64,000 nucleotides of DNA, taken from IMG/VR virus record IMGVR_UViG_3300037067_026010, positions 64,001 to 128,000 of that record; one strand, written 5' to 3'. The position numbers were made by a program, and so were the translations under genes. Source of the stretch: a virus (lineage: Duplodnaviria; Caudoviricetes). Under the pieces are notes generated by a model. The model was not told where the DNA came from, did no database searches, and saw nothing but the letters and a program-made list of their open reading frames with translations. This document shows positions 1-64,000 of this stretch, piece by piece. Positions within the stretch are counted from its first letter, which is position 1; each line of letters begins with the position of its first letter.

Positions 1-1243
1 GCGTACGTAGAAAGTCCACAAGAGCGAGTTGACTGGCGTGGACGACCCTGGATTCCTGCGGAACCGCCTCCGAGGACAGGCCGCCCTCGCCCAAGCGCGT
101 TACGCGCGTCTGGTGATCCAAGAGTTCGGCAGGATTGACCTCCTCGGGAGATTGGCCCAAGCCGCTCGTCAGCAGCGCGGACTGCAGCGCGCCATTGAAC
201 ATGCCGGGTATCAGATGTTCCAGATTGCCGCGTGCGCTCGCTTTCCATAAAAGCTTTTGCAGCGTGCCGCGATCGCGCTTGATGCGTTCCGCAAAAATAT
301 CCTCGGGGCCGAGGATGCGCTGGTAGGCCATGTCGTCGCGATCGTCGACCTCCGATTCGCGCCGATTCACGGCAATAAGCTTTTTAGTCACGGCCAGCAG
401 CGTGTCGGGGGTCACGCGCGTAAACGGCTGACCCAGCGTTCGCTGCGTCACGACGGGATCGATCTCCATGCGTTCGAATACTTCGCGCAGCGATTGCTCC
501 TGGGCTTCATAAGGAGCGTTCGGGTCGCTGTATTTGCACAGCCGTTTGTAGAGCGCCTGGATTTTCTTCGGGTCGTCTTTCTGCATATTCGCCGCGGTCA
601 GCTCGTTGCCCCAGGCGTCCCGTATAGCCTTTTCGGAAAGACCGAGCGTCTTCAAAAGCGGGAAAAGCGGCAGTTGCGCCTGGCCGATCTGCATCGTGAA
701 GATGCCGGTGGACGGCTCCAGCGAAATCCTGTGCCCCAGACCCTTGGCGACGTTGACGTGCGCTTCGATCTCGCCGTTGGCCTTTTCCCGCGTAAATACG
801 CCGGGCAACAGACGCAATTGATGCGCCATGCTGTATTCGGTGCCGTTGTGGATAAAGGTGCCGCGTTCCGTCAAGTGCGGCACCGTCCCCAGCGTTACTT
901 TGCGCCGGGCCGTTTCCTGCCCATTGGCGCCGGTCAGCACAAAAGTACCGCGCAACCGTCGGCCGGGCGAGCCGCGCCCAAGAATGGCCTGCTTTTGCGT
1001 GGCCAGCGAGAACTTATCCGGATCGGCATAGTGCACGTCGGTAAGCGCGAGGGTGTGGAGGGCGTTGCTGACGGGGGCCATATCGCGCGCGGCCTGCAGT
1101 GCGTTGTCGTAAAGCAGCTTTCGCGTGGCCGGCGCGTCGGCAAAGCGCCGCGAATCGGGTATTTCCGGCGTCGGCGGCAGAAACGGTTGTTCAGGAGCTG
1201 CCGGCGGCGTCATGGAATCAAGAATACTGTTGCTCATAGCCAT
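1..1243 (-). CDS. rpoB: Phage-encoded DNA-directed RNA polymerase beta subunit (RpoB-like), N-terminal ~414 aa; continues past the left edge
   Basis: Hand translation of an open minus frame from ATG 1243. [30 protein letters not shown] resembles RpoB [41 protein letters not shown] resembles [40 protein letters not shown]...[18 protein letters not shown] resembles [27 protein letters not shown]...EVRDVHPTHYGRVCPIET. Confidence 0.9.
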   Translation of the reverse strand, partial: [414 protein letters not shown]

Positions 1244-1245
1244 TG

Positions 1246-2286
1246 CTACGCCTGGGCGAATTCTTCGGGGGTAACGACATCTGCCACGGCCACGGGCGGC
1301 GTGGGCCTGCCAGCGCGCTCCATCCGTCGTTGCCGCAGGGCTTCTTCGAGGGCGTGGGCTTTGCTCCGCGATCGCGTCCATTGATAAGTGCCGATGCCGG
1401 ATCCGACGGCCAGCAGCCCCATCAGCGTCGCCATGGCACCTTCCGTGTAATTTGCCGCGGTGCTTACCGGTTGCGGCGCGAGTTGGCCGAGACTGGGCAC
1501 AGAGATAGGCGCACCGGTAAACGGATTCGTATAATCCGCGCATTTGCTCCAGGCGTCGGCCAGTTGCTGCATGGTGGCACCGATTCCCGCACTCGCGGTT
1601 TTGGCAGGCGGCAGCATAGCGGCATATTGCTCGTTTAAAGCCGCACGGTACTCCGATTTGCTTTGTTGCAGTTTCTTCGCCAGTTCGGCTTTGCGGCGTT
1701 TTGCCAGCAGCCAGTCCACCAGTTTCCAACCGCCGAACACCGATAGTCCGGCAGCCCCTAAACCGATAGGGATGTACGCAGCGCTAAACCTGGGATCGGG
1801 GGCCGGCATCCCGGCAACATCCGCCGTACCGGGTGCAACCGGTTCCAATTTTTTTGCCAGCCAGCCGCTGATACCGTCGTCCGCGGCCTGTTTGGCCAGA
1901 TCCGCAGCAAGAGTGTCGAGAGAGCCATACTTGTAGGCTGGTGCACGCTGCGCCTGTAAGGCCAGCCGCCGTAAATCCGAATCGGGCGTCAGTCCCAGCC
2001 GCGCTTTGTCCTCGACATCCTGGGCTTCTTGCTGCACTACTGGGATACGCAAAGTGCGCGGCAGCACGGGACTGGCGTCCTGCGGTGGTTTTGCCCCCGA
2101 TAAGACGCGCATAAGCTCCAATGCTCCCCGGCCGACCATGCCGGCTCCAAGGGCCGCGCCGGACGCGTTGAGAACGGCTTTGAGCGCCTGGACCTTGCGG
2201 GCTTGTTCCGCAGCGTCCTCCGCCAGTTTGCGAAGCTCACGCGGCCCCACCTGGGGCAAGCGGGAAAGTGTAGGTGTCGGCAGCAT
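1246..2286 (-). CDS. Putative virion/internal protein with Gly/Ala-rich hydrophobic segments and K-x-A/S motifs
   Basis: 346 aa ORF with a GGAG RBS. Motifs KYGS, KQAA, KTAS, KCAD. Hydrophobic helices are followed by basic runs. Confidence 0.6.
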   Translation of the reverse strand: MLPTPTLSRLPQVGPRELRKLAEDAAEQARKVQALKAVLNASGAALGAGMVGRGALELMRVLSGAKPPQDASPVLPRTLRIPVVQQEAQDVEDKARLGLTPDSDLRRLALQAQRAPAYKYGSLDTLAADLAKQAADDGISGWLAKKLEPVAPGTADVAGMPAPDPRFSAAYIPIGLGAAGLSVFGGWKLVDWLLAKRRKAELAKKLQQSKSEYRAALNEQYAAMLPPAKTASAGIGATMQQLADAWSKCADYTNPFTGAPISVPSLGQLAPQPVSTAANYTEGAMATLMGLLAVGSGIGTYQWTRSRSKAHALEEALRQRRMERAGRPTPPVAVADVVTPEEFAQA

Positions 2287-2659
2287 CGTGACTACTCCCT
2301 GGAGTTTTACCGTTTGGCTGTTCGCCGTAGATTTGTACCCACTCTAGCCAGACGGTCAGGCCGTTGTTCGTAGTGTCCCACTGGTCCACGCGTTTATGCT
2401 GCATGTACCAGCCGTTGACGATACGGTCCATGATCTCGTCAAAATTTTTCTTCTCGTCCTCCGCCCATAAATGAAAGAGCCGAGAATGATAATCCATTCG
2501 AACCGGCAGCGCTTCGAATTCATCTTGCCGCAGGTTCGGAGGGATACCTCCGCGAAACGGGTAGCCGTCGGCGGTGCCAGGCCAATGCAGTTTATCGCCA
2601 TGCCCGGTTTCCGGACCACCTTGGTCCTGAAAATATTTAAGCATCGACGTTTCCGGCAT
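2237..2659 (-). CDS. Hypothetical phage protein (140 aa, start MPETSM)
   Basis: GAGGTG RBS upstream of ATG 2659; globular-looking composition. Confidence 0.6.
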   Translation of the reverse strand: MPETSMLKYFQDQGGPETGHGDKLHWPGTADGYPFRGGIPPNLRQDEFEALPVRMDYHSRLFHLWAEDEKKNFDEIMDRIVNGWYMQHKRVDQWDTTNNGLTVWLEWVQIYGEQPNGKTPGSSHDAADTYTFPLAPGGAA

Positions 2660-2673
2660 ACGACACCTCGTGC

Positions 2674-2705
2674 AAAACAGGGCGCCCCGGGCGAACCCGG
2701 GGCGC
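2674..2705 (-). terminator. GC-rich hairpin, possible intrinsic terminator
   Basis: Perfect 10-bp stem GCGCCCCGGG-TTCG-CCCGGGGCGC followed on the minus strand by CCTGTTTT; intergenic. Confidence 0.45.
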
Positions 2706-2721
2706 ATCTTGTCTATCAGCT

Positions 2722-2943
2722 TCAGCTAAGGACCTTCAGATCCTTTTCGGTAAAGCGGTTTCCACCGCTGGCAGCACCGTCTTGTCGGACGATGGCGAAG
2801 GGCCCGACCGTGCATTCGGGCGAGTTGCCTTGCCAATCCGTATAAGACGTATTGTCCAGCGCCGTAACTACACCAGTTGTCTTACGAAACTGGCTGTTTT
2901 GGCTCATGACACGAACGCGTTGCGCGACACTGGGAAGCGACAT
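2722..2943 (-). CDS. Small hypothetical protein (73 aa)
   Basis: GGAGGT RBS; fits the gene spacing. Confidence 0.6.
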   Translation of the reverse strand: MSLPSVAQRVRVMSQNSQFRKTTGVVTALDNTSYTDWQGNSPECTVGPFAIVRQDGAASGGNRFTEKDLKVLS

Positions 2944-2961
2944 AATTAAACCTCCATGTTT

Positions 2962-3327
2962 TTAGCGTGGTGTGAGCATAAACTCCGGCCGTGGTTGCCG
3001 GAAACCTCTGCGGGCGCGTGCCTGCCGTACCCGTTCCGCTTGGAGCTGGTAAGCCTGCATGAGCTCGCGGCGCTTTTCGTCTTCAACATCTGCCTCGGGC
3101 TCGGTTGCCTTTGCCGCGAGGTACCCGCCGCCGGCGCCGACGCCGATGGCACCAAGCATGCCAGCCGTCGTAAGACCGTAAGCAGTATTCGCCAATTCTT
3201 TCCAAAAACCGCGTTTCTCCAATAGGTCCACGGCGGTCTTGGCACGTGCTACCGTCTCTTCGGCCGATAACAATTCGTCCGTGCAACGGGCTAAAAATCC
3301 GAACTGGAAAGCTTCGTGCGGAGTCAT
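2962..3327 (-). CDS. Putative virion protein with a Gly-rich hydrophobic helix
   Basis: 121 aa; contains KTA and EKRG motifs and GMLGAIGVGAGGGYL. Confidence 0.6.
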   Translation of the reverse strand: MTPHEAFQFGFLARCTDELLSAEETVARAKTAVDLLEKRGFWKELANTAYGLTTAGMLGAIGVGAGGGYLAAKATEPEADVEDEKRRELMQAYQLQAERVRQARARRGFRQPRPEFMLTPR

Positions 3328-3336
3328 GGCGTGTCC

Positions 3337-3885
3337 TTAAATATCCAAGAGGAGGCCTGTCCTATTTTTCTTGCGTGGCGGCCTATGCAGCCGTACGTGC
3401 GAGGCATTTGCCGCTACGGCATCCCGGACGGCGTCCGGTGTAGCCGTTCTGCCGGTAAATTTTCCGCGCGGCAGACTTGGCAACTGCGGGTAACCAGCTG
3501 CGTCACTGCCGGCGCTGAGCGACACCGTAGCGTTGCGTCGATGTTTTGTCCAGTACGCCTGGATTGCCGGGTCGCTCGGGTCGCCCATAAATCGCGCTTC
3601 TTTGATCGTTTCCGACAGGTCGTTCGCGGCCTTTTCGCAGAGGCGAGCTTCTTCGCGCATCCACGGACTGTCGTCCGCCGCAATTTGCTTTGCGAACTGG
3701 CCCAACGCCCGCACACGTTCGAGGGCCTCCGCAGGGGTAATAACGCAATATTCATGCTCTTGCTTATTCTCGCGTTCGTCGTACATCGCGAGGAGGCCCT
3801 CGCACGCAAAAAATACAAGCTGTTTGTGCCGGCGCAGCGGGCCTTGCCGCGCACCAATGGACCAAGCGGGTTTCTGGGTAATCAC
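3337..3885 (-). CDS. Hypothetical phage protein (182 aa)
   Basis: GTG start with a GGAG RBS, immediately downstream of one copy of the 16-bp palindrome. Confidence 0.6.
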   Translation of the reverse strand: MITQKPAWSIGARQGPLRRHKQLVFFACEGLLAMYDERENKQEHEYCVITPAEALERVRALGQFAKQIAADDSPWMREEARLCEKAANDLSETIKEARFMGDPSDPAIQAYWTKHRRNATVSLSAGSDAAGYPQLPSLPRGKFTGRTATPDAVRDAVAANASHVRLHRPPRKKNRTGLLLDI

Positions 3886-3900
3886 GATAGCGTCTCCACA

Positions 3901-3916
3901 CGGTAATTAAGCACCG
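3901..3916 (+). promoter_or_regulatory. 16-bp imperfect palindrome, copy 1 (CGGTAATTAAGCACCG)
   Basis: Exact copy of a motif seen 7 times in the window. Confidence 0.7.
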
Positions 3917-4022
3917 AACCGTATGCATCTTATCGCATTTCCGACTGCAGAGCCATACGAAAACGGCTGCCGCGGACGAAGCCGGGCAGCCCGTATTTTA
4001 ACGCGGCGCACAGGTCGTAAGC

Positions 4023-4445
4023 CTATACCGGTGGTGCCGGTGGTGCCGGAGGTTGCGGTTGCGGCGCCAAGTTTGGCGAAGGTGGTGGTAAATTTGGCGG
4101 CGGCGGGTAGCTGGCCACGGTGAATCCAACCCATTGTTGGTAGAGCCGCACGAAAACCGCAAGGGCCGCCATAATCGGCGGCAGCAGCTTCTGCAACGTG
4201 CCATGTGCCGCCAACCATTCCGCGTCAATATGGCGCAATGCCTCCCACGACATCCAAGCTACGGCCAGCCAGAAGGATTTCGAACGGAGCAAACCGCTCA
4301 GATGTCTTCGCAGCCGGCGTAACCGGCGCAAGGCAATGCGGTCGGCATCCGCAGTAGTTGATGCACGATATGTCGTTTTTGCCCGACGTCGCTTCCGTTT
4401 AAGCGGATGCGTGGGCGGTACGTCGTGTAGGTGTGGGTCTTCCAT
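4023..4445 (-). CDS. Holin-like two-TM membrane protein with a Pro-rich tail
   Basis: Basic N-terminus, SKSFWLAV helix, second helix LLPPIMAALAVFVRL. Confidence 0.4.
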   Translation of the reverse strand: MEDPHLHDVPPTHPLKRKRRRAKTTYRASTTADADRIALRRLRRLRRHLSGLLRSKSFWLAVAWMSWEALRHIDAEWLAAHGTLQKLLPPIMAALAVFVRLYQQWVGFTVASYPPPPNLPPPSPNLAPQPQPPAPPAPPV

Positions 4446-4454
4446 GACGGCACC

Positions 4455-4964
4455 TCATTTTCGGTTTTGCGGGGCCGGCTGTGCGTACACAGGCTCCCAT
4501 TTACACGCTCCCGCATTACAGGTTTTTCGATAGTATAAAATACGACCTTGCTGTGCGGACGGTACCTTCGCCGGAACGGTTTCCGGTACTACAGCTTTTG
4601 GCAGCACCACTGGCAATTCGCCCGGATCTTGCGAGGCTGCTGGAGGTAACGGCAAATCCGGCACCACGGCATCACCGACCTCTTGTCCGGAGTCCGGAGC
4701 TGGTTTTGGCGGCTGCGGTGCCGGCGTCGGGCGGTCTGTATGCTTTAACAGGATCAACCCCATATCTGTGGCTGCCATGTCAAGATACACAGGATCTACC
4801 ACGATTGGCCCAGGTGTCGGGTGTGGTGTCGGGCTCGGCGTAGGCTGTGGTGCAGGTTGTGGCGTTGGTCGCGGCGGCACAGGCCTCGGACGACGATGAC
4901 AGCCACTTGCCGCAGGCCAAGCCAGGGCAAGCATAACGACAATTATGAGACAGCGGTTATACAT
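4455..4964 (-). CDS. Secreted Pro-rich protein with a signal peptide
   Basis: MYNRCLIIVVMLALAWPAASGC signal-like start; PTP-rich linker. Confidence 0.55.
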   Translation of the reverse strand: MYNRCLIIVVMLALAWPAASGCHRRPRPVPPRPTPQPAPQPTPSPTPHPTPGPIVVDPVYLDMAATDMGLILLKHTDRPTPAPQPPKPAPDSGQEVGDAVVPDLPLPPAASQDPGELPVVLPKAVVPETVPAKVPSAQQGRILYYRKTCNAGACKWEPVYAQPAPQNRK

Positions 4965-4975
4965 GGCACACTCCC

Positions 4976-6643
4976 TTATCCGAACACCTTTTTGGGAAAT
5001 CCAAAAGTGGTAAGTTTCAGCAATGGCCAGCCTTCCACGAAACTGGTCGTGAAGCAATCCCCCTGTTGAAGGACAGGCTGAATGTATCGCGCCGCCGGCA
5101 TCCAGGCGCCACAAGCGGCATAGCTATCGGGTACGTCGAATGGCCCCTTGGGGCCGGAGACGTGGTTGCCGTGGCCTGTGTTGGCCACCCAGAAATATTG
5201 CGGTGCGGCCTTGCCGTCGTAGCGTACCCCGGTGATCGTCATGCAATGCGCACCGCTCTTGAAGCGATTCGCTACGCCGTTGGCATCCCGAGAAAGCCCC
5301 CAGGTGGTGTAGCCGCAATACTGAATGGCGTAACCGGATTGAACCAAGGCACCGGCGGCTTGAATATCGGTTACGGCCACGCGGTCGCGGCAGCGATGCT
5401 CGACCGCGTACTTTTCGAGGGCGTCCGGTACACCGTTGCCACCCTCGCCCCAGGACTTCGCCCTGCTGCCGCTATATCCTGCACTCAAATCCATTTCCGG
5501 ATAGGCAGAGTAATACAGGGTACCGTACTTCTCCCACGCCCGCATCGCGTCGATGCCAGCCATTCCCATGCCGTGGTAGCGATAGGAATTGAACAGCTCA
5601 CATTTACCAAAACCGTAAATACTTTCGCGGCAGATCAGTGCATCCGGTTTACGCACTTTGCCTGCCAGAGCAAATACGGCAAGGATAACATCCCCTAAAT
5701 GGCCACTCCCCCAAGAGACGCAGTTGGATACGGCAATACCGTTAGCAATAAAGGAATGATCTTCCTCAACCTCCAGGCAATACACCGAGATATTCCTGAC
5801 GGTGCTTCGGGTAATTCGCCGTATACTCCGAGCCAGCCCTTCGGCAGTTACGATCCGTTTACTCGGGCGTGTTGTCACCGCCGCTGCCTGCAATTCCGGG
5901 TAGACGGCAAGGGTAGATTCCCCGCCAAGATTAACCTCCCAGGCTGGTTTCCAGGTAGTGGCATGTGCATCTTGCCGTGTACGACACCGCAGTTTTGGCT
6001 GTAAGCGGCATTGTAACGCGAGGCGGCACACGCCACGGGCCAGTGACGGGCTAGCCAAGGTTTCTGAAACATCGTAAGATTTTTTATCCAAGTATCCGTG
6101 CGGGATTAAAACACGGTCGCCTACGCACAGTTCTCCGGAAGGCCGCCATGATAGTTCCTGCGTCGTCGTGCTTTGCCCTCCTGTTAGTTTGGCGGAAGGG
6201 GTTCCAGCATAAACGACGTACTTGTGGTCTGGCGTCGATGTGAGTCCACCGAAGTGCCCGGTTACCTCTGTTGTCACCAGTTCGCCAGAGTAAGGTTTCT
6301 TGATCGTTCGCAGAACACGGCGCACGTGATTATTATGCGTAATCACGTATTCGCCGACGCGAACTTCCTCAATAGCACGCTCTGTGCCATCCGCCATCAA
6401 TACACGAGTGCCTGCAACGTGGCAGTCTCCTGTACCCTGGAAGCCGTACTTCCAATTGGGCCAAAGCTCGAACAGCGCATTCCACAACACCGTGTCCTGG
6501 TGTTCGTCGGCGCCAATGATATACGGCGCGGCTTCCATGATGTTGCGCCGCGGTATAGCCGCCGATTCCGGCGTCAAATGGTAGCCGTAATTGCGTTGAT
6601 TTTCCGGTAGATTATTCAAACTGTCTAAATATTCAGTCGACAT
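4976..6643 (-). CDS. Papain-like (C1-type) cysteine peptidase interrupted by an intein
   Basis: Start MSTEY with a GGAGG RBS. The spliced product reads QGTGD|CVSWG (oxyanion Gln plus catalytic Cys), then GAHCMTITG (His) and YFWVANT (Asn). Confidence 0.8.
   Translation of the reverse strand: MSTEYLDSLNNLPENQRNYGYHLTPESAAIPRRNIMEAAPYIIGADEHQDTVLWNALFELWPNWKYGFQGTGDCHVAGTRVLMADGTERAIEEVRVGEYVITHNNHVRRVLRTIKKPYSGELVTTEVTGHFGGLTSTPDHKYVVYAGTPSAKLTGGQSTTTQELSWRPSGELCVGDRVLIPHGYLDKKSYDVSETLASPSLARGVCRLALQCRLQPKLRCRTRQDAHATTWKPAWEVNLGGESTLAVYPELQAAAVTTRPSKRIVTAEGLARSIRRITRSTVRNISVYCLEVEEDHSFIANGIAVSNCVSWGSGHLGDVILAVFALAGKVRKPDALICRESIYGFGKCELFNSYRYHGMGMAGIDAMRAWEKYGTLYYSAYPEMDLSAGYSGSRAKSWGEGGNGVPDALEKYAVEHRCRDRVAVTDIQAAGALVQSGYAIQYCGYTTWGLSRDANGVANRFKSGAHCMTITGVRYDGKAAPQYFWVANTGHGNHVSGPKGPFDVPDSYAACGAWMPAARYIQPVLQQGDCFTTSFVEGWPLLKLTTFGFPKKVFG
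5723..6424 (-). mobile_element. Intein (234 aa) with a remnant of a LAGLIDADG endonuclease
   Basis: Block A CHVAGTRVLMADG, block B TSTPDHKY, block F VYCLEVEEDHSFIANGI, terminal SN followed by +1 Cys. SPSLARGVCRLALQC resembles a late homing-endonuclease block. Confidence 0.92.
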
Positions 6644-6645
6644 AC

Positions 6646-7095
6646 TTAACCTCCTGCCGCCCAGGCAAATGCCTGATAGCATTCGATGACTTTGTTGCGC
6701 CGCTCCGGCGTAATCGGCCCGGGGTCGTCGCCGGCCCACTTCAACATGGCACTGTTCATGGCGTCGCTTAATCCCGGCACGGGCTTAAATTCAGCGCCAA
6801 AACGCAGATTGGCGACATTGTCGTTGTAAGCGCTTAACGTACCGGCGTCTTTGATCAAATTGCCGGCGTCGCGCTGAATCATCGCCGCCGTCGCAAGGCA
6901 GTAATTGGCAAATTCGATGCGTTGCGGGTGTTCCGCCATATCCCGCTTGATTCCGGCGACGAGCGTTTGCAGCTCCGCCACGGGTTCGGAGACGACGGAC
7001 GCCGTCGATGATTCTACGATATAAGGCGCTGCAAACGGCGCGCCGACGCCGACGACGATTAGGATTGCTAAAACCCAATTTAACAATGGTTTCAT
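6646..7095 (-). CDS. Membrane-anchored or secreted hypothetical protein
   Basis: N-terminal hydrophobic helix followed by a helical domain. Confidence 0.65.
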   Translation of the reverse strand: MKPLLNWVLAILIVVGVGAPFAAPYIVESSTASVVSEPVAELQTLVAGIKRDMAEHPQRIEFANYCLATAAMIQRDAGNLIKDAGTLSAYNDNVANLRFGAEFKPVPGLSDAMNSAMLKWAGDDPGPITPERRNKVIECYQAFAWAAGG

Positions 7096-7111
7096 GAGCC
7101 CTTTCCCTTTT

Positions 7112-7309
7112 CTAAAAATTGCTTGGGCTAAGTAGCCAACAAATGCTGAGTAATATCAAGCCGCCCAGAATCACTGGGGGCAAGATTACGGAAAGGATCA
7201 AGGCGCCGATGACCGACCAAATCGAGTCCCAGTTATCGTACATGAACGACACGAAAAGCTTTATCGACGCGCATGACCAAGCAGTAATTAACAAAATGAG
7301 CCAAATCAT
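7112..7309 (-). CDS. Small two-TM membrane protein
   Basis: 65 aa, almost entirely hydrophobic; ATGA overlap with the upstream gene. Confidence 0.5.
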   Translation of the reverse strand: MIWLILLITAWSCASIKLFVSFMYDNWDSIWSVIGALILSVILPPVILGGLILLSICWLLSPSNF

Positions 7310-7659
7310 TTGCCACCTGTACCGGTACCAGCGGTCTCCTCGTTGACGATCAGCAAAAGCACTTGCTGCATACCGGCTTTTGCCTCGGCATTTGCTTGAA
7401 TTGTGGGCTTACGCCACAACTGCATCCACGCATTTACGTCGCCGTGAAGTATGTCCTCCGGAACAGCTTGCTTGATGTCTGCAGCTGCAGCCTGTTTAGC
7501 GGCAGCTTGCGCCCGCAGGTTCTGCCACCAGGTTCGTATCGAGCCGCGATTGGCCCATAGCAGAACGATAACCGCTGCTACGGCAAGGACCCAGGCGTAA
7601 TCACTGAGCATGGAAAAATCTAAAGAAATTTGGGAAAACATGTCGCTTGTCTCCATCAA
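7306..7659 (-). CDS. Single-TM membrane protein
   Basis: YAWVLAVAAVIVLLW helix. Confidence 0.55.
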   Translation of the reverse strand: MMETSDMFSQISLDFSMLSDYAWVLAVAAVIVLLWANRGSIRTWWQNLRAQAAAKQAAAADIKQAVPEDILHGDVNAWMQLWRKPTIQANAEAKAGMQQVLLLIVNEETAGTGTGGK

Positions 7660-8227
7660 GGTTATCTGGGGTTACCGCAGCACTCCATATGCCACGCCGT
7701 GCTTTCTTGGCCACCACTTCGGCGGCCTTCCAATCAGGATACTCCGTACCGACGACCCAGGCCAATCCGGCGCGCACCTGTTCCAGATTGGCCACAGTGC
7801 CTTCGGGCGTCGTAACAACGCCGGTAAGCGCTTCTGAACCTAGCCGCTTGCCATCCGTGATCTTCGTACGCACCGTACGACCGCACAACATTCGATCCAG
7901 TGCGGCTTGGGATTCTTCTGCCCACGGTTCGCCTGGTAAAGGTACTGCAATACCCTCCAGGAAAATATGCCGCTCGCGGCGCCCCGCAAGACCAGCCGGT
8001 ACGGTAAATTCGCGGCCACTAATGACCTTGGCCACCTCGTCAGTGCGTTCGTGCGTTCGGTTAAAAAAAGGCCGGGCACGGCGGCAGTTGCATTGGCTCG
8101 TAAGCAGCTGCCAGCAAACGATGATCAATACCGCGAAAACGATATATTGTTTAAACGGCTCGATAATCTTCCAAAGTGTCCCAGCAATCGTTCCGAGTAT
8201 CGCAAGAACCGTAGCCATAGTCGCCAC
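7601..8227 (-). CDS. Membrane-anchored SNase (thermonuclease)-fold protein, probably inactive
   Basis: KVISG...IFLEGIAVP..GEPWAEESQAAL...NLEQVRAGLAWV...AEVVAKKARRGIWS matches the SNase pattern, but the catalytic DGDT, DAPE and DRYGR motifs are replaced. Confidence 0.75.
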   Translation of the reverse strand: MATMATVLAILGTIAGTLWKIIEPFKQYIVFAVLIIVCWQLLTSQCNCRRARPFFNRTHERTDEVAKVISGREFTVPAGLAGRRERHIFLEGIAVPLPGEPWAEESQAALDRMLCGRTVRTKITDGKRLGSEALTGVVTTPEGTVANLEQVRAGLAWVVGTEYPDWKAAEVVAKKARRGIWSAAVTPDNLDGDKRHVFPNFFRFFHAQ

Positions 8228-8275
8228 TCCGTTTGGGAAAGCTGTCCTGCATTGTGCTACTGCCGAGCCAAGGCG

Positions 8276-8677
8276 TCAATCGCAAGCCAGCTGCTCCGAG
8301 GATTCTGCAGGGTCGGTCAGCCAATGATCCTGTGGGCAGTCTCCGCAACAGAGCCAGGCTTCCCAGACGTCGCGCCCGGGGGCATCGCCGCCGTCAGCCC
8401 ATCGACAGTAGCCATTGGCAGTGTCGTAATGCTCGCAAGCGCCGCAGATCATTTGCAAGCGCAACTGCACGGCGTCGGCTCGCGAAGGCAGTGCCGCGGC
8501 GGCGTCTTCGCCTGGCTGACTCTGCGGCAGCGCGCCCGCCGCAGTCACAGACTGACCGGGCCGGCATGCCCGAACGCACGTCGGACGTATCCAGTAGCGT
8601 TCGTTGCCGCAGACGCTGCAGGTCAATTTGAACCTGCCGTCGGCCGCGGGTTCGGATATCCACTGGCAGTAGTTCAT
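8276..8677 (-). CDS. Cys-rich hypothetical protein
   Basis: CSVC, CGAC and RLQMICGACEHY...CPQDHW patterns. Confidence 0.5.
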   Translation of the reverse strand: MNYCQWISEPAADGRFKLTCSVCGNERYWIRPTCVRACRPGQSVTAAGALPQSQPGEDAAAALPSRADAVQLRLQMICGACEHYDTANGYCRWADGGDAPGRDVWEAWLCCGDCPQDHWLTDPAESSEQLACD

Positions 8678-8688
8678 AGTTTCGTGGT

Positions 8689-9153
8689 TTAACTCGTCAG
8701 TGAACCACCGCCTGGAGGGTCAGGCGTAACGCCAAAAGACGACGGATCACCAGTTAATGTAACGGAAAGCTCGTCGCAACGTGTCGTACCCGAGAATGTT
8801 CCCTCCCAACCAGCGGACCAGAAAACAAAGCCTGGCGCACAGGTACCCGTAGACCACGCCACGCCTACAGAGCCGTTCAAGATTATTGCCGTAATCGTCG
8901 TATAGATACCACAAATTGATAACTCTAGAAAATAACAACACGGATAGTTCGTAGGATCAGGACGTGTTAGCACGTAATCGCCTGCCGGTAGTACACAATC
9001 CGGGTCACAGGTAGTACAGGTTACCGAAGGCAACGTCACGGTAACCTCGTCTGGCATGCTGCCTACGCAGCCGCAGTGGCAGCAACATTCGAGATCCTGC
9101 GTAACCTTGTCGCCGACCAGCAGTAGTTTGTCTCCCCACTTGACCAGCGCCAT
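8689..9153 (-). CDS. Cys-rich putative structural protein (CCC motif)
   Basis: ECCCHCGC near the N-terminus; Thr/Gly-rich, beta-like body. Confidence 0.55.
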   Translation of the reverse strand: MALVKWGDKLLLVGDKVTQDLECCCHCGCVGSMPDEVTVTLPSVTCTTCDPDCVLPAGDYVLTRPDPTNYPCCYFLELSICGIYTTITAIILNGSVGVAWSTGTCAPGFVFWSAGWEGTFSGTTRCDELSVTLTGDPSSFGVTPDPPGGGSLTS

Positions 9154-9154
9154 G

Positions 9155-10315
9155 TCAACCCCCGAAAAGCGATCCGACGATGCCGCGGATCATACCGCCC
9201 CAGAGACCCATCGTTTGTAGCTTTTCCTGTGCAGCCGGTGTCAGCCCGCCAAGGGCACCCAAGACGCCGCCAACGACGTGTGCCGTGGCAAGATCCACGC
9301 CAGCCGTCGCCAAGCCTTTGATGAAATGCTTTGGATTTAAATACTCTGGTCCACCGTATTGCGCCCCGATCCCACTGACGACCCCGGAGGCTGCCGCGGC
9401 CATCGCAGGCGGTGTACCCATCGGCTGTTCGTTCGTACCCCAAGGACTCTTCGTACCGTAAGGGTTGCTCCTCGCCGCCGAGTAATTGCCCACGTCATTC
9501 CAAATGGCCTGATTGAAAGCGTCCAGCGGCACGGCCGGCAGATTCGCCGCACCCGTTTCGCCGTAGCGTTCAGCAACTTTACGCATCCACGGGTCGCTAG
9601 GGAACTCGCGCAGGGCTGCGGCTGCCTTATCGAGAATGTGGTTTCTGCTGGTCTGAATGCGGTCGTTTTCCAGTTGCGCCTGTATGGCGGGATCCTTCGG
9701 CAAGGAGTTGAGCGACGATAGCCAACCGCGCGTCCAACCGACCGGTTTGCCTGATGCATCTTGCATCCTGGCGCGTGCCGATGCGGTCCAAATACCTGGA
9801 ACTGCCCCAAGACCTGCGCCGAGAAGTCCTAATGTTTTACGCAGCTTGCCTCGCCGCAGATATCGCTCCGGAAAAAGATGCTCCAGCATTGCCCCGGCAC
9901 CGTAGCCCAGGCCCCCTGCCAGTAAGCCGCCGCCCAGGGTCGTCGCCAAGGCATTGGGGCTTTCCCATGCCGCCTTATAGAACGGATTGAAAGATATGCC
10001 CAGTGCGTTTGCACGCTTGATATGCACCCAGTCGTCGCGGTTCGGTGGATGGCACTCTGCGACTACTTCAACGGTCTTTACGCCTGGCACCGCTTGCAGA
10101 GCATTATGGTATTTATTGTATACCGCCTGATCGTCGCCGTCGCTCAGCACTGCATGCACGGCCTTGTCTTCGGGATGCCAGAATAGATAACCGTAACCCG
10201 GATCGGCAGCCGGCGGAAGCTTTTGCAAAACGCGGCGCAAGCACATGACCTCGCCGGCCGCCTCCTTGACGAGCTGCGATACGCGTGCCGGTACGTCCTG
10301 CCAAGTGATGCTCAT
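9155..10315 (-). CDS. Putative virion protein with K-x-A motifs and Gly-rich hydrophobic helices
   Basis: 386 aa; KEAA, KRAN, KAAW, KAAA, KVAE; GGGLLAGGLGYGAGA. Confidence 0.6.
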   Translation of the reverse strand: MSITWQDVPARVSQLVKEAAGEVMCLRRVLQKLPPAADPGYGYLFWHPEDKAVHAVLSDGDDQAVYNKYHNALQAVPGVKTVEVVAECHPPNRDDWVHIKRANALGISFNPFYKAAWESPNALATTLGGGLLAGGLGYGAGAMLEHLFPERYLRRGKLRKTLGLLGAGLGAVPGIWTASARARMQDASGKPVGWTRGWLSSLNSLPKDPAIQAQLENDRIQTSRNHILDKAAAALREFPSDPWMRKVAERYGETGAANLPAVPLDAFNQAIWNDVGNYSAARSNPYGTKSPWGTNEQPMGTPPAMAAAASGVVSGIGAQYGGPEYLNPKHFIKGLATAGVDLATAHVVGGVLGALGGLTPAAQEKLQTMGLWGGMIRGIVGSLFGG

Positions 10316-10572
10316 GAAGGACCCTTTCGCGGTTGCATTGCGCCCAGGTCTTCAGCGTACCATATCAGGGGGTATGCATCCAGGCCAGCACCCACGCTGG
10401 GAAACGTCGCATTGCCGTGCGCGGCGAATCTTTGATATTCACCGTCTCCTGACGCCACAACTCGTGTAGGGCACGGTATCGCTGCCAGTGTCGCCAGCGC
10501 GCCCGATGCCGCAGACTCTGCCGCATGGCAGACCTGCAAAATTTCAAAAATTTGTTTTTACGACGATGCAGA

Positions 10573-11313
10573 CTACGGGCTGCCGGTTGTGGCCGCACAT
10601 ATTTCTGTTGTGTTCGCATGGGTGGTAAAAGTGTTAATAGAGGGGGATAACCAGTCCGGAGCGCGTCTTGCCGATAATAATTCCGGATCTATGTTACGAC
10701 ACTGTTTGTGTAAGCGGCTTACCGCTGCTCGGATTAACGCATTCACGTAATGCCGCGAGCATTGCAATTCTTGCGTTATCTCGCCACGCGACATGCCGGC
10801 CAGCCGCATTTCGAGAGCCTGGCGCTGCCGAAGCGACAGCCTGGTAACCGCAATGCGGAAAGCGTGCCGACTTTCCTGCTGCAAAAGACGGCGTATCGGC
10901 GGATCCTCGTACCAGCCCTGTACCGAGGTTGCATAAATTTGCCGGGGCGGCCGGCGGCGACTGTTTGGCCTGCGGACATACTGTTCCGTGCCTTGCTGCT
11001 TCCTGGCGTTTTGAATGGCCTGGCGAATCCAATAGGCTGCATAATTTGCAAAACGGTGTCCCCGACCCTCCTGCCAGCGTTCGATAGCCACTATCAGCCC
11101 CAAGATGCCGTCTTGAAAAAGATCTCGTAGAAGTTCACGAGGTTGTCGCAGGCCGCGGGCTATGTGCCAGACAAGACGCTGATTGCACAAAATAAGTTGC
11201 TCTCTAGCCTTGCCACAACCGTTGTGGGCGGCCCGTAGATAGGCTAATTCTTCGTCCGCCGTCAAAGGCGTTGCCGTAGTCGCATTATCGAAGACGCACT
11301 TCCCTGCCGTCAT
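10573..11313 (-). CDS. Sigma-70 family RNA polymerase sigma factor (regions 1.2, 2 and 4)
   Basis: PLTADEE, AREQLILCNQRLVWHIAR, DLFQDGILGLIVAIERW, RFANYAAYWIRQAI, C-terminal HTH LSLRQRQAL...GMSRGEITQEL. ATGA overlap with the upstream gene. Confidence 0.9.
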   Translation of the reverse strand: MTAGKCVFDNATTATPLTADEELAYLRAAHNGCGKAREQLILCNQRLVWHIARGLRQPRELLRDLFQDGILGLIVAIERWQEGRGHRFANYAAYWIRQAIQNARKQQGTEQYVRRPNSRRRPPRQIYATSVQGWYEDPPIRRLLQQESRHAFRIAVTRLSLRQRQALEMRLAGMSRGEITQELQCSRHYVNALIRAAVSRLHKQCRNIDPELLSARRAPDWLSPSINTFTTHANTTEICAATTGSP

Positions 11314-12284
11314 GGTTTTCGCGGTAATTGCGGTAAAAGTTGCACAGGTTCGTGTTGCAACAGGCGATCGACCGGGTGCTGGACCATAGCGGACCCTCCG
11401 GCCAGATATGCCTGCGTCTGCCGTATCGAGCGTTGCGGATCCATCGCATTCTGCATCCGGTCCCACGTTTTGGCTTCGGCGATCGCCCTGTCGCCACGCT
11501 GTTTTATCGTAGCCGCGTGACGTTGTAAAGCGCCGAGTAGTCCTTCACCGGCGTTATAAACCGGTTTGCGTCCGCGCAGCAGCTCCGCCCCATGTCCGCG
11601 CGCTGCCTCGGCGTAGAAACTCTGCGCCGCTTTTACCGGTGCGGGCGGATTCAAAAAATCTTCAACGTCGCCAACGGTTTTCAGCCTCGTTGCACTGTCC
11701 GGATCAATATCGAGATCGATCCAATGCTCCGCCAGTTCCGACGGATCCGCGCCGTAATCTTTCGCGTAGTCAGCTTCGCGATAGACCTGATCCGCCGGCA
11801 CATTAAATCGCTGCATCAGCAGTCGCTGCAACGCCTTATTTTGCAATGGCGTCTGCTCCAGCGTCACCGCCGGCTTATTCGATACCAAATCGGATACGGC
11901 CCCGAGGGCGATGTCGTCCGCCGCGCCGGTCGCCAAGGCCATCGGCGATTTCAATAGGCCGAGTACGCTTGTTTTAGTCAGCGTTTTGGAGATATCCGCC
12001 GGTACATGTGTCTTGGGCAGATGAAAGCGATAGCCGGTCGGTCGATGGGTAATGCCATAGAACCGCTGCAGCTCCTCGTCGATGTACCAGTTTTCCGGAT
12101 TGGAAAGCATCAACTTGCGCAGCTGCGCGCTTTTGGCGGCATAAGCACGGTTGTCGGAGAGCTGCTGAATAAACTGTAGCTGCTCAAGAAGTGGGTGCCC
12201 TGCATCGGGCGGCAGTGCGGCCGTTTTCACAAAAGCCGCCGCGCACGCTTCTACTGCGGCACATTCCATAATGGTGCATGCCAT
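11310..12284 (-). CDS. K-x-A-punctuated protein containing a degenerate acyl-carrier-protein-like domain
   Basis: KTAA, KTS and KAA motifs. The internal segment LQRLLMQRFNVPADQVYREADYAKDYGADPSEL...IDPDSATRLKTVGDVEDFL follows the ACP pattern. Confidence 0.6.
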   Translation of the reverse strand: MACTIMECAAVEACAAAFVKTAALPPDAGHPLLEQLQFIQQLSDNRAYAAKSAQLRKLMLSNPENWYIDEELQRFYGITHRPTGYRFHLPKTHVPADISKTLTKTSVLGLLKSPMALATGAADDIALGAVSDLVSNKPAVTLEQTPLQNKALQRLLMQRFNVPADQVYREADYAKDYGADPSELAEHWIDLDIDPDSATRLKTVGDVEDFLNPPAPVKAAQSFYAEAARGHGAELLRGRKPVYNAGEGLLGALQRHAATIKQRGDRAIAEAKTWDRMQNAMDPQRSIRQTQAYLAGGSAMVQHPVDRLLQHEPVQLLPQLPRKP

Positions 12285-12381
12285 GGTTGTCCCGTTCCTA
12301 AAATGAAACCGGCGGCACGGAAACCGGCCGCCGGATTCGGACGTTCTTCCACAAATTGACGGGATCCATCCCGCTACACGC

Positions 12382-12876
12382 TTACGCTTCCGGCGTAGTC
12401 GGAGTTTCCGGGACGGTTGGTGTTTCCGGGACGGTTGGCGTCTCCGGAGTAGCCGGAACTTCGGGAGTTTCCGGCGTGGTTGGCGTTTCCGGCGTTGCCG
12501 GGACTTCGGGAGTCTCCGGAACTGTCGGAGTTTCCGGCACAGTCGGCGTGAGATCACGCTCGGTAATCTCGCCAGACTGCACGCCAAGGTTGACGGCTTC
12601 GCTTGCCACGACGGCAATGTCGTAAGTGCCGACGAGCGGGCGTTCGCCGAGGCTCATATCCGCATCGGCGGTAACGACGATTTGGGCCGTGCCGAGACTG
12701 CCGGTCGTTACGGCAAGACAGCTGAGGCCGTCTTCGGCAGGCTGCAGAACGAGAATGCCCGGGTCGGATCCTTGGATCGCCCAGGCCGGTACGCCATCAA
12801 TCCGCGCGGGGTTACCGACGGCATCGACGGGCCTGATGGACAACGGAACTTGCTGGATGTCAGTAAGTTGTAACAC
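12382..12876 (-). CDS. Beta-rich (Ig-like) structural protein with a C-terminal PETPT repeat tail
   Basis: GTG start with an AAAGGAG RBS 7 nt upstream; domain LQLTDIQQVPLSIRPVDAVGNPA...GTAQIVVTADAD. Confidence 0.6.
   Translation of the reverse strand: MLQLTDIQQVPLSIRPVDAVGNPARIDGVPAWAIQGSDPGILVLQPAEDGLSCLAVTTGSLGTAQIVVTADADMSLGERPLVGTYDIAVVASEAVNLGVQSGEITERDLTPTVPETPTVPETPEVPATPETPTTPETPEVPATPETPTVPETPTVPETPTTPEA
12385..12548 (-). repeat. Coding tandem repeat of P-E-T/P-T-V type triplets
   Basis: PTVPETPTVPETPEVPATPETPTTPETPEVPATPETPTVPETPTVPETPTTPEA; synonymous codons vary between copies. Confidence 0.85.
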
Positions 12877-13023
12877 GTCAAGACTCCTTTGCGATGGGTG
12901 GACATTCGAAACGGGTCCAGCTACCCATTTGAACCGGACCGCGCGCGGTCGTCTGAATTTGTGCATAGGTAGTTCCTCACTTGACCAGACAGCCATCGTT
13001 GTACCGCATCCGTACTACGCTGT

Positions 13024-16000
13024 CTAGGGCGTCCAGTCCTCGTGCGGCGCCAGCAATACCGGCGCGCGATGCGCACCTGAAGCAAACTGGCCTTGCGAGC
13101 GAATTTTCGCAACGCGGCCGCGATAGATATCCGGCTCTCGCCATAGCTCGCGCCGCAGCTCGTCCGAGATTCCCGTACCGACTCTGCCGACGGTTTTACC
13201 GCCAGGCGTCAGCGCGTACTCGAAACCGCCGGCGCCGATGCCGCGGTACTTGCCGCGTCCGGGATAAACGCCGGTAATGTGCACATCAGATTCTTCAAGC
13301 AGCTTGCCTTTCTGCGGCACGCCTGTTGCCGGATGCAATACGATGCCCTCTCGCGTCAACGGGTGCTTGCTGCTGCGAATGCGATCCCACAGCTGTTGTG
13401 CAGATTCGGGCGTTTCCGCAGCCTCCGAAAGATGGAAGTAGTCCGCAGGCAAATGCGGCAGTACTTGCTCTAGGAGTTTGCGGCGCTCGGCGCGCGGTAG
13501 ATCCTGCACGGGTTGTTTGCCCAACTGTGGAATGTCGTACAGCATATTGCGCAACTGGATATTCCCGGCGCGCTGCTTTTCCAAGGCATTAGCGACGGTA
13601 GCATTGAGAATACCGCCCAATTCGTGCGCCGGCAGCACTTCGGGTTTCTTGCCTTCAGGATTTCGAAGTCCGTAAAGCTCGCCTTTCAATACCGTGCCTC
13701 GTAAGGCTTTCGGGATCGGCGTGGACGGCCTGCCACCAAACATTCGCTCGGAATATACGATAGGCTGGCCATTGTTTTTTGCCGTACGATACGAGGTCAC
13801 TTCGATACCGTCCTTGAGCAATTGCACGAGGCTGCTGGCACCGTCTACTTTGGCTTCGGCGGTCGACCCCGGCTGCATTTTGGCGAGAACGTTCTCGATC
13901 TGCTGCGCGGGTATTTTTTTGAAGTGGACTTTTTCGTGCTGTGCTCCCACCGGCACCGTCGGCGTCGTATTGACGAGTAGCCAGTTCTTCGATTTCGGAT
14001 CGCGCGGTTTGAGCAGTACGAACCGCTCCGGAAAGCGCGCGCTTGCTTGAGTAAAATGCACGGCGTCCGGTGTGACCTTCGTAATCAGCACTTGCCCCTC
14101 TTCCGCCTTCGAGACCGTGCCTTCTCCATAACCTTTTTCTATCCGGCCCTCGAAATCTTTGTAGCTATAGTCGTGCAGCGGTTGATGTACCGCGAGCCGT
14201 TTCTCGCCCGGTTTGGGCATCTCCTTGCGCATGGCCCAACTGTGTAGGCCGGAGGGGTCGCCGATTCGCAGATCAAAGTGCCGTTTTGCCCGTGCCGCAT
14301 CGTGCAATTGCCGCAGCAACGTGTAAACGTTTCCGGCCCGTAAATCCGTCAGTGGCTCTCCGTAATTCGACCGATCCGGTAAACCTGGAATTGGCGCTGC
14401 AGTCTTTGCCAGCGCGGGGGAGGGCGTTTGCACGAGTTCCAACATGCGCCGTAACAATTGCTGTCTGTCCTCGCCCTGAATATTTTTCAATGCCGCTGCG
14501 TCCCGATTTTCCGGAGTGACTTTTGCCGGATCAATCTTGCCATCGGCTGGTGCGGCAATCTGAGTCTTTTGAAGCCATGCATTCCAGGCCTTGTCCGCAG
14601 CTTCAGGCGTATCCACCTGTTGGCCGGTGGCTTTCACGTACTGCCGTTTGGCCTCGGCAAGGCGCGGATCGAGCTCATTTGGCGTGCCTGCGTAGGCATA
14701 TCGGCTTTCAGCCGTAGGCGCCAGCCACAGCCCTCGAGCGTTGTTGGCAGCGAAAGGCAGTCCTTCCGGTTTGGCCCGCTCCACCGGTATAAGCGGCGTA
14801 GTCGCTTCCTCGTCCGATTGCCGCAAGTAGTTTGGTCCCAAGGCCGCATGCGTTAATTCGTGCTCCAAGAGCGCTTGAGGTGCGCCAGGCGCCAGACTGA
14901 CTGTGCCCGTGCGGTGGTCCATCATACCCTGTCTACCGACCAGTGGCGTGTCCTTGGTGCCGGCGATTTCCTTATCCAGCGCCGACGGACGCCACCGACT
15001 AAAGCGTGGGTTATGTCCTGGTACTGCCAATTGTGCCTGTGCTTTCTGCACGGCCGCGTCGAGGCCACCCGGAGCTTTCGCATAATAGGGTGCAATTTGC
15101 TGTCGCAGCGTTGTCGTAAAATCCTTCGGCGCCGGCGTCACCGTTGCTCCGGCCGGGGGTACAACGGCCGGCTTGGCACCGGCGCCTGTCGGCCCCTTCA
15201 CCGGGGCCGCGGTACTGCTGGGAGTACCATTGCCAGAGGCAGGCGCAGCGCTGGCCCCTTCCGTTGCCGGAGCTTTTGGCGTAGTTGCCTCGGCAGCGGT
15301 TTTGGCCGACGGTTCGGCATTGCCGGTAGGCCACCACGCTTCAATGGCCAAATGCTGGTATGTCTGCCCGTCATATTCGCGATTACGCCAGCGCTTTTCG
15401 AACTCCGCAACCGACAGATAGCCATATTGCTTGCGGTCCCCGGCCATGGCGGGATCGGCAAAGTAAACGCTCTCGTCATCCATGCCGATGACGACGCTGT
15501 AGTGGCCGCTCTGCAGCTGCTTATAGTCCGCAGGGTCTCCCCAGGCTTGCAGCGAGACGATGACCGGATGCCGCTTATCGAGAATAGCACGCAACCCGGC
15601 GAGATCCAGGTTCTCGTGAAAGAGCACCTCCAACCCGAGCTTCCGTGCCGTTTGCACAAGATCCTCCGGATCCGTGCCCTTCTGCTTGCCGCTTTCCGAA
15701 CGTTCCGCCAATTGCGCTTCGGTGACGCTCAGCCCGTTGCCTTCCGCCACTTCGCGTAATGCACCGGGACCGCAGGTGCAATCGGTCTGCTGCCGAAGAT
15801 GCGGTACAGGCGCTTGGACGTTTGCGTCTCGCATGCCGATCGGTTCTTCGGCATCCTCGGGGCCGCGCGCCGACGGGCCGTTGCCGTCAGCTGCTGCGGG
15901 TCCGCCGTGGCTACCGGGCATCAGATTCTGATCTAAGGGCACTTGATCGGCCTGTCGGGTAACGCGGGTGCTGGTCATTCGCGGATCGTCCGTGCACATC

Positions 16001-16520
16001 TTGCTATCCAGGGCCGCCGCCTTCGTAACCTTCCCATCCTTGGTCCAATCGCCGAACTCGGCGAGCGTCATTGCCGTTACGCTGCCGAGACCCTTCCAGC
16101 CCTTCGAGTAGTTCGCCAGATAGACCTGCCGTGCTTCGTCCTCCGACAGACATCGATAATGCATTTGTGCTCGTCGAACTTGCCGGTGGCCGGAGCGTTC
16201 TGGTTGACGACATGCACCAGCTCGCTTTCCAGATGCGGACCTATGAAAACATCTAAATGGTCTTTGTCGCGGCCGAGGATGCCCTTGAAATAACCATAAT
16301 CGTTGGCCATGGTTATAGACCAGGTTTTGCCGTTCCTGTCCGTGCCGGAGCGTTCGCTGCCCTTGGGATTTTCGATGGCTATGCCAAAACCGGCCCAAGA
16401 AACGTGCCCCTTCGCATAATTACCGGCTTCGATCTGCCCCGGCGTGGGCTCGGTATTTACGGCGGCGCGGGCTTGCCGGAGTTCTTTTTCGTCCAACGCT
16501 CTCTTTTCGCGCACCAGCAT
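13024..16520 (-). CDS. Polyvalent protein (InPase + C39-like peptidase + zincin HEXXH + LigD 3'-phosphoesterase + ATP-dependent DNA ligase) with a 1-nt frameshift at ~16154
   Basis: InPase: GNYAKGHV...IENPKGSERSG...DYGYFKG..GRDKDHLDVFIG...FDEHKC. C39: RQQTDCTCGPGAL...GHYSVVIG...FADP. Zincin: LEHELTH. Phosphoesterase: HDAARAKRHFDLRI...HSWA...RLAV..PLH..SYKDFEG.I..GYGEGTV. Ligase: AKVDG, LKGELY, LYDI, EGIVL and OB-fold GRVGTG. Adding one G gives a single 1165-aa frame from ATG 16520. Confidence 0.85.
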
Positions 16521-16537
16521 CCCAAGATTGCGCGCGT

Positions 16538-17038
16538 TTAATCCACGGACAGCCAACGCCCCTGAAAGTAGATCGGCTCCCCAAGCTGCGCGATCAACTG
16601 CAGCTCGTTTTGCAGCCAATCCACATGCGCCTCCGTCTCGTCGAGAATTTTCTGCAATACGGCGTAAGTCCCAAAATCCTTGGCTGCCAAGGCTGTCTGC
16701 GTCCAACCCGTATACTGGTTCGCCACCTCCACTTCGCCGTCCAAGTCCTCGGAGAATTGCGTCTTTAAGTTGCCCTCGACCGCCTCGATCACTGACGGAG
16801 CCGTCTTTGGCGCGCCGTCCAGGAAGATCATCCGATCGGCCACCAGCTGCGCATGCCCCCTCTCCTCCGTAGCTTCCTTCTCGTACATCTGCGCCAGTTT
16901 TTTGACACCATTTCCCTGCCAATACACTGCCCGTGCCCAGTAATGATTGGACACCGTCATTTCGGTGTTCAGCGCCTGTTGTAGCACTGTTAATAGTTCG
17001 CCGTTCTGCTGTATCGTCGTTTGCTGCTTCTCGGCCAT
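16538..17038 (-). CDS. bfr: Bacterioferritin / ferritin-like protein
   Basis: LNTEMTVSNHY, EATEERGHAQLVADRMIFLDGAP, DLDGEVEV and ILDETEAHVDWLQNELQLIAQLG match the Bfr four-helix bundle. Confidence 0.88.
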   Translation of the reverse strand: MAEKQQTTIQQNGELLTVLQQALNTEMTVSNHYWARAVYWQGNGVKKLAQMYEKEATEERGHAQLVADRMIFLDGAPKTAPSVIEAVEGNLKTQFSEDLDGEVEVANQYTGWTQTALAAKDFGTYAVLQKILDETEAHVDWLQNELQLIAQLGEPIYFQGRWLSVD

Positions 17039-17159
17039 TCTGTATCCCTCCTGCAGCCTGCTTGTGCGAGTTCACGGTACAAAGAACTTCAGCGCCGCCG
17101 CCCTTCTCTGTCGGCCGCGGGGAAATTGCGGCGGCTTGGCCAAAGTCCTGATGCATGGA

Positions 17160-17747
17160 TTACTTCTGCTGTGTCGTTACGGGCGGCGGATTTTGCATAT
17201 GTGCGGGAACATTTGCCGGTGCGTGCTGAAAGAACTGAAAGCACCCGAAAATAAACGCCACGCCAGCCCATTGCAACAATGTCGGCACCGCTGCAATCAG
17301 CGTGCGCCGGAAAGTTTCCCGCTTATCCGCATTTGCCGCCTCCGTTGTGGTTTTCAATGTATCCACGTCCTGAATCAGATTACGGATGCGGGCAGGGTCG
17401 ATTTGCGCATGATGCGCGGCCATCGACTCCTCGACAAGCGACATGCGCATGACCAGTGACCGCCCGGTTTCACCGCCCTCCAATAGTCGACATACTTTGG
17501 TCAAACCGTCGTTCAGCATGTCCAATTTGCTGGTCAACACGCGATAGTCCGCCTCGCGGGAGGTAAGGGCGGTCTGTAACGCATTGATCTCCACGTGCAT
17601 GTTGCGGCGGCACTCCTGGCACGACTTGTCGAACTGCTGCTGCAGTCGTGACGTACTGGTGGCCAGTTGGGCGTCCACGTAGGCACGAAACTCCGAATCG
17701 CCGGCCATAGTGCTCTCCACTAGTTTTTTCGTAAGGGTAGTTGGCAT
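17160..17747 (-). CDS. Coiled-coil protein with a C-terminal TM helix (start may be 17708)
   Basis: Heptad-like region followed by LIAAVPTLLQWAGVAFIFGCF. Confidence 0.6.
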   Translation of the reverse strand: MPTTLTKKLVESTMAGDSEFRAYVDAQLATSTSRLQQQFDKSCQECRRNMHVEINALQTALTSREADYRVLTSKLDMLNDGLTKVCRLLEGGETGRSLVMRMSLVEESMAAHHAQIDPARIRNLIQDVDTLKTTTEAANADKRETFRRTLIAAVPTLLQWAGVAFIFGCFQFFQHAPANVPAHMQNPPPVTTQQK

Positions 17748-17778
17748 GACTCCGCACTGATTACACTTATGCAAGCCC

Positions 17779-17898
17779 CCGGGAATCCCCTACTCCCGGA
17801 TCCGGTTCGAACACGATAAGGTGTTCGAACGACTGCGGCGCCATCTGGAGCACAGGCGCCACTCCTCCTTCCTGCCTCACGACTTTTATCACAGGCAG
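17779..17898 (-). ncRNA. Candidate structured RNA or leader with four consecutive hairpins
   Basis: Stems CTGCCT/AGGCAG, GGCGCC/GGCGCC, GTTCGAACAC/GTGTTCGAAC (perfect 10 bp) and CCGGGAGT/ATTCCCGG. The G-U pairs work on the minus strand. Confidence 0.4.
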
Positions 17899-17991
17899 TT
17901 GCCGATAGCAAAATGCCCGCATCCTGCGGAAATTTCGCTCACTAACCGGCCGGTGCTGCGGCCAACTTGCATTCCCCCTCTGTAGCATATT

Positions 17992-18228
17992 TTACGCTGG
18001 CAAACCAGCGGAACTTTTATAAGGGTGGTCCCGACGCTGTAACGCGGTAATTAAGCACCGCGCAGCCTCGCAGGCCTCGGCGCAGTGTTGTTGCAACTGC
18101 AGCCCTTCGTAAATGTGGTAGCCGTCGCTACGAGCGTAAGCCGTCGTATTGCCGATGACTTGCGTCACGCCGTGGCTTAGCAAGCAGGTAAACGCCTCCA
18201 GGAGGTCATCCGCACATTCCGCTGCCAT
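17992..18228 (-). CDS. Small hypothetical protein
   Basis: AGGAG RBS; 78 aa. Confidence 0.45.
   Translation of the reverse strand: MAAECADDLLEAFTCLLSHGVTQVIGNTTAYARSDGYHIYEGLQLQQHCAEACEAARCLITALQRRDHPYKSSAGLPA
18045..18060 (+). promoter_or_regulatory. 16-bp palindrome, copy 2
   Basis: Exact CGGTAATTAAGCACCG. Confidence 0.7.
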
Positions 18229-18249
18229 GTCGGACTCCTGTATAAAAGC

Positions 18250-18505
18250 GCGGGCTGGATGCCCACAACGGGGCCGCTCGCACCCCGTTTATGCTCGATC
18301 GTTAGGCCGGAGCAACCTCCCGTCAGGTATAAGGGCCGGCTATGGGCATCCGGGATCGCAGGCGTATCGGGTTGACCTGGCCGGCAGGAAAGTAAATCCG
18401 GCCGGGGCGATCCTACGCACGCCATCCGCTTATGAGCCAGTTGGCACGCGTCCCTGAGCCGCTGGCCCTACCGGCGGACGGGTGCGATTCGTCCATTCCG
18501 GCGCC
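18250..18505 (+). ncRNA. Candidate multi-stem structured ncRNA, antisense to the flanking genes
   Basis: CTGGATGCCCA/TGGGCATCCGG encloses two hairpins. Further stems GCGTA..GGGTTG.CCTGGCCGG/CCGGCCGGG.CGATCC.TACGC and GGACGGGT/ATTCGTCC. G-U wobbles favour the + strand. Confidence 0.5.
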
Positions 18506-18516
18506 ACCTCGGCTGC

Positions 18517-20634
18517 TCACCCGCTAACATGCATCGCTAAATCTTTCAACCGCGTCGCTTCCTCCAGCGACATGCCTCCGTTCGAGGCAATACGCTCTGG
18601 TGTTGCTGCGCTGCTTTGCAGCAAGGCTAAGTTGTCCGGCGGCAATCCGCGTACTAATGGCATCAGTTGCGCGTCCGGCAGTTGCAGCAGCTGCGCCCGT
18701 GCCTGCGGGTTGTTCAGCACTTGATCCATTTTATCCGCATCCACACGGCCGTCGGGGCCAATTAACTGCGTAACGTCGAATGCTTGCCCAGGCGCAGCGG
18801 CAGGGCTGGTCGATGTCCCAGCTTGTGCAGTCGGTGCTTTGGGCGCAGCTTGCCCGCCAAAGAGTTGCCGGGCTTGGGCATAAAGCCCCTGTGCGCCCTG
18901 TTGTGCGCCCTGGCCAAAAACTCCGCCAAGTGCACCGCCGGCTCCGGCCACGCCCAAGCCGAGGAGCGTCATCAGTACGCTACCTATGCCGCCTTCTCCG
19001 CCTAATAACGAGATGAGTCCGACGAGGCCCAACGGCAGACCGATGCCGAGCATCCATTTGGATTCTGTCGGCAGCTGCCCCCACATCTCCATAAACCCCT
19101 GTGGGTCTTGCTTTGCCATATCCGGATTGGCCTTGGCCAGGTTCTCCTGGCTCGGTTGCACCAAATCCCCGGGCAGCTTGCCCTGTTCCAACATGGCGCG
19201 ATCGATACCGTAGCGTTTGGCGATTATCGCCCGCTGATCTTGCGGAATTTGTATATTCTTGGCCAGTTCCATGGCTGTCGCCGAATCCCCTTTGCTCAAG
19301 GCATCGTGCGCTTGCCGCAATAACGCCTGCTGATCCGGCGCTATTTGTGCATCGGCAGTTTGCTCCGCGGTTTCTTCGCCTCGAATGCGCTGGTAATTCG
19401 TGTGTTCCTCGGGCGTCATGGACACGGATTGCGGCGCTGGCGACGGTTGTTGCTTTTGCTTCGAGAAATTCATCGCCTGCTGCAGCGAATCTTCATCATC
19501 TTCACGCCACAGGGTGTTCTTTGCGTTCTCGCGACGGAGATCGAGTATCTCCTTATTTCGCTCGGCGATACGCTGCTGTGCGTCGGGCGCAACCGGCACT
19601 GTAATATTGGCCGGCGGCTTCGGTGCGGGTGCCGGGGCCGGCGTTGGCACTGGTGCTGGTGCTGGTGCTGGTACCGGCGGGGTGGCAGACGGTGGTTTCA
19701 CTGCCGGTGTCGTCGCGCCGACAGCAGGAGACACCGGAGGATGCACCATATTCGGCAGATCGGGCAAGGCTGCTCCGGTAGCTGCGGCCGGATCGGGCTG
19801 CAAAAACCCTGCTGCGGTCTTTTCGGTCCGTCGGCGGCGCGATTTCATCTGGTTGTATAGCCCGTAGAGACCAGCAGCACCTAAACCAGCACCTGCGTAC
19901 GCCGGCCAGTATTTCGAAAGATGCTCCGTTACACCCCCCGCAGGTGCCGGTGCTGAAACTTCTCCGGCTCGTTGGGAATCCGCTGCAGACGTTTGCGGAG
20001 CGGCTGCTGGAGGATTATCACCGCCCATCAGCGAAGCCGCACCCAGGCCCCCTGCCGTCATGGCAGCCCCGCTCATTAAATGCCCTGGCAGTGCCCTGGT
20101 AAAGGCAGGGGCCGCTGCTAATGCGGCAGGTACCGCTGCGGGGACCGCTGCGGCCGCCCCGGCTAACAGCCCGGTAGCGCCACTTACGCGTCCGGCGGTA
20201 CGTAATGCCGCTTCGCCGCGCGAATCAACATCGGGGATGTTCGGATTTGGCGAGCGCCAGGGATTGTACCACTTGTTTAGATAATAGCCCCAGCTCGGGT
20301 CGACGTCGTCGAGGCTGCATTTGACGAGCTCCGCCCTGAAATCCGGCATCGCTGCAGCCGCTTTCTGAAGGCCGCAGCCGATTTCCTGTTCGCTGCAGCC
20401 GGTTTCGCCGCATGCCTGCAAGAACCCGGCAAACAACGGATACCGGGAGCGAAAACGTCTTAATGCAGCCTGTTTGGCTTGCTGCTTGAACTTATCTCCG
20501 CTCCGATCGCGGCCGGAAACGCTTTCCCACGCCTGTTCGCCGCTTAATGCCGGCAGACTCGGTACCTTGTAACCGGCGGGTCTTTCACCGAAGGCAAACG
20601 GTCGCGTCGCCATAGTGCCCAAACTGCTCGGCAT
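18517..20634 (-). CDS. Large Ala/Pro/Gly-rich putative virion (internal/ejection) protein with K-x-A motifs and hydrophobic helices
   Basis: KAAA, KCS and KTAA motifs; TM-like segments GAGLGAAGLYGLY and LGIGLPLGLVGLISLLGG; GGAGGG RBS. Confidence 0.6.
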   Translation of the reverse strand: MPSSLGTMATRPFAFGERPAGYKVPSLPALSGEQAWESVSGRDRSGDKFKQQAKQAALRRFRSRYPLFAGFLQACGETGCSEQEIGCGLQKAAAAMPDFRAELVKCSLDDVDPSWGYYLNKWYNPWRSPNPNIPDVDSRGEAALRTAGRVSGATGLLAGAAAAVPAAVPAALAAAPAFTRALPGHLMSGAAMTAGGLGAASLMGGDNPPAAAPQTSAADSQRAGEVSAPAPAGGVTEHLSKYWPAYAGAGLGAAGLYGLYNQMKSRRRRTEKTAAGFLQPDPAAATGAALPDLPNMVHPPVSPAVGATTPAVKPPSATPPVPAPAPAPVPTPAPAPAPKPPANITVPVAPDAQQRIAERNKEILDLRRENAKNTLWREDDEDSLQQAMNFSKQKQQPSPAPQSVSMTPEEHTNYQRIRGEETAEQTADAQIAPDQQALLRQAHDALSKGDSATAMELAKNIQIPQDQRAIIAKRYGIDRAMLEQGKLPGDLVQPSQENLAKANPDMAKQDPQGFMEMWGQLPTESKWMLGIGLPLGLVGLISLLGGEGGIGSVLMTLLGLGVAGAGGALGGVFGQGAQQGAQGLYAQARQLFGGQAAPKAPTAQAGTSTSPAAAPGQAFDVTQLIGPDGRVDADKMDQVLNNPQARAQLLQLPDAQLMPLVRGLPPDNLALLQSSAATPERIASNGGMSLEEATRLKDLAMHVSG

Positions 20635-20673
20635 GATCCCCTCCATGGTGCATGTTGCCAGTAATCTTGCACA

Positions 20674-20883
20674 CTACGGTAACGGCCGCACGCGTATTGC
20701 GCGTGGCCCTCGATCGCTCTGCTCCGTTTCGAAGGAAACGCGTTGCTCTGCGCGCAAATCGTCGAAGTTGCAATCCGGTGCCATGCCGGTTACGTGGAAA
20801 AACAGGTCGGGGCCGCCGGTACTCTGCTTGACAAAACCGAACCCGCGCTCGGTAACCAGTCGCTTAATTGTGCCTTGTGGCAT
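20674..20883 (-). CDS. Cold-shock domain protein
   Basis: GTIK, RNP1 RGFGFV, RNP2 LFFHVT, and VSFETEQSDRGPRAIRV. Confidence 0.95.
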   Translation of the reverse strand: MPQGTIKRLVTERGFGFVKQSTGGPDLFFHVTGMAPDCNFDDLRAEQRVSFETEQSDRGPRAIRVRPLP

Positions 20884-20979
20884 GTCTCGTCCCTCAAATA
20901 GCTAAAAAAATATACCTACAACGGATAAGATCAGTGTAATCGCGCACCACCTGCCTGTCCACGGCAGATTCCCCAGCCA

Positions 20980-21414
20980 TTAGCCTGGAAGCACGATCTC
21001 ATAATAGGCAAAAACCAATTCGGCTTCGGCATACTCCTCCTCCAAGCGCAGTTCCAACTGCAACGGCCCGTAAATACGCGGCGCCGGGGCACGCGCGGCT
21101 TCTTTAATCAGCACCATCAGAATATCGACCAGCAAACGCATGATTTGCAAGCCGCGAGGCTCGGTTTCGACGAGGCGGATGCGCCCTTTCTCGCCGATCA
21201 GCCTACGCCGCCGCGTAAAGGTGAAATTAGAGAGCTTCTGGTACTCCCGCGGCGTCACGGTAATCATGCGAGGATGCTCGCGCGTGCCCGTGTCCCACAG
21301 CTCCAGCAAAGACGTGCGCAGCTGCCCACGCAGCTTGTCGGACAGCACGGTCCCCGGCGTTAAAGCGCTCAGTCGCGTTACGATGTCTTCTTGTACGTCG
21401 TCAGCCATGATCAA
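20980..21414 (-). CDS. Hypothetical protein
   Basis: 144 aa ORF filling the gap on the coding strand. Confidence 0.55.
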   Translation of the reverse strand: MIMADDVQEDIVTRLSALTPGTVLSDKLRGQLRTSLLELWDTGTREHPRMITVTPREYQKLSNFTFTRRRRLIGEKGRIRLVETEPRGLQIMRLLVDILMVLIKEAARAPAPRIYGPLQLELRLEEEYAEAELVFAYYEIVLPG

Positions 21415-21464
21415 CCAGCTCTGTTCCTGGGTTCATATCGAAGTTGAAGTTGTGCAATAGCCGA

Positions 21465-22187
21465 CTAATGTAGTGAAGTTTCTGCCGACGTACAGAGGAA
21501 TCCGTCCACATCGAACCACGGTTTCGTAACGCGGCCGTGCCAGTTGCGGCCGATCTCGCCCAGATGCACGGTTCGCCGCTCTGGCAATATTGCGTCGCGG
21601 CAGCGTTCCGTAAAAAGCAATTTGCGATCGGCTTCCGGCCATTGTACATCCAATCCGCGTACATAATCCGCGGGCATTGACACCGCGGGGAAACGCATCG
21701 GATGCGCCTTCTGATTCCAGAGTTGGAAGTGTCGCGTTAGGTATCGCAGATCACGCTTTGACGGCCATTCAAGTCGCGGGCGCAGTTCTTGTGCTCTATA
21801 CTGCCGCCACGCCTCGGGAGAGCTGACAATGCGCCGTAGCGCCCCGTATAGCTTTGTCGCACAGAGCGCGCGAGGGGCTAGAACCTCCTTGGCGCTCGCC
21901 GGCAGCAGAATATCGGCATCCAACGCCAATATCCAGTCCAATCTGCCGCACCGATCCGCCAGCAACTTGTGCAATCCAGCCTGCAGCCCGACGGCCTTAT
22001 TGAACGGGGTTCCCCAATCTGCCAGCGTAAAACACGCAACATTGTAGCGCCGGCAAACCGCTCGTGTGTCTTCGTCACCCGGCGTGGTTATAATCAGCGG
22101 CTCGTCGCTTACCGCCAGGACGCACGGCAGCGTCATTAAAAGAAAATCCGCGTAATTAACACAAGGTATCAGCGCCCTCAGCACCAT
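21465..22187 (-). CDS. GT-A fold glycosyltransferase
   Basis: IPCVNYADFL, FNKAVGLQAG and the DxD motif in WILALDADILLP. Confidence 0.8.
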   Translation of the reverse strand: MVLRALIPCVNYADFLLMTLPCVLAVSDEPLIITTPGDEDTRAVCRRYNVACFTLADWGTPFNKAVGLQAGLHKLLADRCGRLDWILALDADILLPASAKEVLAPRALCATKLYGALRRIVSSPEAWRQYRAQELRPRLEWPSKRDLRYLTRHFQLWNQKAHPMRFPAVSMPADYVRGLDVQWPEADRKLLFTERCRDAILPERRTVHLGEIGRNWHGRVTKPWFDVDGFLCTSAETSLH

Positions 22188-22215
22188 GGTTACAGCTCGA
22201 ATCCGGTTGAAGTTG

Positions 22216-23193
22216 TTAGCGTTTTGGTGCGTGCCGCCGCAGATACCGCTCGAACGCCAGATCTCGGACAGCACCTACGTCTATGCGCTGCATCGGATGT
22301 TGCACAGCCCGTGGTTTTACAAGTTTAGACGCAGGCGGCGGTACCACAGCCGGGCGCTTGAAGACTTTGGCCGGTTGTCCTCGAGTATGCGCCGGGGCAG
22401 GTGCCTGCGCAGGCGGCACTCTTGGTGTAACGTACAGGCCAGGCACAGCCGCTGGGCAGGGCAGATACTGCCCATTCCACGGCTGCTGCGGAGTATAGAC
22501 CCAGGGACCTGTCGAGGCGCAAAATACGCCTTTAATACGTTTACTGTTCAGCAGCCTGCCGGACGGGCCGAAGTCGTGATTGGCTCTGGGATGCTCCTGG
22601 TGCAACCCCAGAATTGCAGAATACTCCGGCTGCGACTTGGCGCCGTGAATTAGACAATCGGAAAACCACCAATCTTCGCACCCGACCGTAACGAAGTCTG
22701 GGTCGTAACCGCCTACCCTGTAAACATCTTCTCGCGAACTCGAACCCAGGAAGAACAGCGGATTGTTTACAGGATGCGTATTCCACGAAGGCGTATAGCG
22801 CGGAGCAATTTGTCCGGTAGCTACGTCATAACCGTACACGGTGCCAATCAGAAATCTGCTGGGCTTCAATCCAGCCGTAAGCCGCTCTATCGTATCCTGT
22901 GCAACATGCAACACGTCATCAGATTGCTGAATAACAACATCGCCAAGTGCTGCCTGTAGCGCCACGTTGCGTGCACGGCCCGGTACATGCGCCGCCAGTC
23001 TCGGCAGCTGTATGACCCGCACTTCCGGATACTTTCCGAGGATCTCCTGTGTATTGTCATTTGCCCCGTCATCGACGACAATCACCTCCCAAGCGAATGG
23101 CGGCTGTTGGCAGAATATGCTCGCCAGCGTTCGGTCCAACAGCCCGGCATGGTCACGCGTGGTAATGCAGACGGAACAACGCACGATAGCCAC
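22216..23193 (-). CDS. Family 2 glycosyltransferase (paralogue A)
   Basis: SVCITTRD, EVIVVDDG, ARNVAL, QQSDDVLH, GGYDPDF, CEDWWF. Confidence 0.9.
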   Translation of the reverse strand: MAIVRCSVCITTRDHAGLLDRTLASIFCQQPPFAWEVIVVDDGANDNTQEILGKYPEVRVIQLPRLAAHVPGRARNVALQAALGDVVIQQSDDVLHVAQDTIERLTAGLKPSRFLIGTVYGYDVATGQIAPRYTPSWNTHPVNNPLFFLGSSSREDVYRVGGYDPDFVTVGCEDWWFSDCLIHGAKSQPEYSAILGLHQEHPRANHDFGPSGRLLNSKRIKGVFCASTGPWVYTPQQPWNGQYLPCPAAVPGLYVTPRVPPAQAPAPAHTRGQPAKVFKRPAVVPPPASKLVKPRAVQHPMQRIDVGAVRDLAFERYLRRHAPKR

Positions 23194-23199
23194 TCCTTA

Positions 23200-23928
23200 T
23201 TACGGCGATTTTTGTTGCAACCCCATTCCCGGTGCGTATGGCCAAGGGCTATCCGCAGAACGAAACTTGCCTGCCTTGCGCTTTGCCGCCCACAACGCAT
23301 ACCCGTCAGCGCAACTATACCCCGGCCTGGCGTGATGCTGGTGTATCCCCAGCACGGGAACGTAGCGCGGCTTCAGGCCGAGTCCGTGAATCAGGCATTC
23401 TCCGAACCAGTCGTCGTCGCAGCCCACCACGGTATCGAAATCCGGATCGTAGCCGCCTATTTTATAAACATCCTCGCGCCAGTGCGCCCCCAGAAAGAAT
23501 AACGGCCGTTTGATGTTATTGGCCAGTACGGACGGCGTATAGCGTTCGACGATTGCCCCTGTGCTAAAGTCATAATCGTAGACCGTTGCAATGACGAACT
23601 CGCCGCGCTGTAGCTTACGTACCAACATCTCGATCGTGTTGGCAGCAACATGCAACACGTCGTCGGATTGTTGCAGAATCACATCGCCACAGGCTGTCTG
23701 CATCGCCAAATTCCGGGCTTTGCCTGGGGCAAAACCGGGACGTCTTGGCAAATCAAGGACACGCACGTTCGGATATTTTTGCAGGATTTCGGCGGTATTG
23801 TCGTTGGCGCCGTCATTAACGACGATTACCTCCCAGGCGAATGGCGGCTGTTGCCGCAGTATGCTGGCAAGCGTTGCATCCAGAAATGGAGCGTGATCCC
23901 GCGTGGCGATGCATATCGAACATTTCAT
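23200..23928 (-). CDS. Family 2 glycosyltransferase (paralogue B)
   Basis: Same motifs as paralogue A; ATGA overlap. Confidence 0.9.
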   Translation of the reverse strand: MKCSICIATRDHAPFLDATLASILRQQPPFAWEVIVVNDGANDNTAEILQKYPNVRVLDLPRRPGFAPGKARNLAMQTACGDVILQQSDDVLHVAANTIEMLVRKLQRGEFVIATVYDYDFSTGAIVERYTPSVLANNIKRPLFFLGAHWREDVYKIGGYDPDFDTVVGCDDDWFGECLIHGLGLKPRYVPVLGIHQHHARPGYSCADGYALWAAKRKAGKFRSADSPWPYAPGMGLQQKSP

Positions 23929-24725
23929 TGTAGGCATTTGCGAATAGTCCCGGCTATATACTTCAGCCAATAGGCCATTGTAAGCCTAGCACGATCCCGA
24001 ATTCCGCCGAGCCGGCGCTGTTCCGCCACCAAGAATGCCGGTGTAACCTCCGACCAGTCGTCCACCCAGGCTACCGGCAGCCCCTCGAAAACCCGCACCA
24101 GTCCTGGATAGCGTTTCATAACCGGCCAACGCCTCAGATATAACGCTTCCCAGCTGCGATGGCAATCCAAACCGTGGCCTCGCGGAGCTATGACGAACTG
24201 GTGCTCCAGCAGCTCTCTGCAGAATGCCTCGTAACCCTCGAAGCCCGACGAACCCTGGATGCCGCGCGCCTCCGCGTCATGCTGGCGCGCCGTACACCAC
24301 GGCTGTTGCCCGAAATACGCATAAGCCGGTTGCCGATCCGGCGGAAAAGTCCAGATGCTGCAGTTCAGATAGGCCAGCTTCGTCGGCGCGATACCGGCAG
24401 CGGCCAGTTCGAAAAGCCTCTGGTTCTTGGCAGGCTGCCCCGGGTTATAATCGTTCTCCAGGCCGATGGGCAACGGATGTACGCGCGGGTCGTTGCACTC
24501 GATATTCTGGCCAAACCAGCACTTTAAGCGCGGGTACCTCGCTACGAGATCTGGTGTAATCGCGCGATCACCGTTGTGCGTCACAATACATTCAGCGGTC
24601 GTTGGCACTCTGGCTTCAACCTGATAGCTATCGGCATAGTACGGTCGCATCCCGCGATAGGCTGCTTTAAATTTGTTGCCGCAGATGAGATCTTCATAAG
24701 CATAGGGTCGGCCCGTCATCGTCAC
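23925..24725 (-). CDS. Exostosin-like (GT47-type) glycosyltransferase
   Basis: THNGD, LPIGLEN, FVIAPRGHGLDCHRSWEALYL, GLPVAWVDDWSEVT. Confidence 0.8.
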   Translation of the reverse strand: MTMTGRPYAYEDLICGNKFKAAYRGMRPYYADSYQVEARVPTTAECIVTHNGDRAITPDLVARYPRLKCWFGQNIECNDPRVHPLPIGLENDYNPGQPAKNQRLFELAAAGIAPTKLAYLNCSIWTFPPDRQPAYAYFGQQPWCTARQHDAEARGIQGSSGFEGYEAFCRELLEHQFVIAPRGHGLDCHRSWEALYLRRWPVMKRYPGLVRVFEGLPVAWVDDWSEVTPAFLVAEQRRLGGIRDRARLTMAYWLKYIAGTIRKCLQ

Positions 24726-24733
24726 CTCCGCTT

Positions 24734-25519
24734 TCAGAACGGGGCCAAAGCCTGCAGCGCCTTACCGATTACGCCGAAGGGCTGATAATTTGTAGGGGAT
24801 ATCAAACCATTCCGTTGCTGACTTTCCGGGTGCGCCCCGAACCAATGGACCCCGATTGTTTCTTCGGATAATGCAGTTGCGTCCGTCCACATGCCGGTCA
24901 CCTGTAAATAACTGAACGGGTAAACCGTTGCCGCCGGCAGCGTGACCACGCGCAACAGCGGATAATGCCGAGCCATGCCTTGCGCCGGATCACCAAAGCG
25001 GCCAGCTACGGCATTGACGCCGGTACTCTGATAGCGATCCGGCCTGTATCCTTTGCGCGCCGCCTGATATACGGCTGCCCATGCCGGGTTACGCGGGCTG
25101 CCGCCTAAGAACCCTACGCCGAAACCGGTAGGCGTATAACAGAGGAAGACATCGCCGTCGACTACGGGCATGGGCCGCACGTATAGGATGTCCATGTCGC
25201 TGAACCAGCCGCCCTCCGTGCTCAATACGTGCCATTCGCACAAGTCGCAGGCATGCGCCGGTGGCAGGTTCGGCAACGGCAGCACTATACTCTTGTGCTC
25301 GACGCGCAGTGCTTTGACGCGATCCATGTAGTCTGCGCCGTGATAATCCTGCGAATCCGAGGATTCCCAACCTCTCCAAGACTTCGCCTTAACTACGGGC
25401 GCCGACCATAGCCGCATGGTCCAGTCCGGATTGTAATAACGGAAAGACTTCAACGTCATATACCGCAGGAATGACATCGGGCCGCCCGCCCAGAAGAAAT
25501 TCATAACCTTAGGTGGCAC
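24734..25519 (-). CDS. GT32/OCH1-like DxD glycosyltransferase
   Basis: PKVMNFFW, GGWFSDMDILY, YQSTG, IGVHWFGA. Confidence 0.8.
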   Translation of the reverse strand: MPPKVMNFFWAGGPMSFLRYMTLKSFRYYNPDWTMRLWSAPVVKAKSWRGWESSDSQDYHGADYMDRVKALRVEHKSIVLPLPNLPPAHACDLCEWHVLSTEGGWFSDMDILYVRPMPVVDGDVFLCYTPTGFGVGFLGGSPRNPAWAAVYQAARKGYRPDRYQSTGVNAVAGRFGDPAQGMARHYPLLRVVTLPAATVYPFSYLQVTGMWTDATALSEETIGVHWFGAHPESQQRNGLISPTNYQPFGVIGKALQALAPF

Positions 25520-25539
25520 GGTTTGTCCTTTCTCGCGAT

Positions 25540-26244
25540 TTATCGCACGCGGCCTAAAAGCACCAATGCAGGGTTCGTGTCGGGTATTACGATCGGTAAT
25601 TTACATTCCGGAACGGGGTTGGAGGCATTTGGCCAGGCACGGCAACCGACGAAATCGTGAGCGCGATAACCGTCGTTATGTTTTCGCCAAATAAAGTAAG
25701 GTTCGCTGCCGTGCGTCATCGGATCTGCCACTGTGGTCCTTTCAGCAACAAGCCGATCTTGCAACAGTCCGTCCTCCTCTGCGAAGGTCTGGCCGTATCC
25801 TCCTGCGCGACGAAACGCGGAAACGCGCAACGCCCAGGAGGCATGCATCACGTAACCGCCTGCGGACACACCGAGCATCCGTGGCGCACTCCCCGGTTCT
25901 GCAACATAAATCAAGCTCGGCTTGATCCAGTCGCCGTAGGCCAGTGCCCGTGCTGCAGCGGAGAGCGTCCAGGGAAGATAAAGATCGTCATCGTCCATAA
26001 CCTGCAGGGCTTCGACGTCGTTCGAGACTAGCGCAACGGCGGCATCGCGTTTCGCACCCAGATTGGGGTATCGTTGCGTGGTCGACACGAGCCGCCAGCC
26101 GTTGCCCTCCTGGGACTCGTACTGTCCGGCGTCGTCCAGGATCACGAGTTCCTTGTGCGGGTGGTCCTGGTCCAGGAAGCAACGAATAATGCCGCCCAAA
26201 TATTGCGGACGCAGGTAGGTACAACAAACCATCGCGAGCTTCAT
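25540..26244 (-). CDS. Family 2 glycosyltransferase
   Basis: CCTYLRP, ELVILDDAG, MDDDDLYLP, GGY....EED. Confidence 0.8.
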   Translation of the reverse strand: MKLAMVCCTYLRPQYLGGIIRCFLDQDHPHKELVILDDAGQYESQEGNGWRLVSTTQRYPNLGAKRDAAVALVSNDVEALQVMDDDDLYLPWTLSAAARALAYGDWIKPSLIYVAEPGSAPRMLGVSAGGYVMHASWALRVSAFRRAGGYGQTFAEEDGLLQDRLVAERTTVADPMTHGSEPYFIWRKHNDGYRAHDFVGCRAWPNASNPVPECKLPIVIPDTNPALVLLGRVR

Positions 26245-26274
26245 TGCCGCTCCTCAAGTGCACTTAGGCGGTCG

Positions 26275-27162
26275 CTACTTGGCGCTATTGTAGTAATCGC
26301 ACCGTGCGCACACGGTAGAGGGTTGCTTCCAGAGTGCCCTGAAGTTGGCCTCTAAAGTCTCCCAGGAATTCACCAGGAGATTGCCGATGCCGGTCTCCAG
26401 CCTGCCGTCGTACGTACCGAAGAAGTCGTAGGCGCAGAAACCGCAGTCGCCATTCGGCCGAACCTGGAGCACGCCGCGCATGCCGTCGCAAAGTAGCCCG
26501 GTCTGCGCGTTACGCAATAGCGGCCCGGTCAACCGTTCCGGATTTTCCCAGTCGATATGCGGGTCGGTTTCGAAACTCACTCGGTAGCCCGCAAAGGCTG
26601 CGCGCACTGCCTGCATGTCCGCGCCGGGCACCTGGTTGCAACCGATGAAAATATTGAATTCCGGCCGGTTCGCATCGCGATAACGAATAAAGTCCAGGAT
26701 CCGCGGATAGATCTTTGCCCAGCTGCCGTTGCCCGTAAGCCGGTCGTATGCCGCACCGACGTTGAACACAGAGAAGACGACTGAAGGAAAGAGCTGCAAC
26801 AACGGCTCGTATTTATCGGGCGTCAGCAGGCTGGCATTGGTATTGAACCCGATATAGCCACCGGGCTGAATAACGTCGATAGACCGGGCGTAGCGCATCT
26901 TCTCGAAGATACCGTCGTCCATCAATGGTTCGCCGCAACCGAACATAGCCCCGATCAGAATGCCGCGCTGCTTGACCTTATCGGCGACGCCTACGAAGGT
27001 CTCGTAAGTCATAACGCCGCGGAAGCGGCGCATGTGTTCGTTGCCGCAGGAAAGGCACCTGTAATTGCAGGTGGAACTGGTTTCGACGTAGGCCACCGTC
27101 GGCCAACGGCGCAACGGATCGTCCCAGGCATGGCACACGCGTTTTTGGGGGTCACAAGTCAT
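26275..27162 (-). CDS. Radical SAM protein with a SPASM/twitch domain
   Basis: CNYRCLSC (CxxxCxxC), GCGEPL, FNTNASLL, C-terminal C...NGDCGFCAYD...IGNL...CARC. Confidence 0.9.
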   Translation of the reverse strand: MTCDPQKRVCHAWDDPLRRWPTVAYVETSSTCNYRCLSCGNEHMRRFRGVMTYETFVGVADKVKQRGILIGAMFGCGEPLMDDGIFEKMRYARSIDVIQPGGYIGFNTNASLLTPDKYEPLLQLFPSVVFSVFNVGAAYDRLTGNGSWAKIYPRILDFIRYRDANRPEFNIFIGCNQVPGADMQAVRAAFAGYRVSFETDPHIDWENPERLTGPLLRNAQTGLLCDGMRGVLQVRPNGDCGFCAYDFFGTYDGRLETGIGNLLVNSWETLEANFRALWKQPSTVCARCDYYNSAK

Positions 27163-27907
27163 GATGTCGGCAGACCTCGGAAAACGTATTGTCGAAGGAT
27201 TTATAGTTGGCTTCCGTGAGCTTGTTCACCCACACGCCGGCCAGATGCGAGCCCGCGAACCAATGGATGCCGATGCTCTCCGCAGGAAGCGGCGTCACGC
27301 GGTCGAAGATCTCCGGCTGTTCGTAAAATACGAACGGGTGCACGTAATTTTTCGGCAGCAGCCGCACCGCGTCGGGCAACGCGGCAAACGCGGCGCGCAG
27401 CATGCGCGTACCGATGCACTGGTAGTCAGCGGGATTCAGAAAATCCGGCGCCAGCGCCAGCAAGGCGCGGCAAGTTTCGCTGCCGCGATTGCCCGCGACG
27501 AAACCTTGCTGGTAATAGTCCTCGATCCTGGTGATGTAGAAATCGGCCGCCGGCAGTTCGCAGGAGCCGAAGCACAGGATGTCGGTGTCCGCATAGATCC
27601 CGCCCTCGTCGTAAATCGCCCGCAGCCGCACGTAATCCGAGCGCGTCACGTCGTGATAATCCCGCACCAGCGGTTCGTCGACCACGGCCACTTCGTCGAA
27701 CAGTTCCCGGGCGCGGGACAGGTAGTCGTCGCCGATGAAGGGATAGTCCAGCTCCTTGGTGCCCCAGGTGATCGCCGTATTCGGCGCCGCCGTCGTCCAT
27801 AGTTTCAAGACGTGTTGCGGGTGCATCCGGCGAAACGAGCGAATGCACAAATACCGAATGAAGGGTAACGGACTGCCTCCCCAATAAAAATGTATTATGC
27901 GTTCCAT
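27152..27907 (-). CDS. GT32/OCH1-like DxD glycosyltransferase
   Basis: IIHFYWGG, RSDYVRL..IYDEGGIYADTD, YQCIG, IGIHWFAG. Confidence 0.85.
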   Translation of the reverse strand: MERIIHFYWGGSPLPFIRYLCIRSFRRMHPQHVLKLWTTAAPNTAITWGTKELDYPFIGDDYLSRARELFDEVAVVDEPLVRDYHDVTRSDYVRLRAIYDEGGIYADTDILCFGSCELPAADFYITRIEDYYQQGFVAGNRGSETCRALLALAPDFLNPADYQCIGTRMLRAAFAALPDAVRLLPKNYVHPFVFYEQPEIFDRVTPLPAESIGIHWFAGSHLAGVWVNKLTEANYKSFDNTFSEVCRHHDL

Positions 27908-28500
27908 CGTAGCTTGTTTATATGTACCGTGACGCAGCGCATGTGCAATTCGGGATGCTCGGCAAAAACGTGCCGGTGGCAAATGCAACCCCCCGCCTGC
28001 CGGACGATGGCCGCGAATTGCGCCGCAGACCGCAACATCAGGCCGGAAACCCCGTGGATCCATTCGTCGGGCTGGCCCACGCGATTGTCGATTTCCGCAT
28101 TGCTGTCCAATTCCTCGTTGTAGTGGATCGCCAGATAGCCGGAGGGCGCCAAGGCCATGGACAGCACCATGGCCAACAGCTCGGCCAGCTGGATGTCCGA
28201 CATGTGCGGCACGACCCACAAACATAAGGCGACATCCGCGGTATTACAGGGCAAGGCCGTATCGGCGACATCCGCGACGCCTTGCAAGGCCGTCGGGGAA
28301 ATATCGTAAACATGCACTTTCGCCACGCGCGCCGCCAGCTCCCGGATCCACGTGCCGGTGCCGATGCCAATGCAGAGCACGCGGTCCTGCGGCGTGAGTT
28401 GCACCGCCAAGTCCCGCAGATGCGTGTCCAGCGAATGGCCCGACAGCCGCTGGATGTCCTGCAGCTGATGCGCTTCTTCCCAATGTTGCAAACTATCCAC
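27895..28500 (-). CDS. Class I SAM-dependent methyltransferase
   Basis: VLCIGIGTG (motif I), YDISPTAL, VVPHM, LAPSGYL. Confidence 0.8.
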   Translation of the reverse strand: MDSLQHWEEAHQLQDIQRLSGHSLDTHLRDLAVQLTPQDRVLCIGIGTGTWIRELAARVAKVHVYDISPTALQGVADVADTALPCNTADVALCLWVVPHMSDIQLAELLAMVLSMALAPSGYLAIHYNEELDSNAEIDNRVGQPDEWIHGVSGLMLRSAAQFAAIVRQAGGCICHRHVFAEHPELHMRCVTVHINKLRWNA

Positions 28501-29206
28501 TTACGAACTCCCAGGGGCCGCCGGCGGCGCAAAAAACGCCGGCGGCAACTTTTGCGTGATACAGCGCGCGGCTGATTTCCCAATCGTGCTGCGGCCGCGG
28601 ATGCGCTTGGTGCAGCCCGAGGACCGGCACGTACGACGGCGTCAGGCCCAAGCCGCGCATCAGACAGTCCGCATGCCAATCGTCGTCCCAGCCGGCGGTT
28701 TTGAAATCTTCGTCGTACCCGCCGATTTTATAGACATCCTCCCGCCAGCACGACCCCAAAAAGAACAGCGGCCGCCAATCCCCCTCGCCTTGGAACCGCG
28801 GCGTGTACTGGTCCCCCCGCAGGCCGCTCTCCGTGTGAAAGTCATATACCGTCGCGATGCAGAACGCGCCGGGCCGGAGCGCGGCTACCAGGGCCTCCAG
28901 GGTGTTGGGTTCGGCATGGAGCACGTCGTCGCTCTGCTGCACGAGGATTGGAGCGCGCGCCGCGCGCAGCGCCGCGTTGCGGGCCGCGGACGGATTGGTA
29001 AAGCCCGGCGGCCGCTCCCGGCGCAGATAGCGCACCGGAAAGGCGGCGCAGGCGTCGCGCGCCGCCGCCGTCGGGCTGCCGTCGTCCACGACAAGCACCT
29101 CGAAGGAGAACGGTGGACGTTGCCGAAAGATGCTCTCCAACGTGCGGCGTAGCAACGGCGCCTTATCGTAAGAAGCAATCGTCACGCTAACCTGCGGCAG
29201 GGTCAT
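28493..29206 (-). CDS. Family 2 glycosyltransferase (paralogue C)
   Basis: VVDDGS, ARNAAL, QQSDDVLH, LFFLG, GGYDEDF. Confidence 0.9.
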   Translation of the reverse strand: MTLPQVSVTIASYDKAPLLRRTLESIFRQRPPFSFEVLVVDDGSPTAAARDACAAFPVRYLRRERPPGFTNPSAARNAALRAARAPILVQQSDDVLHAEPNTLEALVAALRPGAFCIATVYDFHTESGLRGDQYTPRFQGEGDWRPLFFLGSCWREDVYKIGGYDEDFKTAGWDDDWHADCLMRGLGLTPSYVPVLGLHQAHPRPQHDWEISRALYHAKVAAGVFCAAGGPWEFVSG

Positions 29207-30069
29207 GACGCCCTCGCTTGGACGTGCTGCACGGCGACTCCGGGACGGTAAGGCCAGCTATGCTGCAGATACTTGCCCGCCGCGCATTTCTGCCGGTAAA
29301 TCGCCCGAGCCGGCGCGGAGTCGTACTGCGGCGACGGATGTAGCTGGTGCAACGCCAGGGCGGCCGTATAGACGGACTGCAACCCCAGGCCGGCCGTCAG
29401 ACACTTGCCGTGCCAGTCGTCGTCGTACCAGACCACGTTGGCGAACGCCTCGTCGTAGCCGCCGATCTTGCAGATGTCCTCGCGCCAGCAGGCCCCCAGA
29501 AAAAACAGCTGCCGCTGGTAGCGGCCGTTGCGCGTGATGCGCCCGCTGGCGGGATCGCGGTCGCGCACGTCCGCGAAGACGATCGTACCGGCGCGCAAAG
29601 ACTGCAACAGCTGCGCGATCACGTCCGGGCCGGCGTGCAGCACGTCCGAAGACTGCTGGATCACCACGTCGCCGCGGGCGGCGCGCAGGCTTACGTTCTT
29701 GGCGTAGACGCCGTTGCGGTAGGTGTTGTTCTCCAGCCGGTGGTATTCCACCGGATATTTTGCCAGCATCGCCGCCGTGCCGTCGCTGGAGCCGTCGTCC
29801 GTGACCACGATCTGCAAGGGGAAGCCGTGCTGTTGGCTCAAGATGCTCTGCAACACCGCCTCGAGGAGCGGCGCCTGGTTGCGCGTGGCCATACAGATCG
29901 AAACCAGCTCGCCGGGGCGCACGAGTTTGCGGGCGGTCTGGTAGTTGCCGGTAGGGGCGGCACGCGGACGCGTCAGCGCCACCCGCGGCCGTGTCAGCGC
30001 CACCCGCGGCGGCGGGCGTTGCCGCGCGGTCACAAAAGATGGAATACGCAGTTTACCGGGGGAAAGCAT
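29203..30069 (-). CDS. Family 2 glycosyltransferase (paralogue D)
   Basis: VTDDGSSDGT, QQSSDVLH, LFFLG, GGYDEAF. Confidence 0.9.
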   Translation of the reverse strand: MLSPGKLRIPSFVTARQRPPPRVALTRPRVALTRPRAAPTGNYQTARKLVRPGELVSICMATRNQAPLLEAVLQSILSQQHGFPLQIVVTDDGSSDGTAAMLAKYPVEYHRLENNTYRNGVYAKNVSLRAARGDVVIQQSSDVLHAGPDVIAQLLQSLRAGTIVFADVRDRDPASGRITRNGRYQRQLFFLGACWREDICKIGGYDEAFANVVWYDDDWHGKCLTAGLGLQSVYTAALALHQLHPSPQYDSAPARAIYRQKCAAGKYLQHSWPYRPGVAVQHVQARAS

Positions 30070-30099
30070 GCTACGCCAGGCGATGATTTTGAATTGAGA

Positions 30100-31470
30100 T
30101 CATTCGTAGGTCGGAAATCCGCTTAGGTCCGCGACGGTTAGTTGATATGGCGTATTGCCGTTTGCCACTTCTCCGGCGGACAGTCCGGCGGCGTTGCTTA
30201 ATGTGGCCATCGCAGCGTTGATCGAAGTGTATCTAGCCGTAGTTCGCGTGAACGCGGCACTGATAATTCCCGCCAGACATGGCTGGCCGTCAACAATCGC
30301 GCACATTGCCGAGCCGGAATCTCCAAAACCGCAATAGCCGATCATCGCTGGGTAGTCCGGCGGAGCGTAAGTGTAGCCGGTTGGCACGTCGCCTGGATCA
30401 GTAGGCGGGTAAAGTGAACTGAAACTCGAAAAATATTGCGACGTGCTCGGTATTATTCCAACCACATCCACCTGCCTAAATCGACCAACATGAATCCCGT
30501 AGAGCGGGTGCGTTATCCAGTTCGTGCCCGTACACGTTGGCATATACGTCTCACTGACCGAGTCAATCGGCATGACGGACAAAGGCACTACGGTTGCGGG
30601 AACATCGTCGTCGAGAATACCCACACACAGATCGAGCTGTTCGCTACCGATTTGCATGTAATTGCTGCTCTGCGTAGGAAGCGCAGCCACAGTCCGCATG
30701 ACCATCTCGCCGTCGGAATCGAGGAAATACAGCCTGCAACCTACTGCGGGATGGTAGTGTCCCGCTCCGATGAAATGTCGCTTACTGATTAGTGTGGCAG
30801 TAACGCCCATGTTATTTCCTGGCAGTGGTCCGTTATAGACACTGCCGCTCGCATAACAGGCGAACGCGCTAAAATCCAGGTCTGCCGCCCAACAATTCGG
30901 GTTCAGTTGCATCTGGAATACCGAGTAGTCAGGGTCGTATGGCTGATGGAACTGTGTCCAGGCATTCGCAAGATAGATTCTTCCCGTCTTAAATCCATCG
31001 TTCCAGTTCTGCGAAGTGCATACCGCCGCTCTCTGCGCAAACCAATCATTAGCGTATTTCGCGTAGCACCCTTCAACAAACGAGTTATAGACGTAATGCG
31101 TCGCTTGCGCTGCGGAACTCACTGCAACTGAAATCTGTCGAGTTTGTCCCCCCGCCGTGACGTTGAATTTTGCCGTGCCCGTGCCAACGCGAATTAGGCG
31201 ATGGTTTTCATCAACCGTCGCAATTGTTGGGTTCAACGCTACTACAAAATCTACCTCCAACCCGATCGGATAGATATTTTGCAGCTCGAAATACCCATCC
31301 GAAGTCACTACCGCGTCGTAATGCACCGTGGCGTTTGTATCGAGATAAACAACATCCTCGGACGTTCCGCCAGCAAACTCGCTCTCGTCAATAAACACCG
31401 GCGTAAAATCGGCATTGCTCGGGCCGATCACTAGACCACTATCAGAATTTCCGTTGATGTTTACTGCCAT
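30100..31470 (-). CDS. Putative tail-associated protein with an Ig-like domain and a trypsin-like serine protease domain
   Basis: NPTIATVD....GTGTAKFNVTAGG (Big_2-like); triad motifs LISKRHFIGAGHY, DLCVGIL and GDSGS. Confidence 0.75.
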   Translation of the reverse strand: MAVNINGNSDSGLVIGPSNADFTPVFIDESEFAGGTSEDVVYLDTNATVHYDAVVTSDGYFELQNIYPIGLEVDFVVALNPTIATVDENHRLIRVGTGTAKFNVTAGGQTRQISVAVSSAAQATHYVYNSFVEGCYAKYANDWFAQRAAVCTSQNWNDGFKTGRIYLANAWTQFHQPYDPDYSVFQMQLNPNCWAADLDFSAFACYASGSVYNGPLPGNNMGVTATLISKRHFIGAGHYHPAVGCRLYFLDSDGEMVMRTVAALPTQSSNYMQIGSEQLDLCVGILDDDVPATVVPLSVMPIDSVSETYMPTCTGTNWITHPLYGIHVGRFRQVDVVGIIPSTSQYFSSFSSLYPPTDPGDVPTGYTYAPPDYPAMIGYCGFGDSGSAMCAIVDGQPCLAGIISAAFTRTTARYTSINAAMATLSNAAGLSAGEVANGNTPYQLTVADLSGFPTYE

Positions 31471-33815
31471 TACTGCTTCACCGTCAAAAGTACCTGCACG
31501 TTGCCGATTTCCAAAAGCTTGTTCGAGGTTCCGCCGGTGTCGTTCGCTACGCCGGTAAGCTCGATATCTAGCAAGTCGCCCGCAGCCAAGCCCGTGGGTG
31601 TGATCGTAAAATTGTAATCTGCAAAGGCATCCGTGATGGTCTGTGCCGCCGTGGCGCAGATATCGGAACCGACACCTGCCTCGCCGTCGCCCTTGAAGCA
31701 CGTCGCGTCGATGGTCTGTGCTGTGGCAACGTTGCCTGTCATGCGACACTTCACCCGCAACGTCACGGTCCCGCCCGCCGCGTACTCGGTCGGCAACGTA
31801 AAGAGGAATCGAGCCTTGTCCGTTTTTGAATCCCCGTTAGCCGCTTCGCCCACCAGTTTCGGCGATGCCGATCCGGACGTGCCATAGGTCAATCCGAACG
31901 CGCCCGCCGGGGTTCCGGCAGCGGTCCCAAGCAACGCGCCCGTGCCCGTGACCCGCAAATTATCGATCGCGACTGTCTGAATTTCTACAGCGTTGGACTC
32001 TGTCGGATACCACTTGGAATCGTAATAATCATAGCGAAAACGAATCAGTTGCCCGACAACACCGGTTACCGCTACTCCGATATTTCCGCTAGTGCCAAAC
32101 GCACAAGGAATGCCCGGAATCACTTCGATAGAGCCAGAAAACCCAGTGTCCCCAGAGATCGGCTGATTGATCGTGGCGGTAACGTTATCGACCGCAACCG
32201 CCGATGTGCCGGCGGGATAGGCGTCTCCCGTGCCGCTCGCCGCAGTAACCGTGATCGTTTTTGCGGCAACATCATAGGCTGTCACCGTCATTCCGACACG
32301 ACTCTTTGGTGCGCCATCGTTCCAGTAGATCGTCGGCGTCGAAGAAGTCGTGAAAGCATGGTCCCGATTGTTCAGCGTGATGACTGCCGTGCCTGCGGTG
32401 TTCACGCTCGTACCGTTCCAACCGATATGGAAACACGGAGCCGATGGAGTAATTGTCGCGGCACTTGTTACAGGCGAACCGATTGGTTGCTCGATATAGC
32501 CGGAGATAAACGGATTCGATCCACCAGTGCTTGTCCATGCTAAGCGTTTGACGGATATCTCACCCACGTCGAGAGTAAACGTTCCAGTCATCGACGATGG
32601 TATAATACGAATCCGATGCCCGCTGGTCGTGGCTACGCATTTCGCCGTGAAAGTAAAAGTTTCACCACCGGCAGGCAGCGTGTTAGCGAGAATATCCAGA
32701 TTAAACTGAGTGCCAAATCCGTACACCAAAATATGATCGGTAGCGACGGTGGAAGTAAACGCTTTGATTTTTACCGTCACTAAATACGCCTCGCCTGGAA
32801 GAAGTGGACGGTCCATGCTCGCGATAGTCTGCGAAAGCTCGAACGTGGCATTCGTGGTCCTCACCGTCCCTGATTCGACCCATGTGAAATTAGTGGCGGT
32901 CCAGTTAGCCAGGTCAGTATCAGCTGTCCAGCTTGGCGTTTTCAAACATTCGTTGGAGATGACGCTCAGTCCGCGAAATAGTGGCCGCAATCCTCTGACA
33001 GTGACATAACCCGTATTGGAGTTTGCTCTAAATGAAATACCACTATACTCGCCCTGTAGCGAGATTTCCTGCGGGGAGCCCGAAACGATATTGTTGCCAA
33101 TCAGGATAGGTCCAGGCGTACTTACATCTGTTGACGGCCTGCAATAATCCCGCAGTTCAGTCCCTATTTTATAGCCTTTAGTCGTATGGCTTGGGCGTAT
33201 ATTCTGCTGGGGTAGATTCGGAACCGTGCTAGTCCCATCGCCGCGAACTAAGATGTCAAGATCGGCGTCATACACCCATTCGCCAGCAAGTGGAACTACG
33301 TTGGCAAGCGCTGCTGTCGTGCCATAACGCTGCACGATAGAACCGGCTAACGCCGCGTCCGCGTTGAGTATCGCCGCCTTGTTCGCCTGTGGCACGGCGA
33401 TATCGTCCGGCACGATCGCCGCCGCCGCGTCGAGTTGCGCAGGGGTAGCCGTACCAGCATCCTGCTTGGCTGCCAGCGCCGCATCCAGATTTTGCACCTC
33501 GTACAGCTGCTCCGAGGACAGTTCCACTGCGCTGTCTTCGATAAACTGCAAGAGGCCCGCCGCGGTCAGAACTTGAGAAACCGCGCTGCCTACGGCGTGT
33601 GTCGCGGGCGTGGTGCCTTCAATGCCCCTGGTTACGGTAAACGTGTTGGTCGCGGCATCCACCGCAGTTACCAGCAACAGCTCGTCGTCGATGAGAATCC
33701 TGAAGTCGCCTGCAGCCGGGAACAACGCGACACTTGCAACATACACGGTAGTCGCATAGGTTGTCGTAATCGGCAGACTTAGCGTGGTAACTGCATTATT
33801 GGCAAGCCGTTCCAT
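31470..33815 (-). CDS. Tail fibre / receptor-binding-like structural protein
   Basis: 781 aa, Thr/Gly/Ala-rich, modular. PLAGEWVYDAD..LVRGDG resembles a fibre N-terminal motif. The first ~95 aa are shared with 33832-34131. Confidence 0.6.
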   Translation of the reverse strand: MERLANNAVTTLSLPITTTYATTVYVASVALFPAAGDFRILIDDELLLVTAVDAATNTFTVTRGIEGTTPATHAVGSAVSQVLTAAGLLQFIEDSAVELSSEQLYEVQNLDAALAAKQDAGTATPAQLDAAAAIVPDDIAVPQANKAAILNADAALAGSIVQRYGTTAALANVVPLAGEWVYDADLDILVRGDGTSTVPNLPQQNIRPSHTTKGYKIGTELRDYCRPSTDVSTPGPILIGNNIVSGSPQEISLQGEYSGISFRANSNTGYVTVRGLRPLFRGLSVISNECLKTPSWTADTDLANWTATNFTWVESGTVRTTNATFELSQTIASMDRPLLPGEAYLVTVKIKAFTSTVATDHILVYGFGTQFNLDILANTLPAGGETFTFTAKCVATTSGHRIRIIPSSMTGTFTLDVGEISVKRLAWTSTGGSNPFISGYIEQPIGSPVTSAATITPSAPCFHIGWNGTSVNTAGTAVITLNNRDHAFTTSSTPTIYWNDGAPKSRVGMTVTAYDVAAKTITVTAASGTGDAYPAGTSAVAVDNVTATINQPISGDTGFSGSIEVIPGIPCAFGTSGNIGVAVTGVVGQLIRFRYDYYDSKWYPTESNAVEIQTVAIDNLRVTGTGALLGTAAGTPAGAFGLTYGTSGSASPKLVGEAANGDSKTDKARFLFTLPTEYAAGGTVTLRVKCRMTGNVATAQTIDATCFKGDGEAGVGSDICATAAQTITDAFADYNFTITPTGLAAGDLLDIELTGVANDTGGTSNKLLEIGNVQVLLTVKQ

Positions 33816-33831
33816 ATTTCTACCCTTCGGA

Positions 33832-34131
33832 TTATTCGCCCATTACCCGTAAAATAAACGCTCGAAGTCCTTCCACCGTCAGCACTTGCGACACGAAGGC
33901 GTCGATCTCGTGCGTCGTCGGCGTCGTCTCCTCGATGCCGCGCGTCACGGTAAAAGCGTTTTCGCCGGCGTCGACCTCCGTCACCAACATCAGTTCGTTG
34001 TCGATCCGGATGCGGAAATTGCCTTGTTCCGGAAACAAAAAGACGGAATCCACGTAGATAATTTGCTCGAAGTCGTTGGGGATGGCTTGAGCAAGATACG
34101 AGACTGCATCGTTAGCAAGTTCTTCAGCCAT
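33832..34131 (-). CDS. Stand-alone paralogue of the fibre N-terminal domain
   Basis: FPEQGNFRIRIDNELMLVT...FTVTRGIEETTPTTH versus FPAAGDFRILIDDELLLVT...FTVTRGIEGTTPATH. Confidence 0.75.
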   Translation of the reverse strand: MAEELANDAVSYLAQAIPNDFEQIIYVDSVFLFPEQGNFRIRIDNELMLVTEVDAGENAFTVTRGIEETTPTTHEIDAFVSQVLTVEGLRAFILRVMGE

Positions 34132-34256
34132 GGCAACTCTTCTTTTTAATAGGTCAAAAATTCACTCAGGTCGGCAATGCCAAGCTAACAAACGTGGGAC
34201 TGCAACCCGCAGCGCTACCGAAAGTCCCTCCGCGCCAATATCCACCATCTTAGTGT

Positions 34257-35216
34257 TTAGGGCACAGGCTTTAAGCTGCCTACCGCCGCGCCCCGCGAAC
34301 CCTTTCGACAACCCGGCCCGCATTTGGAGCCCATACGCTGCGGTTTTGCGCAGGCTTCGCCGCCCTTTGAGCCGATGGCGATGATACGCGAAATAGCCGT
34401 GCCGGTCCGCTTCGGCCCGCCGTCGCCCGGCCCGAAGCCGTGCTCCTTGCGGAGTTTTTCCCAGTCGGGGGCGGCCGCCCCTTTACCCCATAACGGCAAT
34501 GGCCGTCCCTGTGCATCTGTCGCAGGGTTATATAGCGTGCTAAAATCGGGAAAACGCTTGATGGCCGGCATGTGTAACCGCGAGATTGCCCCCGCGCCCT
34601 GGTCGATGGCGGATCCGAGACCGGCACCGAACGCTTCAGGTGGCGCTTTTCCCTTCATAGCACTGCCAATTTGTCTGACGGCATCCTGTAAACCGGATGC
34701 AGCCCGCGATAATGTCGTCGTCCTACCGGCATACTGCGCACGTCCTGCGGCAGCTGGGGCAGCCCGAGGAGCCGCAGCTTCTTTCTCCTCCTCTTCATCG
34801 CTACGCCGCCGCTTGCCGAGCAGCCGTTGCAAGGCCAGCAGCCCTAAAGCGCCTCCGCCCGCGCCAAGCCCTACCTTGCCCGCTGTCGGCATGGCACCCC
34901 AGGCTTGGCCGAGATTGCCGCCTAGGAGTTTATTCCAAGCTTCGCCATAACCTGCCGGCTCCGCCGCAGGAGCGGGAACAGGCGCAGGGGCGGCTGCACC
35001 AGCTGCCGCCGGGGGCGACAATCTGTCCATCGGTGATTCCGGCAAAGCCGGCACGGGGCTGGGTACTTTCGGCACGGACGCCTGAAAAGCCCTCGCTGGA
35101 GCCTCCTCCAGGGTCTGCCGCGCTTGATTAAGCATATTCGGCTGCGCGGCCGCCGGTTGTCGTAAGGCCGCTTTAACGCGAACCTGGGCGGCTTTAAAGA
35201 GTTTGCTGTCGATCAT
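34257..35216 (-). CDS. Ala-rich putative virion protein with K-x-A motifs
   Basis: FKAA and EKEAA motifs; GLGAGGGALGLLAL followed by KRRRSDEEEE. Confidence 0.55.
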   Translation of the reverse strand: MIDSKLFKAAQVRVKAALRQPAAAQPNMLNQARQTLEEAPARAFQASVPKVPSPVPALPESPMDRLSPPAAAGAAAPAPVPAPAAEPAGYGEAWNKLLGGNLGQAWGAMPTAGKVGLGAGGGALGLLALQRLLGKRRRSDEEEEKEAAAPRAAPAAAGRAQYAGRTTTLSRAASGLQDAVRQIGSAMKGKAPPEAFGAGLGSAIDQGAGAISRLHMPAIKRFPDFSTLYNPATDAQGRPLPLWGKGAAAPDWEKLRKEHGFGPGDGGPKRTGTAISRIIAIGSKGGEACAKPQRMGSKCGPGCRKGSRGAAVGSLKPVP

Positions 35217-35255
35217 GGTTCAACCTTCCGTGGCTGGTTGTGATAGCTAAAAAAA

Positions 35256-35825
35256 TCACCTGCAGAGGCCGGCGCCGAAGTCTGCAGCCTTTGGCATCGT
35301 CGGGAGCTGCTTCTCTTGGGGCTTGGCCTTGCGGCGTTGGGCGTTATGCCTGATGGCCAGCGTAATCTTGGCTTGGCGATCGATATCGGGCGTGTCGTCT
35401 TCGACGGCTAACGCGGATTTGGCATGCTCGGGAAGGCCGGTGCGCTTTGTTTCGGCAAAATCCTCGGCAGAGCTCGGCGAGATATCGCCGGCTATCTCCT
35501 GCACCTTCTTAGAGGGGGCTGTCATTTCGCCCTTCTGGACGGCATGCACCATGCCGAAAAGACGCTGCTGCGCCTTAGAAGTGCTTTTGGCAGTCTTTGC
35601 CAGCAGCTCTGTGGCTACGGCTGCGCCGAATTGCGCGGCCTTCATCGGTTGCACCGGCGCGGCTGCCGTCAAGATGCCGGTAGCTGCCTGCCCGGCCCGT
35701 TGCGCCGCCTGGGCCATCGTAGGCTTCTTGGGACCCTTGCTGTGCTCGCGAAGGGCCATCGCGGGTGTCATACGCACATCAGCCTGCTTGTTGTGCATAG
35801 GACGCAGTAAATCGAGAACGGTCAT
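35256..35825 (-). CDS. K-x-A protein with a DUF3008-like segment
   Basis: KSTSKAQQRLFGMVHAVQKGE...AEDFAETKRTGLPEH lies between KTA and KSA; also KQA and two KAA motifs. Confidence 0.6.
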   Translation of the reverse strand: MTVLDLLRPMHNKQADVRMTPAMALREHSKGPKKPTMAQAAQRAGQAATGILTAAAPVQPMKAAQFGAAVATELLAKTAKSTSKAQQRLFGMVHAVQKGEMTAPSKKVQEIAGDISPSSAEDFAETKRTGLPEHAKSALAVEDDTPDIDRQAKITLAIRHNAQRRKAKPQEKQLPTMPKAADFGAGLCR

Positions 35826-35891
35826 GGCAAACCCTCCATGGTTGTACGTACCCGATTCTACCACAGGAAGGAAATCCGCACTAGGCGAAGA

Positions 35892-35940
35892 TAAAAAAGA
35901 GCGCCCCGGCAAGAAGCGAAGCTTCCGCCGGGACGTCTTC
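35892..35940 (-). terminator. Putative intrinsic terminator
   Basis: CCCGGC/GCCGGG stem with an inner GAAGC/GCTTC stem, followed by a T-run on the minus strand. Confidence 0.5.
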
Positions 35941-36041
35941 ACCCAATCAAGGTAAACGAAAAAAGTGCCGCAACGCGCAGAATCCATGAAAAACTGCGCA
36001 TTGCGACACCAAACAAGGCAAAATAACCTTAACCGGCAATG

Positions 36042-36057
36042 CGGTAATTAAGCACCG
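36042..36057 (+). promoter_or_regulatory. 16-bp palindrome, copy 3
   Basis: Exact copy; intergenic. Confidence 0.7.
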
Positions 36058-36081
36058 CTGCCGGTATGCCGGGAGGCGCGA

Positions 36082-36582
36082 TCAGTCGCGGACCCGTTGC
36101 TCCCGCTCCTCGGCGTCGAGGTTGCGTTGGTAAACGCAGGCAATCGTCATATCGCCCTCGAAATGCTGATCGCCGTGCTCGGGATGCGGCAAAGATGCCA
36201 CGCCGTCGCGGGTCTTGAATACCGGTCCGACGTACTGTGCCGGGATGTCCTCCGTGCCTGGGCAAACCGCACGGATTGCCGCAACCACTTTCTCGGCATC
36301 GCAATCGAACGCGTCGCCGCGTTCCAGGATATGCCGGGCGCCTTGGGTGCTGCCGATGGCCATCTGCCGGTTGAGGCGTGGCTTCGCGCCGGCTGGCAAC
36401 TCCCGAATGCGCACCAGAATCACGTCGCCCTGATGCGACACGGTGCCGATTTCGAAATCCGCGTCCGTGAACGTGCGCGGAGCGTCGTTGACCATCCGCT
36501 CGGGAACCGCTTGCTTGGAGGCCGATTTCTTGGTTTGCTGCTTGGTTTGTTTGGATGCCTTGCTCGCTAAAACTTCCGTCAT
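36082..36582 (-). CDS. Conserved phage protein (QGDV...H...HxEH family), neighbour of DUF6745
   Basis: HQGDVILVR, GSTQGARHIL, HPEHG, YQR. Confidence 0.7.
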   Translation of the reverse strand: MTEVLASKASKQTKQQTKKSASKQAVPERMVNDAPRTFTDADFEIGTVSHQGDVILVRIRELPAGAKPRLNRQMAIGSTQGARHILERGDAFDCDAEKVVAAIRAVCPGTEDIPAQYVGPVFKTRDGVASLPHPEHGDQHFEGDMTIACVYQRNLDAEEREQRVRD

Positions 36583-36733
36583 TTGTCAACTCCTTAACTT
36601 CCGTGGGCGTACGTTTGGCAAACTGCAGAGTATCAGCAGTATGCTTTGCGTACCAGTTTCACTCCAACTAGGACAATTACACCATACCGTAGACCGCCAA
36701 AACGGTCAATCGCGCCGCACTATTGCGGACTAA

Positions 36734-37672
36734 TCAACTTCGGTGGATTGCGTACCGGTCGAGCAGATGGGACATCCACATCTGGGCCTGTTCGCAATTC
36801 TGTATCTCACGCGGAACCCCTAAGGCGTAACGGCGGCCCGTCGACGGGTCGACGAACGCGAAACGCTGCGTACCATCACGCAGCCGGTACAATACCTCAT
36901 CCTGGGCATCCCGATCGTTATGCCGCTGGTCTACGACGGCCGCCCCCGAATCCTTCAAGTAACGCTCCCAGCCGAATCTTTCGATGCGCACGCGCTTGCT
37001 TTCCGCATTGCCGTCCGCTTCGATTTCTTCGAGGGTTTGCTTTTCCGGTGCCATGACGACATTCTTCGGCACCCGTACGCCGTGAATCGCGTACACTTCG
37101 AAGCCGTCGGCATAAGCCGTCGCCGGGCCGTCGTCGCAGTGAAGACGCCCTTCCTCCATGTGCAAGCTTGTCTGCCGCTCCGAAATGACGCAGAACTTCT
37201 CGAGCGGGTAGATCAGGCACGCCTCGTCCAGGCTCTTGAACAAATCCCAAGTTTCCGGATAAGGTTTTACGCCCAATACTTCGCGCATGTACTCGTAGTA
37301 GCTGATGTATCCAGCCCAGAACTGCATATCGGAATAAGGCCACACCAGGGACAACATCGTATCCCCGGCGCGCTTTTGCATTTCCGGCCAGCCAAGATCT
37401 TGCACTCCCAGCGCCCTGGTCCGGAACTCTTCCGCCGGCGTCTCGTCCACGAAAGAGGCCAGCCAGCATACCGCCGCCCATGCGGCTACCGGCGAGGGCA
37501 TAAAAATCGTAACGATCGGCTTCTCGCGGGAAAGGATTTCCGTGTAAAATCGATCGATTTTGCCCAAGAACGTATCGCGTTTGATGCGTTCGCAACTCAT
37601 GCCGCGGGCCAATCCCGCGTCTCGGTACTTATCCAATGCAGCTACCTGTTCCTCGGTAAGTGAGGTAATCAT
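36734..37672 (-). CDS. DUF6745-domain protein
   Basis: MITSLTEEQ start; LHCDDGPATAYADGFEVYAIHGVRVP, NAESKRVRIERFGWERYL, DPSTGRRYALGVP. Confidence 0.8.
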   Translation of the reverse strand: MITSLTEEQVAALDKYRDAGLARGMSCERIKRDTFLGKIDRFYTEILSREKPIVTIFMPSPVAAWAAVCWLASFVDETPAEEFRTRALGVQDLGWPEMQKRAGDTMLSLVWPYSDMQFWAGYISYYEYMREVLGVKPYPETWDLFKSLDEACLIYPLEKFCVISERQTSLHMEEGRLHCDDGPATAYADGFEVYAIHGVRVPKNVVMAPEKQTLEEIEADGNAESKRVRIERFGWERYLKDSGAAVVDQRHNDRDAQDEVLYRLRDGTQRFAFVDPSTGRRYALGVPREIQNCEQAQMWMSHLLDRYAIHRS

Positions 37673-37768
37673 CGTCGTTCGCTCCTTGTTTGATGGTCCG
37701 TCCTAACACAACTTTATAGCCTATTTTATAGGTTAAGCAAGGGATCCGTATCCTTGAACATCCGGTTA

Positions 37769-38020
37769 CTACCCGCGCGCCGGCGCGCGGCCTCTACTTG
37801 GCGAGAACCTGCGTTCCCCTGATCTTAGCTCGCGCCGGGTGGTCTCCCAAATATCGCCGCATACGTCCAGCAAATCACTGCCAATCAGGCAAGTCGAGAC
37901 GTACGCCGCAATTGTTCGCGCAGTTTGTTTATCGATCTGCCCCATGATCTCGTTTAGCAGGCATTGTTCTGCGGCCTGGCTTGCTGCCTGCAATTGCCGA
38001 AGCACGCCCGAGTTATTCAT
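37769..38020 (-). CDS. Small hypothetical protein
   Basis: ATGA overlap with the upstream gene. Confidence 0.5.
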   Translation of the reverse strand: MNNSGVLRQLQAASQAAEQCLLNEIMGQIDKQTARTIAAYVSTCLIGSDLLDVCGDIWETTRRELRSGERRFSPSRGRAPARG

Positions 38021-39096
38021 CGCCCGAACTGCTCCTCCAGGGCCGCCGTTGCAGCGTGCATGGCCTTAGGCAACGGAATGTGCAGCGCAACGCGGAGAAG
38101 CTCGTACAAGCTCCATATTTCCCCCAGCAATCGTGGCGTCCCCGCGGGCAATGCCGTGTCCGGTGCACAGCGGTGCAGGGCGCCGTATAGGCGCTCCGTC
38201 TCCGCCAATAGCTGTTCTGTGACATCCGACAGTGCCCACGCATCCTTGACAGGTGCCACGACTTTCGGCAGATCGCGCAGTTGGAGCCCGCACATCGCCA
38301 CGGTCCAGCAATACGCGACGGCTGTTTTGCCAAACAGATCCGTCTGAGTGCTTATATCGGCCTCGCGTGCCGGCGGCGTCGACTGCTGTAGCAACCCGAG
38401 CCAGATATTGCCAACATGTTCACGCAAACGCATGGTCCAGTATTGCACGGGGAAAGTCTGGGCGCAGCGCCCGTCTTTGTCCTTGGCGTTACGTGCATGC
38501 AGCTTCCGGATCATGGCATACAACATTTCCCACGAATTGGCCGATACCGTGTCATCCGCCGCCAGTCGCCCCAAGCACACGCCGTCGTATGCTTTTCGCA
38601 AATCAAGCACCGTTTGGTAGGCCCGACTCCAACCGTAGTCGCCTTGGACCGCTGGCTGATGCGTGGCTCCCTCCGCTGCCGTTAGACAGGCAGCTAATTG
38701 CACCCGCAGTTGCTCTATCTCCTGTGCTTGCGCCGACTCCTCTGCCCGCGCGGGTGTGCAGGCGACAGTGCAACACCGGAACACCTCGTCGAGCGGTTTG
38801 CCACTAGCCAATGCGTCGGCCAGCTCTTTGAGGCTGTCCGCTATGCGGGCAGAGACGGGAGGCGAGGCTTCCGCGGCCTCTGTGCACGATGCAGCCGCTT
38901 CGACCGGCGGGCACGTGCAAACGCGCAGCTGCTCCAACGCGGTAACGCGCGTGGCCAACGCTGCCACGTCGTCCCGCAATTGCAGCAACAGTACCTCGGA
39001 TTCTTTTACGATAACAGTTTTCGTATGTGCTGCATTTGCCACAGCTTTGGCCACTTGCGCGGCGGGTGCTTCTTGGGACATAATGTACTCCTGCAA
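38017..39096 (-). CDS. Hypothetical phage protein
   Basis: ~355 aa; helical, contains EQLRVQLAACLTAAEG...GDYGWS. Confidence 0.6.
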   Translation of the reverse strand: MQEYIMSQEAPAAQVAKAVANAAHTKTVIVKESEVLLLQLRDDVAALATRVTALEQLRVCTCPPVEAAASCTEAAEASPPVSARIADSLKELADALASGKPLDEVFRCCTVACTPARAEESAQAQEIEQLRVQLAACLTAAEGATHQPAVQGDYGWSRAYQTVLDLRKAYDGVCLGRLAADDTVSANSWEMLYAMIRKLHARNAKDKDGRCAQTFPVQYWTMRLREHVGNIWLGLLQQSTPPAREADISTQTDLFGKTAVAYCWTVAMCGLQLRDLPKVVAPVKDAWALSDVTEQLLAETERLYGALHRCAPDTALPAGTPRLLGEIWSLYELLRVALHIPLPKAMHAATAALEEQFGR

Positions 39097-39137
39097 ATAA
39101 CGGGGATTAAGGTAATAAGTTTACGTTTTACAGTACG

Positions 39138-39884
39138 TTAAGAAACAGCTGTCGGTTTATGAACGCCGAATCCGCGGAAGCTATCGCAACTGCGACTCTC
39201 GTCCACCCAGCAGGCGGCCACCGGCAGTATAGCACCGGCAATAAGTGCGCTATTGAGTAAGCCCAAGGCGGTAATCGTTCCTGCACGCTCCCAGGACACG
39301 CCCCTAAGTTCACCGCACACGTGGGGTACATCCAACGCTGCCTTGGTAATAGTCACCCGCTGTGTTATCAGGTGCCAAATCGCGGCTTTGTCCTCGCGCG
39401 TAACATCATTCAACACACTAATGATGGCATGGTGCTGGAGGTCTACAAAACCCTCCAGGAGAGTGCGCAACACGTCACGCTCCGCTCCCGAAATCTCCAG
39501 GTGGTTCGCAGAGATGTACAAGTCCAAGGCCCGTTCGATAATAGGGGCAGCTTCAGATTTTTTCTCCACGGTGGGCGTGGACGCCTCTGCCTGTGCCGGG
39601 GCCGGGGCCGGGGCCGGGGCTGGAGTCGCAGCAGGCACTGCAGGTGCCGCGAGCCTATCGATTAACGGCGCGGGCGGTTCCGGAATCGTGCCGCGGATCG
39701 CGTCGTAACACAGTATGGCGTATTCGCGTGCCGTCAGCTCTATCTCTTGCGCTCCACCCCAGCTATGTTTGATCGGTTGGCCGGCGAAATAGAAACATTC
39801 CCATCGCTGGGTGTCGCGAGCGCGGCCTTGATACCAGCCAGGCTCCTGTGGGATAAACGTATCGTGTGGAATCAGATTACGCAT
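39138..39884 (-). CDS. Hypothetical protein with an AP linker
   Basis: 248 aa; GGAG RBS. Confidence 0.6.
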   Translation of the reverse strand: MRNLIPHDTFIPQEPGWYQGRARDTQRWECFYFAGQPIKHSWGGAQEIELTAREYAILCYDAIRGTIPEPPAPLIDRLAAPAVPAATPAPAPAPAPAQAEASTPTVEKKSEAAPIIERALDLYISANHLEISGAERDVLRTLLEGFVDLQHHAIISVLNDVTREDKAAIWHLITQRVTITKAALDVPHVCGELRGVSWERAGTITALGLLNSALIAGAILPVAACWVDESRSCDSFRGFGVHKPTAVS

Positions 39885-39889
39885 TTTTT

Positions 39890-40417
39890 TTACTCTCCTA
39901 AAGTTAGAAGTTCAGGGTATTTGTCGGGCAATAGGATACATCCGATTTTGTCCGTACTTACGGAACACGCCTGGCGTACATCACGTCCCGCCAGGCGCCA
40001 CAGGCCCTCGACGACAACGCAACCGGTACCCAATCCGACAACATCGCCACGCACCCAACACGGTGGCCACGGATCCGAACCGATCGTCGTGCGAACAAGC
40101 ACTGTCTCTCCGACGGCAGGCAGCCAACCTGCCGGCACGACAGGTCTCACGGCGTATCCGAAGTCCGGCAGAATGTACCAGGCCCTCCGTGGCGCGGCCG
40201 TATAATACCCCGGTTCGCGGTAAACCGCGACTCTGAAGCCGGTTGGCGACAGTTGGTCGATTTCGCCGTAGTCTGCCTGCTGGTCCGGCCAATAATGCCG
40301 GATGCGGACAACCTCGCCGATGCGCGGCACCCGCTTGGCCTGCACGACCTGCGCAATCGGCTTATCCCACAACATGCGTTCTTCAGGCTGTACCTGCGGT
40401 CTGGGTCGCTTTGCCAT
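39890..40417 (-). CDS. Hypothetical protein (possibly tandem SH3/KOW-like)
   Basis: Two P.(I/V)GE.V.(I/V)R segments; GAGGTG RBS. Confidence 0.5.
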   Translation of the reverse strand: MAKRPRPQVQPEERMLWDKPIAQVVQAKRVPRIGEVVRIRHYWPDQQADYGEIDQLSPTGFRVAVYREPGYYTAAPRRAWYILPDFGYAVRPVVPAGWLPAVGETVLVRTTIGSDPWPPCWVRGDVVGLGTGCVVVEGLWRLAGRDVRQACSVSTDKIGCILLPDKYPELLTLGE

Positions 40418-40853
40418 CACCCACCTCCTCGGCCGGTGCCTCTTCTGAAAGCGGCGGCATGCCGACGGCCAGACCCCGCCGCCGCAGTTCGCCGAGCAAC
40501 GCTTCGGTGCTATAACGCTCCAGCGATCTTGGCACGGCTGTCCGCAATTCCTGCGCCTTCCGCCAGGCCATGAATGCTTCCGCCTTGTCGGCGAAGCTGT
40601 GCAGAGAGCCATCCGCGGCCACACTGAAGTACAGAATGCTATTTCGCTCTCCCTGCTCGGTAAATTCTCTCTGCCCGGCTGCAACGATATCGCCTCGCTC
40701 GGCCTGCACCGTCAACAATCCGCAATATTCGCCTCCCGCGAAGGTGCCGTAATGCCACGCGTCCGCCCCGCTCTCCGCGAACTCTACGCGGGCGATCCAC
40801 GGCTGGCCATAACGCTTTGCGCTGTAGGCGCTGGTACTGAGTTCTATTTGCAC
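40383..40853 (-). CDS. Hypothetical phage protein
   Basis: GTG start; KRYGQPWIARV; C-terminal YSTEALLGELRRRG. Confidence 0.55.
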   Translation of the reverse strand: MQIELSTSAYSAKRYGQPWIARVEFAESGADAWHYGTFAGGEYCGLLTVQAERGDIVAAGQREFTEQGERNSILYFSVAADGSLHSFADKAEAFMAWRKAQELRTAVPRSLERYSTEALLGELRRRGLAVGMPPLSEEAPAEEVGDGKATQTAGTA

Positions 40854-40857
40854 TTGT

Positions 40858-41412
40858 CTACCCTTTCTGTGGTTTACCGTTCGTTTTTTCGGCGTACGGC
40901 AGTTTCTGCGCGATGATGGTGTTCCCCTTGCGGACATTGCAGGCCTTGCAGGCCAACTGCAGATTCAATACGCTGTTCGACCCGCCGCGATGGATCGGGA
41001 TAATATGATCCAACGTCGCTATAGGTAGAGTCTTGTCTGCCCCGGCTTGGTTAGCCAACCGTAGCTTGCAGCCGCAGAGGCTGCAATAGGGGTGTTTATC
41101 GAAAAGCTTGCGCTTGATCCGATAATAGTGATCCTGCGATTCAAGCCGCGCCCCGCGCTTCGTGCCGCCCTGCCCGACCTGCGCCGCCAGGATTGCCGTG
41201 CGCATGCCTCCATTGTGGGAGCCGTGTGTGCCTTGCACATGATACTTCGGCCCGTCCTTGGCATAAGGCCAGAAGTTCACGGTAAACGGCCCGTCGAGAA
41301 TCTGCCAATGAAAGTCCGTGCAGCGGTACGCCCGAAGCTTCGCCCCCTCCACGAGTTTCTGGAATTGTGCGAAGGTCGGACGCCGCTGGAACTCCTCGTA
41401 AGTGATGTGCAT
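40858..41412 (-). CDS. HNH endonuclease
   Basis: CSLCG...ATLDHIIPIHRGGSNSVLNLQLACKACNVRKG. Confidence 0.9.
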   Translation of the reverse strand: MHITYEEFQRRPTFAQFQKLVEGAKLRAYRCTDFHWQILDGPFTVNFWPYAKDGPKYHVQGTHGSHNGGMRTAILAAQVGQGGTKRGARLESQDHYYRIKRKLFDKHPYCSLCGCKLRLANQAGADKTLPIATLDHIIPIHRGGSNSVLNLQLACKACNVRKGNTIIAQKLPYAEKTNGKPQKG

Positions 41413-41419
41413 GACACCC

Positions 41420-41842
41420 TCACGTTCCGCTGCTTGTCGACAGCCGTTTGAGGCAATCGGGGCAGTATAGGTTACCCTTGTACATCCGCCATCCGGTGGC
41501 ATTAAGCACGACGCGCAAAGCGCAGCGCGCGGATGCTTCGCCAACACCTTCCACGTTGCGCCGGCACGCGCAATCGTGGCATAGGACAAATACCTGAGAC
41601 TGCATGGCCGCGTCCAGCGCATCGGCCACGGGGGTCGCAGGTGCCGAAGTTGTCACGGTCGGCACGTGGGGCACAGGCAACGGTTGCGGCGCTGCCTCCG
41701 GCTCTTGCAGCGTTTGCAGTATTTCGCCGTAGGCTTTAAGTCGCCACTGGATCAGTTCGTGCTGCGCCGTTTCGGCAGCTTGGAGCCCAGCCAGGCCTTG
41801 CCGTACGCGGTCGAGGGTCTCCCGTCGTTCTGTTGTCGTCAT
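41420..41842 (-). CDS. Zn-finger-containing hypothetical protein
   Basis: CHDC...GW......YCPDC. Confidence 0.6.
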   Translation of the reverse strand: MTTTERRETLDRVRQGLAGLQAAETAQHELIQWRLKAYGEILQTLQEPEAAPQPLPVPHVPTVTTSAPATPVADALDAAMQSQVFVLCHDCACRRNVEGVGEASARCALRVVLNATGWRMYKGNLYCPDCLKRLSTSSGT

Positions 41843-41851
41843 GTTTGCACC

Positions 41852-42238
41852 TTATACCTTGTCTATGTGAGTGCCGTCGTCTTCGGCGGCAAAGTATTGT
41901 TTAGGATGTACTGGCACGGTAAATTCCACCAGCGCGATATTGGCGATGTCGACGAGGTGTTCCGCATTGCCGGTCTCGCGATAAGCGTCCAGGTGCTTTT
42001 GCATCCCGGAAATGTTGTCGTAACGCCGAGTCTTTTGCACTTCAAGGGGGCCGTAACGGTAGGCCCCCACGATCAGTCTGTTGCGCATTAGCCGCTCGAA
42101 CTCGGCGTTCCACTGCGTTTGAATAAGCTTCTCGTGGTCCGCATCGCTGACGTGCTCCGGGACCGGCGGGTCCGGCAGGCCGCATTTCCAGCACCAGGCC
42201 GCTGCGAAGAATTCGGAGAGTAACTGCGGTCCGTCCAT
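41852..42238 (-). CDS. Conserved phage helical protein, possibly an all-alpha NTP pyrophosphatase relative
   Basis: FERLMRNRLIVGAYRYG...YRETGNAEHLVDIANIALVEF. Confidence 0.5.
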   Translation of the reverse strand: MDGPQLLSEFFAAAWCWKCGLPDPPVPEHVSDADHEKLIQTQWNAEFERLMRNRLIVGAYRYGPLEVQKTRRYDNISGMQKHLDAYRETGNAEHLVDIANIALVEFTVPVHPKQYFAAEDDGTHIDKV

Positions 42239-42489
42239 AGCTGGCCTCGTCTCGTCGAGATAGCTGCTTCCTGTATTAGATTACCCAGGGCTTCGAGGTG
42301 CTTACCCTTAGTGCCGCCGGACTAGGCAAGTGCCGACGATGCTGCCGAAAAGAAACTATAGCAAACTGCCTGGCAAATTGCCAGCATGTACTTCGCAATA
42401 AAAAACGCGCCCCGGCGCCGGGATGCGTTCGCGGGGCAGGACGAACGCACAAGAACCGGTCACCGGGGCGCACAGTAAGACACGCCGCG

Positions 42490-42517
42490 ATTATAACACA
42501 AGCTATTTTGGGGGCAA
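42490..42517 (-). promoter_or_regulatory. Sigma70-type promoter TTGCCC-N16-TATAAT with an extended TG
   Basis: Near-consensus hexamers; palindrome copy 4 sits directly upstream of the -35 box. Confidence 0.6.
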
Positions 42518-42518
42518 G

Positions 42519-42534
42519 CGGTGTTTAATTACCG
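42519..42534 (-). promoter_or_regulatory. 16-bp palindrome, copy 4 (1 mismatch), just downstream of parB
   Basis: CGGTGTTTAATTACCG on the + strand. Confidence 0.7.
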
Positions 42535-42551
42535 CGTGCTGTCGCGCCGGA

Positions 42552-43424
42552 TTACTCAGCAAACGAGTCCAGCAGCTGGATCAGGTCGCTGATGGTGGCA
42601 TCCACCGATGCTGCGATCGCTTCACGGTCTTTTTTCGCACAACCTTTGTAAAGTCGATCGAATTCCTGCGCGGGCATATCCAGGTATTCTCCTACGCGCG
42701 CCCTGATTTGCTTCATAAAACCCAACAAGCGCACGACATGGTCCTTGGGAGATTGTATGGCACCCACCCTTACTGAGGCGGTTCGCGACGCGCCCATGAT
42801 GAATCGGCGTGCCTCCGACATGCCCATTTTGGCGGCGGTAATGCGCTTTGCCAGCTCCAGTTGCATTTCCTGCGGCAGCGGCACGAGCAATTGCGCCAGG
42901 GAGAACGTCAGCCTACCGCTGCCGCCGGCGCGCTCCCGCTTCTTGTCGCACGGCGCCACCAGCATCGGCCGGATTTCCGGATGCAATCTGCAGAGGTTCG
43001 CGTGCTGCATGACGTAGCACGTCGATTTGCCGAATATCTCGGCGATCTCTTTGACGGTTTTGCCGTGCGCCGAAAGCCGGTTTACCGCTGCGGCGATCTC
43101 CAGGCAGTTGTGTTTCTGCGCGTGAAAATTCGCCATGACGGCGACGGCAAAGCGATCCTCGGGCTCGGGTCGCACGATAACTTCGATAGGTATATTGGCA
43201 TGCAGACAGGCCTGCAGTCTGCGCTCGCCGTCGATCAGCTCGTAGTCGTAGCCCTCCAAGTCGCACGTAGTGACCTCGATCGGCTGACGCTGGCCGAAGG
43301 TCTTGATGCTTCGGGCCAGCTGCGCAATGTTGCGAAAATCGCTTCGCGGTTGCCCGACAAATGGTTTGACGCGCGCAGGGTCTACTGTCGCCAGGCGCGA
43401 TTGCGCCTGCTTTATCTTTTCCAT
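42552..43424 (-). CDS. parB: ParB/KorB-family CTPase with an HTH domain
   Basis: GQPR, LARSIKTFGQRQPI, YELIDGERRLQA, and HTH KTVKEIAEIFGKSTCYVMQ. Confidence 0.88.
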   Translation of the reverse strand: MEKIKQAQSRLATVDPARVKPFVGQPRSDFRNIAQLARSIKTFGQRQPIEVTTCDLEGYDYELIDGERRLQACLHANIPIEVIVRPEPEDRFAVAVMANFHAQKHNCLEIAAAVNRLSAHGKTVKEIAEIFGKSTCYVMQHANLCRLHPEIRPMLVAPCDKKRERAGGSGRLTFSLAQLLVPLPQEMQLELAKRITAAKMGMSEARRFIMGASRTASVRVGAIQSPKDHVVRLLGFMKQIRARVGEYLDMPAQEFDRLYKGCAKKDREAIAASVDATISDLIQLLDSFAE

Positions 43425-43523
43425 CGGCTTCCTTCCTCGCATAAGTCCGCAGTACGCCGAGTTTTCCATACTCACGTTCGTAGGTGGCATTTCGCGCCCT
43501 TTGTACCTGTTCCTGGTAATTCG

Positions 43524-43539
43524 CGGTGCTTAACTACCG
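43524..43539 (-). promoter_or_regulatory. 16-bp palindrome, copy 5 (1 mismatch), just upstream of parB
   Basis: CGGTGCTTAACTACCG on the + strand. Confidence 0.7.
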
Positions 43540-46500
43540 CCGATCTCCTCGCACACTTCCGCCACGTCGTCTTCGTCGATTTTGAAACTGAGCGTTTGCA
43601 TAAGCTTGCGCGCTGCCTCGTCCGCGCTGACGCCCAAACGCTGCGCCTCGCTATTCACACAGCACCGAAACAGCTCCATTTCACGGTTCGTCAATAAACT
43701 CGCCGCCATGATACCTCTCCTTTCTTGGAAAATAAACACCGATTAGTCGCGCTGCAGCTGCATCACCGTTCACCGCGGGCTTGATATCGGGCCTGTGCTA
43801 TGTACATTCGCGTCTCCGCGCGAATTACGTCACCTACGCGACTATGATCGTCGTTGGCAACGCCCGTCCGTATTTGGGACCCGACCGCCTGATCAGCCTC
43901 GTACAGCTCTGCACTGCCGTCGTACGCTTCCCAAATGGCATCTTCGGCAATAGCGGGCTCCGTACAGACGTGTAAATAAATGATTGTTAGCGATTGGCCG
44001 GCACGCCGTGTGCATTCGGGCAACATCGCGATTTCTCCTTTTGTGGCGCATCAGACCTGAGCAGCGTCGCTGGTCTCCAGTGTCGAGCGCAGTTCTTCGC
44101 AGAATATCTGTATGGGTTCCCAAATGTGCTCCACGACCATCTCCTGGACGTGTATTACAACCGCGGCGTGCACGCTATTCATGCCGGTCTGTCGCTGCAG
44201 GCAATGTACCACTTCGTGCAATTGGCCCGCAAGGTCGGCACGCGTCATGATACTGCCTCCTCTTTTGTGGCCGTGGCCTGCGTTTCGACAGGGTCCCCAA
44301 TCGCGGTAAGCGTCAGCCAGCAGGAATAACTTATACCGCGCCAAATCGTATATTCAACAGCCTGATGCACGAAGTTCGGCCATGGTAACGCCAGCCGCAT
44401 AGCTGTCTCGGCTACACGCAGTTGCCAGGGAATGGCATGTTCGGAGGTCATGGGGCCACCTCCGCCGTCGCAGCCTCGGCCTGAGCGTCAATAGACCTCT
44501 TAATTGCAAACTGCAGCACCCTCCAGCAGGGGACGGCAGCACTACCCCAAATCGTATGATCGACGGCCTGCGAAACGTGCCGGCCCGCAATCGGCACTAC
44601 TGCATACCGGGCCACGTCCAGTTGTGCTTGGATGCTGTCCTTGTGTGTCATAAATACCGCACTCCTTTAGTCCGCGGGAACATCCAGGTCGACATAAGCG
44701 AGGCACACGAGCCGACATATCGCGCCCCAGAATTCCTGCGTAATTGTCAGGCCGCCCGCCCCGCCTTCGATGAAGCCGTGTTCACGCCACGATCGCAACA
44801 CCTCGCGCTCCTCTTTAGAGATGTGCGCCGGCTCTAGTTTCTGCGAATTCATCATCACATGCATAACGTACGGCATCAAACGCAATTCCGTCACGCTGGT
44901 CGCGTAACCGAGCAGCTTTTCCGCCTCTCTTTGCACGCGCGGGGTCAACGCCCCTCGTTTTTGATCCATGATTTGCTCCTGTTGTCGCAGGGTTAGCCCA
45001 GTTCAGGCCGCCGTAGCATTTCGCATATCTGCATTGCAACGCCCACCCGGATGACGTCCTGCATATCTGCGTAGTCGCCCGACACCGGATAATAAGCAAG
45101 ACCCATGACGTCTTCTCTTGTTCGTATGATGCGCCGCGCGCATAGGAACTGAATAGCTTCAGGGACCTGCATATAAACGTACATCAGCCCCGGTTCTACC
45201 ACGCGCTCCAGGCAGAGGTCGCCTACCTGGTACCGGACCTCCTCAAGAATTTGTGTCATCGCCTGCCTCCATGCTTTCACGGGTACTCGCCCGACTTTGC
45301 TCCGCGAGTTGCCTAACGACGCCAGTCCACATCGAAAATAGCTGGCGGGAGCACTGCGCTTGTACGTCGTAACTGGTAACACCGGCGAGCCTAGGCAAAT
45401 ACCTTAGCAGTTCGTTCTCGCTCTGCCGCAACCCGCGCAGGCGCTTATTTACTTTTTTACGTTTGGTCGCCATTTAATTCCTCCAGTATGCAGTCATCCA
45501 TTTGATCCCGTACTGCCCTGGCGATATTGTCCGGATCGTGCGTCGCGTCGAACCGGTCGCGTATTGTGGCACGGACTGCCGCACAGACAGCGTCGCGTGT
45601 GGCAGCCACTAAGGGCGTATCCACGTCGATACGTATAGCTTCGGGAACATGCCCCGCAAACAGCGCCCGCAGGCTGGTGCAAAACCGGTCCTGACACAGG
45701 AATGTGGCTAGGTTCATGTTGCCTCCATTATTGTTTTTCTTCGCGGTGGTCTTCCGCTAATTTCTGGTGCAACTCGTTGATCTGCGCATTCTTTTTGTGC
45801 AGTATCTTGTACAAGCGCGTCAGCTCTGCGCGAGACGCTTTCACGATCCTATTCAACAAAGCAACTGTCTTCTTCGGCAAAGTCAGCATTTCCGTAGCTG
45901 CCACGCCCGCCACAGGTGGATTTGTTGCCAGCCTTGATGCCAGCTGTTCGCGGTATCGATACACAAGCTCCCGCAATTCCGCGGCCATCTTTGCCAAATG
46001 TGGATGCTCCTCCGCGCATTTGCAATAGGTCAGTGCCGCCAGCTGACAGGCGGCAATATGCGCCGGGTCGTCCGCGCTGGCGTTTCCGTCGATTCTGAGC
46101 ACGAAATACATTGCGTCGGGATCCACGGGGCCGCCATCGACTTTAGTGATATTGTAGCGCTGGTGTAACCCGGTCGGGTTGTCTTGGCTTGTAGGCAACA
46201 TATGCAATCTCCTTCAAATTTAATTCAACAGGGCGCATCCACGGCTTCAGGCCTCGGCAACCTATATATCTTGTCGCCTACGATTCGATGCGTCGGTGTT
46301 TCGAACGGTTCGCACGTACGATATTCGCACCCGGCGTCGTCGCTCAGGCGTATCACGCTATCGCTTTGGCACTGGTAGTAGCGCACAACGCGGTTTATCG
46401 GATCGTTTCCGGCCATCTAGCCCCCCTTCCGCTTAATCTGCGCGTGCAATCGTTTGAATTGCCGAATGTTGGCGCGCGTGTGTTTAACTACATCCTTGAA

Positions 46501-47391
46501 ATCCTTCGGGATCTCCTGTTTGAGTTTGGCTCCTCGGTAAACCTCGAAGGTGTTCGCGTCGATATAGGACTCTTCATACTCGATGGCCAGCCGTAGAGCA
46601 TGCAGCATTATCTGGCAGTCACGTTGGTTCATTTTGTTACCTCAGGTCCTCCTCGTCGAATTCTATTGCACTGGCGAAGGCTGGCGAGTACGCGATCATA
46701 TACGCCAGCCGCACTTTCGTTTGCTTTTCAAACCATTCTTCCAAGGTTATTGCGAAGTTGTTCGATGCGCAGATCAACCAGTCGTTTCTGTCGCCGCCTA
46801 AAGCAACGGGACAGTCCGCAGCGCCGCTTAGCAGTTCAGACATAGCGTCACACTGCTCGTAACAACAATGATACATCGCTCCGCATTTCAATATTGCTTT
46901 TGCCAATAGGTAGGCTGCATTGCTGACGATTAACATGCTTCTCTCCTTTTTTCTTTTTTTTAGGTTGTGGGGCGATGCCCTGCGGATATAACGGCCCCTG
47001 CCTGTGCCCTGATCAACCGATAGCCAGGCACCCACGCCTTGATGTGTCCCTCGATCTCGTGTATCGTCCGCATCCCGACGCTTGCCCTGGCACTATCGGC
47101 CAGTTCATCCAGCACACTATGCTCAGCCGCTCTCGGCACTTGGCTCACCAGCAGGTGCATCAAACGGCGGCAGGCATACGAGGCCTTTTGAGCTTGCACG
47201 GCTGCGCGGGCGGTATCGTAAAGCGGCTGCTGCAACTCGAAACCTGCGCTGATCCTGCCTAGTATGAAGGACTTTTGGCGGGGGCCGATACGGCCCGCTG
47301 CTGCCGTACCCACGGCACCGAAATAGTTGTACCATGCCGCCGCCAAGTCATTCCAAAGCGCGTTTAACAACTCCTCTTCCGTTCGGCACAT
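43530..47391 (-). other. Run of about 14 small hypothetical phage genes (e.g. 44667-44969, 45457-45717, 45728-46207, 46417-46632, 46637-46936, 46960-47391)
   Basis: Tightly spaced minus-strand ORFs, many with GGAG-type RBSs; no recognisable catalytic motifs. Confidence 0.6.
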
Positions 47392-47858
47392 ACATCCTCC
47401 TTTACGGTTTCGCGCGTGGCAGTGCCGCAACAAACACTCCACGAGTCCGGCGACTCTCCACGCTCGCATCGAGCCAAGGCGGCTTGAACAAAAACCAGTG
47501 GCTCGTCCAGCAACGCTTTTCCCTCCGCGGATCGCGCCGGCGTGTTCTTGAAATACTGCAGAATCTTTTCCGCATGCTTCAGCCCCGGAATGTACTGCCG
47601 AAACACGTGCTGGCCCCACACTTCGTCTGCGGCCGCCGCTTTTAATGCGCTGACGGGCGTATCCCCGGGGCACAATACGTGGGCTTCATAGCGAGCGTAT
47701 TCCTCGAAACAATTCGGCTCGACCAGAGCGATAAGACACACTCCTACCGCCAGCGCATGGTACACTAAGTGCGTGCCGTCCGGCATCTGTGCAGCCAGCA
47801 AAGCCCCGCTGACGAGCAACATACCGCGGCACAACAGCACCAGGTAAATTTTAAACAT
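47364..47858 (-). CDS. Two-TM membrane protein; N-terminal paralogue of 50992-51615
   Basis: MFKIYLVLLCRGMLL versus MFKVYVLLACRVFLL. Confidence 0.6.
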   Translation of the reverse strand: MFKIYLVLLCRGMLLVSGALLAAQMPDGTHLVYHALAVGVCLIALVEPNCFEEYARYEAHVLCPGDTPVSALKAAAADEVWGQHVFRQYIPGLKHAEKILQYFKNTPARSAEGKALLDEPLVFVQAALARCERGESPDSWSVCCGTATRETVKEDVCAERKRSC

Positions 47859-48039
47859 GTGATTTCCCTTCGTACAAATCATGGTTTTCGGTATTGGGTC
47901 AGGAATGTGTTGCCGGAATCCTTCTTGAAATGTTTTTTCTTTTTTGCAATCCACCCGAAAGAGTAATAGGCGCATCGGATTCCATTGGGATACATTGAAT
48001 CCAGCTTGGATTCCAAATGGCATTTCTAAGGGAAAAACT

Positions 48040-48693
48040 ATGATAGAACTCGAAAATTTGCGGGTTTCGCTCACAAAGAACGGGTATCTCAAGATCGCCA
48101 CGATTGTAGCAGAGCATCCCGGCCATGAAATGCTGGACCATGTTTCCGGCAGTCATGCGGGGGTCAACTTGGTCCGCTCACAAGTGGCGAACATTCTTTG
48201 CGCCGATCCGATAACCGGCACACTGCCAACGCTGTGGGATGATTTGCGGGATTACAATCTGCCGACGATCAGGGCATTTACACTTGTAGCGGTCATCTTC
48301 TCCCATGAACGATTGATCCGCGCATTTCTACGGGCTGGGCGCGGAACACCGTTTGGTACACTTCTTCGCAACGAAATGACCGAGAAGGAGTTTACGAATC
48401 TGCAATTTGCCATGTCGTCAGTGGGACTATGCGATTACCAACGCGGATCCGATCAAATCACTTATGATATGTCGGTTCTTACGGAGCAACTCAGCCGCGT
48501 CGGCGACTTGGTGCGCGAATTGTTGCGAGTCAAATTACAACGTTGTGGCTGGAGAGACCCTGATGTCTTCCGCATCGCGGCGGATCCTCCGGTTGAGGAA
48601 CAATGTATCCAAGAAGGCTTCCACGAAGTTTTTGGCATGACGGAGCATGCGTTCAGACAATGGCTTAGCGGCCGACCGAGACAGCCGCGCTAA
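48040..48693 (+). CDS. IS passenger gene of unknown function (217 aa), convergent with the MTase
   Basis: One of the few credible + strand ORFs; AAGGG RBS; lies inside the IS. Confidence 0.65.
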   Translation: MIELENLRVSLTKNGYLKIATIVAEHPGHEMLDHVSGSHAGVNLVRSQVANILCADPITGTLPTLWDDLRDYNLPTIRAFTLVAVIFSHERLIRAFLRAGRGTPFGTLLRNEMTEKEFTNLQFAMSSVGLCDYQRGSDQITYDMSVLTEQLSRVGDLVRELLRVKLQRCGWRDPDVFRIAADPPVEEQCIQEGFHEVFGMTEHAFRQWLSGRPRQPR

Positions 48694-49310
48694 GCACCGA
48701 CCGCACTTGCCATCCGTTCGGATCGTGAGTAGCCACGAATAAATGGGCGACTTTGCAAATAGGTTTCCGCTTCGTCGCCCCATGATTTCCATCGTGGGCG
48801 CGGCGCACGCGCAAAGAGTTCGAGATATGGCCCGGGGCTGCAAGCCTCGATTACGTCGTACAATTCGTCCGGTTTTCGGGAATGTTCGCGCTTGCGAGAT
48901 TCGACGATGTTGACTTGCCGCCGTCCAGGCGCAAGGGTTCGCATTGAACCACGAACGCCGAAAAGAACAACTTCCGTCACGTTTCGGAAATAGAAACCGA
49001 CGCCACGGCCATCCGGTCCGCCGTCCTTTCGTATTTTGTACCAGATTATATTCGTTTTGTAGGTAAAGCCCCAAGCATCCAGAACATCAAGCCCCTCTTT
49101 TAAGAGAGCGTTCGGAACCCATAGATACAAGTGGCTCCGTTCGGCGCAATGTGATGCTATCGGCATATCGCAGATTTCATCCAGCGACATTGTCTGGTAT
49201 CGGCGAAGCCGTTGATGCTCCGGCGCAACCTTTCCAGTGCGATTATCGAACCTCCAGGGGGGGTCTGCTAAAATGGTGCCAAAATGCCCAACAAGGCCGG
49301 GAAGCGTCAT
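48690..49310 (-). CDS. MT-A70 family N6-adenine methyltransferase
   Basis: ILADPPW, HLYLWVPN, WGFTYKTNIIWYK, GVGFYFRNVTE, HSRKPD, YLELFAR. Confidence 0.93.
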   Translation of the reverse strand: MTLPGLVGHFGTILADPPWRFDNRTGKVAPEHQRLRRYQTMSLDEICDMPIASHCAERSHLYLWVPNALLKEGLDVLDAWGFTYKTNIIWYKIRKDGGPDGRGVGFYFRNVTEVVLFGVRGSMRTLAPGRRQVNIVESRKREHSRKPDELYDVIEACSPGPYLELFARAPRPRWKSWGDEAETYLQSRPFIRGYSRSERMASAVGA

Positions 49311-49380
49311 ATTTCACCTGTAGCTTTTAATGGTTGTTTCGGTTATATCGGCTAAAAGACCGCCGATATTCAATTTTTCC

Positions 49381-49434
49381 GTCCACCCAAATTATACACA
49401 AATAAAAAACATTTGCAAGAGTTTTTGGGTGTAC
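49381..49434 (-). promoter_or_regulatory. MTase promoter (TTGCAA-N16-TATAAT) bracketed by inverted GTCCACCCAAA-type boxes
   Basis: GTCCACCCAAA at 49381-49391 and TTTGGGTGTAC at ~49424-49434. Confidence 0.6.
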
Positions 49435-49562
49435 AAAAAAGATCCATGCCGGATCTCAATCAGAGAGGAGAAAATAGTACTAGAAATGCGGCGGGTGTAC
49501 CGCGTCTTGGTCGGCGCAGCAGCCTTATAAACTGCCGTAGGTCTCGGCTATGCCGAAGGGGT

Positions 49563-49799
49563 TCAACTCCCACACCCGCCGTTTTTTTCTTCAAGAATGT
49601 CGCTATTTTTCTTAAGAATTCGGTTTGAAACACGCAATAGCACATCGCGGACAAACTCGGAGGTATTTTTTGCTTTCTTTAATTTAGCGGCTTGTTTAAC
49701 GAGGGCATACTCCGCTTTAGGCATCCGAAAATATTGTTTGGGAGTCTCGCCTGTGCGGGGACGACCTCTACTACGGAGGGATTTAGCTTTCTTTTTCAT
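49563..49799 (-). CDS. Small ribbon-helix-helix-like DNA-binding protein
   Basis: RGRPRTG, then YFRMPKAEYALVKQAAKL....NTSEFVRDVLL. Confidence 0.7.
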   Translation of the reverse strand: MKKKAKSLRSRGRPRTGETPKQYFRMPKAEYALVKQAAKLKKAKNTSEFVRDVLLRVSNRILKKNSDILEEKNGGCGS

Positions 49800-49805
49800 A
49801 CCCTT

Positions 49806-49880
49806 AGTTTACGTCCACCCAAAATTTTTGTCAATTCAAATAATATTTGGGTGGACAAATAATCGATGACTGTGTATAAT
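49806..49880. promoter_or_regulatory. Divergent promoters (RHH gene: TTGACA-N17-TAAACT on minus; transposase: TGGACA-N17-TATAAT on plus) overlapping inverted GTCCACCCAAA boxes
   Basis: Boxes at 49813-49823 and 49846-49856. Confidence 0.65.
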
Positions 49881-50010
49881 ATGAATATCAACAAAAAACC
49901 CCGGTCAGACTGGCATCCGGCCGGGGCAATCACAACCAAGCGGTTAAGCCTGATAGCGACTAGACACCCCTATTTTAGGCTTGCCCGCTGCAAAATGCAA
50001 AGGGTAATCC

Positions 50011-51009
50011 GTGATAGCTTTCGCCTGCAAGCATGAACAAGTTAAGAAACAAGGCCATGATAGGAATGGCAATCAACGCTTCCGATGCACCGTTTGCGGT
50101 AAGACCTGGATTGCTTCTAGGGTTAAGCCGTTTGGAGAAATGAGGATCGACCCGAAGAAAGCCCTTCAAGTGATTGAAATGCTCATGGAAGGCGTATCCA
50201 TCCGTTCGGCCGTCAGGCTGACCGGCATCGCCAAGGGGACGATTTTGCGACTTTTGGAACTTGTCGGGGACCGTGCCCAATACTACTGGACAATGGCGAT
50301 GAAGAATCTACCGGCAGCCAACGTACAAGTGGATGAGACCTGGGGGTTCGTTTACGCCAAGGAAAAAACTTGCTTGCGAAAACACCTTGGCACTGATTGT
50401 GGGGATGCCTACACCTTTTTGGCAATCGAGCGCGACAGCAAGTTAATCCTCGCTTGGCATGTAGGGCGGCGAGACCCGCAAGACACCGCTTGGTTTTCCG
50501 AGAAGCTACGAAACAACACGATGGGTCGATTCCAATTGACCACCGATGGATTCAAGCCATATTGTACGGCAATCCCGGAAGCATTCATGGGTAAGATCGA
50601 CTTTGCCCAATTGATTAAGACCTACGGAAAGCCGACCGGAGAGAGAAAGGCGGAAGCCCGCTATAGCCCCGCCGAAATAACCGGCATACGCAAACGGGAA
50701 ATGTGGGGCAATCCCGATATGAACGCCGTCAGCACTTCGCACATCGAAAGGCAAAACTTGAATATCCGCATGGGCGTTCGGCGCATGACTCGGCTAACGA
50801 ACGCATTCAGCAAGAAGTGGGAGAACCACGAAGCCCACTTGGCCTTGTGGTTTCTCTACTACAATTTCTGCCGACCCCATGCTACATTATCCAAGGGAGA
50901 GAAAAAGGGCGAAAGAGGAACGCCGAAAACGCCGGGCATGGAAGCCGGATTGACCGATCATGTTTGGAGTCTCGAAGAATTGCTCAATACTTTAGCAACA
51001 CATTATTGA
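50011..51009 (+). CDS. IS1-family DDE transposase (Zn ribbon + HTH + catalytic domain in one ORF)
   Basis: GNQRFRCTVCGKT, EGVSIRSAVRLTG, VDETWGFV, LTTDGF, TSHIERQNL..RM..RR.TR.T..FSKK, YYNFCRPH. Confidence 0.93.
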   Translation: MIAFACKHEQVKKQGHDRNGNQRFRCTVCGKTWIASRVKPFGEMRIDPKKALQVIEMLMEGVSIRSAVRLTGIAKGTILRLLELVGDRAQYYWTMAMKNLPAANVQVDETWGFVYAKEKTCLRKHLGTDCGDAYTFLAIERDSKLILAWHVGRRDPQDTAWFSEKLRNNTMGRFQLTTDGFKPYCTAIPEAFMGKIDFAQLIKTYGKPTGERKAEARYSPAEITGIRKREMWGNPDMNAVSTSHIERQNLNIRMGVRRMTRLTNAFSKKWENHEAHLALWFLYYNFCRPHATLSKGEKKGERGTPKTPGMEAGLTDHVWSLEELLNTLATHY

Positions 51010-51615
51010 CCCAATACCTGGTTTTCGCATTTTCTTGTTTTTCTTCCGGGCTGCCCGTTTTGCCTCGATAAGTTCGGAGCACTTCGCCGTCAACGCCTCC
51101 GCGCAGGCTTGCTGTTGCTCGTCGTAGTCCTCCGCGTCCTGTTCGATGCCCAAGTGGTGGCATGCCGCGCGCGCTAATTCCTCGCCGAGACACTCCACGA
51201 CGTCGCCCACGGGGAGGCTGCTGTCGAACATTATGACCGCCCGCTTGCTTCGGTCGCTAGGGTATGTAGCATACCCTACTGCGCCGGCCTCCTCTTGCGC
51301 CAAATCCGGCTCCACCCACCAAACGAGCGGACAGGGCAAATTCGGCCACAACGCCATGTAAGCCCGCGCCAGCATGTCGAACGGATCGATGCTGAAGAAC
51401 CTGCAGCCCGTGTTGGTCCGCGCGACGCGCTTTGCAACGCCGGCAGTTCGGCACTCTTTCGTGAAGCTCGGGATGATCACCACGCTGAGGCATATTCCGG
51501 CAACCAGCATCCGGTGTAGATGCGGCGCCTCCGCCGGCAGTCCGAGGGCCAGCACGAGCCCCGCTATAAGCAGAAAGACGCGGCACGCCAGGAGCACGTA
51601 GACCTTAAACATCAT
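50992..51615 (-). CDS. Two-TM protein with a degenerate zincin-like segment; C-terminus extended by the IS end
   Basis: Contains LGEELARAACH. The pre-insertion end would read MRKP-stop, with the TGA now at 47879-47881. Confidence 0.6.
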   Translation of the reverse strand: MMFKVYVLLACRVFLLIAGLVLALGLPAEAPHLHRMLVAGICLSVVIIPSFTKECRTAGVAKRVARTNTGCRFFSIDPFDMLARAYMALWPNLPCPLVWWVEPDLAQEEAGAVGYATYPSDRSKRAVIMFDSSLPVGDVVECLGEELARAACHHLGIEQDAEDYDEQQQACAEALTAKCSELIEAKRAARKKNKKMRKPGIGSIMCC

Positions 51616-52391
51616 TTTTTCGTCCTTTCCGGCGTTTAACGCCTTTCGCTTGTTTCCCGGGCCGGCCTTCGGCGTTCAACATCACGACTTTGGCGAAATC
51701 GGCTTTCATCGCCTCGTGCCCTCGGTGCAATATTTGCGCGAGGAGCATGTCCTGGTTGTCGCCGCCGGCCAGCGCGATACGCGTTTGCTGCAGCATAGAT
51801 AATAGATCAGCGGCTTTCTTTATTCCGCTTTGACTCATAGTACACGTCCTTTCTTATCACGACGGCTAAGTCCTATACTTATTATGCCAGTATTTTGCCG
51901 CTTTTTTACTTCACGATCGAAACCGCCAAGATACGGCCGTTTTTGAACTGCACGATCCTCTTGCGGGTAATGCCGCGCTCCACGAGGCTGGTGTAATGGA
52001 TACTCAGCTCCTTCGCGTACTCCTGCAGCAGCTTTGCCACCGTCAGGTCCCTGGCGAGTTTCGCCGCTTCGCGCCGCGACTCGAAAAATTGCACAGGAAA
52101 GTCGTCTCCCTCGCAACACGCTACGACGAGATAACCGTTCATGCTTGCTCCTTCTTGCGTTGTTCGTTTTTTGCAATCTTCCAACGTCGCTTCAGCCTCC
52201 CGGGCGATAGGGTCACAAAGCGTGTCCCAAAATGCCCCGATGCCCTGCGCTGCCTGGGGCCACCCGTCGCTATAAGGCAAACACGCCTCCTGCACAAGCT
52301 GCAAAAGCCTCTGATGGACAATTTCCAAATTTTTTCGCATTGCCTGCATAAGCCCATGCCGCCGTGCCTGGGCGCGCCGTGCGTTTAGCAT
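51605..52391 (-). other. Two hypothetical genes (51605-51838 and 51906-52391)
   Basis: ORF track plus RBS-like sequences. Confidence 0.5.
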
Positions 52392-55300
52392 AAATAACTC
52401 CTCTTTTCATGCCAGCTCCTGGGCTTGCTCACGAATCGCTCGCGCGATAGGTGTAATGATGCGGCCACTGGACCGAATTATGGTTTGCCCCAAGATCCAC
52501 GAGTCCGCAAAAGGCTCTACAAACCCCGCCTGGCACTCGGAGGCCAGACGGCTCGTGCTGCTGCCTAATTGATCGATAATGTCTTTTTCTTGCATAGACG
52601 CTCCTTTATCTCGGCTACGGCTTGCCCAGCAATTACCTCGCGGACCACATCATGCAGGTCGTTCACCGTGAATTCCACTGCAAGGGCGCGCGATGCAACC
52701 TCTGCAGCTACCTGGCACTGGCCCAGGTTGTGCAGCGATGTCAGCAACCTCCTTCGCAAAACCGTGTGAACGGCGATCTGCTCGTACAAGGTAGTTGCCG
52801 GATTGGCTTTATCGGCGAAATTCACCGTACGGTTAGTCCTGCGCGTCATGGTTTATCTCCCTAACCGCTGCAAACGCCTGCTCTACGACGGCAGTGCGCA
52901 ATCCATGTTGGTTACGACCGACTAATTCAAGGATCTGTGTCCGTACTGCGGGATTTATAGGTTCCGCGGCATCGAATATATGTATCCAGACCGTTTCGTT
53001 GACCTGGTCTTCGTGGGTATCCAGCTGGCCCGCTACGCTCTCCATGTAGCTCATGGTCTATGCGCCCTCTTCTCTACGGTGTGCCTGGCCTGCTCGCGGA
53101 GGGCTCGCCATATGTCTTCTCGCGCCTGGGTAACCGCTGCATCCTGCAGTACACGGAGACGCACGTCGGTGCTCACGCATCGCCCGATCCCGGCCCTCAG
53201 CGTGTTATCGAGGTACGTTACCAGCATATTCTCAGCCGCCAACAGGGGCCGGGCCACTACGTCCTGTTTATTCAACATGCTTACCTCCCCTCTATGGTGG
53301 CGATAAGGGCAGCGCGCAGTGCCGTGAGTACGTCGAAGCCTGGTACTACTACCTCGTCCCACGCGCGCGCCCGCATCCTAGGCGATACGTGCCGATACGT
53401 AGCCTCATTCAGGCCGACCCTAAGCGGCGACACAAACCGCCATTGCCCCGGCACTTGTACCTGCTCCGCAATAGCGCGCACTGTTCGATCATGTTGGGTA
53501 CTTGGAGGGATTTTCATGGTTTGTATTTCGGAAAGTTTTCTGTTAGAGATCATCCTCATTTTGTACGACGAGCCCGCTTTGTTGGCGTGCTTGCTCGCGA
53601 ATTACTGTCCTGATCTCCCGCAGGGCAGCAGCTGGAATCAGCAATGCATCGGCTGCTGCGAGGCAACCACGCTTGGTCATTGCGTTCCCCATCTTCGCAC
53701 CGTACTCCTCGACAGCCTTCAGGATTTGTACGGAGATTTCATGGTACGTCATAGGCGCTCCTCATCTCGACATTGGTCGTACGCAGCTTGCCCTACCGGC
53801 AGCAAAACGTTACTGATGGTGTCTTCTATCACCGCTGCTATGCCGGCACGTTCCCTGCCCGGAGGCAACGCGGCTTGGCAGGCGTGTCGCAGCTCCTGGT
53901 GCAACTCGTCGGCAAGCATACGCCACAGCACGGCATTACGCTGTGTCATAGCCGCTCCTTTGCGCGTTTGCGCAGATGTGGTGCCAGCTGCTCACGGAGC
54001 TGTTCAAGTATAAGTGCCCCGGCCGTATTGCTACGGCGAACTATTCTACCTAATTGCGCGTGCACCTCGCCGCTAACGCTTGCGCACAGCATCCGACTTA
54101 TTTCCTCTACCGCAGGCGCAACCCGGCGTAACTGGTCAATTATGTCATCACGCGTCATGGCTTCTCTCCCTGACCGCTGCAATCACCTGCTCTATAATAA
54201 CAATTCGCAATCCACGTTGGTTACGACCGACTAATCCAAGGATCTGTGTCCGTACTTGTGCCGTAAGCTGCGCGCGGAGACCTGCCTCGCAAACAATCCA
54301 CATGCTGTCGCGCATGCGCTTATACGGCGTATCGCGTGTCTGCTCGCTAATATCAGGCAAGATCATTGCCGCTCCTTTATCTCGACTATCGCCTGCGCAC
54401 GGATGAGGTCTGTTATACGCTGGCACACGACCTGCCGCACAATTCCCGCACGGCGTATAACCGTGGGTAGATTGCGCGACACATGAGCGTCAAACACGTC
54501 CATGGCTTTTACAACTTCCCAACGAAAACTGAAGATTTTCTGCGTCATAAAATCTATATGCCGCGCGACAGCGTCGTCCTGATGCACGGCTGCATTTCTT
54601 TTGATACGCATGTTTAGTTCACCCTTTCTACAGGAAAGCGTGGGGCGCAGGCCCGGTATGCCTCGCACAAGCTTTTAGTCTTGAACTGCGACCACTTGTA
54701 GGGAAACGTCGGCGCCCGCGATACTGCCGCTGACGACCGCGTCAAGCAACCGCGCCGCCGCCTTCACATTGTTGATCGGGCCCTCGGATTCCGGACAAGC
54801 AATCTCGATCACGACTTTCATCGTGTTCTTGGGCTTGTAAGGAGCAGAAAATTCGCGTTCGATGCCATCCTGCAGTTCTGCTGCCTTCGCGCGCACGCTT
54901 TTGATGCCTTGTTGCGCTTGTTTTTTGGTATCGTACGGCCCGTAGATGTCCTTGCCGTATGCTATGCTCGTTACATTGAAATACCAAGTCATGCTGTGTA
55001 CCTTTTTTTAATAATTTTCAATTATGTCCCTGTACCCGCTGCCGCAGCGGCCTGCTCGCGGAGGCCACGCCGCACTTCTTCTTGGGCCTGGGCAATCGTA
55101 GTACCTCGGAACTCCGAGGGCGCATGGCCCCAACGCTCCCGCACAGCCCGCCTGACCGCGAACCTGACCTCGGCATTAGTACGTTGCAGGGGCGCGGCCA
55201 CCACCCGTCGTGCGCCGCCCGAAGCTGCTGTGATCAATTGCTGCACAATACCCCTACGGTTTGTCATGGCGCGACTCCTTCCGGATCTGCTGCAACACGC

Positions 55301-56126
55301 CGGTGCGCAGCGGCGCAAGTCCTATGGATACCTCGTAGACAATGTCTGACTCAATGTCGTCGGCGAGGTTGCCGTCGATGCACGCGTCTTGCACCTTCAC
55401 CATCGCGTCAAACAATTTGTCCATAATTGAACACAGTCGGTCGTCTAGCTGCTTTCCGACATTAACGCGTGCCATGGCACAACTCCTTTCTGTGCGAAAG
55501 CCGCTCGATTCTGCCCTGAGGGCCCATCCGGCGGTTCGCCGTACAGCGGCTGTTAATCGCCCGCACCCGCTGCCGCCCGGGGCAACTCGTGGGTTTGCCG
55601 CAGAATTTGCGGCCACAGTTGCCGTAGGACTGGCTGCTGTGCTTGTTCCCAGACCTGTTCTTGGATTTGCCTGCAGACTTGTCCACGGACTTGCTCCTGG
55701 ACTCGCTGCCGAATGTGCCATTCGAACATCTTGGGAACTTGCGATAGCTGTGAACTTTGTATCTTCATAAGTCACCCTCCGCATCAAACTTGGCCTGCTC
55801 CTCCATGCGGAGTTGCCAAATTTGCGACTCGATCTGCTGACGACACTGTTGATGCACTGGCGGCACGGTTTGCTGCCGAACTTGCTGCTCGATTGGTCGC
55901 CGGATTTGCCGATGGATCTTGTCTATGCCCGCCGGCCAGATCTGTTCTAGGCCCTGCAACAACCCTTGTATTTGCCGCCGAACTCGCCACCCAACCTGTT
56001 CGTCCGCTTGCCGACGAATCTGCTGCAAACTCGAGTTTCTTAGCTTCATATATCGCCCTCCCTAGTAAGACTAGTTTGCCGCCGGTAGACCTCCGCGAAT
56101 ATAATACTTACGAACTTTATGCCCGG

Positions 56127-56142
56127 CGGTGCTTAATTACCG
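56127..56142 (-). promoter_or_regulatory. 16-bp palindrome, copy 6
   Basis: Exact reverse complement, CGGTGCTTAATTACCG. Confidence 0.7.
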
Positions 56143-59100
56143 CGGCCCGTACACGACAGCACTGCGTGCTTGCTCGGCTACTGCATCCCTAAGATGGTCG
56201 TACACGACATCCGTACCTATAAGTGTGCGTCTATCGACCACGCGAAGAACGGCCTGGCTGCACCACGAGCAGGTATGCACAGCCGACAACAGCCCTTTGC
56301 AGCGCTCGCGCACATCATCCCAACTTTGCCAAAGTATCTCACCTTCGCCCATGCTTGACTCCTTGCGTAGCCTCGACCTGTTCCGCACATTCCATAAAAA
56401 TTGGGAGCAATTGTCGGCTGCGTATAGATAACATATTGGTGGGTGCCACCGTCAGCTCCGTATCGCCTGTCAGGCTCCGCATGTCGCACCACAAATTGCT
56501 CATTCCCAGCACGCCGTCACCGATAATACCTACCTGGCGCGATATATGCTCCGAGCGACACCTCACAGCCTCGCGCGCCGGTTCTCTATTGGCCATGAGC
56601 ACCTCCTATAATTGCGACAGCTTCGTGCTGCACGGCAATCATATCCTGCAACCCATACTGGGCGGGCGCGACGCACCTAAAACAATAAAGCCTGACAGGC
56701 TGCAACACACGGTCGCTAACTTGGGCGATGACGGTGCGCTCCAGCTGCTGCAGGCTGTCGAGTTCGTCGGCCAGCGTTCTGAGTATATATTTATCTTGCT
56801 GCACGTTACGGCCCCCCTTCCGCTGTTGCCGTTGCCTGGGTGGCAATCTCCGCAGTAATCTCCAAGATAACTGCATTGTCTATTCCGAGCTGCTCCACGG
56901 GGATCTTGACCGCTTGGTGCACTGTGCGCTGCAGTCTCCGCCGCACGGCAGCACTCACTAGCGCCGGGCCGGTCCAGCACAGCGGGGTATGCCGGTCAAG
57001 TTGTTCATGCAGTATTTCGTAGCGCGTCATGGCACTTTCCCCCTGTAGTACATTGCTCCACGGCGGCCGCATGAATAATATCGCTTACGTTCACTATGAC
57101 ATCTAGCGGCTGCCAAATCGTGTCCAGCGCTAAAATCCGCACTGCTTTGGTCGAGCCGGATGGCGGGTTCACTATTTGCATGGCGGCTGTGCCGAGCTGG
57201 CGGCATAATTCCTGGCGTATCGGGCCTTTCGTCATGGTTCTATCTCCTGCTCTATTGCCTTGATCAACATCAACCTAAGCACGGCATCCCGCATATCCAC
57301 CGTGTCGGTAACCTCGTCAACTTGCCGGCGTATCGTCACGTCCACCATACGCTTGACCGCATTGTCTTTAGTGCAATACTGCTGCGTCAGGGCCGGGTCG
57401 ACGGCCTTTTGGGTTTGCCGGATGATCTTCGCGCGTCGGGCAGCTGGAATTACCTCATCGGCTACCTGGGCACAAATCACGCTCCGGACGTGCTGTGATA
57501 TGGCGACGCTCACGCCGTCGTAAACTACGTCACATACTCTCCCGGATATGTTGTCCAGTGTCAGCCCGCCGACACCCATCCTGTGCGGCCAATACTCCAG
57601 CTGCTGATGAAGCTGGTCGATCGTAATATGCTTTTTATCGATCATGGTCGATTATCGCCTCCTGCACGCAATCTTGAGCGCTGCCGCGCAGCGTCGGTTT
57701 AAGCACGAGGTCTAGAGGCGTATCAAGTCTCTGCAAGACGCGCACGAAGACGTTTTCCGACACATGTACCGTCGGAAGGGCATACCGCGCCAACAGATTG
57801 ACGACGCTGTCCTGGCTTTGCCAGGCAATTTGACTACGGGACATTTTAGATTTGCCGGACATGGGCTGCTACCTCCTCGTGAACCTGGCCTCGTATAACT
57901 CCGCGCAGCACCGTGCTCGAACCGTCCACACGATTCCATATCACCAGCGTTGCCATATGCCTAACACCGCCTGCGACACGTTGGTCCAGGTTTAACGCGG
58001 ACGTTGCCCGTATAATATCTTCCAGAACTTCGTGGACTGCTCGCCGCAGAATATCGCTACGGTTCGTCATGAGTCAGATCCTTTCTGGCCTGCTCCCTTA
58101 CAACGCTATGCAGCGGTGCAAGCCCTCGTGATACTTGCCCGGTTATAGCATTCCAAATGATGCTGTCATCGAGGTCCCCGGCCACTCGCGCACTAATTGT
58201 AGCGTGGATTTGCTTGTACATAAGATCCACGCCCTGATATGCTCTGCCGCTGATTCGTACTCCGATGTTTGGCTGCTTCATGGCGCGCCCGCGTCTATTA
58301 TGTGGGCAGTGCTACGGAACTCACCGGGCTGCAGAACATCGGGCGGGTGGTCGAGCACGAGCCAGCGTCTCATCTCGCGAAGCAGGCGCCATGCTGCTTG
58401 CTCTTGTACGTAGTCAGCCGTGGTCTCGTCGATGTTCGGCCTCGGCGGGCCGATGCCCCAGAGCCTGGTAAACACCTGCGTATTGATCAAGCCGCTGATA
58501 TACCCGCACTCGGCGATGCGCGCATTGCATACCAGCAAAATTTGCTCTGTTATTCGCTTGCCGGCGGCACTCCAGGCTTGTTGCATAATATCATCTTGGC
58601 ACATATTTACTCCTCCACGGTAAGCTGGACGTGTTCTTTGAGCTGGGCCCGCAGTAACCGCCGCAGGTTGCCCTGCGGTGCGTTGACGCCTATACGCATG
58701 TCCGAGCGCACGCTGCGTATGAGCTTGCCGGATGCACGCGCCCGCACATTCTCGCTTACCTGTTGACCGGTACTACTCCAGATACGGGCCCAAAGTTGTC
58801 CGAGCACCTGGTCCGTAATGTGGCCTCTTTTCATTTTCGTAGGATCTCCTCGCAAAGCTGGTCCGCCTGGTCGTGCACACTCGTGCCCGTCGCCCCCAGC
58901 ACAGTGAATGCGCTCTCTGCATTGCTAAACCGCCCCAACACGCTGGCAAGGCTCACAGCCTCGATATACCCTATCTGGGGCATCTTGAGGATCTGGTTGA
59001 GTACCACCTGACTTTGGATCACGAACAACTGCTGTTCGATGCTATGCGTCTTCATCGAATACTCCCGGAGGCCCCCCTAACGGCATACCCAACACCTCCA

Positions 59101-62100
59101 GCACGGCATCGACAATTGGCAGCCGCATACTACCGGATATGTCGGGCGAAAATGGTGCGTTCCATATTAGGGTGCCGGCCTGCCATCGCACAGCGTCAGC
59201 ACATGCGATCTTCACCGTCTTTTGCGTCGCGTACTCGACGGTCAGTCCTACGGCAGTGCTGGGCTGCCTGCCCACCTGCGTAAAAATTTGGTCGCGTGTG
59301 GATTTAGCCATAATGCACTTCCTCAGTTTTTTATCATGCGCTCCTGTAGACAAACGGTGTAACTTCGTCATGGGCCTGCCTCAATACGATCCCGCGCATA
59401 CGCATCAGCGCGAAAGACGCACTGCCTACACCGAGAAGGCGCGGATGCGCAAGGTTACCGAGTGCAATTTTGCTGCACCTTGTCCACGGCATCATCACAA
59501 CCACGTCGTGTTGCAACGTTTTTTCTACCACAAGTATTTGCTGCTCAATATTACTCGTCTTCATCGAATACTCCCGGCGGCCCTAAGACCCGTATGCCCA
59601 ATGTCTCCGCCATGGCCTGTGCAAGCAGCTCGCAAGCACTGTTATTTCCGTGAGTAAACGCCCCGGCATGCACTAGGGGCCAGGTTGCCTGCCAGGCCTC
59701 GATGCCGACTGCGACTCTTACCATCCCGTGCAGTACATGAATGCCGTCCAACCACATACTGTCGCGGGGTTGCGTAACGACCTGCGCGAAAATTCGATCA
59801 CGCCGTGGATTACTCATAAGGCAGCTCCTTGGATTTCTCGGCACGTCTCCACAGGGTCAGGGGTCCGGAAGGGAGGAGCACTACCGCCTGCGCGATTATC
59901 GAATCCTCGACTCTGGGCATGAGCCGCATCCGCATGTGCTCGCCTATAAGTCCACGTACCGGCGCCGACACCTGCATCCAGCAAAGCTCCACCGGCTCGA
60001 AATGACCGACCGTCTGGGCCATTACCTGCTTCGTAATTTGTTTCGCAATGTCGTGTTTAGCATCAATCGGGTTCATGGGCGCCTTTCGTATATGACAGGG
60101 CCGCCTCCCCTAGCAAGCGACGAAGCGGACGCCCTGCGGCGTTCGTAGGAAACCGCTCGATGAGCCACCGGGCAATCTGGCGCTCTAATTGTCGGTAAAG
60201 CGGCCGAGTAATGGCCAACAGTATTGCATCGTAAGGCCGCACGTAGCACTGCATGTGCATGTCGCACCAGCGATCTGTTTTATTCATGTGACCTCCAGGA
60301 GCCGTCCTCGATTTGCCCGACTATTTGTCCGCCGATGGCATCAATCATAGCAAGGCTTAGCGCCCTCCCCACGTTGCCGCGCCGCGACGCGAACGGGTTG
60401 CCGAACAGCAGCACCTCCCGCACATGCCAGGAGGGCACGAGGCCGACCGATGCTGGTATGCGACTCTCGATCTGCGCCCGGACTCGGTACTCCGTGTCCG
60501 TGCCCACGTCGATGCGCAACAGCGGCAGAGCGCCGTCGCCGCGAAGATCCATGATCCTCATCTTTTTGCCTCCGTTTCCTGCTGGGCCTGCGCTAACATG
60601 CACCGCTGAATTTGCCGCAAGACGACGTTGTTGACACGCGCCTTCAGCAGACGTTCTACGATAGTCTGCACCCGATGGCCCACTTCATAGCGTACTTGCC
60701 TTTCGTGATCGGGTTCCAAAGGCCAAGTCCAGAACACTATATGCGGCCGAGATCGGGTAGCTTGCTTCACGGGTACAGCTCCTTCGCGGTGTGCGCGCGG
60801 ACTACGGCACGGGCCTGTTCAATAATGAGCGGGCGGAACCGCACGCGAATAACTGCGCGCACCCTGTCCATCGTAGCCGCCCTGGACTCGGAACTGATGC
60901 CTAGGTCGGCGCTATGCGAATCTGCCGAGAAGGGGCTGACAGGGGATCCCTGCACTTGGCGTAGTATCTGTGCGTACGTCATCGTCCCACCTCCGCCAGT
61001 TCGTGTGCCGCGCTGCTCACTATATCTTGCATATCTAGGGTAGGTACGTCATACCATTCCCAGAAATCTCGGTCACGCATATTGCATAGGACTTCCGCGG
61101 CGACTTGTCGGTGAATCGTGCCGTCCGCAGGCGCCGTACTGCCCATAATGACTGCCAGTAGCTGGCCGGCGACGCATTCGTGAATACAGCATGCTCGCGT
61201 GATTTGTAATGCGCGCTCGTCAGGTGTCATGATACGCTCCTACGGACAAATGGTTTGACGTCGTCATGGGCCTGGCCAAGCACGACGTGACGCACCGGCT
61301 GCAGCACCTGTCGCGATACCGCCGCCAATATCTGTTCTGCAACGCGGACTTGTAGCGTTAGTGCCACCCGGCCGTCGAAAGCTGCGCCCTTGAGCCCGCA
61401 GATAGCCCGGTACAGCTCCGGGTTGCACAGCTGTCGCAGTAGTCTCGAATGCAACGCGTGTTTGGGTGTCATGGCGCGCGCCTTTCTATTTCGATACGCG
61501 CCTGGTCCTCTACTAAATCGTAGATGCCCCCGAACTCGGTGCCGTCACGCGTAAACTGTTGCGTATCCAAAATGGGAAGATGTGGCATCGAGGCGCAGGT
61601 TGCGGAGATAGCGTCGATTACCTTGGTATAGAGGCAATCGGAGACGATCCGCTGCCGCTCGTGCATCAGGGATAGCCGCATTTTTCTGGTTTTTGCTTTC
61701 ATAGCGCGTACCTTTCCATTTCGATGCGCGCCTGTGCCGTCACCAAGTCGCAGATGCCGCCAAACCTGGTGCCGGTGCGCCCAAACCGTTGTGCATCCAC
61801 ATCGGGAAGCGGCGGTACTGCACCGTAAACTTTCCCGTGGACAAGAGACAGTATCCTGCCGTAGACGCAGTCCTCGATAGTTCGCTGCTGCACGTGAATC
61901 GTGACCAGACGCTGCATTAGGTTTTTGCGCCGCGCGGGGCTCAGCATTTTTAGATCTCCTGAATCCATGCGCCCCTCGCTATCTCGATATGGACCTGTGC
62001 CCCTGTCTCCACCAAACCGCAGAGGCTGCCAGCCGCCCTATCGGACTGAAATGGCCGGCCGCGGGCATCCAGCGGCCGCTGCACTGCAGCAGTAACTCGG

Positions 62101-62965
62101 CCACTGACATGGCGTAGCACCTGGTCATAGATACAGCTAAAGATATGCCGACCTAGACTGTCCGGCCACCGCGGCATGATATTGTTATTCATTAGCGCTG
62201 TACCCTCTGGCCTGTGGCGGTTGCTTGTGCTTCAATTGCCTGGCTTGCAGCCTGTTTAATTAGCCAAACGGCGCCATGATATCGGCTAAGGCCTCCACCG
62301 CCGTGAAGGATACCGACCATTTGCCGCGGAATGGTATCGATGTCAGCAAGGTAGACTCGGTCTTGCATCGGTCCGAGGCCGGCGGCCAATACCTCGCTCT
62401 GGCGCATAAACGCTCGTACTACAGCCGCCTGGCTCTTGTGATTCATAGCAATTCGCCCTCCGGGAATATATGAAATACACCGCCTGCCCTGGTCGAGTGT
62501 ACCGTTTCGTGTTTACCTACGGTCTCATCGACAGCCCGGCAGAGCAGCCGTTGCACGGCACCTTCCCTCGCAAGGCCTGTACCGTGCAGGATGCCGTCCG
62601 ACACCGACGGATTATACAGGTTATTGTTAAACATCGGCAACAAGACGCGCGCCGCCACGTCCATGGTGCACCGCTGCCACATCTGTTGCCATTCCGCTAG
62701 TACTTTACGACTCATGCTGACCCTCCACAACTTCCTTTGCTTGATCCACCACGCAACGGAGTATGGCCGATGGTACTTCCTCCGCGGTGATTGCACGCTC
62801 CGCCCTGCCGCGCGTAGGTAGGTCTACCCTGAGGCGGACCGCGCCGTCCCAGTGCAGGAACAACACGGATTTCATGGGTGCCCAGATTTTATTGTGAACG
62901 CAGTAAGCAAGATGCTCCGCCATATTACCGCCCTTTCATATAACGTGCTTTCGATACCGCAGCCG

Positions 62966-62981
62966 CGGTAATTAAGCACCG
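62966..62981 (+). promoter_or_regulatory. 16-bp palindrome, copy 7
   Basis: Exact CGGTAATTAAGCACCG. Confidence 0.7.
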
Positions 62982-64000
62982 GGCCTTTTGTCTGTTTCTG
63001 CACGGGCTTGGCCTCCTACGAGATGCCTTACTTGCCCAACGCCGGCATCCCATATTCGATGCGTAAGCTGGTCCATGACCTCGTACATGGTCGCGTTATC
63101 CACGAAAGCCGGGTCCACCACACAGCACTGAATCGATTGGTGCCGCAGGTATTTATACAAGTCCTCCCCGCTCATCGGTAGCCTCCTGCGTACCTCGTGT
63201 TTGCGGCGTATCCGCCGGTAAGCGAGGCACTGTAACCACGTTAATATGCGACCATGCTGCGCCGCACACATTATCGTGCAACGGCCCTATGACCAGCGAC
63301 CACACACGCGCTCTAATCGCACGACTGCACTTGGCGGACACAAGCCGCTGACCCAGCACTATCTCAGCCAGCCGTTTCGCATCAATACGGTGTAAAGGTT
63401 CGTCCACCACTTGCCGTTCAATTTTGCTACGAGTCATCTGCTCCCTCTGTCGTACGGCAATGGCCGATATTCCGTGTCTGCTGCAATATGCTCCTGCACC
63501 GCGCTACTCACGCTATCGTTAAACCGCTCGATTTCAGGCAGCCACGGGGCCGCATAAATCTCTTGGCGACCCTTCTCGTACACATCCAGCAGGCAGGTAT
63601 GCGCTACGGGATGCTGTAGAGCCACCATAATACGATTTGCCGGTTCTTCGTGTAATTGCCGGAATGCTCTGTTTCCAGTCATTTGCGTGCTCCGGTATTT
63701 AGACCTTGTAGGTCCTCGCCGCGTCGATGCAATCCTTGAGCCACCGTATCGCCGCGTGATACTCCTCGCGGTACTGCGGGTTGGCGGCGCTGCTGTCGGC
63801 ATAAACTATATCGATGGTCTCCGCGAACGCCTTGAGCGTGCAAAAGCGCTTGCATCCGCAGAAAATATGGAGGCACGTCCGCAGTACGACTACCGTAGTG
63901 CTGCGCCCTGCTGATCCAATGCCGCCGAACTGCAGAATACGCAGAATCGGCTTGCCGTTGTACGTGGCACCGTACAGGTCGGCAGAAGCAAAGTTGGTGC

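Follow-up and report, generated by a model that had tools for sequence, protein, structure and literature searches.

The minus-strand reading frame that runs off the first position of the analysed DNA (the window, a stretch of 64,000 nucleotides) is the start of a phage RNA polymerase (RNAP) gene. Its 2375-aa product comprises a complete beta subunit and, directly fused to it, the N-terminal catalytic half of beta' through the motif SADFDGD; the remainder of beta' is encoded by a second gene. Considered as a whole, the evidence is likely to be explained by a two-chain RNAP of bacterial type whose inteins are spliced out, which is directed by sigma, and which is probably packaged and injected for the early genes. 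The enzyme is of the Salmonella phage Arash type, a known kind of phage enzyme and not a new one. The source is a 210,569-bp virus record, rated complete, with one polymerase set (a single Rpb2_6 locus and a single Rpb1_2 locus).

In the enzyme that we propose, chain 1 (2375 aa, 1476 aa after splicing) would supply, from beta, the lobes, the fork/Rif region, a double-psi barrel carrying GDK..GRHGNK and the clamp piece at the C-terminal end; its beta' part would add the coiled-coil of the clamp and a double-psi barrel whose DFDGD binds Mg. Chain 2 (1011 aa, 625 aa after splicing) would contribute the bridge helix and trigger loop together with the module at the C-terminal end of beta'. The covalent link between beta and beta' may plausibly substitute for alpha-driven assembly.

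To our knowledge, phage multisubunit RNAPs have been studied almost only in the phiKZ/AR9 type, which is sigma-independent and highly fragmented. The fused family is much nearer to the bacterial enzyme than that type; it appears to use sigma, to be free of alpha and omega, and to have beta and beta' joined. It is virion-borne in its single studied isolate, abundant in metagenomes and biochemically untouched. It may serve as a natural minimal bacterial-type core for assembly and structure studies, and it represents a possible route by which phages of about 200 kb evade host transcription control.

Table 1. Features of the polymerase locus and the sigma-like genes. "Record" refers to the numbering of the whole 210,569-bp virus record; window coordinates are given separately. 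A slash within a motif marks an intein junction.
Feature	Window position	Record position	Residues	Strand	Remarks
Polymerase gene, codons 1-414	1..1243			-	beta lobe/protrusion and fork/Rif region
ORF of 346 aa upstream of the polymerase	1246..2286			-	2 nt separate its end from the start codon of the polymerase
beta::beta'-N gene, 2375 aa	-5881..1243	58119-65243		-	ORF and Pfam
Joint of beta C-terminus and beta' N-terminus	left of window		about 1376 of the 2375-aa chain
Intein 1		61326-62453	931-1306 (C931-N1306) of the 2375-aa chain	-	at the beta GG..G/SKR motif
SADFDGD, Mg-binding loop			1759-1765 of the 2375-aa chain		Rpb1_2 region
Intein 2		58380-59948	1766-2288 (S1766-N2288) of the 2375-aa chain	-	directly after DFDGD
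C-extein after intein 2			TMQFHVP... to 2375 of beta::beta'-N
p240		57374-58096		-	downstream of beta::beta'-N
p86		57100-57360		-	downstream of p240
beta'-C, 1011 aa		54006-57041		-	two genes downstream of beta::beta'-N
Intein 3		54876-56033	337-722 of the 1011-aa chain	-	inside the trigger loop
p791		51517-53892		-	downstream of beta'-C
Sigma-70-family factor	10573..11466			-	Sigma70_r2 8e-15, r4_2 6e-4, phrog_351 1.6e-25
Family-conserved sigma-like protein, 287 aa		21687-22550			Sigma70_r3 2e-7

The fused gene and its partner chain

The ORF listing gives the minus-strand frame at the window edge as 2..1729, open at its 3' end. A preliminary description of this DNA had placed a polymerase frame between the ATG at 1243 and the edge, and that stretch is indeed open throughout. 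The ATG lies 2 nt past the TAG (1248-1246) of the 346-aa ORF upstream, and the IMG gene call P0003 starts the polymerase at an ATG two codons later. Because an equally tight junction between ORF and polymerase recurs in the relatives, we take one of these two codons to be the start. The upstream ORF shows 43% identity to the closest relative only and weak similarity in 12 loci; its position is occupied in the relatives by a protein of 290-370 aa.

The three RpoB blocks claimed for the window part are real and stand in the correct order, as seen in a phmmer alignment to solved bacterial beta. The third is the Rif/fork region, running into ...VDFLRTPE, and both the lobe/protrusion and the fork (Rif) domains of beta are present in this N-terminal part. 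Searched by itself, the 414-aa part matched Rpb2_2 (E=1e-3) and Rpb2_3 (E=0.07) in Pfam, both under the cut-off, and PHROG 24349 at 1.4e-12. The Rif region had been reported to arrive about 150 aa sooner than usual; this holds against E. coli (query 278 corresponds to E. coli 421) but not against Thermus beta (query 115 corresponds to 112). The phage beta is collinear with Thermus beta, and the early Rif region reflects no more than missing insertions of the E. coli lineage.

The interpretation as a phage-encoded RNAP beta subunit was sound but incomplete, as it covered no more than codons 1-414 of the 2375. To the left of the window, the ORF runs 5.9 kb further, reaching 2375 aa; Rpb2 domains were matched in it, and beta'-N is fused in the same ORF. 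Pfam searches of this chain returned Rpb2_6 with E=3.7e-49 (168 bits, cut-off 23.4) and Rpb1_2 with E=4e-17. Over the whole chain Rpb2_3 reached 22.3 bits, with a cut-off of 21, and Rpb2_2 stayed under its cut-off; further matches were LAGLIDADG_2, LAGLIDADG_3 and Intein_splicing. The 1011-aa chain matched Rpb1_5 (1.4e-13), Hint and LAGLIDADG_3.

When the sequences of solved structures were searched, bacterial beta matched the 2375-aa chain with E=7e-67, and bacterial beta' matched beta'-N with E=2e-37 and beta'-C with E=1.5e-24, whereas archaeal, eukaryotic and phiKZ-type chains were much weaker (1e-15 to 1e-17). With phmmer, residues 53-246 and 296-928 were collinear with solved bacterial beta, and residues 115-859 with residues 112-911 of Thermus beta. 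On these sequence comparisons, the RpoB-type similarity of the whole protein is far beyond chance. At the beta catalytic lysine motif GDK..GRHGNKG, the phage sequence VGDKLAGRHGNKMVVS aligned to the bacterial GDKMAGRHGNKGV; the present phage alone reads GNKM, whereas its relatives and bacteria have G[ND]KG. In the trigger loop of the 1011-aa chain, TQAQI/SSKHTGG aligns to RTFHTGG of Thermus.

Cysteines are absent from both zinc sites of beta'. At the first, residues 1307-1460 contain none, nor does the family consensus of this stretch; at the second, the family reads VRSP.VGGP.DGGVYA.D.G where the beta'-C of Arash retains its zinc-site cysteines as C..C..C. Whole-genome Pfam searches, with positive controls, gave no match to alpha (PF01000) or omega (PF01192). 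The epithet "streamlined", used in the preliminary description, suits the compact core (about 1000 aa of beta and about 1100 aa of beta'), the missing zinc-site cysteines and the undetected alpha and omega, but it draws nothing from the early Rif region.

Two conserved genes separate the polymerase genes. The p240 protein is Pro/Ala-rich and of low complexity, with one conserved helix; p86 has a predicted fold (pLDDT 82) of a small sheet and a helix, and its model had no Foldseek match in the PDB at E<=0.001. Both were considered as equivalents of alpha or omega; neither p240 nor p86 had any match in Pfam or PHROG, and no support was obtained either way for a polymerase role.

Relatives and phylogenetic position

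Since bacterial beta chains are the top matches among solved structures, and several matched "phage" database records are really bacterial rpoB-rpoC with ribosomal protein genes, we considered whether the gene is a bacterial rpoB, derived from host DNA or a mis-binned contig. It was found outside any ribosomal-protein operon, as had been stated: it is surrounded by phage ORFans, the 210-kb virus record is rated complete, and no ribosomal genes occur within 16 kb. Instead of a stand-alone beta in an rplKAJL-rpoBC context, beta is fused in frame to beta'-N, and this mix of fusion and split differs from bacterial rpoB/rpoC. The best 80 of at least 599 tblastn-confirmed matches in bacterial genomes were ordinary rpoB with identity of at most 39%, measured over the most conserved 160 aa, and no bacterial genome with a phage-type copy was among the matches listed.

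A tree of beta sequences separated the fused clade (18 rows, support 100) from 37 RpoBs of bacteria belonging to 12 phyla, all of which lay on one side of a fully supported branch, and from the Yersinia phage YerA41 and Cobetia phage Carin-5, which formed their own long branch outside the fused clade. This was a quick search (LG+G4) with long branches and no outgroup, in which the mReC sequences proper were not included. The complete virus record, the identity of at most 39% among the matches listed and the separation in the tree refute the bacterial origin, to which we give practically no credence. With about 30% identity to bacterial beta and a separate clade in the tree, the gene encodes, as first described, a divergent phage RNAP beta.

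Protein clusters of the family number at least 120 (50-63% identity), and IMG/VR contains at least 142 loci, mostly on contigs of about 200 kb. The gene order beta-beta'N, p240, p86, beta'C, p791 was found in the best 80 of 142 IMG/VR loci. Among isolates, the nearest are Salmonella phage Arash (gp206, 1525 aa; gp216, 606 aa; gp10, sigma) and the Vibrio phages D69, D148 and D181 (VPHD69_0261, 0264). Their layout is identical, with beta fused to beta'-N and beta'-C in a separate gene. BLASTP gave 33% identity over 919 aa and 28% over 514 aa to Arash gp206, and about 24% to gp216; the identity to Arash is low, at about 30% (about 31-33%). Unlike the present phage, Arash and D69 have no inteins in their polymerase genes. 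Between the two chains, Arash carries nine genes on both strands, whereas the present family has the conserved pair p240 and p86. Arash gp206 is annotated plainly as "subunit beta" and the fusion is not discussed (PMC10585845); no description of a fused beta-beta' layout was found in the literature searched.

Other tailed phages, grouped as mReC, have beta and beta' of the cellular bacterial type that fall into a clade of their own outside Bacteria (Weinheimer and Aylward, 2020, PMC7481178). The fused phage sequences likewise fell outside all sampled bacteria in the beta tree. However, in the supplement rows listed for mReC, beta (about 900-1000 aa) and beta' (about 1000-1360 aa) are separate, unlike the fused chain here, and for the mReC phages nothing is said of a fusion, a sigma, the virion or an intein (PMC7481178). 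In YerA41, beta'-N, beta'-C and beta are each separate; in Carin-5, beta' and beta are separate; and Rhizobium phage RHph_Y65 has a whole beta'. As to the identity of the phage, the "moraphage" lineage (PMC12619734) was ruled out; moraphages are without any RNAP. The T4-type (Gp23-type) capsid family PF07068, which served in the mReC study, had no match in the genome, where the controls were equally silent.

Phages of the phiKZ/AR9 type possess two paralogous sets, with one enzyme packaged in the virion (PMC7824862). This type (Chimalliviridae and relatives) resembles the present phage in its phage-encoded two-barrel enzyme, in having no alpha, and in a beta' split near the same region (PMC7824862). 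It differs in that beta and beta' are each made of several chains and no sigma is present (PMC7824862), whereas the present phage has one set, a whole fused beta and sigma-like genes. Similarity to the AR9/phiKZ-type chain 7s00_C was marginal (1.3e-15 over about 70 aa).

Fusions of rpoB and rpoC occur in Helicobacter and Wolbachia, where the C-terminus of beta is directly joined to the N-terminus of beta', two ends that are adjacent in the enzyme. These fusions contain the whole beta', keep the ribosomal/rpoBC operon and use alpha and omega. In the phage, by contrast, the cut in beta' follows the catalytic barrel, and alpha and omega were not detected.

Sigma-like factors and proposed virion packaging

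The genome contains two sigma-70-like genes (Table 1). The one in the window had no counterpart in five related complete genomes and is an accessory gene; its start is probably at an internal ATG, giving a protein of about 245 aa. The other is present in five of five related complete genomes, and its product matched Arash gp10 (E=2.7e-13) and a D69 protein (E=1e-9). Promoter recognition would most likely proceed through this family-conserved factor, with the window sigma as one further factor in the present phage.

Packaging of the polymerase in the virion had been suggested from its co-orientation with K-x-A proteins. This argument carries no weight because nearly all genes of the block are on the minus strand, but packaging is plausible by homology. 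In mass spectrometry of Arash virions, 3516 spectra were assigned to gp206, 1210 to gp216 and 467 to gp10, which places all three with the most abundant proteins; in purified particles, the beta fusion was the most-detected protein and the coverage of sigma was 100% (PMC10585845). By homology with Arash, the holoenzyme would probably be packaged and injected, and would transcribe the early genes without the host polymerase; this is an extrapolation, because Arash is only about 31-33% identical.

Alternatively, the same two-chain RNAP might be absent from the virion and made after infection for the middle and late genes, with the early ones read by the host polymerase, whether or not the phage sigmas redirect it. 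The single polymerase set, in contrast to the separate virion and non-virion enzymes of phiKZ-type phages (PMC7824862), is in keeping with such a course, and phage sigma-70-type factors could in principle serve the host core. The high rank of the beta fusion and the full coverage of sigma in Arash particles argue against it, although the Arash authors themselves caution that abundant enzymes of the infection phase could co-purify with virions (PMC10585845). Also weighed against it is the position of the polymerase genes in a long same-strand block; of this block, p791 resembles the structural protein gp218 of Arash only weakly (E=1e-4). We regard synthesis after infection as a real possibility, though not a probable one.

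Three inteins in the polymerase chains

Limits of the three inteins were set by alignment to the intein-free Arash gp206 and gp216. The predicted spliced lengths are 1476 aa for the 2375-aa chain and 625 aa for the 1011-aa chain, in line with what is normal for the family (1441-1506 and 613-657 aa). The Arash type is marked by a fused ORF of about 1450-1530 aa without inteins and a beta'-C of about 610-660 aa, and both sizes are found here after splicing. As all three inteins sit at catalytic hot spots, splicing would be required before polymerase activity.

Intein 1 has C931, TRNH, N1306 and S1307 at +1, with a LAGLIDADG_2 match of 5e-16; intein 3 has C337, TVEH, N722 and S723 at +1, with Hint and LAGLIDADG_3 matches. 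By these residues and domains, both are canonical class 1 LAGLIDADG inteins, the class of PI-SceI, PI-PfuI and the Tli/Pho VMA inteins.

Intein 2 starts with Ser1 and ends with Asn, followed by Thr at +1. Its block B reads TDDD without His, and its penultimate residue is Ser, not His. Among 95 relatives of intein 2 sited after D[FY]DGD, only 6 have Cys, Ser or Thr at position 1. Because the block-B and penultimate His are absent and a position-1 nucleophile occurs in so few relatives, splicing of intein 2 is uncertain. The C-junction LSN/T is strongly conserved in 44 members of its family and therefore argues for selection on splicing.

The model of intein 2 (pLDDT 86.6) has a Hint plus LAGLIDADG fold that could be superposed on solved inteins (highest Z 20), with S1766 falling at intein residue 1 and N2288 at the last residue. 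The ends were matched in the TliVMA intein (Z 20.0, 344 aligned, rmsd 6.0), in 2cw7 (Z 19.6) and in PI-PfuI (Z 15.7). An N-boundary at C1810, by which the mature enzyme would retain an insert of 44 aa, was weighed because Pfam misses the N-terminal Hint blocks and SQFSHV resembles TMQFHV; it was ruled out, as the solved inteins put residue 1 on S1766. A class 3 mechanism was also ruled out, position 4 of block F being Asp.

Invasion of three catalytic sites could also mean that the gene is decaying or inactive, with a polymerase unable to mature. The TDDD in place of TxxH and the Ser in place of the penultimate His in intein 2 would agree with decay, as would GNKM in the beta catalytic motif of this phage alone. 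However, both reading frames run uninterrupted through their 2375 and 1011 codons, the catalytic motifs are kept in all exteins and the spliced lengths match the family. Inteins 1 and 3 are of canonical make-up, with Cys1, TxxH, Asn and a Ser at +1; intein 2 of this phage begins with Ser, a usable nucleophile, and LSN/T is conserved across its family. Decay is thus very unlikely in our judgement, and we retain the reading of an active polymerase with spliced inteins.

A more elaborate account would have a two-chain holoenzyme, zinc-free, alpha-less and with a sigma-like factor, that is made, packaged and activated through three splicing events. Intein 2 would then belong to a large undescribed group, marked by TDDDP, LSN/T and no conserved N-terminal nucleophile, that splices in a class-2-like manner with Thr at +1, or splices conditionally and gates the polymerase. 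We consider this full account doubtful.

The present copy adds to the family three catalytic-site inteins, one of them from a large atypical family; this is useful for the study of intein mechanism and leaves the overall picture of the polymerase unchanged. The intein 2 family resembles the class 2 intein Mja KlbA (PMC7765530) in its penultimate Ser and in being mostly without an N-terminal nucleophile. It differs from the known class 1 and class 2 LAGLIDADG inteins in having TDDDP for the block-B TxxH, Thr, not Cys, at +1 and a helical insert of 35-45 aa between Hint strands 1 and 2.

Identity and domain layout of the polymerase

The IMG/VR record holding the window is 210,569 bp long and rated complete, the window being its bases 64001-128000. 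A minus frame is open from ATG 1243 to the window edge; this ATG lies 2 nt past the stop codon (1248-1246) of the preceding 346-aa ORF, and relatives have an equally tight polymerase start behind a 290-370-aa gene. Extension of the contig to the left showed that the frame continues for another 5.9 kb and yields a 2375-aa product (P0002), so the preliminary description, which proposed a divergent, streamlined phage RpoB, drew on only the first 17% of the gene. The three RpoB blocks that it recognized are real, as shown by phmmer alignment to solved bacterial beta subunits, in which the first aligned to TERGTFVINGAER..RSPGVY and the third, ending ...VDFLRTPE, to ...CPIETPE. A Pfam search with the 414 in-window residues alone gave sub-threshold matches only; with the whole protein, Rpb2_6 (3.7e-49), Rpb1_2 (4e-17) and Rpb2_3 were above the cut-off, placing the Rpb2 domains and the N-terminal part of beta' in one protein.

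The Rif region was described as arriving about 150 aa sooner than in E. coli RpoB. This holds against E. coli (about 145 residues; 278 aligns to 421), but not against Thermus beta, to which it aligns in register (residue 115 to 112). The offset is an insertion of the E. coli lineage and not phage-specific trimming. The earlier observation was confirmed, and its interpretation holds in part: this enzyme is a new member, rich in inteins, of the two-chain RNA polymerase family typified by Salmonella phage Arash.

The large chain was mapped by alignment to the intein-free Arash counterpart gp206 and by motif positions (see table). After splicing it is 1476 aa long, compared with 1441-1506 aa in relatives without inteins. 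The stretch where the beta' zinc ribbon is expected contains no cysteine, either in P0002 or in the family consensus. The beta catalytic motif (P0002 residues 784-799) reads GRHGNKMVVS, compared with G[ND]KG[VI][VI]S in relatives and bacteria, GNKM being a Gly-to-Met change beside the second catalytic lysine.

The remainder of beta' is a separate 1011-aa ORF (Pfam: Rpb1_5, Hint, LAGLIDADG_3), two small genes beyond the large chain, which aligns to Arash gp216 and to the part of bacterial beta' that begins near E. coli residue 578. Its intein 3 interrupts the trigger loop (TQAQI↓SSKHTGG; Thermus RTFHTGG), and the spliced chain is 625 aa (family range 613-657). The cysteines of the second beta' zinc site are missing throughout this family, unlike in Arash, where they are kept. 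The two intervening genes, p240 and p86, are kept between the polymerase chains across the family. The former is rich in Pro and Ala and has a single conserved helix (QQKLKPEQMMQMLDYRLYNMQQQL); the latter is confidently predicted to form a five-strand sheet plus a helix, with no PDB match.

Features of the polymerase locus and of associated genes (arrows, junctions)
Feature	Position	Strand	Details
Beta up to KGGAAG	P0002 1-930		
Intein 1	P0002 931-1306		CFTAKQ...LVAN, then S1307; LAGLIDADG_2 5e-16; block B TRNH
Beta C-terminus	P0002 1307 to about 1375		SKRLGLLESGALLSYG...ASGIHPV
Beta' N-terminus	P0002 from about 1376		TQIMALTSRDVEQL..., GGLFD...; no linker at join
Clamp coiled-coil, then SADFDGD	P0002 to 1765		
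Intein 2	P0002 1766-2288 (record 58380-59948)		left of window
End of large chain	P0002 2289-2375		TMQFHVP...
p86	record 57100-57360	-	
p240	record 57374-58096	-	
Intein 3	beta'-C chain C337...N722		then S723; block B TVEH
Intein sites in relatives	after P0025 396; 415; 788; 828		415, RTPE↓S; 788, GDKL↓SGR; 828, ISR↓TNP
Intein-bearing ORF, 587 aa	window 4976-6739	-	Hom_end_hint 6e-7; Intein_splicing 6e-6; Hint_2 9e-6
Sigma-70-family gene	window 10573-11466		Sigma70_r2 8e-15; phrog_351 1.6e-25
Second, more divergent sigma-like gene	record 21687-22550 (outside window)		Sigma70_r3 2e-7
ParB-like protein	window 42552-43490	-	ParB_N 2e-8; HTH_ParB 2e-6

Inteins of the polymerase genes

A full-library search for intein 2 homologues returned 609 representatives at E<=1e-3, 213 of them at E<=1e-30, and in 95 of the 150 matches listed the insert directly follows D[FY]DGD. 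Among 44 aligned members, the C-junction DG[VI][VI]LSN↓T..HVP is essentially invariant and block F is ETGYDLTVPG; block B is SGRQI.TDDDPRAVYG, in which TDDDP replaces TxxH and the His is missing. The structure predicted from this alignment (pLDDT 86.6, pTM 0.86) matched TliVMA (Z 20.0, 344 aligned), 2cw7 (Z 19.6) and PI-PfuI (Z 15.7). Its residue 13-14 falls on residue 1 of the solved inteins and residue 536 on their last residue; this superposition of the ends places the N-boundary at S1766. The same superposition ruled out a later boundary at C1810. The extra 35-45 residues are predicted to form a helical insert past the first Hint strand.

Judging by its residues, intein 2 of this phage, with Ser1, Asn and Thr at +1, could follow ordinary class 1 chemistry. 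Among its relatives, residue 1 is Gln in 44/95 and Cys, Ser or Thr in 6/95. Most resemble the class 2 KlbA inteins (PMC7765530) in their non-nucleophilic residue 1 and in having Ser as the penultimate residue, but have Thr at +1, where the latter have Cys.

Relatives carry inteins at four further large-chain sites. These are of a different type, CYD..TE...GN↓S/T, and occur in loci L011 and L012 and in proteins P0004, P0020, P0034, P0091 and P0106. Several beta'-C homologues are 739-1310 aa long. In these phages the polymerase genes are a hot spot for inteins. A further intein-bearing ORF lies 3.7 kb upstream of the polymerase and belongs to phrog_36001, of unknown function.

Relatives and phylogenetic position

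A word-indexed search listed at least 120 related protein clusters at 50-63% identity, nearly all of 1441-1506 aa with Rpb2_6 and Rpb1_2 in one protein, and many on contigs of 190-230 kb. An IMG/VR scan confirmed 142 loci. Gene order, read in the best 80 of these, was upstream ORF, beta-beta'N, p240 (55 loci), p86 (35), beta'C (68) and p791 (64). Among isolated phages, the fused layout was found only in Arash and Vibrio phages D69, D148 and D181, at about 30% identity. Other phages with bacterial-type polymerases differ in keeping the subunits separate: YerA41 has beta'-N, beta'-C and beta, Carin-5 has beta' and beta, and RHph_Y65 has a whole beta'.

A beta tree (57 rows, 1063 columns, query without intein 1) was computed by a quick IQ-TREE search under LG+G4 with SH-aLRT. 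As there was no outgroup and the tool warned of long-branch joins and compositional bias, we trust only the separation from the sampled bacteria, in which a branch with support 100 sets apart all 37 bacterial RpoBs (12 phyla). Another branch, also with support 100, sets apart the 18 phage proteins of fused type, those of Arash and D69 among them; YerA41 and Carin-5 formed a third long branch. The best bacterial identity among the 599 tblastn-confirmed genome matches listed was 39%, over the most conserved 160 aa. The polymerase does not nest within a bacterial phylum beside rpoC and ribosomal-protein genes. Several records of the phage collection (H5-H16, e.g. CAKLQH020000005.1, OR844998.1) hold ordinary bacterial rplKAJL-rpoBC operons; these Acinetobacter phage MD-2021a contigs and unverified Staphylococcus, Listeria, Enterococcus and Salmonella 'phage' contigs are host DNA in a phage database.

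Reviews of jumbo-phage RNA polymerases cover the phiKZ/AR9 type, which has two sets of divided subunits and lacks a sigma (PMC7824862, PMC13282480). Weinheimer and Aylward (2020) defined the mReC phages, whose bacterial-like beta and beta' branch deeply; fusion, sigma, virions and inteins go unmentioned in the text, and the supplement lists beta and beta' as separate proteins (PMC7481178). Our literature search for the fused and split layout found no paper describing it. The polymerase is interesting as enzymology, yet already represented in databases.

Sigma factors and possible virion packaging

The genome has one Rpb2_6 and one Rpb1_2 polymerase locus, and a search for alpha and omega gave no match, while all control genomes did. 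The sigma-70-family gene in the window, with its clear Sigma70_r2, was not found in five related complete genomes. The second sigma-like gene was kept in 5/5 of them (E=1e-31 to 1e-62); it also matches gp10, a virion protein of Arash (E=2.7e-13), and an ORF of D69. The ParB-like protein surfaced through a weak sigma region-4-like HTH match.

In purified Arash particles, gp206 was the most detected protein (3516 spectra), accompanied by gp216 (1210 spectra) and the sigma gp10 (467 spectra, 100% coverage). The authors of that study propose a role in early transcription but note that abundant proteins may have been carried over (PMC10585845). Because homologues of all three are encoded in this genome, it is reasonable, and slightly favoured in our judgement, to suppose that the polymerase is packaged in the virion. 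The preliminary description had raised this possibility from co-orientation with the K-x-A proteins, which is no evidence for packaging in a block that is almost wholly minus-strand; homology to Arash makes it plausible. The neighbouring p791 shows weak similarity to Arash structural protein gp218 (E=1e-4).

Follow-up and report, generated by a model that had tools for sequence, protein, structure and literature searches.

A Lys-x-Ala word at the borders of enzyme modules and in head-assembly proteins of a 210-kb phage, most likely cut by its own T4-like head protease

Genes and sites in the window

The window, a stretch of 64,000 nucleotides from the 210-kb genome of an uncultured phage, contains a set of candidate cargo genes (Table 1), among which a first-pass annotation had picked out eight proteins punctuated by K-x-[A/S] words; all the listed ORFs and words are indeed present, and the proteins are named here by the lower coordinate of their ORF. 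One gene, found between tail-fibre-like genes and an RNA polymerase fusion and near the head module, encodes a polyvalent protein (13024), having at least two unrelated effector-type domains in one polypeptide (Pfam matches to InPase, C39, LigD_N and ATP-dependent ligase). The order in its main frame is the C-terminal piece of InPase, a C39-like cysteine peptidase, a zincin-like region with a HELTH motif, a LigD-type 3'-phosphoesterase and an ATP-dependent ligase; the HELTH motif is at residue 435, where there is no Pfam match and the AlphaFold (AF2) confidence is low. InPase is split, with profile positions 100-135 in the main frame and positions 2-98 in a different one, and joining both parts needs a -1 frame change near window position 16150. 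The reading frame through all domains is thus not intact, and since InPase is interrupted this copy of the polyvalent gene may be partly defective. In relatives the polyvalent proteins mix 2H-SAK, C39, SNF2, GNAT, Nudix, DUF5661 and InPase.

In an AF2 model of the polyvalent protein, built with an alignment of 34 rows, all four K-x-A sites fall in, or in the case of residue 48 at the edge of, segments with a pLDDT below 50, which make up 29% of the residues, and pLDDT is above 90 from about residue 600. The sites at residues 48, 288 and 587 also fall between Pfam envelopes and the linker sites have Pro-rich, non-helical surroundings. The earlier proposal that the words sit at the domain edges of this protein, to be checked by mapping them onto a model, holds for these sites, but the EKRA word said to precede InPase is in the other reading frame.

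Amongst the other candidates, the KTAA of 18517 comes after an RRRR stop-transfer-like stretch, and the KEAA of 34257 is preceded by a hydrophobic segment, KRRR and an acidic run. The first K-x-A-A is at residue 17 in 9155, 20 in 11310, 48 in 13024 and 54 in 18517, with no shared sequence seen in these candidate N-terminal leaders. No Pfam family was found for 11310. Modules that had been labelled ACP-like and DUF3008-like were not confirmed as such by Pfam, although 35256 does have a PHROG-conserved core (matches at residues 133-191 of a 243-aa ORF) flanked by KTA and KSA. Conservation of site positions, which the first-pass annotation had made a condition of its proposal, is found in part: the homolog of 9155 on the closest relative's contig retains three sites (KEAA at residue 17, YKAA and the residue-230 site), but the homolog in relative G001 retains the residue-230 site only, and G001, the one IMG/VR relative having the membrane-type proteins 1246 and 2962, does not keep their site positions, so that most sites of these three proteins are not conserved in position there. 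A Sigma-70-like gene is interspersed with these candidates, not far from position 1243, where the RNA polymerase beta-beta' fusion ends.

Table 1. Coordinates of the genes and Lys-x-Ala sites discussed (window positions unless marked genome)
Feature	Position	Strand	Evidence or sites
346-aa membrane-type protein	1246..2286	-	KQAA 1882-1893; KTAS 1591-1602
121-aa membrane-type protein	2962..3327	-	one KTA, no excess
386-aa Gly-rich membrane-type protein	9155..10315	-	KEAA 10256-10267 (residue 17); KAAA 9617-9628 (residue 230)
Sigma-70-like factor	10573..11313	-	Pfam Sigma70_r2, E 5.7e-15; phrog_351
324-aa protein	11310..12284	-	KTAA residue 20 (12216-12227); also KSA, KTS, KPA, KAA words
Polyvalent protein, main frame, 1046 aa	13024..16164	-	Pfam LigD_N, Peptidase_C39_2, DNA_ligase_A_M, InPase
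KTAA, residue 587 of polyvalent protein, three residues ahead of the mobile phosphoesterase-ligase module (PIPGLPDR...)	14395..14406	-	within pLDDT<50 segment 577-591
KTAA, residue 288 of polyvalent protein, opening a ~60-aa Ala/Pro/Thr/Ser-rich linker behind C39	15292..15303	-	within pLDDT<50 segment 282-345
KAAA, residue 48 of polyvalent protein, immediately past the InPase C-terminal piece	16012..16023	-	edge of pLDDT<50 segment 50-129
InPase N-terminal part, 147 aa, start MLVREKRA, other reading frame	16080..16520	-	Pfam InPase positions 2-98, E 1.5e-39
705-aa Ala/Gly/Pro-rich protein, Gly-zipper-like hydrophobic segments	18517..20634	-	word statistics
Sites in the 705-aa protein	KQAA 20464-20475; KAAA 20353-20364; KTAA 19810-19821	-	
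319-aa Ala/Gly-rich protein	34257..35216	-	KEAA 34773-34784; KGAA 34473-34484
189-aa protein	35256..35825	-	PHROG-conserved core between KTA and KSA; no K-x-A-[AS] word
Candidate prohead protease, gene 45, 487 aa	genome 45618-47081	-	18 kb upstream of window

Frequency of the word

Words were scanned across the proteome using 281 gene calls, with expectations calculated inside each protein. The loose pattern K-x-[A/S], for which enrichment had been claimed, is at expectation in the eight named proteins (33 seen against 36.3 expected) and in 13024 is found 4 times against 10.2. It is a narrower form that is enriched, with K-[QTEA]-A-A counted 11 times over the eight proteins where 1.4 would be expected, a figure matched by none of 3000 shuffles, with the set of middle residues having been picked on the same data as were tested. 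Across all gene calls K.AA ranks first among the 8000 words of the form a-x-b-c (62 against 29.8, p 1.6e-7); the effect is specific to Lys, R.AA being at 0.84x, and the excess is restricted to Q, T, E or A in the middle position. Codon use at these sites is ordinary, and the signal is therefore one of the protein level.

The candidate cargo genes of the window (genes 55-79) carry the signal 12 times against 1.3 expected, whilst in the tail and replication modules of the same genome it is at 0.6-1.5x, and at 0.63x in the tail module. Within 18517 there are three K.AA against 0.7 expected, and no K.A followed by a residue other than A or S against 3.4 expected; 2962 and 35256 have no excess of their own.

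The head module and a gp21-fold protease

The centre of the signal is the head-assembly module, and the system that the first-pass annotation had placed between 1246 and 35825 does have its word there but has its core upstream, outside the window. Enrichment in the head module is 4.5 to 9 times, with K.A[AS] found 25 times in genes 40-53 against 5.5 expected and K[QTEA]AA 13 times against 1.4, and K.A is present within the first 58 residues of 10 of the 11 head-module proteins compared with 35 of the 149 elsewhere (p 1.2e-5).

A prohead protease, the enzyme that such a system would call for, is predicted to be encoded by gene 45, of which residues 55-240 have the fold of T4 gp21 (MEROPS S77) and herpesvirus assemblin in an AF2 model (pLDDT 72). 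An exhaustive PDB search with this model gave T4 gp21 as the best match (5jbl_A, Z 9.3, rmsd 2.7, 127/165 residues), followed by the proteases of VZV (Z 6.8), HCMV (5.1) and KSHV (4.0); Foldseek alone gave no match for the model. At the level of sequence gene 45 has no Pfam family at E<=0.01, the PDB sequence profile search was empty at E<=10, and the sole PHROG match is to phrog_2774, of unknown function, and the likeness to gp21 is one of modelled fold only. As candidates for catalytic His and Ser, residues H62, H103, S164, H224 and S236 do not vary among 25 homologs.

The gene order on the minus strand is gene 50 (777 aa), 47, 46, the protease gene 45, the acidic scaffold-like gene 44 (net charge -23), 43, 42 and the capsid gene 41 (phrog_2522, E 8.8e-5), and it is syntenic in 72 IMG/VR loci. 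The candidate protease gene lies between genes on the portal side and those of scaffold and capsid, adjoining a scaffold-like gene and close to the major capsid gene, the placement expected in a head module and also that of T4 gp21, phiKZ gp175 and SPN3US gp245. Three proteins have the densest sites, namely the scaffold-like one, the portal-like one and the gp21-fold protease, whose protease domain is bracketed by a conserved K-x-A on each side (residues 53 and 253). The capsid, where the same site had been sought, has a K25-x-A27 that is invariant in 48/48 relatives. Part of the head-module excess is found in helical L-E-K-x-A-A contexts and could reflect coiled-coil composition.

The signal recurs in the head modules of three relatives, being enriched 3 to 5 times. 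In G001 and G002 the head homologs have 31 against 6.0 expected and the tail homologs are at 0.64x, and in G004 and G010, which are more distant and complete, there is a 3-4x peak around the protease gene, 0-0.6x elsewhere, and little enrichment upstream of the RNA polymerase. For Arash, a Salmonella phage in culture, the counts are 7, 6 and 5 in gp220, gp223 and gp225 respectively, against 0.6, 0.8 and 0.4. Alignments of 24-57 relatives give K.A pairs a mean joint conservation of 0.43, which is rank 2 of 63 pair types and compares with 0.18 for E.A and 0.23 for R.A, the middle residue of K.A varying.

The phosphoesterase-ligase module and its borders

The cargo idea draws its main support from one module of the 1046-aa polyvalent protein, the phosphoesterase-ligase (PE-ligase) module. 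This module is found in about 150 proteins of varied architecture, with homology starting at query residues 583-594, and 4/4 of the proteins with contigs looked up are from the same locus in the same clade, either beside the RNA polymerase fusion or on the contig that carries the closest homolog of the protease. K.A is the top-enriched pair over the 10 residues ahead of the module, present in 63 of the 87 windows (67 against 3.4 expected, p 3e-62), and it again ranks first in enrichment over the 11 residues that follow the module (58/95, p 2e-45). Several of these proteins have leaders of 10-37 aa that end in K-x-A directly ahead of the module; the 37 copies at a protein start are without a preceding K.A. 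Of 278 pairs scored inside 122 PE-ligase modules, K.A shows the strongest depletion (64 against 281, 0.23x), with K.S at 0.43x, and in six polyvalent proteins no K.A is found inside recognised domains where 15.7 are expected (p 1.5e-7). As the PE-ligase proteins are homologous and come from a single clade, these flank and avoidance counts do not represent independent events.

In this phage and many relatives the word marks the borders of enzyme modules in giant multi-enzyme proteins as well as being found in head-assembly proteins. It would seem very improbable that it has no function and that its excess arises from an Ala-rich, Lys-containing helical or low-complexity composition together with the common ancestry of homologs. 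The named proteins are 12-20% Ala, many head-module sites lie in the helical contexts described above, the homologs are not independent samples and the loose pattern is unremarkable, yet expectations were set for each protein, Arg does not have the effect, the tail and replication modules stay near expectation, K.A is simultaneously the pair most enriched at module borders and most depleted inside modules, and the sequence around the linker sites is rich in Pro and not helical. That Lys-x-Ala would act as a module-separating signal in precursor proteins, as was first proposed, is strongly supported by sequence comparison (PE-ligase flanks, interior avoidance and head-module enrichment) and by the predicted gp21-fold protease, and if the modules of packaged precursors are separated in this way they could be swapped between cut sites.

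Proposed processing and comparison with known systems

We would put at roughly 70% the probability that the prohead protease of this clade recognises K-x-A as its code, favouring A or S at the following position and Q, T, E or A at the middle one, the sites most likely being cut by the phage's own T4-like head protease. Head-assembly and cargo proteins would be loaded into the prohead and then trimmed, with the protease taking off N-terminal leaders and chopping the scaffold. The window polyvalent protein would be cut at its three linker sites, releasing separately the InPase piece, the C39 peptidase, the zincin-like part and the phosphoesterase-ligase, and the freed modules would probably be ejected into the host along with the DNA. 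If K-x-A is cut in the way that gp21 cuts L/I-x-E| and assemblin V/L-x-A|S, the bond cleaved would be the one that follows the Ala. Virion preparations of the distant phage Arash have been found to contain RNA polymerase subunits, a sigma factor, ligases and a pyrophosphatase (PMC10585845).

Short P3-x-P1 motifs are where the prohead proteases of SPN3US, phiKZ and T4 cleave head and ejection proteins, the propeptides often have several sites, and the experimentally defined motifs of this group all end in Glu, namely L/I-x-E, S/A/G-x-E and A-x-E (PMC5694885, PMC10052503). The phage described here resembles this group in having a short P3-x-P1 word over the scaffold, portal, protease and candidate internal or ejection proteins, in having sites that are frequently N-proximal and frequently multiple, and in having RNA polymerase subunit genes that adjoin the candidate cargo genes; it differs in its word, Lys-x-Ala with Ala or Ser as the next residue, and in that the word also separates enzyme modules within giant polyvalent proteins. 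No Lys-x-Ala specificity of a prohead protease is described in the open-access literature searched. Herpesvirus assemblin (MEROPS S21) has a related fold and likewise has a protease domain that is itself flanked by sites, and if the cut follows Ala then P1 would be Ala and P1' Ser or Ala, in the manner of V/L-x-A|S; unlike in assemblin, P3 is Lys rather than hydrophobic and protease and scaffold are separate proteins, and sequence-level similarity is lacking.

It is unlikely that K-x-A is a boundary signal in proteins that stay uncut, for example a docking or capsid-targeting motif read by scaffold, portal or protease, or a site of lysine modification. Such a tag would also fit the enrichment at N-termini and module borders, and the motif-rich head proteins of Arash have 80-100% coverage in virion preparations, coverage that is silent on cleavage either way. 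However, the strong depletion within folded modules is what would be expected if stray sites were harmful, and a protease therefore fits better than a docking motif; furthermore the tandem sites in scaffold-like proteins resemble the cleaved propeptides of SPN3US and T4, and the form K(P3)-x-A(P1)-A/S(P1') parallels gp21 and assemblin sites.

To a similar degree we doubt that K-x-A is a true processing code read by another protease, be it the polyvalent protein's own C39 or zincin, a phage protease of the Trypsin_2 type or a host enzyme. The densest sites are in the classic set of prohead protease substrates, and C39 enzymes are known for Gly-Gly sites. The polyvalent protein does have two peptidase-like domains (C39 and the region of the HELTH motif), but the complete relatives G004, G007 and G010 have no C39_2, and of these G004 and G010 keep the head-module enrichment; similarly a Trypsin_2 protease is found near the polyvalent gene of the closest relative and in G004, G007 and G010 but is absent from this genome and from G012. 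Metallopeptidase domains have been proposed to process polyvalent proteins (Iyer et al. 2017, PMC5512222).

The polyvalent proteins of phages and conjugative elements, such as P1 DarB/DdrB, have several unrelated effector-type domains per polypeptide (Iyer, Burroughs, Anand, de Souza, Aravind 2017, PMC5512222), as do those of this clade, in which InPase, peptidases, 2H phosphoesterase, Nudix, GNAT, SNF2 helicase and phosphoesterase-ligase are found; here too the gene is among virion genes and its architecture is very variable between relatives. In that scheme processing by the protein's own metallopeptidase domain was proposed and no linker motif was defined (PMC5512222), whereas in this clade the module borders bear the K-x-A word of the head proteins, the interiors are purged of it, and relatives without C39 keep the code.

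Occurrence of the Lys-x-Ala word

The first-pass annotation had proposed that at least eight proteins of the window are punctuated by K-x-A/S words marking cleavage sites, and all eight ORFs (1246, 2962, 9155, 11310, 13024, 18517, 34257 and 35256) and their words are indeed found in the sequence. The loose pattern is not enriched, K-x-[A/S] in the eight proteins being at expectation (33 observed versus 36.3, where expected word counts are calculated from each protein's own composition, taken separately) and below it in ORF 13024 (4 observed versus 10.2), with no word excess of their own in ORFs 2962 and 35256. It is a narrower word that stands out: K.AA (Lys, any residue, Ala, Ala) ranks first among all 8000 words of the form a-x-b-c in the whole proteome (62 versus 29.8 expected, p 1.6e-7), whose top four-letter words include KQAA and KTAA, and the signal is specific both to Lys, R.AA being found at only 0.84x, and to Q, T, E or A at the middle position. 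The eight proteins have 11 copies of the strict word K-[QTEA]-A-A versus 1.4 expected, a count reached by none of 3000 shuffles; its middle set was picked from the same data, and the unbiased result is that for K.AA. A repeated nucleotide word as a DNA-level cause was ruled out, codon use at the sites mirroring that of the genome, and the signal therefore lies at the protein level.

The source contig is 210,569 bp with 57% GC, the window being bases 64001-128000, and nearly all of the 281 genes called on it with a purpose-built codon-usage caller are on the minus strand; a near-identity search with 20 kb of the window gave no match among cultured phage records. Strict sites are clustered, 26 of 42 lying within genome 41.6-85.4 kb, and enrichment is highest upstream of the window, genes 40-53 having 25 K.A[AS] words versus 5.5 expected and 13 strict words versus 1.4. 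Window genes 55-79 have 12 strict words versus 1.3 expected, the remainder of the window 4 versus 2.0, and the tail module is at 0.63x. A K.A within the first 58 residues is found in 10 of 11 head-module proteins versus 35 of 149 proteins elsewhere.

A 393-aa protein (gene 272) encoded outside the window, close to the terminase gene, has 12 K.A versus 2.6 expected and 7 K.A[AS] versus 0.5, and its presumed homologues in the related genomes G004 (393 aa, 7 versus 0.6) and G010 (390 aa, 6 versus 0.5) are similarly marked. It matches no Pfam or PHROG family, the ESM Atlas gave unnamed viral clusters only, and it is probably a further substrate of the Lys-x-Ala code.

The prohead protease candidate and the head module

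A candidate prohead protease is the product of gene 45, whose AF2 model, built with 25 homologues, best matches T4 gp21 (5jbl; Z 9.3, rmsd 2.7 over 127 residues), with the VZV, HCMV and KSHV proteases next. This match came from the exhaustive aligner alone; Foldseek of the model against the PDB gave nothing at E<=0.001 and a profile search of PDB sequences gave no match, and it is thus fold and gene order that support the assignment. On one side of the protease gene lie genes 46 and 47 and then a 777-aa portal-side gene; on the other side follow, in this order, the genes of an acidic scaffold-like protein, in which K.A[AS] occurs seven times, of two small proteins and of the capsid protein. 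There are over 1000 homologues of gene 45, many on 200-230-kb contigs, which belong to no Pfam family, and most head-module proteins likewise gave no families with Pfam and PHROGs. Conserved K-x-A is present on both sides of the protease domain, at residues 53 and 253, and the capsid protein has a K-x-A too, K25-x-A27, which is invariant.

The head module is present at 72 IMG/VR loci. At several sites in the family alignments K and A are kept at 85-100% whilst the middle residue varies, and the mean joint conservation of K.A pairs, across homologues that are not independent samples, is 0.43, second of 63 pair types (E.A 0.18, R.A 0.23). The head homologues of the related genomes G001 and G002 have 31 words versus 6.0 expected and their tail homologues are at 0.64x, and the complete genomes G004 and G010 have a 3-4x peak around the protease gene and 0-0.6x elsewhere; upstream of the RNA polymerase they carry few marks. 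G012 (69% GC, few Lys, poor gene calling) was left out of the conclusions. In the cultured Salmonella phage Arash, gp222 is a homologue of gene 45 (37% identity over half the length) and the word excess of this phage is found again in gp220, gp223 and gp225 of the Arash head, whose capsid protein gp226 has K27-E-A.

Two other peptidases were considered as universal readers of the word. C39, a domain of ORF 13024, was ruled out as it is absent from the complete genomes G004, G007 and G010, and both G004 and G010 retain the head-module enrichment. Trypsin_2, a DegP-like serine protease of several relatives, was ruled out as this genome is without it.

Features of the window and genome, with related loci
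Feature	Coordinates	Strand	Length (aa)	Remarks
RNA polymerase beta-beta' fusion	window 1-1243 + upstream; genome 58116-65243	-	2375	
Gly/Ala-rich proteins	window 1246-2286, 2962-3327, 9155-10315, 18517-20634, 34257-35216	-		Gly-zipper-like segments
Hint/intein-containing protein	window 4976-6643	-	555	among candidate cargo genes
Sigma-70-like factor	window 10573-11313	-		among candidate cargo genes
Polyvalent protein, ORF 13024	window 13024-16164	-	1046	InPase piece, C39, HELTH region, LigD-type phosphoesterase, ATP-dependent ligase
InPase domain in two frames	window 16080-16520 / ~16150	-		Pfam profile positions 2-98 and 100-135
Ferritin/Dps-like protein	window 16538-17038	-		among candidate cargo genes
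Candidate prohead protease, gene 45	genome 45618-47081		487	AF2 fold and gene order
393-aa protein, gene 272	genome 204153-205334; L118:8153-9331	+	393	
Trypsin_2 (DegP-like) in relatives	L119:20939-22615; G004:99319-99756; G007:84200-84637; G010:175551-175994			

The polyvalent protein and its mobile module

The claim that the words fall at domain edges is borne out in ORF 13024, where K-x-A-A occurs at residues 48, 288 and 587, between Pfam envelopes. On the AF2 model all four K-x-A lie in, or in the case of residue 48 at the edge of, segments with pLDDT<50, which make up 29% of residues, the phosphoesterase-ligase part being above 90 from about residue 600. Homologue searches with the whole protein and separately with its C39 region returned only the protein itself, and a search for related loci with it found no relative. 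An exhaustive profile search revealed residues 591-1046 as a mobile module that is shared by about 150 cluster representatives, 443-2913 aa long, and is N-terminal, internal or C-terminal in them.

Among these related homologues no pair is more enriched than K.A on either flank of the module: it occurs in 63 of 87 windows of the ten preceding residues (p 3e-62) and in 58 of 95 windows of the eleven that follow (p 2e-45), with K.S likewise enriched at the flanks. The 37 copies that start a protein are without K.A before the module, and some proteins have a 10-37-aa leader with K-x-A at its end. Of 278 pairs counted in the interiors of 122 modules, K.A shows the strongest depletion (64 versus 281 expected), K.S being at 0.43x and R.A at 1.35x, and six polyvalent proteins have no K.A within recognised domains versus 15.7 expected, the ligase envelopes in this count being drawn from homology blocks.

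All four proteins with this module whose contigs were examined are encoded at the same locus as ORF 13024, either close to the RNA polymerase fusion or on the contig that carries the closest homologue of the protease. Cassettes at this locus are fused in some phages and separate genes in others; on contigs L122 and L123, which carry P0125 and P0185, one phage encodes 2H-SAK and GNAT separately and another has both within a 2913-aa fusion, which shows cassette fusion and fission. The G001 polyprotein differs again, with 2H-SAK, two Nudix domains and DUF5661, and K-x-A-[AS] words between the domains.

The InPase domain of the polyvalent gene is split over two frames, and joining them takes a -1 shift near the junction of ATT ATC GAT and GTC TGT, with no obvious slippery heptamer. 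An assembly indel, real disruption of the gene or recoding could each account for the frame change; InPase is intact in the related proteins P0123 and P0131.

A possible shared code for packaged cargo

We consider it about an even chance that this very large, ~200-kb environmental phage clade carries plug-and-play cargo, with cassettes at one hypervariable locus bordered by a Lys-x-Ala code of the prohead protease that is purged from their interiors. The cassettes would comprise phosphoesterase-ligase, 2H phosphoesterase, Nudix, InPase, GNAT, SNF2 helicase and peptidases, which would fuse, split and reshuffle at this single locus, with selection removing Lys-x-Ala from within them. Since each cassette would be bounded by the prohead-protease code, the protease would double as a general cargo-release enzyme.

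The experimentally defined prohead-protease codes of T4, phiKZ, 201phi2-1 and SPN3US all end in Glu (PMC5694885, PMC10052503), whereas the candidate code here is Lys-x-Ala. Searches of open-access papers found no description of such a motif for a prohead protease. Herpesvirus assemblin sites are cut between Ala and Ser, and a Lys-x-Ala code, if true, would be a new specificity for the family, nearer to these sites. For polyvalent proteins self-processing has been proposed (PMC5512222); if the capsid protease reads a shared linker code, rather than each protein having its own peptidase, this would explain how their domains are separated after delivery, until now an open question. Furthermore, the presence of the word at borders and its avoidance in interiors could flag packaged and processed proteins of uncultured jumbo phages, making their injected proteome predictable from sequence alone. 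The idea is testable now in Arash, a cultured phage with the same motif pattern, for which virion LC-MS/MS exists, reported as protein coverage (PMC10585845); neither that paper nor the phage G multi-omics paper reports cleavage sites.

Membrane-type proteins and the RNA polymerase fusion

The products of ORFs 1246, 2962, 9155, 18517 and 34257 contain hydrophobic, Gly-rich segments, which often lead into an Arg run and then the word. Conservation of their sites is mixed, most not being conserved in G001 and three sites of ORF 9155 being kept in a closer relative. These Gly/Ala-rich proteins, whose counterpart in one relative has a weak Gly-zipper_Omp match, may be membrane-inserting ejection proteins and not enzymes.

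The RNA polymerase fusion, 2375 aa in this phage, has a length of ~1460-1510 aa in eight of the ten complete relatives; the remaining two have 624 and 636 aa. A stretch of ~520 query residues is passed over in the relatives' matches, suggesting that the fusion holds an intein-like insert, and there is a faint LAGLIDADG match in the RNA polymerase of one relative.

Follow-up and report, generated by a model that had tools for sequence, protein, structure and literature searches.

The phage genome studied here encodes a phage-type polyvalent (multi-enzyme) protein built around a LigD-type 3'-phosphoesterase (PE) that is joined directly to an ATP-dependent DNA ligase, and this repair unit recurs in many large uncultured phages. 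We lean toward the view that the modules of this protein are cut apart and carried in the capsid. The source is a 210,569-bp uncultured phage genome (IMG/VR virus record, CheckV 100% complete), and all coordinates below refer to the 64,000-nucleotide window of it that was analysed. The protein has at least two unrelated catalytic domains in one polypeptide, with five domains in one inferred gene (Table 1), and it carries InPase, a hallmark domain of polyvalent proteins, though split by a frameshift.

Domain architecture of the gene

A sequence-only reading of the window had placed the gene at 13024-16520, and both coordinates are right: the open reading frame listing gives a stop codon at 13024-13026 and an ATG at 16520, and in an alignment the start matches that of the relative P0003. 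The ATG lies 17 nt past the stop of a ferritin-like gene. A functional link with this neighbor was rejected, because no other cassette locus has a ferritin-like gene next to it. All five domains named in that reading were recovered, four of them by profile searches, the OB fold by predicted structure and the HELTH motif by its relatives, and the catalytic residues align wherever they were checked. Among the relatives compared, the exact five-domain order is found in this phage alone. Megablast searches with the gene found no match among GenBank phages or PLSDB plasmids. In tblastn searches of deposited phage genomes (E up to 1e-5) no close relative of the cassette was found, and only the C39 part was matched, in three huge uncultured phages.

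Table 1. Features of the polyvalent-protein gene, in order of translation (window coordinates; residues of the predicted product P0001)
Feature	Coordinates	Strand	Residues or positions	Basis
Whole polyvalent-protein gene, ~1165 codons once the one-base gap is bridged	13024..16520	(-)		extent inferred from relatives; ORF listing and translation
InPase, N-terminal part, frame A	16149..16439	(-)	profile positions 2-98	PF18823, E 1.5e-39
Frameshift site	16146..16149	(-)		end of frame A, resumption in frame B
InPase, C-terminal part, frame B	16039..16146	(-)	profile positions 100-135	PF18823, E 4.5e-6, frame-B product
Border word K-A-A-A, InPase/C39 border	16012..16023	(-)	48-51	
C39-like papain-fold cysteine peptidase	15328..15864	(-)	101-279	Peptidase_C39_2
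Predicted catalytic Cys131	15772-15774	(-)	131	aligned to the residue mutated in 8z4n
Predicted catalytic His221	15502-15504	(-)	221	alignment to PeiR
Border word K-T-A-A, followed by an Ala/Pro/Thr-rich linker	15292..15303	(-)	288-291	
HELTH domain, predicted zincin-like metallopeptidase	14419..15138	(-)	343-582	~98 relatives, AF2
HELTH motif	14848-14862	(-)		within HELTH domain
Border word K-T-A-A, just before the cassette's G-[IL]-P-D-R start	14395..14406	(-)	587-590	
LigD-type 3'-phosphoesterase (PE)	13960..14391	(-)	592-735	LigD_N, E 4.5e-14
ATP-dependent DNA ligase nucleotidyltransferase (NTase)	13318..13908	(-)	753-949	DNA_ligase_A_M, E 3.5e-9
Ligase motif I lysine (KVDG)	13849-13851	(-)	K772	alignment
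Ligase OB-fold domain, motif VI-like R-A-P	13027..13317	(-)	950-1046	AF2 and Foldseek

The PE also matches TIGR02777 (2.9e-14) and the PDB structures 3p4h (7e-13), 3p43 and 3n9b. In alignment A2, which holds 21 cassettes, its catalytic residues H37, H45, D47, R49 and H80 are invariant and Y84 nearly so. The ligase NTase matches phrog_114 at 5.5e-19, and K188, E245, D293, E355-G356, K368, K370 and R449 are invariant in the same 21 cassettes. The motif I KxDG lysine, motifs III, IIIa, IV and V, and an OB domain with motif VI are all present, as expected of a DNA ligase. An AF2 model of the cassette (pLDDT 88.5) places the beta strands of the OB domain at residues 367-456, and relatives give weak matches to DNA_ligase_OB_2. 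The top 50 Foldseek matches of the model are all ATP-dependent DNA ligases, with 310-390 columns aligned and no RNA ligase among them, which confirms the OB fold; NTase and OB together align to the T4, human, archaeal, LigE and LigD DNA ligases at E 4e-13 to 1e-10. The pair consists of an end-healing and an end-sealing enzyme, as had been proposed. The earlier remark that neither Ku nor the LigD polymerase is visible can be extended from the window to all 210,569 bp: profile searches of the whole genome found neither Ku (PF02735) nor the Prim-Pol polymerase (PF21686, E up to 1), and a match to Mu Gam was not significant.

The identification of a C39-like peptidase with Gln, Cys, His and Asp is borne out both by the profile (Peptidase_C39_2, 49 bits against a cut-off of 24; E 1.3e-12) and by the alignment of all four residues to PeiR and to the PeiR Cys-to-Ala mutant. 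Among solved structures it matches PeiR (8z4h, E 8e-6) and the ComA peptidase domain (3k8u, E 3e-4). Its best solved relative is a cell-wall endoisopeptidase, and its PHROG matches are annotated as endolysin. It does not qualify as a bacteriocin-processing C39 peptidase, since Pfam detects no ABC transporter domain in the protein.

The HELTH domain had been called a zincin. The motif itself is real, and HE..H is kept in nearly all of ~98 relatives of the domain, but the zincin assignment has no profile model behind it and its fold matches are weak. Alignment of the family shows H96, E97, H100, Y152, E158 and R168 to be invariant. In the AF2 model (pLDDT 83), which consists of a beta-sheet, an HExxH helix and a Glu helix, the HExxH helix (91-109) comes after strands 61-85, as in zincins, and the invariant E158 sits on helix 156-174. 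Pfam and PHROG searches with the domain and 25 relatives returned no family model. Foldseek against the PDB gave nothing at E up to 0.001, and most of its top rows, at E > 0.6, are zincins. The weak matches of a wide VIA-align comparison are likewise mostly zincins (Z at most 4.1), and in the Atlas comparison TM was at most 0.44 by shape and at most 0.89 by features. The conserved residues and the model place the region in an unnamed viral HExxH family that is predicted to be metallopeptidase-like.

A one-base deletion inside InPase

The protein is polyvalent as proposed, but the statement that all domains lie in one gene is not literally so: a one-base deletion inside InPase, missed in the sequence-only reading, splits the reading frame. 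Frame A (16520 to 16149) encodes InPase profile positions 2-98 and closes with GTC at 16151-16149; frame B takes over with TCG at 16146-16144 and encodes positions 100-135. The two bases at 16148-16147 occupy the place of one expected codon between profile positions 98 and 100; therefore one base is missing. When the frames were joined with an X at the break and aligned with five relatives by MAFFT, the product was exactly one residue short. The longest single open reading frame spans 13024-16398/16419. The gene caller's product, P0001, has 1046 aa, begins at ATG 16164 and lacks most of InPase. Since the rest of the ~1,165 codons is undamaged, the deletion is either a very recent mutation or an assembly or sequence error.

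If the deletion is real, the domains downstream of it may not be made in this phage. That the gene is dead, with the deletion fixed, only a truncated 147-residue InPase fragment produced and the remainder a decaying pseudogene, is a serious possibility, although not the outcome that we expect. The frames switch exactly at the missing codon, and frame B has its first in-frame ATG at 16164, with no clear ribosome-binding site ahead of it. Against decay, the 1,040 codons downstream hold no further stop or frameshift, and the catalytic residues are intact wherever they were checked. The few flanking genes that can be compared with relatives also align unbroken, so an artefact of assembly or of the population is just as possible an origin of the lone indel. 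A programmed -1 ribosomal frameshift, which would yield a short InPase fragment besides the full-length protein, is geometrically possible given that frames A and B overlap by ~340 nt (16077-16419). It was nevertheless rejected as very improbable, because the break (GAT GTC TGT CGG) contains no X-XXY-YYZ slippery heptamer and InPase lies in a single frame in all relatives examined; moreover, the break falls inside a folded domain and not in a linker.

Across the joined frames, the call of an InPase domain is secure, and the alignment with five relatives shows conservation of its acidic motifs ENP, DYGY, DxDxxDVFIG and FDEHK. Its PHROG matches carry the annotations "minor head protein", "virion structural protein" and DarB-like, and InPase is a hallmark of head-packaged polyvalent proteins (PMC5512222). 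The earlier suggestion that InPase serves the ligase by removing its PPi stays at the level of inference. The coupling is not obligatory, because InPase is present in only 13 of the 66 cassette-bearing proteins, and many polyvalent proteins have InPase but no ligase.

Recurrence of the cassette in other phages

The PE-ligase cassette is a conserved two-domain core of ~460 residues, in which the PE adjoins NTase and OB directly. We found it whole in 35 IMG/VR viral contigs of 18-226 kb and in ~30 protein clusters. It stands alone (~465-490 aa) in about 10 relatives and is otherwise embedded in frames of up to 2984 aa, where its fusion partners include 2H, HAD, InPase, SNF2, C39 and HELTH. The commonest partners are phosphoesterases, namely 2H-SAK (PF22547; 15 of the 66 proteins) and HAD phosphatase (13 of 66), and in one relative an AAA_33 kinase-like domain is present as well. 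Among the closer relatives, the cassette is mostly part of polyvalent proteins with InPase, peptidases, lysozyme or SNF2. Some relatives have inteins inside the cassette; intein insertion is typical of enzymes that a phage cannot afford to lose.

Border words between the modules

The word K-x-[AS]-[AS] occurs exactly three times in P0001, every time at a domain border. In 16 of 22 relatives such a word stands no more than 15 residues ahead of the PE, compared with 3.8% of background windows, and K-x-A words flank InPase in all six aligned proteins (this one and five relatives), these statistics being drawn from homologous, non-independent sequences. Across the genome K-x-A-[AS] was observed 63 times against 38 expected. 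It is also in excess in the 40-50 kb bin (17 against 3.6), which adjoins a weak major-head-protein match, and in the bin of this gene (8 against 2.8).

These distributions suggest that the K-x-A-A words are probably protease cleavage sites. The enzyme cutting at them is probably trans-acting, because relatives that lack both C39 and HELTH keep the words at their borders, and it may be the protease of head maturation, given that head-module genes are enriched in this very word; a gene at genome positions 45618-47183 is a speculative candidate. Pfam models detected no S78 or S77 prohead protease in the whole genome, eight head-region open reading frames had no Pfam matches, and no MuF or portal gene was seen among the neighbors of the gene. 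With neither a portal or MuF neighbor nor an S78 or S77 protease, injection of the protein with the phage DNA is supported indirectly, by the InPase hallmark and by the border motif shared with the head module.

Possible functions of the protein

In the reading that we prefer, a phage lineage shuffles accessory modules round the cassette; in this phage the modules are InPase, the C39-like peptidase and the HELTH zincin-like peptidase. We infer enzymatic activity, DNA rather than RNA as the target, cleavage at K-x-A-A, and packaging and injection. The polyprotein would be made, cut into separate enzymes at K-x-A-A and carried in the capsid. An end blocked by a 3'-phosphate or a 3'-ribonucleotide would first be cleaned by the PE, which would leave a 3'-OH/5'-phosphate nick for the ligase to close, most probably in phage DNA. 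InPase would hydrolyse PPi or a nucleotide-like phosphoanhydride.

Two other roles of the cassette deserve weighing. It might be an ordinary phage DNA ligase that joins lagging strands and mends nicks during replication, fused to its partners by chance and not injected. This role in replication is a live rival because the cassette holds the only recognisable ligase of the genome, with no other ATP-dependent and no NAD-dependent one; jumbo phages commonly encode one of these ligases or the other (PMC7824862), and the relatives with a stand-alone cassette fit the same picture. We regard it as somewhat unlikely, in that the InPase, peptidase, lysozyme and SNF2 partners of the closer relatives have no replication role and the border motif is common to the head-module genes. 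Alternatively, the cassette, with its 2H and HAD partners in relatives, could be an RNA-repair kit that heals and seals RNAs, tRNAs for example, after host defence ribonucleases have cut them. Ends with a 3'-ribonucleotide are substrates of LigD PE enzymes, and an RNA target is a lesser possibility because 2H and HAD phosphoesterases, a repertoire typical of RNA repair, are the commonest partners of the cassette; the kinase-like domain of one relative points the same way. An RNA-repair role is nonetheless unlikely, given that the ligase is of DNA-ligase type with an OB domain and its best structural matches are all DNA ligases. PF09414 RNA_ligase was not found in the genome, which also has no significant match to AAA_33. 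Resealing after cleavage by a metal-independent RNase needs a 5'-kinase; this genome and nearly all relatives lack one, and the protein of this phage has neither 2H nor HAD.

A bolder proposal, which we consider improbable at about the level of the replicative role, is that the cassette is a previously unrecognised, capsid-delivered counter-defence enzyme of large uncultured phages. It would be freed by an assemblin-like head protease cutting between K-x-A and the following A or S, would reach the cell together with the DNA, and would there repair 3'-phosphate-blocked breaks caused by oxidative damage or by the nucleases of host defence, with no need of Ku or a polymerase. HELTH would be a new viral zincin family directed against host proteins. 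That protective proteins can enter the cell alongside phage DNA is already known.

Comparison with known systems

As in the phage-type polyvalent proteins catalogued by Iyer, Burroughs, Anand, de Souza and Aravind (2017, J Bacteriol; PMC5512222), many unrelated enzymatic domains are combined here in one phage polypeptide. That paper does not mention LigD and mentions ligases only as RNA ligases that do not associate with polyvalent 2H domains (PMC5512222). Since LigD goes unmentioned there and HELTH has no Pfam model, both the PE-DNA-ligase cassette and the HELTH family seem to extend the polyvalent repertoire described so far.

With bacterial LigD of Ku-dependent NHEJ the cassette has two things in common: an ATP-dependent ligase that carries an OB domain, and a homologous PE with its catalytic His, His, Asp, Arg, His and Tyr. 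Unlike LigD, the phage cassette is viral and embedded in a polyprotein, and its genome has no Prim-Pol domain, Ku or Gam; its scores also fall far short of what NCBIfam requires of LigD (70.7 bits where the cut-off is 989, 53 where it is 895 and 29.3 where it is 227.75). The union of end-healing and end-sealing enzymes in one unit recalls T4 Pnkp and Rnl1 and the "Swiss Army Knife" RNA-repair proteins reportedly described by Burroughs and Aravind in 2016, and relatives of the cassette carry the 2H-SAK Pfam domain and HAD phosphatase. In contrast to these systems, the sealing enzyme here has a DNA-ligase-type NTase with OB and is not an Rnl-type RNA ligase; a 5'-kinase is lacking, and this phage's protein has neither 2H nor HAD. 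The Dar (DarB) antirestriction proteins of phage P1 are also large multi-domain proteins; they are delivered with the DNA and protect it on entry. The InPase part here matches a PHROG annotated DarB-like. Weak shape matches of the HELTH model include the metalloprotease domain of ArdC (Z 4.0). Unlike Dar and ArdC, the protein has no methyltransferase, helicase or ArdC N-terminal ssDNA-binding domain, and its proposed action is break repair and not site masking.

Implications for large uncultured phages

With the HELTH domain, a viral metallopeptidase-like family that had no annotation is defined. The conserved K-x-A-A borders yield, for a group of such phages, a cleavage code that can be tested directly. 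An active cassette would be a compact, Ku-independent heal-and-seal DNA ligase and a possible reagent. A delivered break-repair enzyme that combines 3'-end healing with sealing is not described in the catalogue of polyvalent proteins (PMC5512222). If the cassette is both active and packaged, it would represent a new principle of counter-defence, in which the cut is repaired rather than the site hidden.

Architecture of the polyvalent gene

The polyvalent-protein gene lies in an IMG/VR virus record of 210,569 bp (a single record rated 100% complete by CheckV, 57% G+C) in which the minus strand holds most genes; the window covers positions 64001-128000 of this record. The sequence-only reading had placed five domains in this one gene: InPase, C39-like peptidase, HELTH, LigD-type 3′-phosphoesterase (PE) and ATP-dependent DNA ligase. 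The domains stand, and profile searches match InPase, C39-like, PE and ligase segments with aligned catalytic residues, but the single frame does not: the region is split over two reading frames, a one-base deletion in InPase having been missed. On the Pfam profile, InPase positions 2-98 map to frame A as far as base 16149 and positions 100-135 to frame B from base 16146, so that two bases (16148-16147) are present where one codon is expected. Joined with an X at the break, the frames align with the InPase of five relatives exactly one residue short and with all conserved acidic motifs present; on this alignment, the break is a one-base deletion. A programmed frameshift is very unlikely, since there is no slippery heptamer at the break (GAT GTC TG TCG) and relatives encode InPase in a single frame. 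P0001 (1046 aa), the publicly called product, begins at ATG 16164 and lacks most of InPase.

Coordinates of the polyvalent gene, its neighbors and related features (window positions unless stated)
Feature	Position	Strand	Remark
Polyvalent gene	stop codon 13024-13026, ATG 16520	-	
Frame A	from 16520, stop at 16077	-	ORF listing
Frame B	open 16419 to 13024	-	ORF listing
HELTH region	P0001 residues 343-582		
Ferritin/bacterioferritin-like gene	16538-17038	-	PF00210, E = 4.5e-27
204-aa ORF	12382-12996	-	between polyvalent gene and its putative former C-terminal modules
Next-but-one downstream gene	11310-12300	-	two conserved modules
Sigma-70-like gene	10573-11466	-	Sigma70_r2, E = 8e-15
386-aa protein	9155-10315	-	no family
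587-aa ORF	4976-6739	-	Hint/intein matches
Four K-x-A-[AS]-rich head-region genes	genome 43852-47183 and 51517-53892 (L043 2853-6184 and 10518-12893)		L043, stretch of the same genome holding the head region

Gene order around the locus is common to the closest relatives. The polyvalent ATG begins 17 nt past the stop of the ferritin-like gene, which is unusual for a phage, matches TIGR00754 below its cut-off (E = 3e-21) and EncB-type encapsulin cargo faintly, and is found beside the cassette at no other locus examined. Downstream, the 204-aa ORF closes with a tract of (T/V)-P-E-T-P repeats and has low-complexity matches only, to surface proteins. One module of the next-but-one gene (...RGDxAIxEA...MDPxRSxRQ...) lies near its C-terminus; because both modules are fused to the polyvalent C-terminus in relatives (proteins P0009 and P0005; loci L008, L009 and L017), this gene has the look of a fission product. 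A K-T-A-A word occurs in it as well, along with a stretch weakly resembling acyl carrier protein (NCBIfam, E = 5e-4). At L004 and L006 the 386-aa protein is conserved (47-63% identity) downstream of the cassette, two to three genes away, and L011, L017 and L024 share the C-terminal half; the protein is possibly a functional partner of the cassette. The sigma-70-like gene and the 587-aa ORF belong to the same co-oriented block.

A recurrent PE-ligase cassette

The PE domain matches LigD_N (E = 4.5e-14), TIGR02777 (2.9e-14) and PDB 3p4h (7e-13), and its catalytic His, His, Asp, Arg and His are invariant in the cassette alignment, with Tyr nearly so. The ligase matches DNA_ligase_A_M (3.5e-9) and phrog_114 (5.5e-19), with the motif I lysine and motifs III, IIIa, IV, V and VI conserved. 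Together they form a conserved unit of ~460 residues, 45-55% identical across ~30 protein clusters. The whole cassette is present in 35 IMG/VR contigs, many of 100-226 kb, being encoded alone (~465-490 aa) in ~10 and lying within longer frames (maximum 2984 aa) in the others. Among 66 cassette proteins, HMMs built for this analysis detected 2H-SAK in 15, HAD in 13, InPase in 13, HELTH in six and C39 in four; SNF2, NUDIX, GH24 lysozyme, GNAT and inteins are further partners. The order InPase-C39-HELTH-PE-ligase was seen in the window only. In several relatives the cassette is broken, at more than one site, by Hint/intein domains (P0008, P0016 and P0018) or by insertions of 100-460 residues (P0002, P0004, P0014 and P0024). 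No close cassette relative was found in GenBank phages. The polyvalent domains listed by Iyer et al. 2017 (PMC5512222) include neither LigD nor DNA ligase, and, in the passages covered, a 2021 jumbo-phage survey (PMC7824862) mentions neither.

InPase and the peptidase domains

InPase matches PF18823 (E = 1.5e-39). The C39-like domain scores 49 bits against Peptidase_C39_2 (cut-off 24); among solved structures it comes closest to PeiR, an endoisopeptidase (8z4h, E = 8e-6), and to the peptidase domain of ComA (3k8u). Its Gln, Cys131, His221 and Asp align with the PeiR residues, the Cys being the position mutated in 8z4n. The PHROGs that match here carry endolysin annotations, so acting on the cell wall and processing the polyprotein are equally plausible roles. 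For HELTH, no Pfam or PHROG family was found. An exhaustive HMMER search gave 98 relatives: in some the domain stands alone (roughly 240-370 aa), and in others, which reach 1800 aa, it occurs once or is repeated. Nearly all keep HE..H, and H96, E97, H100, Y152, E158 and R168 are invariant in a 26-sequence alignment. The AF2 model (pLDDT 83) has a small sheet, the HExxH helix and then a helix bearing E158. The model's fold matches, with Z no higher than 4.1, are weak and mostly zincins, including VgrG2b, ArdC, lethal factor, Pro-Pro endopeptidase, M1 and minigluzincins, and its Atlas neighbors are viral 'hypothetical' or ArdC/IrrE/LPD-type clusters. HELTH belongs to an unnamed viral family, predicted to be zincin-like metallopeptidases.

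A word at the domain borders

P0001 has three K-x-A-[AS] words (residues 48, 288 and 587), which fall exactly at its three domain borders. Within 15 residues upstream of the G-I-P-D-R cassette start, K-x-[AS]-[AS] is found in 16 of 22 relatives versus 3.8% of background windows, an enrichment whose P value is overstated as the 22 are related sequences. The word flanks InPase on both sides in aligned relatives and follows the OB domain where the protein continues. Relatives with neither peptidase keep it, which argues for a trans-acting protease. Genome-wide there are 63 occurrences versus 38 expected, with 17 versus 3.6 at 40-50 kb, where the genes adjoin a weak major-head-protein match, and 8 versus 2.8 at 70-80 kb, the bin of the polyvalent gene. 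Four head-region genes, none with a Pfam family, carry 3-7 words each versus 0.3-1.2 expected (observed count reached in 0 of 200 shuffles); they adjoin that match, at genome 42206-43150. Herpesvirus assemblin shares its fold with phage prohead proteases and cleaves at x-A↓S; by analogy this would fit the border word, as a lead only. Pfam searches of the genome gave neither an S78 nor an S77 protease.

Function of the cassette

Most likely, the cassette heals 3′-blocked ends and would then seal nicks. Its DNA-ligase-type fold favors a DNA target: structural matches to the cassette model (pLDDT 88.5), spanning NTase and OB (E = 4e-13 to 1e-10), are ATP-dependent DNA ligases only, the top 50 including no RNA ligase, and RNA repair is unlikely. 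The genome yielded no Ku, Prim-Pol, Gam, NAD-dependent ligase, RNA ligase or PNK-like kinase, confirming the earlier remark that Ku and the LigD polymerase are missing; because of these absences the cassette is not a LigD system and is the phage's sole recognizable ligase. That it serves as the replicative ligase is slightly less improbable than RNA repair, yet still doubtful. A dead gene is the likeliest of these alternatives, though under even odds. The InPase deletion either arose very recently or reflects an artefact of the assembly or population; past the break, 1,040 codons show no further defect, and the alignments with relatives, possible for few of the flanking genes, are unbroken.

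From the InPase hallmark and the shared border word, we infer that the end-healing and sealing protein is packaged and injected. The proposed injected repair kit is plausible, with injection itself going beyond the evidence, as does the suggested coupling in which InPase would remove the ligase's PPi. The protein is a polyvalent one, and at its core is a viral PE-DNA-ligase cassette that is recurrent yet previously undescribed.

Follow-up and report, generated by a model that had tools for sequence, protein, structure and literature searches.

A dispersed 16-bp palindrome in a 210-kb phage genome is most likely a docking site for a DNA-binding protein other than ParB

Seven copies of a palindrome around a ParB-like gene

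The window analysed here, a stretch of 64,000 nucleotides (G000:C1:64001-128000), belongs to a 210,569-bp IMG/VR phage record that is rated 100% complete (IMGVR_UViG_3300037067_026010, here G000). It contains genes for a sigma-70-family factor and an orphan ParB-like protein and carries seven copies of the 16-bp motif CGGTAATTAAGCACCG:

3901..3916, plus strand: exact copy, located 15 nt ahead of the minus-strand ORF 3337-3885; it includes the TAA stop of ORF 3907-4218 and has a positional orthologue in the relative G025, GGTTTCTAAGTACC, ahead of the orthologous gene
10573..11466, minus strand: phage-encoded member of the sigma-70 family with regions 2 and 4; it is the specificity subunit of the phage RNA polymerase (RNAP)
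18045..18060, plus strand: exact copy, downstream of the gene for a 709-aa protein (18517-20646, minus strand) and in or beside a doubtful 78-codon ORF
36042..36057, plus strand: exact copy between genes 36082-36582 and 35256-35987 (both minus strand), where it forms the apex of a longer inverted repeat (CCGGCA..TGCCGG)
42519..42534, minus strand: copy with one mismatch (G11>A), 17 nt past the parB stop codon; 23 nt on, on the minus strand, lies TATAAT (42490-42495), with TTGCCC as -35
42552..43424, minus strand: orphan ParB-like gene P0001 (290 aa as called in the database) with ParB_N and HTH_ParB domains
43524..43539, minus strand: copy with one mismatch (A6>G), 99 nt before the parB ATG at 43424; a 69-codon ORF (43530-43739, minus strand) ends with its TAA inside the copy
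56127..56142, minus strand: exact copy, with TATATT 23 nt on, on the minus strand, in the same geometry as at 42519
62966..62981, plus strand: exact copy containing the TAA stop of ORF 62972-63271 (minus strand)

The initial annotation had proposed this motif as a new ParB recognition site, and its description of the sequence proved accurate throughout. All seven copies lie at the positions and on the strands it gave, against 0.01 expected from 100 dinucleotide shuffles of the window; five are exact and two carry a single mismatch, and both of the latter are those that bracket parB. Twelve of the 16 positions are symmetric, and a scan with the symmetric skeleton CGGT-NN-TTAA-NN-ACCG leads to the same seven places. 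The IS1 element at ~47890-51018 is free of copies, as had been stated, since the whole stretch 43539-56127 has none.

The genome-wide scan with significance testing that had been proposed as a check extends this picture to the entire record, which contains 22 copies with at most two mismatches as compared to 0.03 in shuffles. Fourteen are on the plus and eight on the minus strand, so that both orientations indeed occur, and the 12-mers taken from CGGTAATTAAGCACCG are by far the most repeated of the genome. The inner positions (AA..GC) are fixed and asymmetric, and 4-5 of the sense-strand copies have a C-A mismatch in the outermost pair. Outside this phage, the exact 16-mer occurs in viral contigs as three lone chance matches, and none of the 61 stretches of metagenome contigs that hold it is related to G000. 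The 16-mer is also part of a ~100-bp repeat in many contigs of the metagenomes Ga0056115/6, Ga0056128 and Ga0209568 (L175, L179, L180, L193, L195-L197, L208, L213, L216, L220, L227 and L229), which we consider a coincidence because these contigs lack similarity to the phage.

The location at gene boundaries that had been noted for most copies is highly significant. For 18/22 copies, a sense ORF with 60 or more codons ends within -45 to +14 of the site, as compared to 23% of random positions (p=1e-8). Ten of the 22 copies have a stop codon inside the motif, the TAA of the upstream gene coinciding with the TTAA centre, and the next start codon mostly follows 0-80 nt past the site. About 19 of the ~210 gene junctions of G000 are occupied. 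According to our own crude gene caller more than 93% of the genes lie on the minus strand.

Some copies stand in settings that deserve description in their own right. Outside the window, the copy at G000:C1:160134-160149 stands at the top of a hairpin with three tiers (ACGGCAGG/CCTGCCGT, CCGGTT/AACCGG, CGGT/ACCG) that is followed by T5; it looks like a full intrinsic terminator built round the motif, and the copy at 36042 looks similar. Between parB and the next gene, a self-contained unit on the minus strand (42400-42495) consists of TTGCCC-N17-TATAAT with an extended TGT, ~85 nt without an ORF led by a Shine-Dalgarno sequence, and a strong hairpin with a T6 terminator (CCCGGCGCCGGG..TTTTTT), and is a candidate small RNA. 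The promoter-like stretch by the copy at 56127 resembles the one by 42519 (TTATATTCGCGG and TTATAATCGCGG, respectively), both being located 23 nt from the motif.

A site family in relatives that lack ParB

The parB gene itself is genuine. Pfam recognizes ParB_N (2.3e-8) and HTH_ParB (2.3e-6) in P0001, the protein matches several phage ParB PHROGs, and the DGERRLQA box of CTP-binding ParBs is invariant in an alignment of its subfamily. Nine database proteins, mostly from contigs of 1-14 kb, are more than 35% identical to P0001, the nearest of them 46-50% and on short contigs; no homologues were found of the 69-codon ORF upstream of parB. Eleven viral contigs with ParB homologues of 29-39% identity (L008-L018) are unrelated phages, and their ParB loci share no parS-like site or common palindrome near parB and have none similar to the motif. 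A single one of them, L008 (IMGVR_UViG_3300014205_000382, 39% identity), carries a cluster of three to four perfect 26-32-bp palindromes with the half-site AAACCCCGG, crowded at 9266-9460 within 200 bp directly upstream of its parB, which looks like a classical centromere cluster. In L010, a family-2 glycosyltransferase gene (10855-11589) directly follows parB; its product is 31% identical to that of window positions 25540-26244 (minus strand), which in G000 lies 16 kb away from parB. ParB and glycosyltransferase may thus be functionally linked, perhaps in DNA modification.

True relatives of G000 were recognized by their RNAP. Single-protein peptide scans with ParB and with the 709-aa protein retrieved no close relatives, and GenBank phages gave no DNA match and protein matches of just 21-32%. 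By contrast, the C-terminal RNAP beta-prime protein has hundreds of relatives of 45-70% identity, the nearest (64-70%) in ENA/Logan only, where P0012, P0013 and P0016 come from contigs of 126-227 kb. We aligned RNAP beta-prime relatives from 71 IMG/VR loci, many of them on ~200 kb contigs, and compared the whole genomes of seven relatives.

None of the relatives searched contains ParB. ParB_N (PF02195) was found in 0/19, 17 of which are at least 90% complete (positive control in G000, E 5e-10), a profile of the ParB subfamily detected nothing in 30 relatives, and tblastn of ParB against six fully fetched relatives gave nothing real. The gene is therefore an accessory gene of G000 alone. Nor did the search for parA that had been proposed yield a ParA-type ATPase (PF13614, PF01656) in the 210-kb record, both controls being positive in 14/14 genomes. 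G000 thus has no partition module, and the plasmid-like or actively positioned genome that had been suggested is not supported.

Four of these ParB-less relatives nevertheless carry a homologous site of 14-16 bp, in 5-18 copies per genome. G001 (184 kb) contains 16-18 dispersed copies of GGTAAATAAGAACC, i.e. GGTAAATA[AG]GAACC, G010 (192 kb) 13 copies of GGTAATTAGAAACC, and G025, which is half a genome, five copies of GGTACTTAGAAACC. These three versions have fixed, asymmetric inner positions too and share their register with GGTAATTAAGCACC of G000, which defines the frame GGTA-N-W-TA-R-R-M-ACC; repeats of this frame are absent from 25 other relatives. The more distant G021 (47% GC) has a degenerate but true palindrome, CGGTRNTWWANYACCG, in 11 copies as compared to 0.17 in shuffles, and variation among them spares GGT/ACC and T..A, as expected for two equivalent half-sites. 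Members of the family centre on an A/T-rich TWWA within the core GGT-N8-ACC, which is mostly extended to CGGT..ACCG, and no relative shares its word with another genome (5-16 copies of the own word vs 0-0.07 in shuffles). The initial annotation had named retention of the motif by relatives lacking parB as evidence against ParB. This is in substance what we find, in the form of diverged versions rather than of the identical 16-mer. Some of the relatives without the frame have other dispersed palindromes in its place. One of them, the ParB-less G006 (L126-L135), has 42 copies of a different palindrome, AGATATCT (as WWAGATATCTWT; ~1.4 expected), about half of them within crude gene calls.

Across the genomes the sites lie between genes, close to where a gene ends (p from 1e-5 to 1e-8), and their orientation relative to the genes is mixed in all four genomes in which it was counted (8:14, 11:7, 9:4 and 3:2). 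Moreover, some junctions are occupied in more than one genome: the one ahead of an Mre11/SbcD-like gene in G000, G001 and G010, with the start codon 0-7 nt past the site (the gene was so named from an N-terminal D-x-H motif read by eye and is thus a putative member of this family); g1369|g1798 in G000 and G010; the one preceding the gene that follows window copy 3901 in G000 and G025; and g170916|g172125 in G000, G010 and G025. At the same junction each genome has its own version of the site, sometimes in flipped orientation. Private consensus sequences at shared junctions point to a concerted change of inherited sites and hence to a trans-acting specificity factor that is common to the ParB-less genomes.

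What may act at the sites

Taken together, the palindrome is most likely not parS and would be the docking site of a phage DNA-binding protein other than ParB, a conclusion that is drawn from sequence comparison and that is favoured because ParB-less relatives have their own versions of the site. We suggest, with moderate confidence, that the 16-bp sites are an operator-like network for a dimeric protein of this kind that acts on transcription; binding, the dimer state and the effect on transcription are all inferred. The motif would be the G000 version of a site family that spans the clade, lies in short intergenic spacers and is bound as double-stranded DNA by a dimeric, sequence-specific, phage-encoded protein, for which orientation would therefore be irrelevant. 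Sites and protein would co-evolve, giving each phage its private consensus, and the protein, sitting on ~20 junctions of a nearly unidirectional genome, would modulate transcription that passes or starts there, as a roadblock or repressor or as an activator, in the manner of KorB at OB sites or of stoperators. The extreme enrichment in G000 and its relatives, the mixed orientation in every genome despite the strong strand bias of the genes, the true palindrome of G021, the combination of private consensus and common junctions, the intergenic position at gene ends and the lack of copies in the recently arrived IS1 element all argue for such a network. Against it stand the fixed asymmetric inner positions, which a simple homodimer does not explain, and a binder search that gave no HTH_3 or HTH_17 protein in G000. 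In addition, some copies lie 0-5 nt before a start codon, and the G001 variant TAGGAACC provides a Shine-Dalgarno sequence and thus places the motif within the mRNA, so that a role at the RNA level is possible.

How, then, does ParB fare as the binder? A ParB-like CTPase could load at the sites and regulate or position the genome in G000 only, and the presence of a real gene with intact GERR box and HTH, bracketed by two copies of the motif and encoding one of the very few recognizable DNA-binding proteins of the phage, is in favour of this. Moreover, 16-bp palindromes are typical ParB sites. However, it is difficult to reconcile with the absence of ParB from all 30 relatives searched, four of which have the site family and partly at the same junctions, with the lack of ParA, and with the absence of a similar site near homologous ParB genes on other viral contigs. 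Both bracketing copies, furthermore, are variants rather than consensus sites, and with ~19 of ~210 junctions occupied flanking on both sides is not very improbable. We therefore regard ParB as an unlikely owner of the network. Of the operator proposed in the initial annotation, the dispersed, orientation-independent near-palindrome of the kind that dimeric proteins bind stands, whereas ParB as its protein is not supported.

It is likewise improbable that the sites are promoters of the phage's sigma-RNAP, with the TANNTA core as a -10-like element and short-leader or leaderless mRNAs. G000 does encode a multisubunit RNAP besides the sigma-70-family factor, and in Arash, a relative that has been cultured, both are components of the virion (PMC10585845). 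The 13-22 near-invariant copies with their genome-specific consensus resemble phage promoters, several copies in G010 and G001 lie 1-7 nt ahead of an ATG without a Shine-Dalgarno sequence, and the copies at 42519 and 56127 have TATAAT and TATATT exactly 23 nt downstream. But a sigma-dependent promoter should be directional, and the mixed orientation in genomes with unidirectional genes argues against one, as the initial annotation had already reasoned; the true palindrome of G021 and the position of the G001 variant inside the mRNA add to this. Sigma-70 -10-like hexamers and T-runs downstream of the sites are no commoner than at other junctions, and resemblances to the MotA box, the sigma-70 -10, the ECF -35, Fis and IHF sites, sought by eye or script, were neither consistently spaced nor enriched. 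More promoter-like is another element, which is strictly directional. It consists of a T-run and TTAGMTATCA, is found in the window at 35242-35250 (minus strand) and at many places in G001, G002, G006, G008 and G010, occurs in all clades and often lies directly behind a terminator hairpin; in G008 six such elements are clustered together with the further conserved boxes CTAAATA and GCATAT. It is likely a promoter family of these phages and a better promoter candidate than the palindrome.

The short GC arms, the A/T-rich 8-nt centre, the occurrence in both orientations after stop codons and the position of the accessory gene parB between two direct copies would also suit a nick or recognition site of a phage endonuclease or recombinase (T5-type or HUH/REP-RAYT-like) or a hotspot of module exchange like the documented PeSLs (PMC2839356, PMC4122927). 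We consider this quite unlikely, since the single-stranded DNA hairpin of the site is weak (-0.3 to -3.9 kcal/mol, with a stem of just 3 bp in relatives) and accessory-gene junctions are not enriched for sites (12/19 vs 120/192, p=1). The resemblance of the P0132 protein, described below, to a Rep protein is the further point in favour, but it lies within background and the protein lacks conserved HUH histidines. Least probable, and in our opinion very doubtful, is an element of the polycistronic mRNA, a small hairpin or an A/U-rich spacer with a role in stop-restart coupling, processing or stability. The stop codons within ten of 22 copies and start codons 0-30 nt downstream would agree with it, as would the RNA across the site in G000, which is more structured than at other junctions (p=0.0004). 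Yet this extra structure is missing in G001, G010 and G025, opposite orientations yield different RNAs, stem pairs never covary, the C-A mismatch disrupts the outer pair in several sense-strand copies, and an Rfam search of the window gave no match. A function as terminator was discarded as well: a few copies lie in settings with a hairpin and T-run, yet T-runs are not enriched.

Which protein, then, could be the binder? Apart from the sigma factor, ParB and the IS1 repressor, G000 encodes no recognizable sequence-specific DNA binder. The proteins confined to motif-bearing genomes are P0131, L152, f1798 and f29560; P0131 and L152 were rejected as candidates, being an RNase H and an AAA ATPase, respectively. 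Screens of phyletic profiles for a repressor gave only the RNase H, the AAA ATPase, glycosyltransferases and a zinc protein. The idea that ParB has replaced an ancestral binder was also dropped, as the sole gene common to the ParB-less motif bearers and missing in G000 encodes a family-2 glycosyltransferase. A lead, and nothing more, is the following protein:

G000:C1:181034-181966 (outside the window), minus strand: P0132 (L151), 310 aa, Cys4 and Arg-rich

It was rejected as a protein specific to motif bearers, because it belongs to a core family that occurs in motif-less relatives too (21 of the 31 genomes searched, i.e. G000 and 30 relatives). The family is fast-evolving and comprises 474 relatives; an N-C..C..CPxC zinc site is invariant in it, and the tail is rich in Arg. 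The confidently predicted structure of P0132 (pLDDT 92.7) matched no annotated fold; it comes closest to that of the SIRV1 ORF119 Rep (Z 6.5, rmsd 2.7, 101 aligned residues), a match within the ferredoxin-like background.

Known networks and the biology of the clade

The network that we propose can be compared with several known systems. KorB of the IncP-1 plasmid RK2 acts at 12 OB operators, which like the phage sites are short palindromes spread over the replicon at variable distance to promoters and without regard to orientation (PMC11790492). The ParB-family gene of G000, which encodes a CTP-binding box and an HTH, is a further parallel. Different from KorB, however, the phage site family persists in relatives without any ParB, no IncC/ParA or KorA-like partner was identified in G000, and the sites are at gene ends and not round promoters. 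The stoperators of Cluster A mycobacteriophages, asymmetric 13-mers that are oriented with transcription and bound by L5 gp71-type repressors, share with the sites described here their number of 20-30 per genome, their position in intergenic spacers mostly outside promoters, a consensus that is specific to each phage and changes with relatedness, and sites that relatives have in common at syntenic places (PMC6550527). But the sites of G000 and its relatives are palindrome-based and occur in both orientations. For the stoperators the repressor is known. G000, at 210 kb, carries an RNAP of its own, and no lysogeny genes were noticed in it in a non-systematic inspection.

The PeSLs of T4-type phages are longer, directional units composed of promoter and stem-loop (PMC2839356, PMC4122927). 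They resemble the phage sites as repeated intergenic regulatory motifs at gene borders and as possible substrates of module exchange, and the accessory gene parB of G000 is flanked by direct copies; the sites of G000 differ in that they have neither a promoter or terminator signature nor enrichment at accessory borders. REP elements are dispersed extragenic palindromes that form stable hairpins and flank the RAYT (HUH) gene. Like them, the phage sites are palindromes just past stop codons, in both orientations and with a genome-specific sequence. Different from REPs, the hairpin in G000 is marginal, and the evidence for an HUH enzyme is confined to the Rep match of P0132, which lies within background.

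A more specific and clearly speculative version, which we consider possible but unlikely, is that this subclade of RNAP-packaging jumbo phages uses a dedicated, fast co-evolving pair of protein and site to punctuate its one-direction genome at ~20 junctions, with the binder coming from an unannotated family such as that of P0132. If true, this would be a transcription-punctuation or genome-organizing system for a phage sigma-RNAP without described counterpart.

For the annotation of phage genomes, our results indicate that a ParB gene flanked by palindromes is insufficient for calling parS. Until now, dispersed operator networks had been described in one plasmid family and in a single group of temperate mycobacteriophages, and what is probably a comparable network is now seen in an uncultured clade of ~200-kb phages with their own sigma factor and RNAP and with private site sequences. 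Naming the binder would make gene control in these phages accessible and would provide a natural series of matched protein and site specificities.
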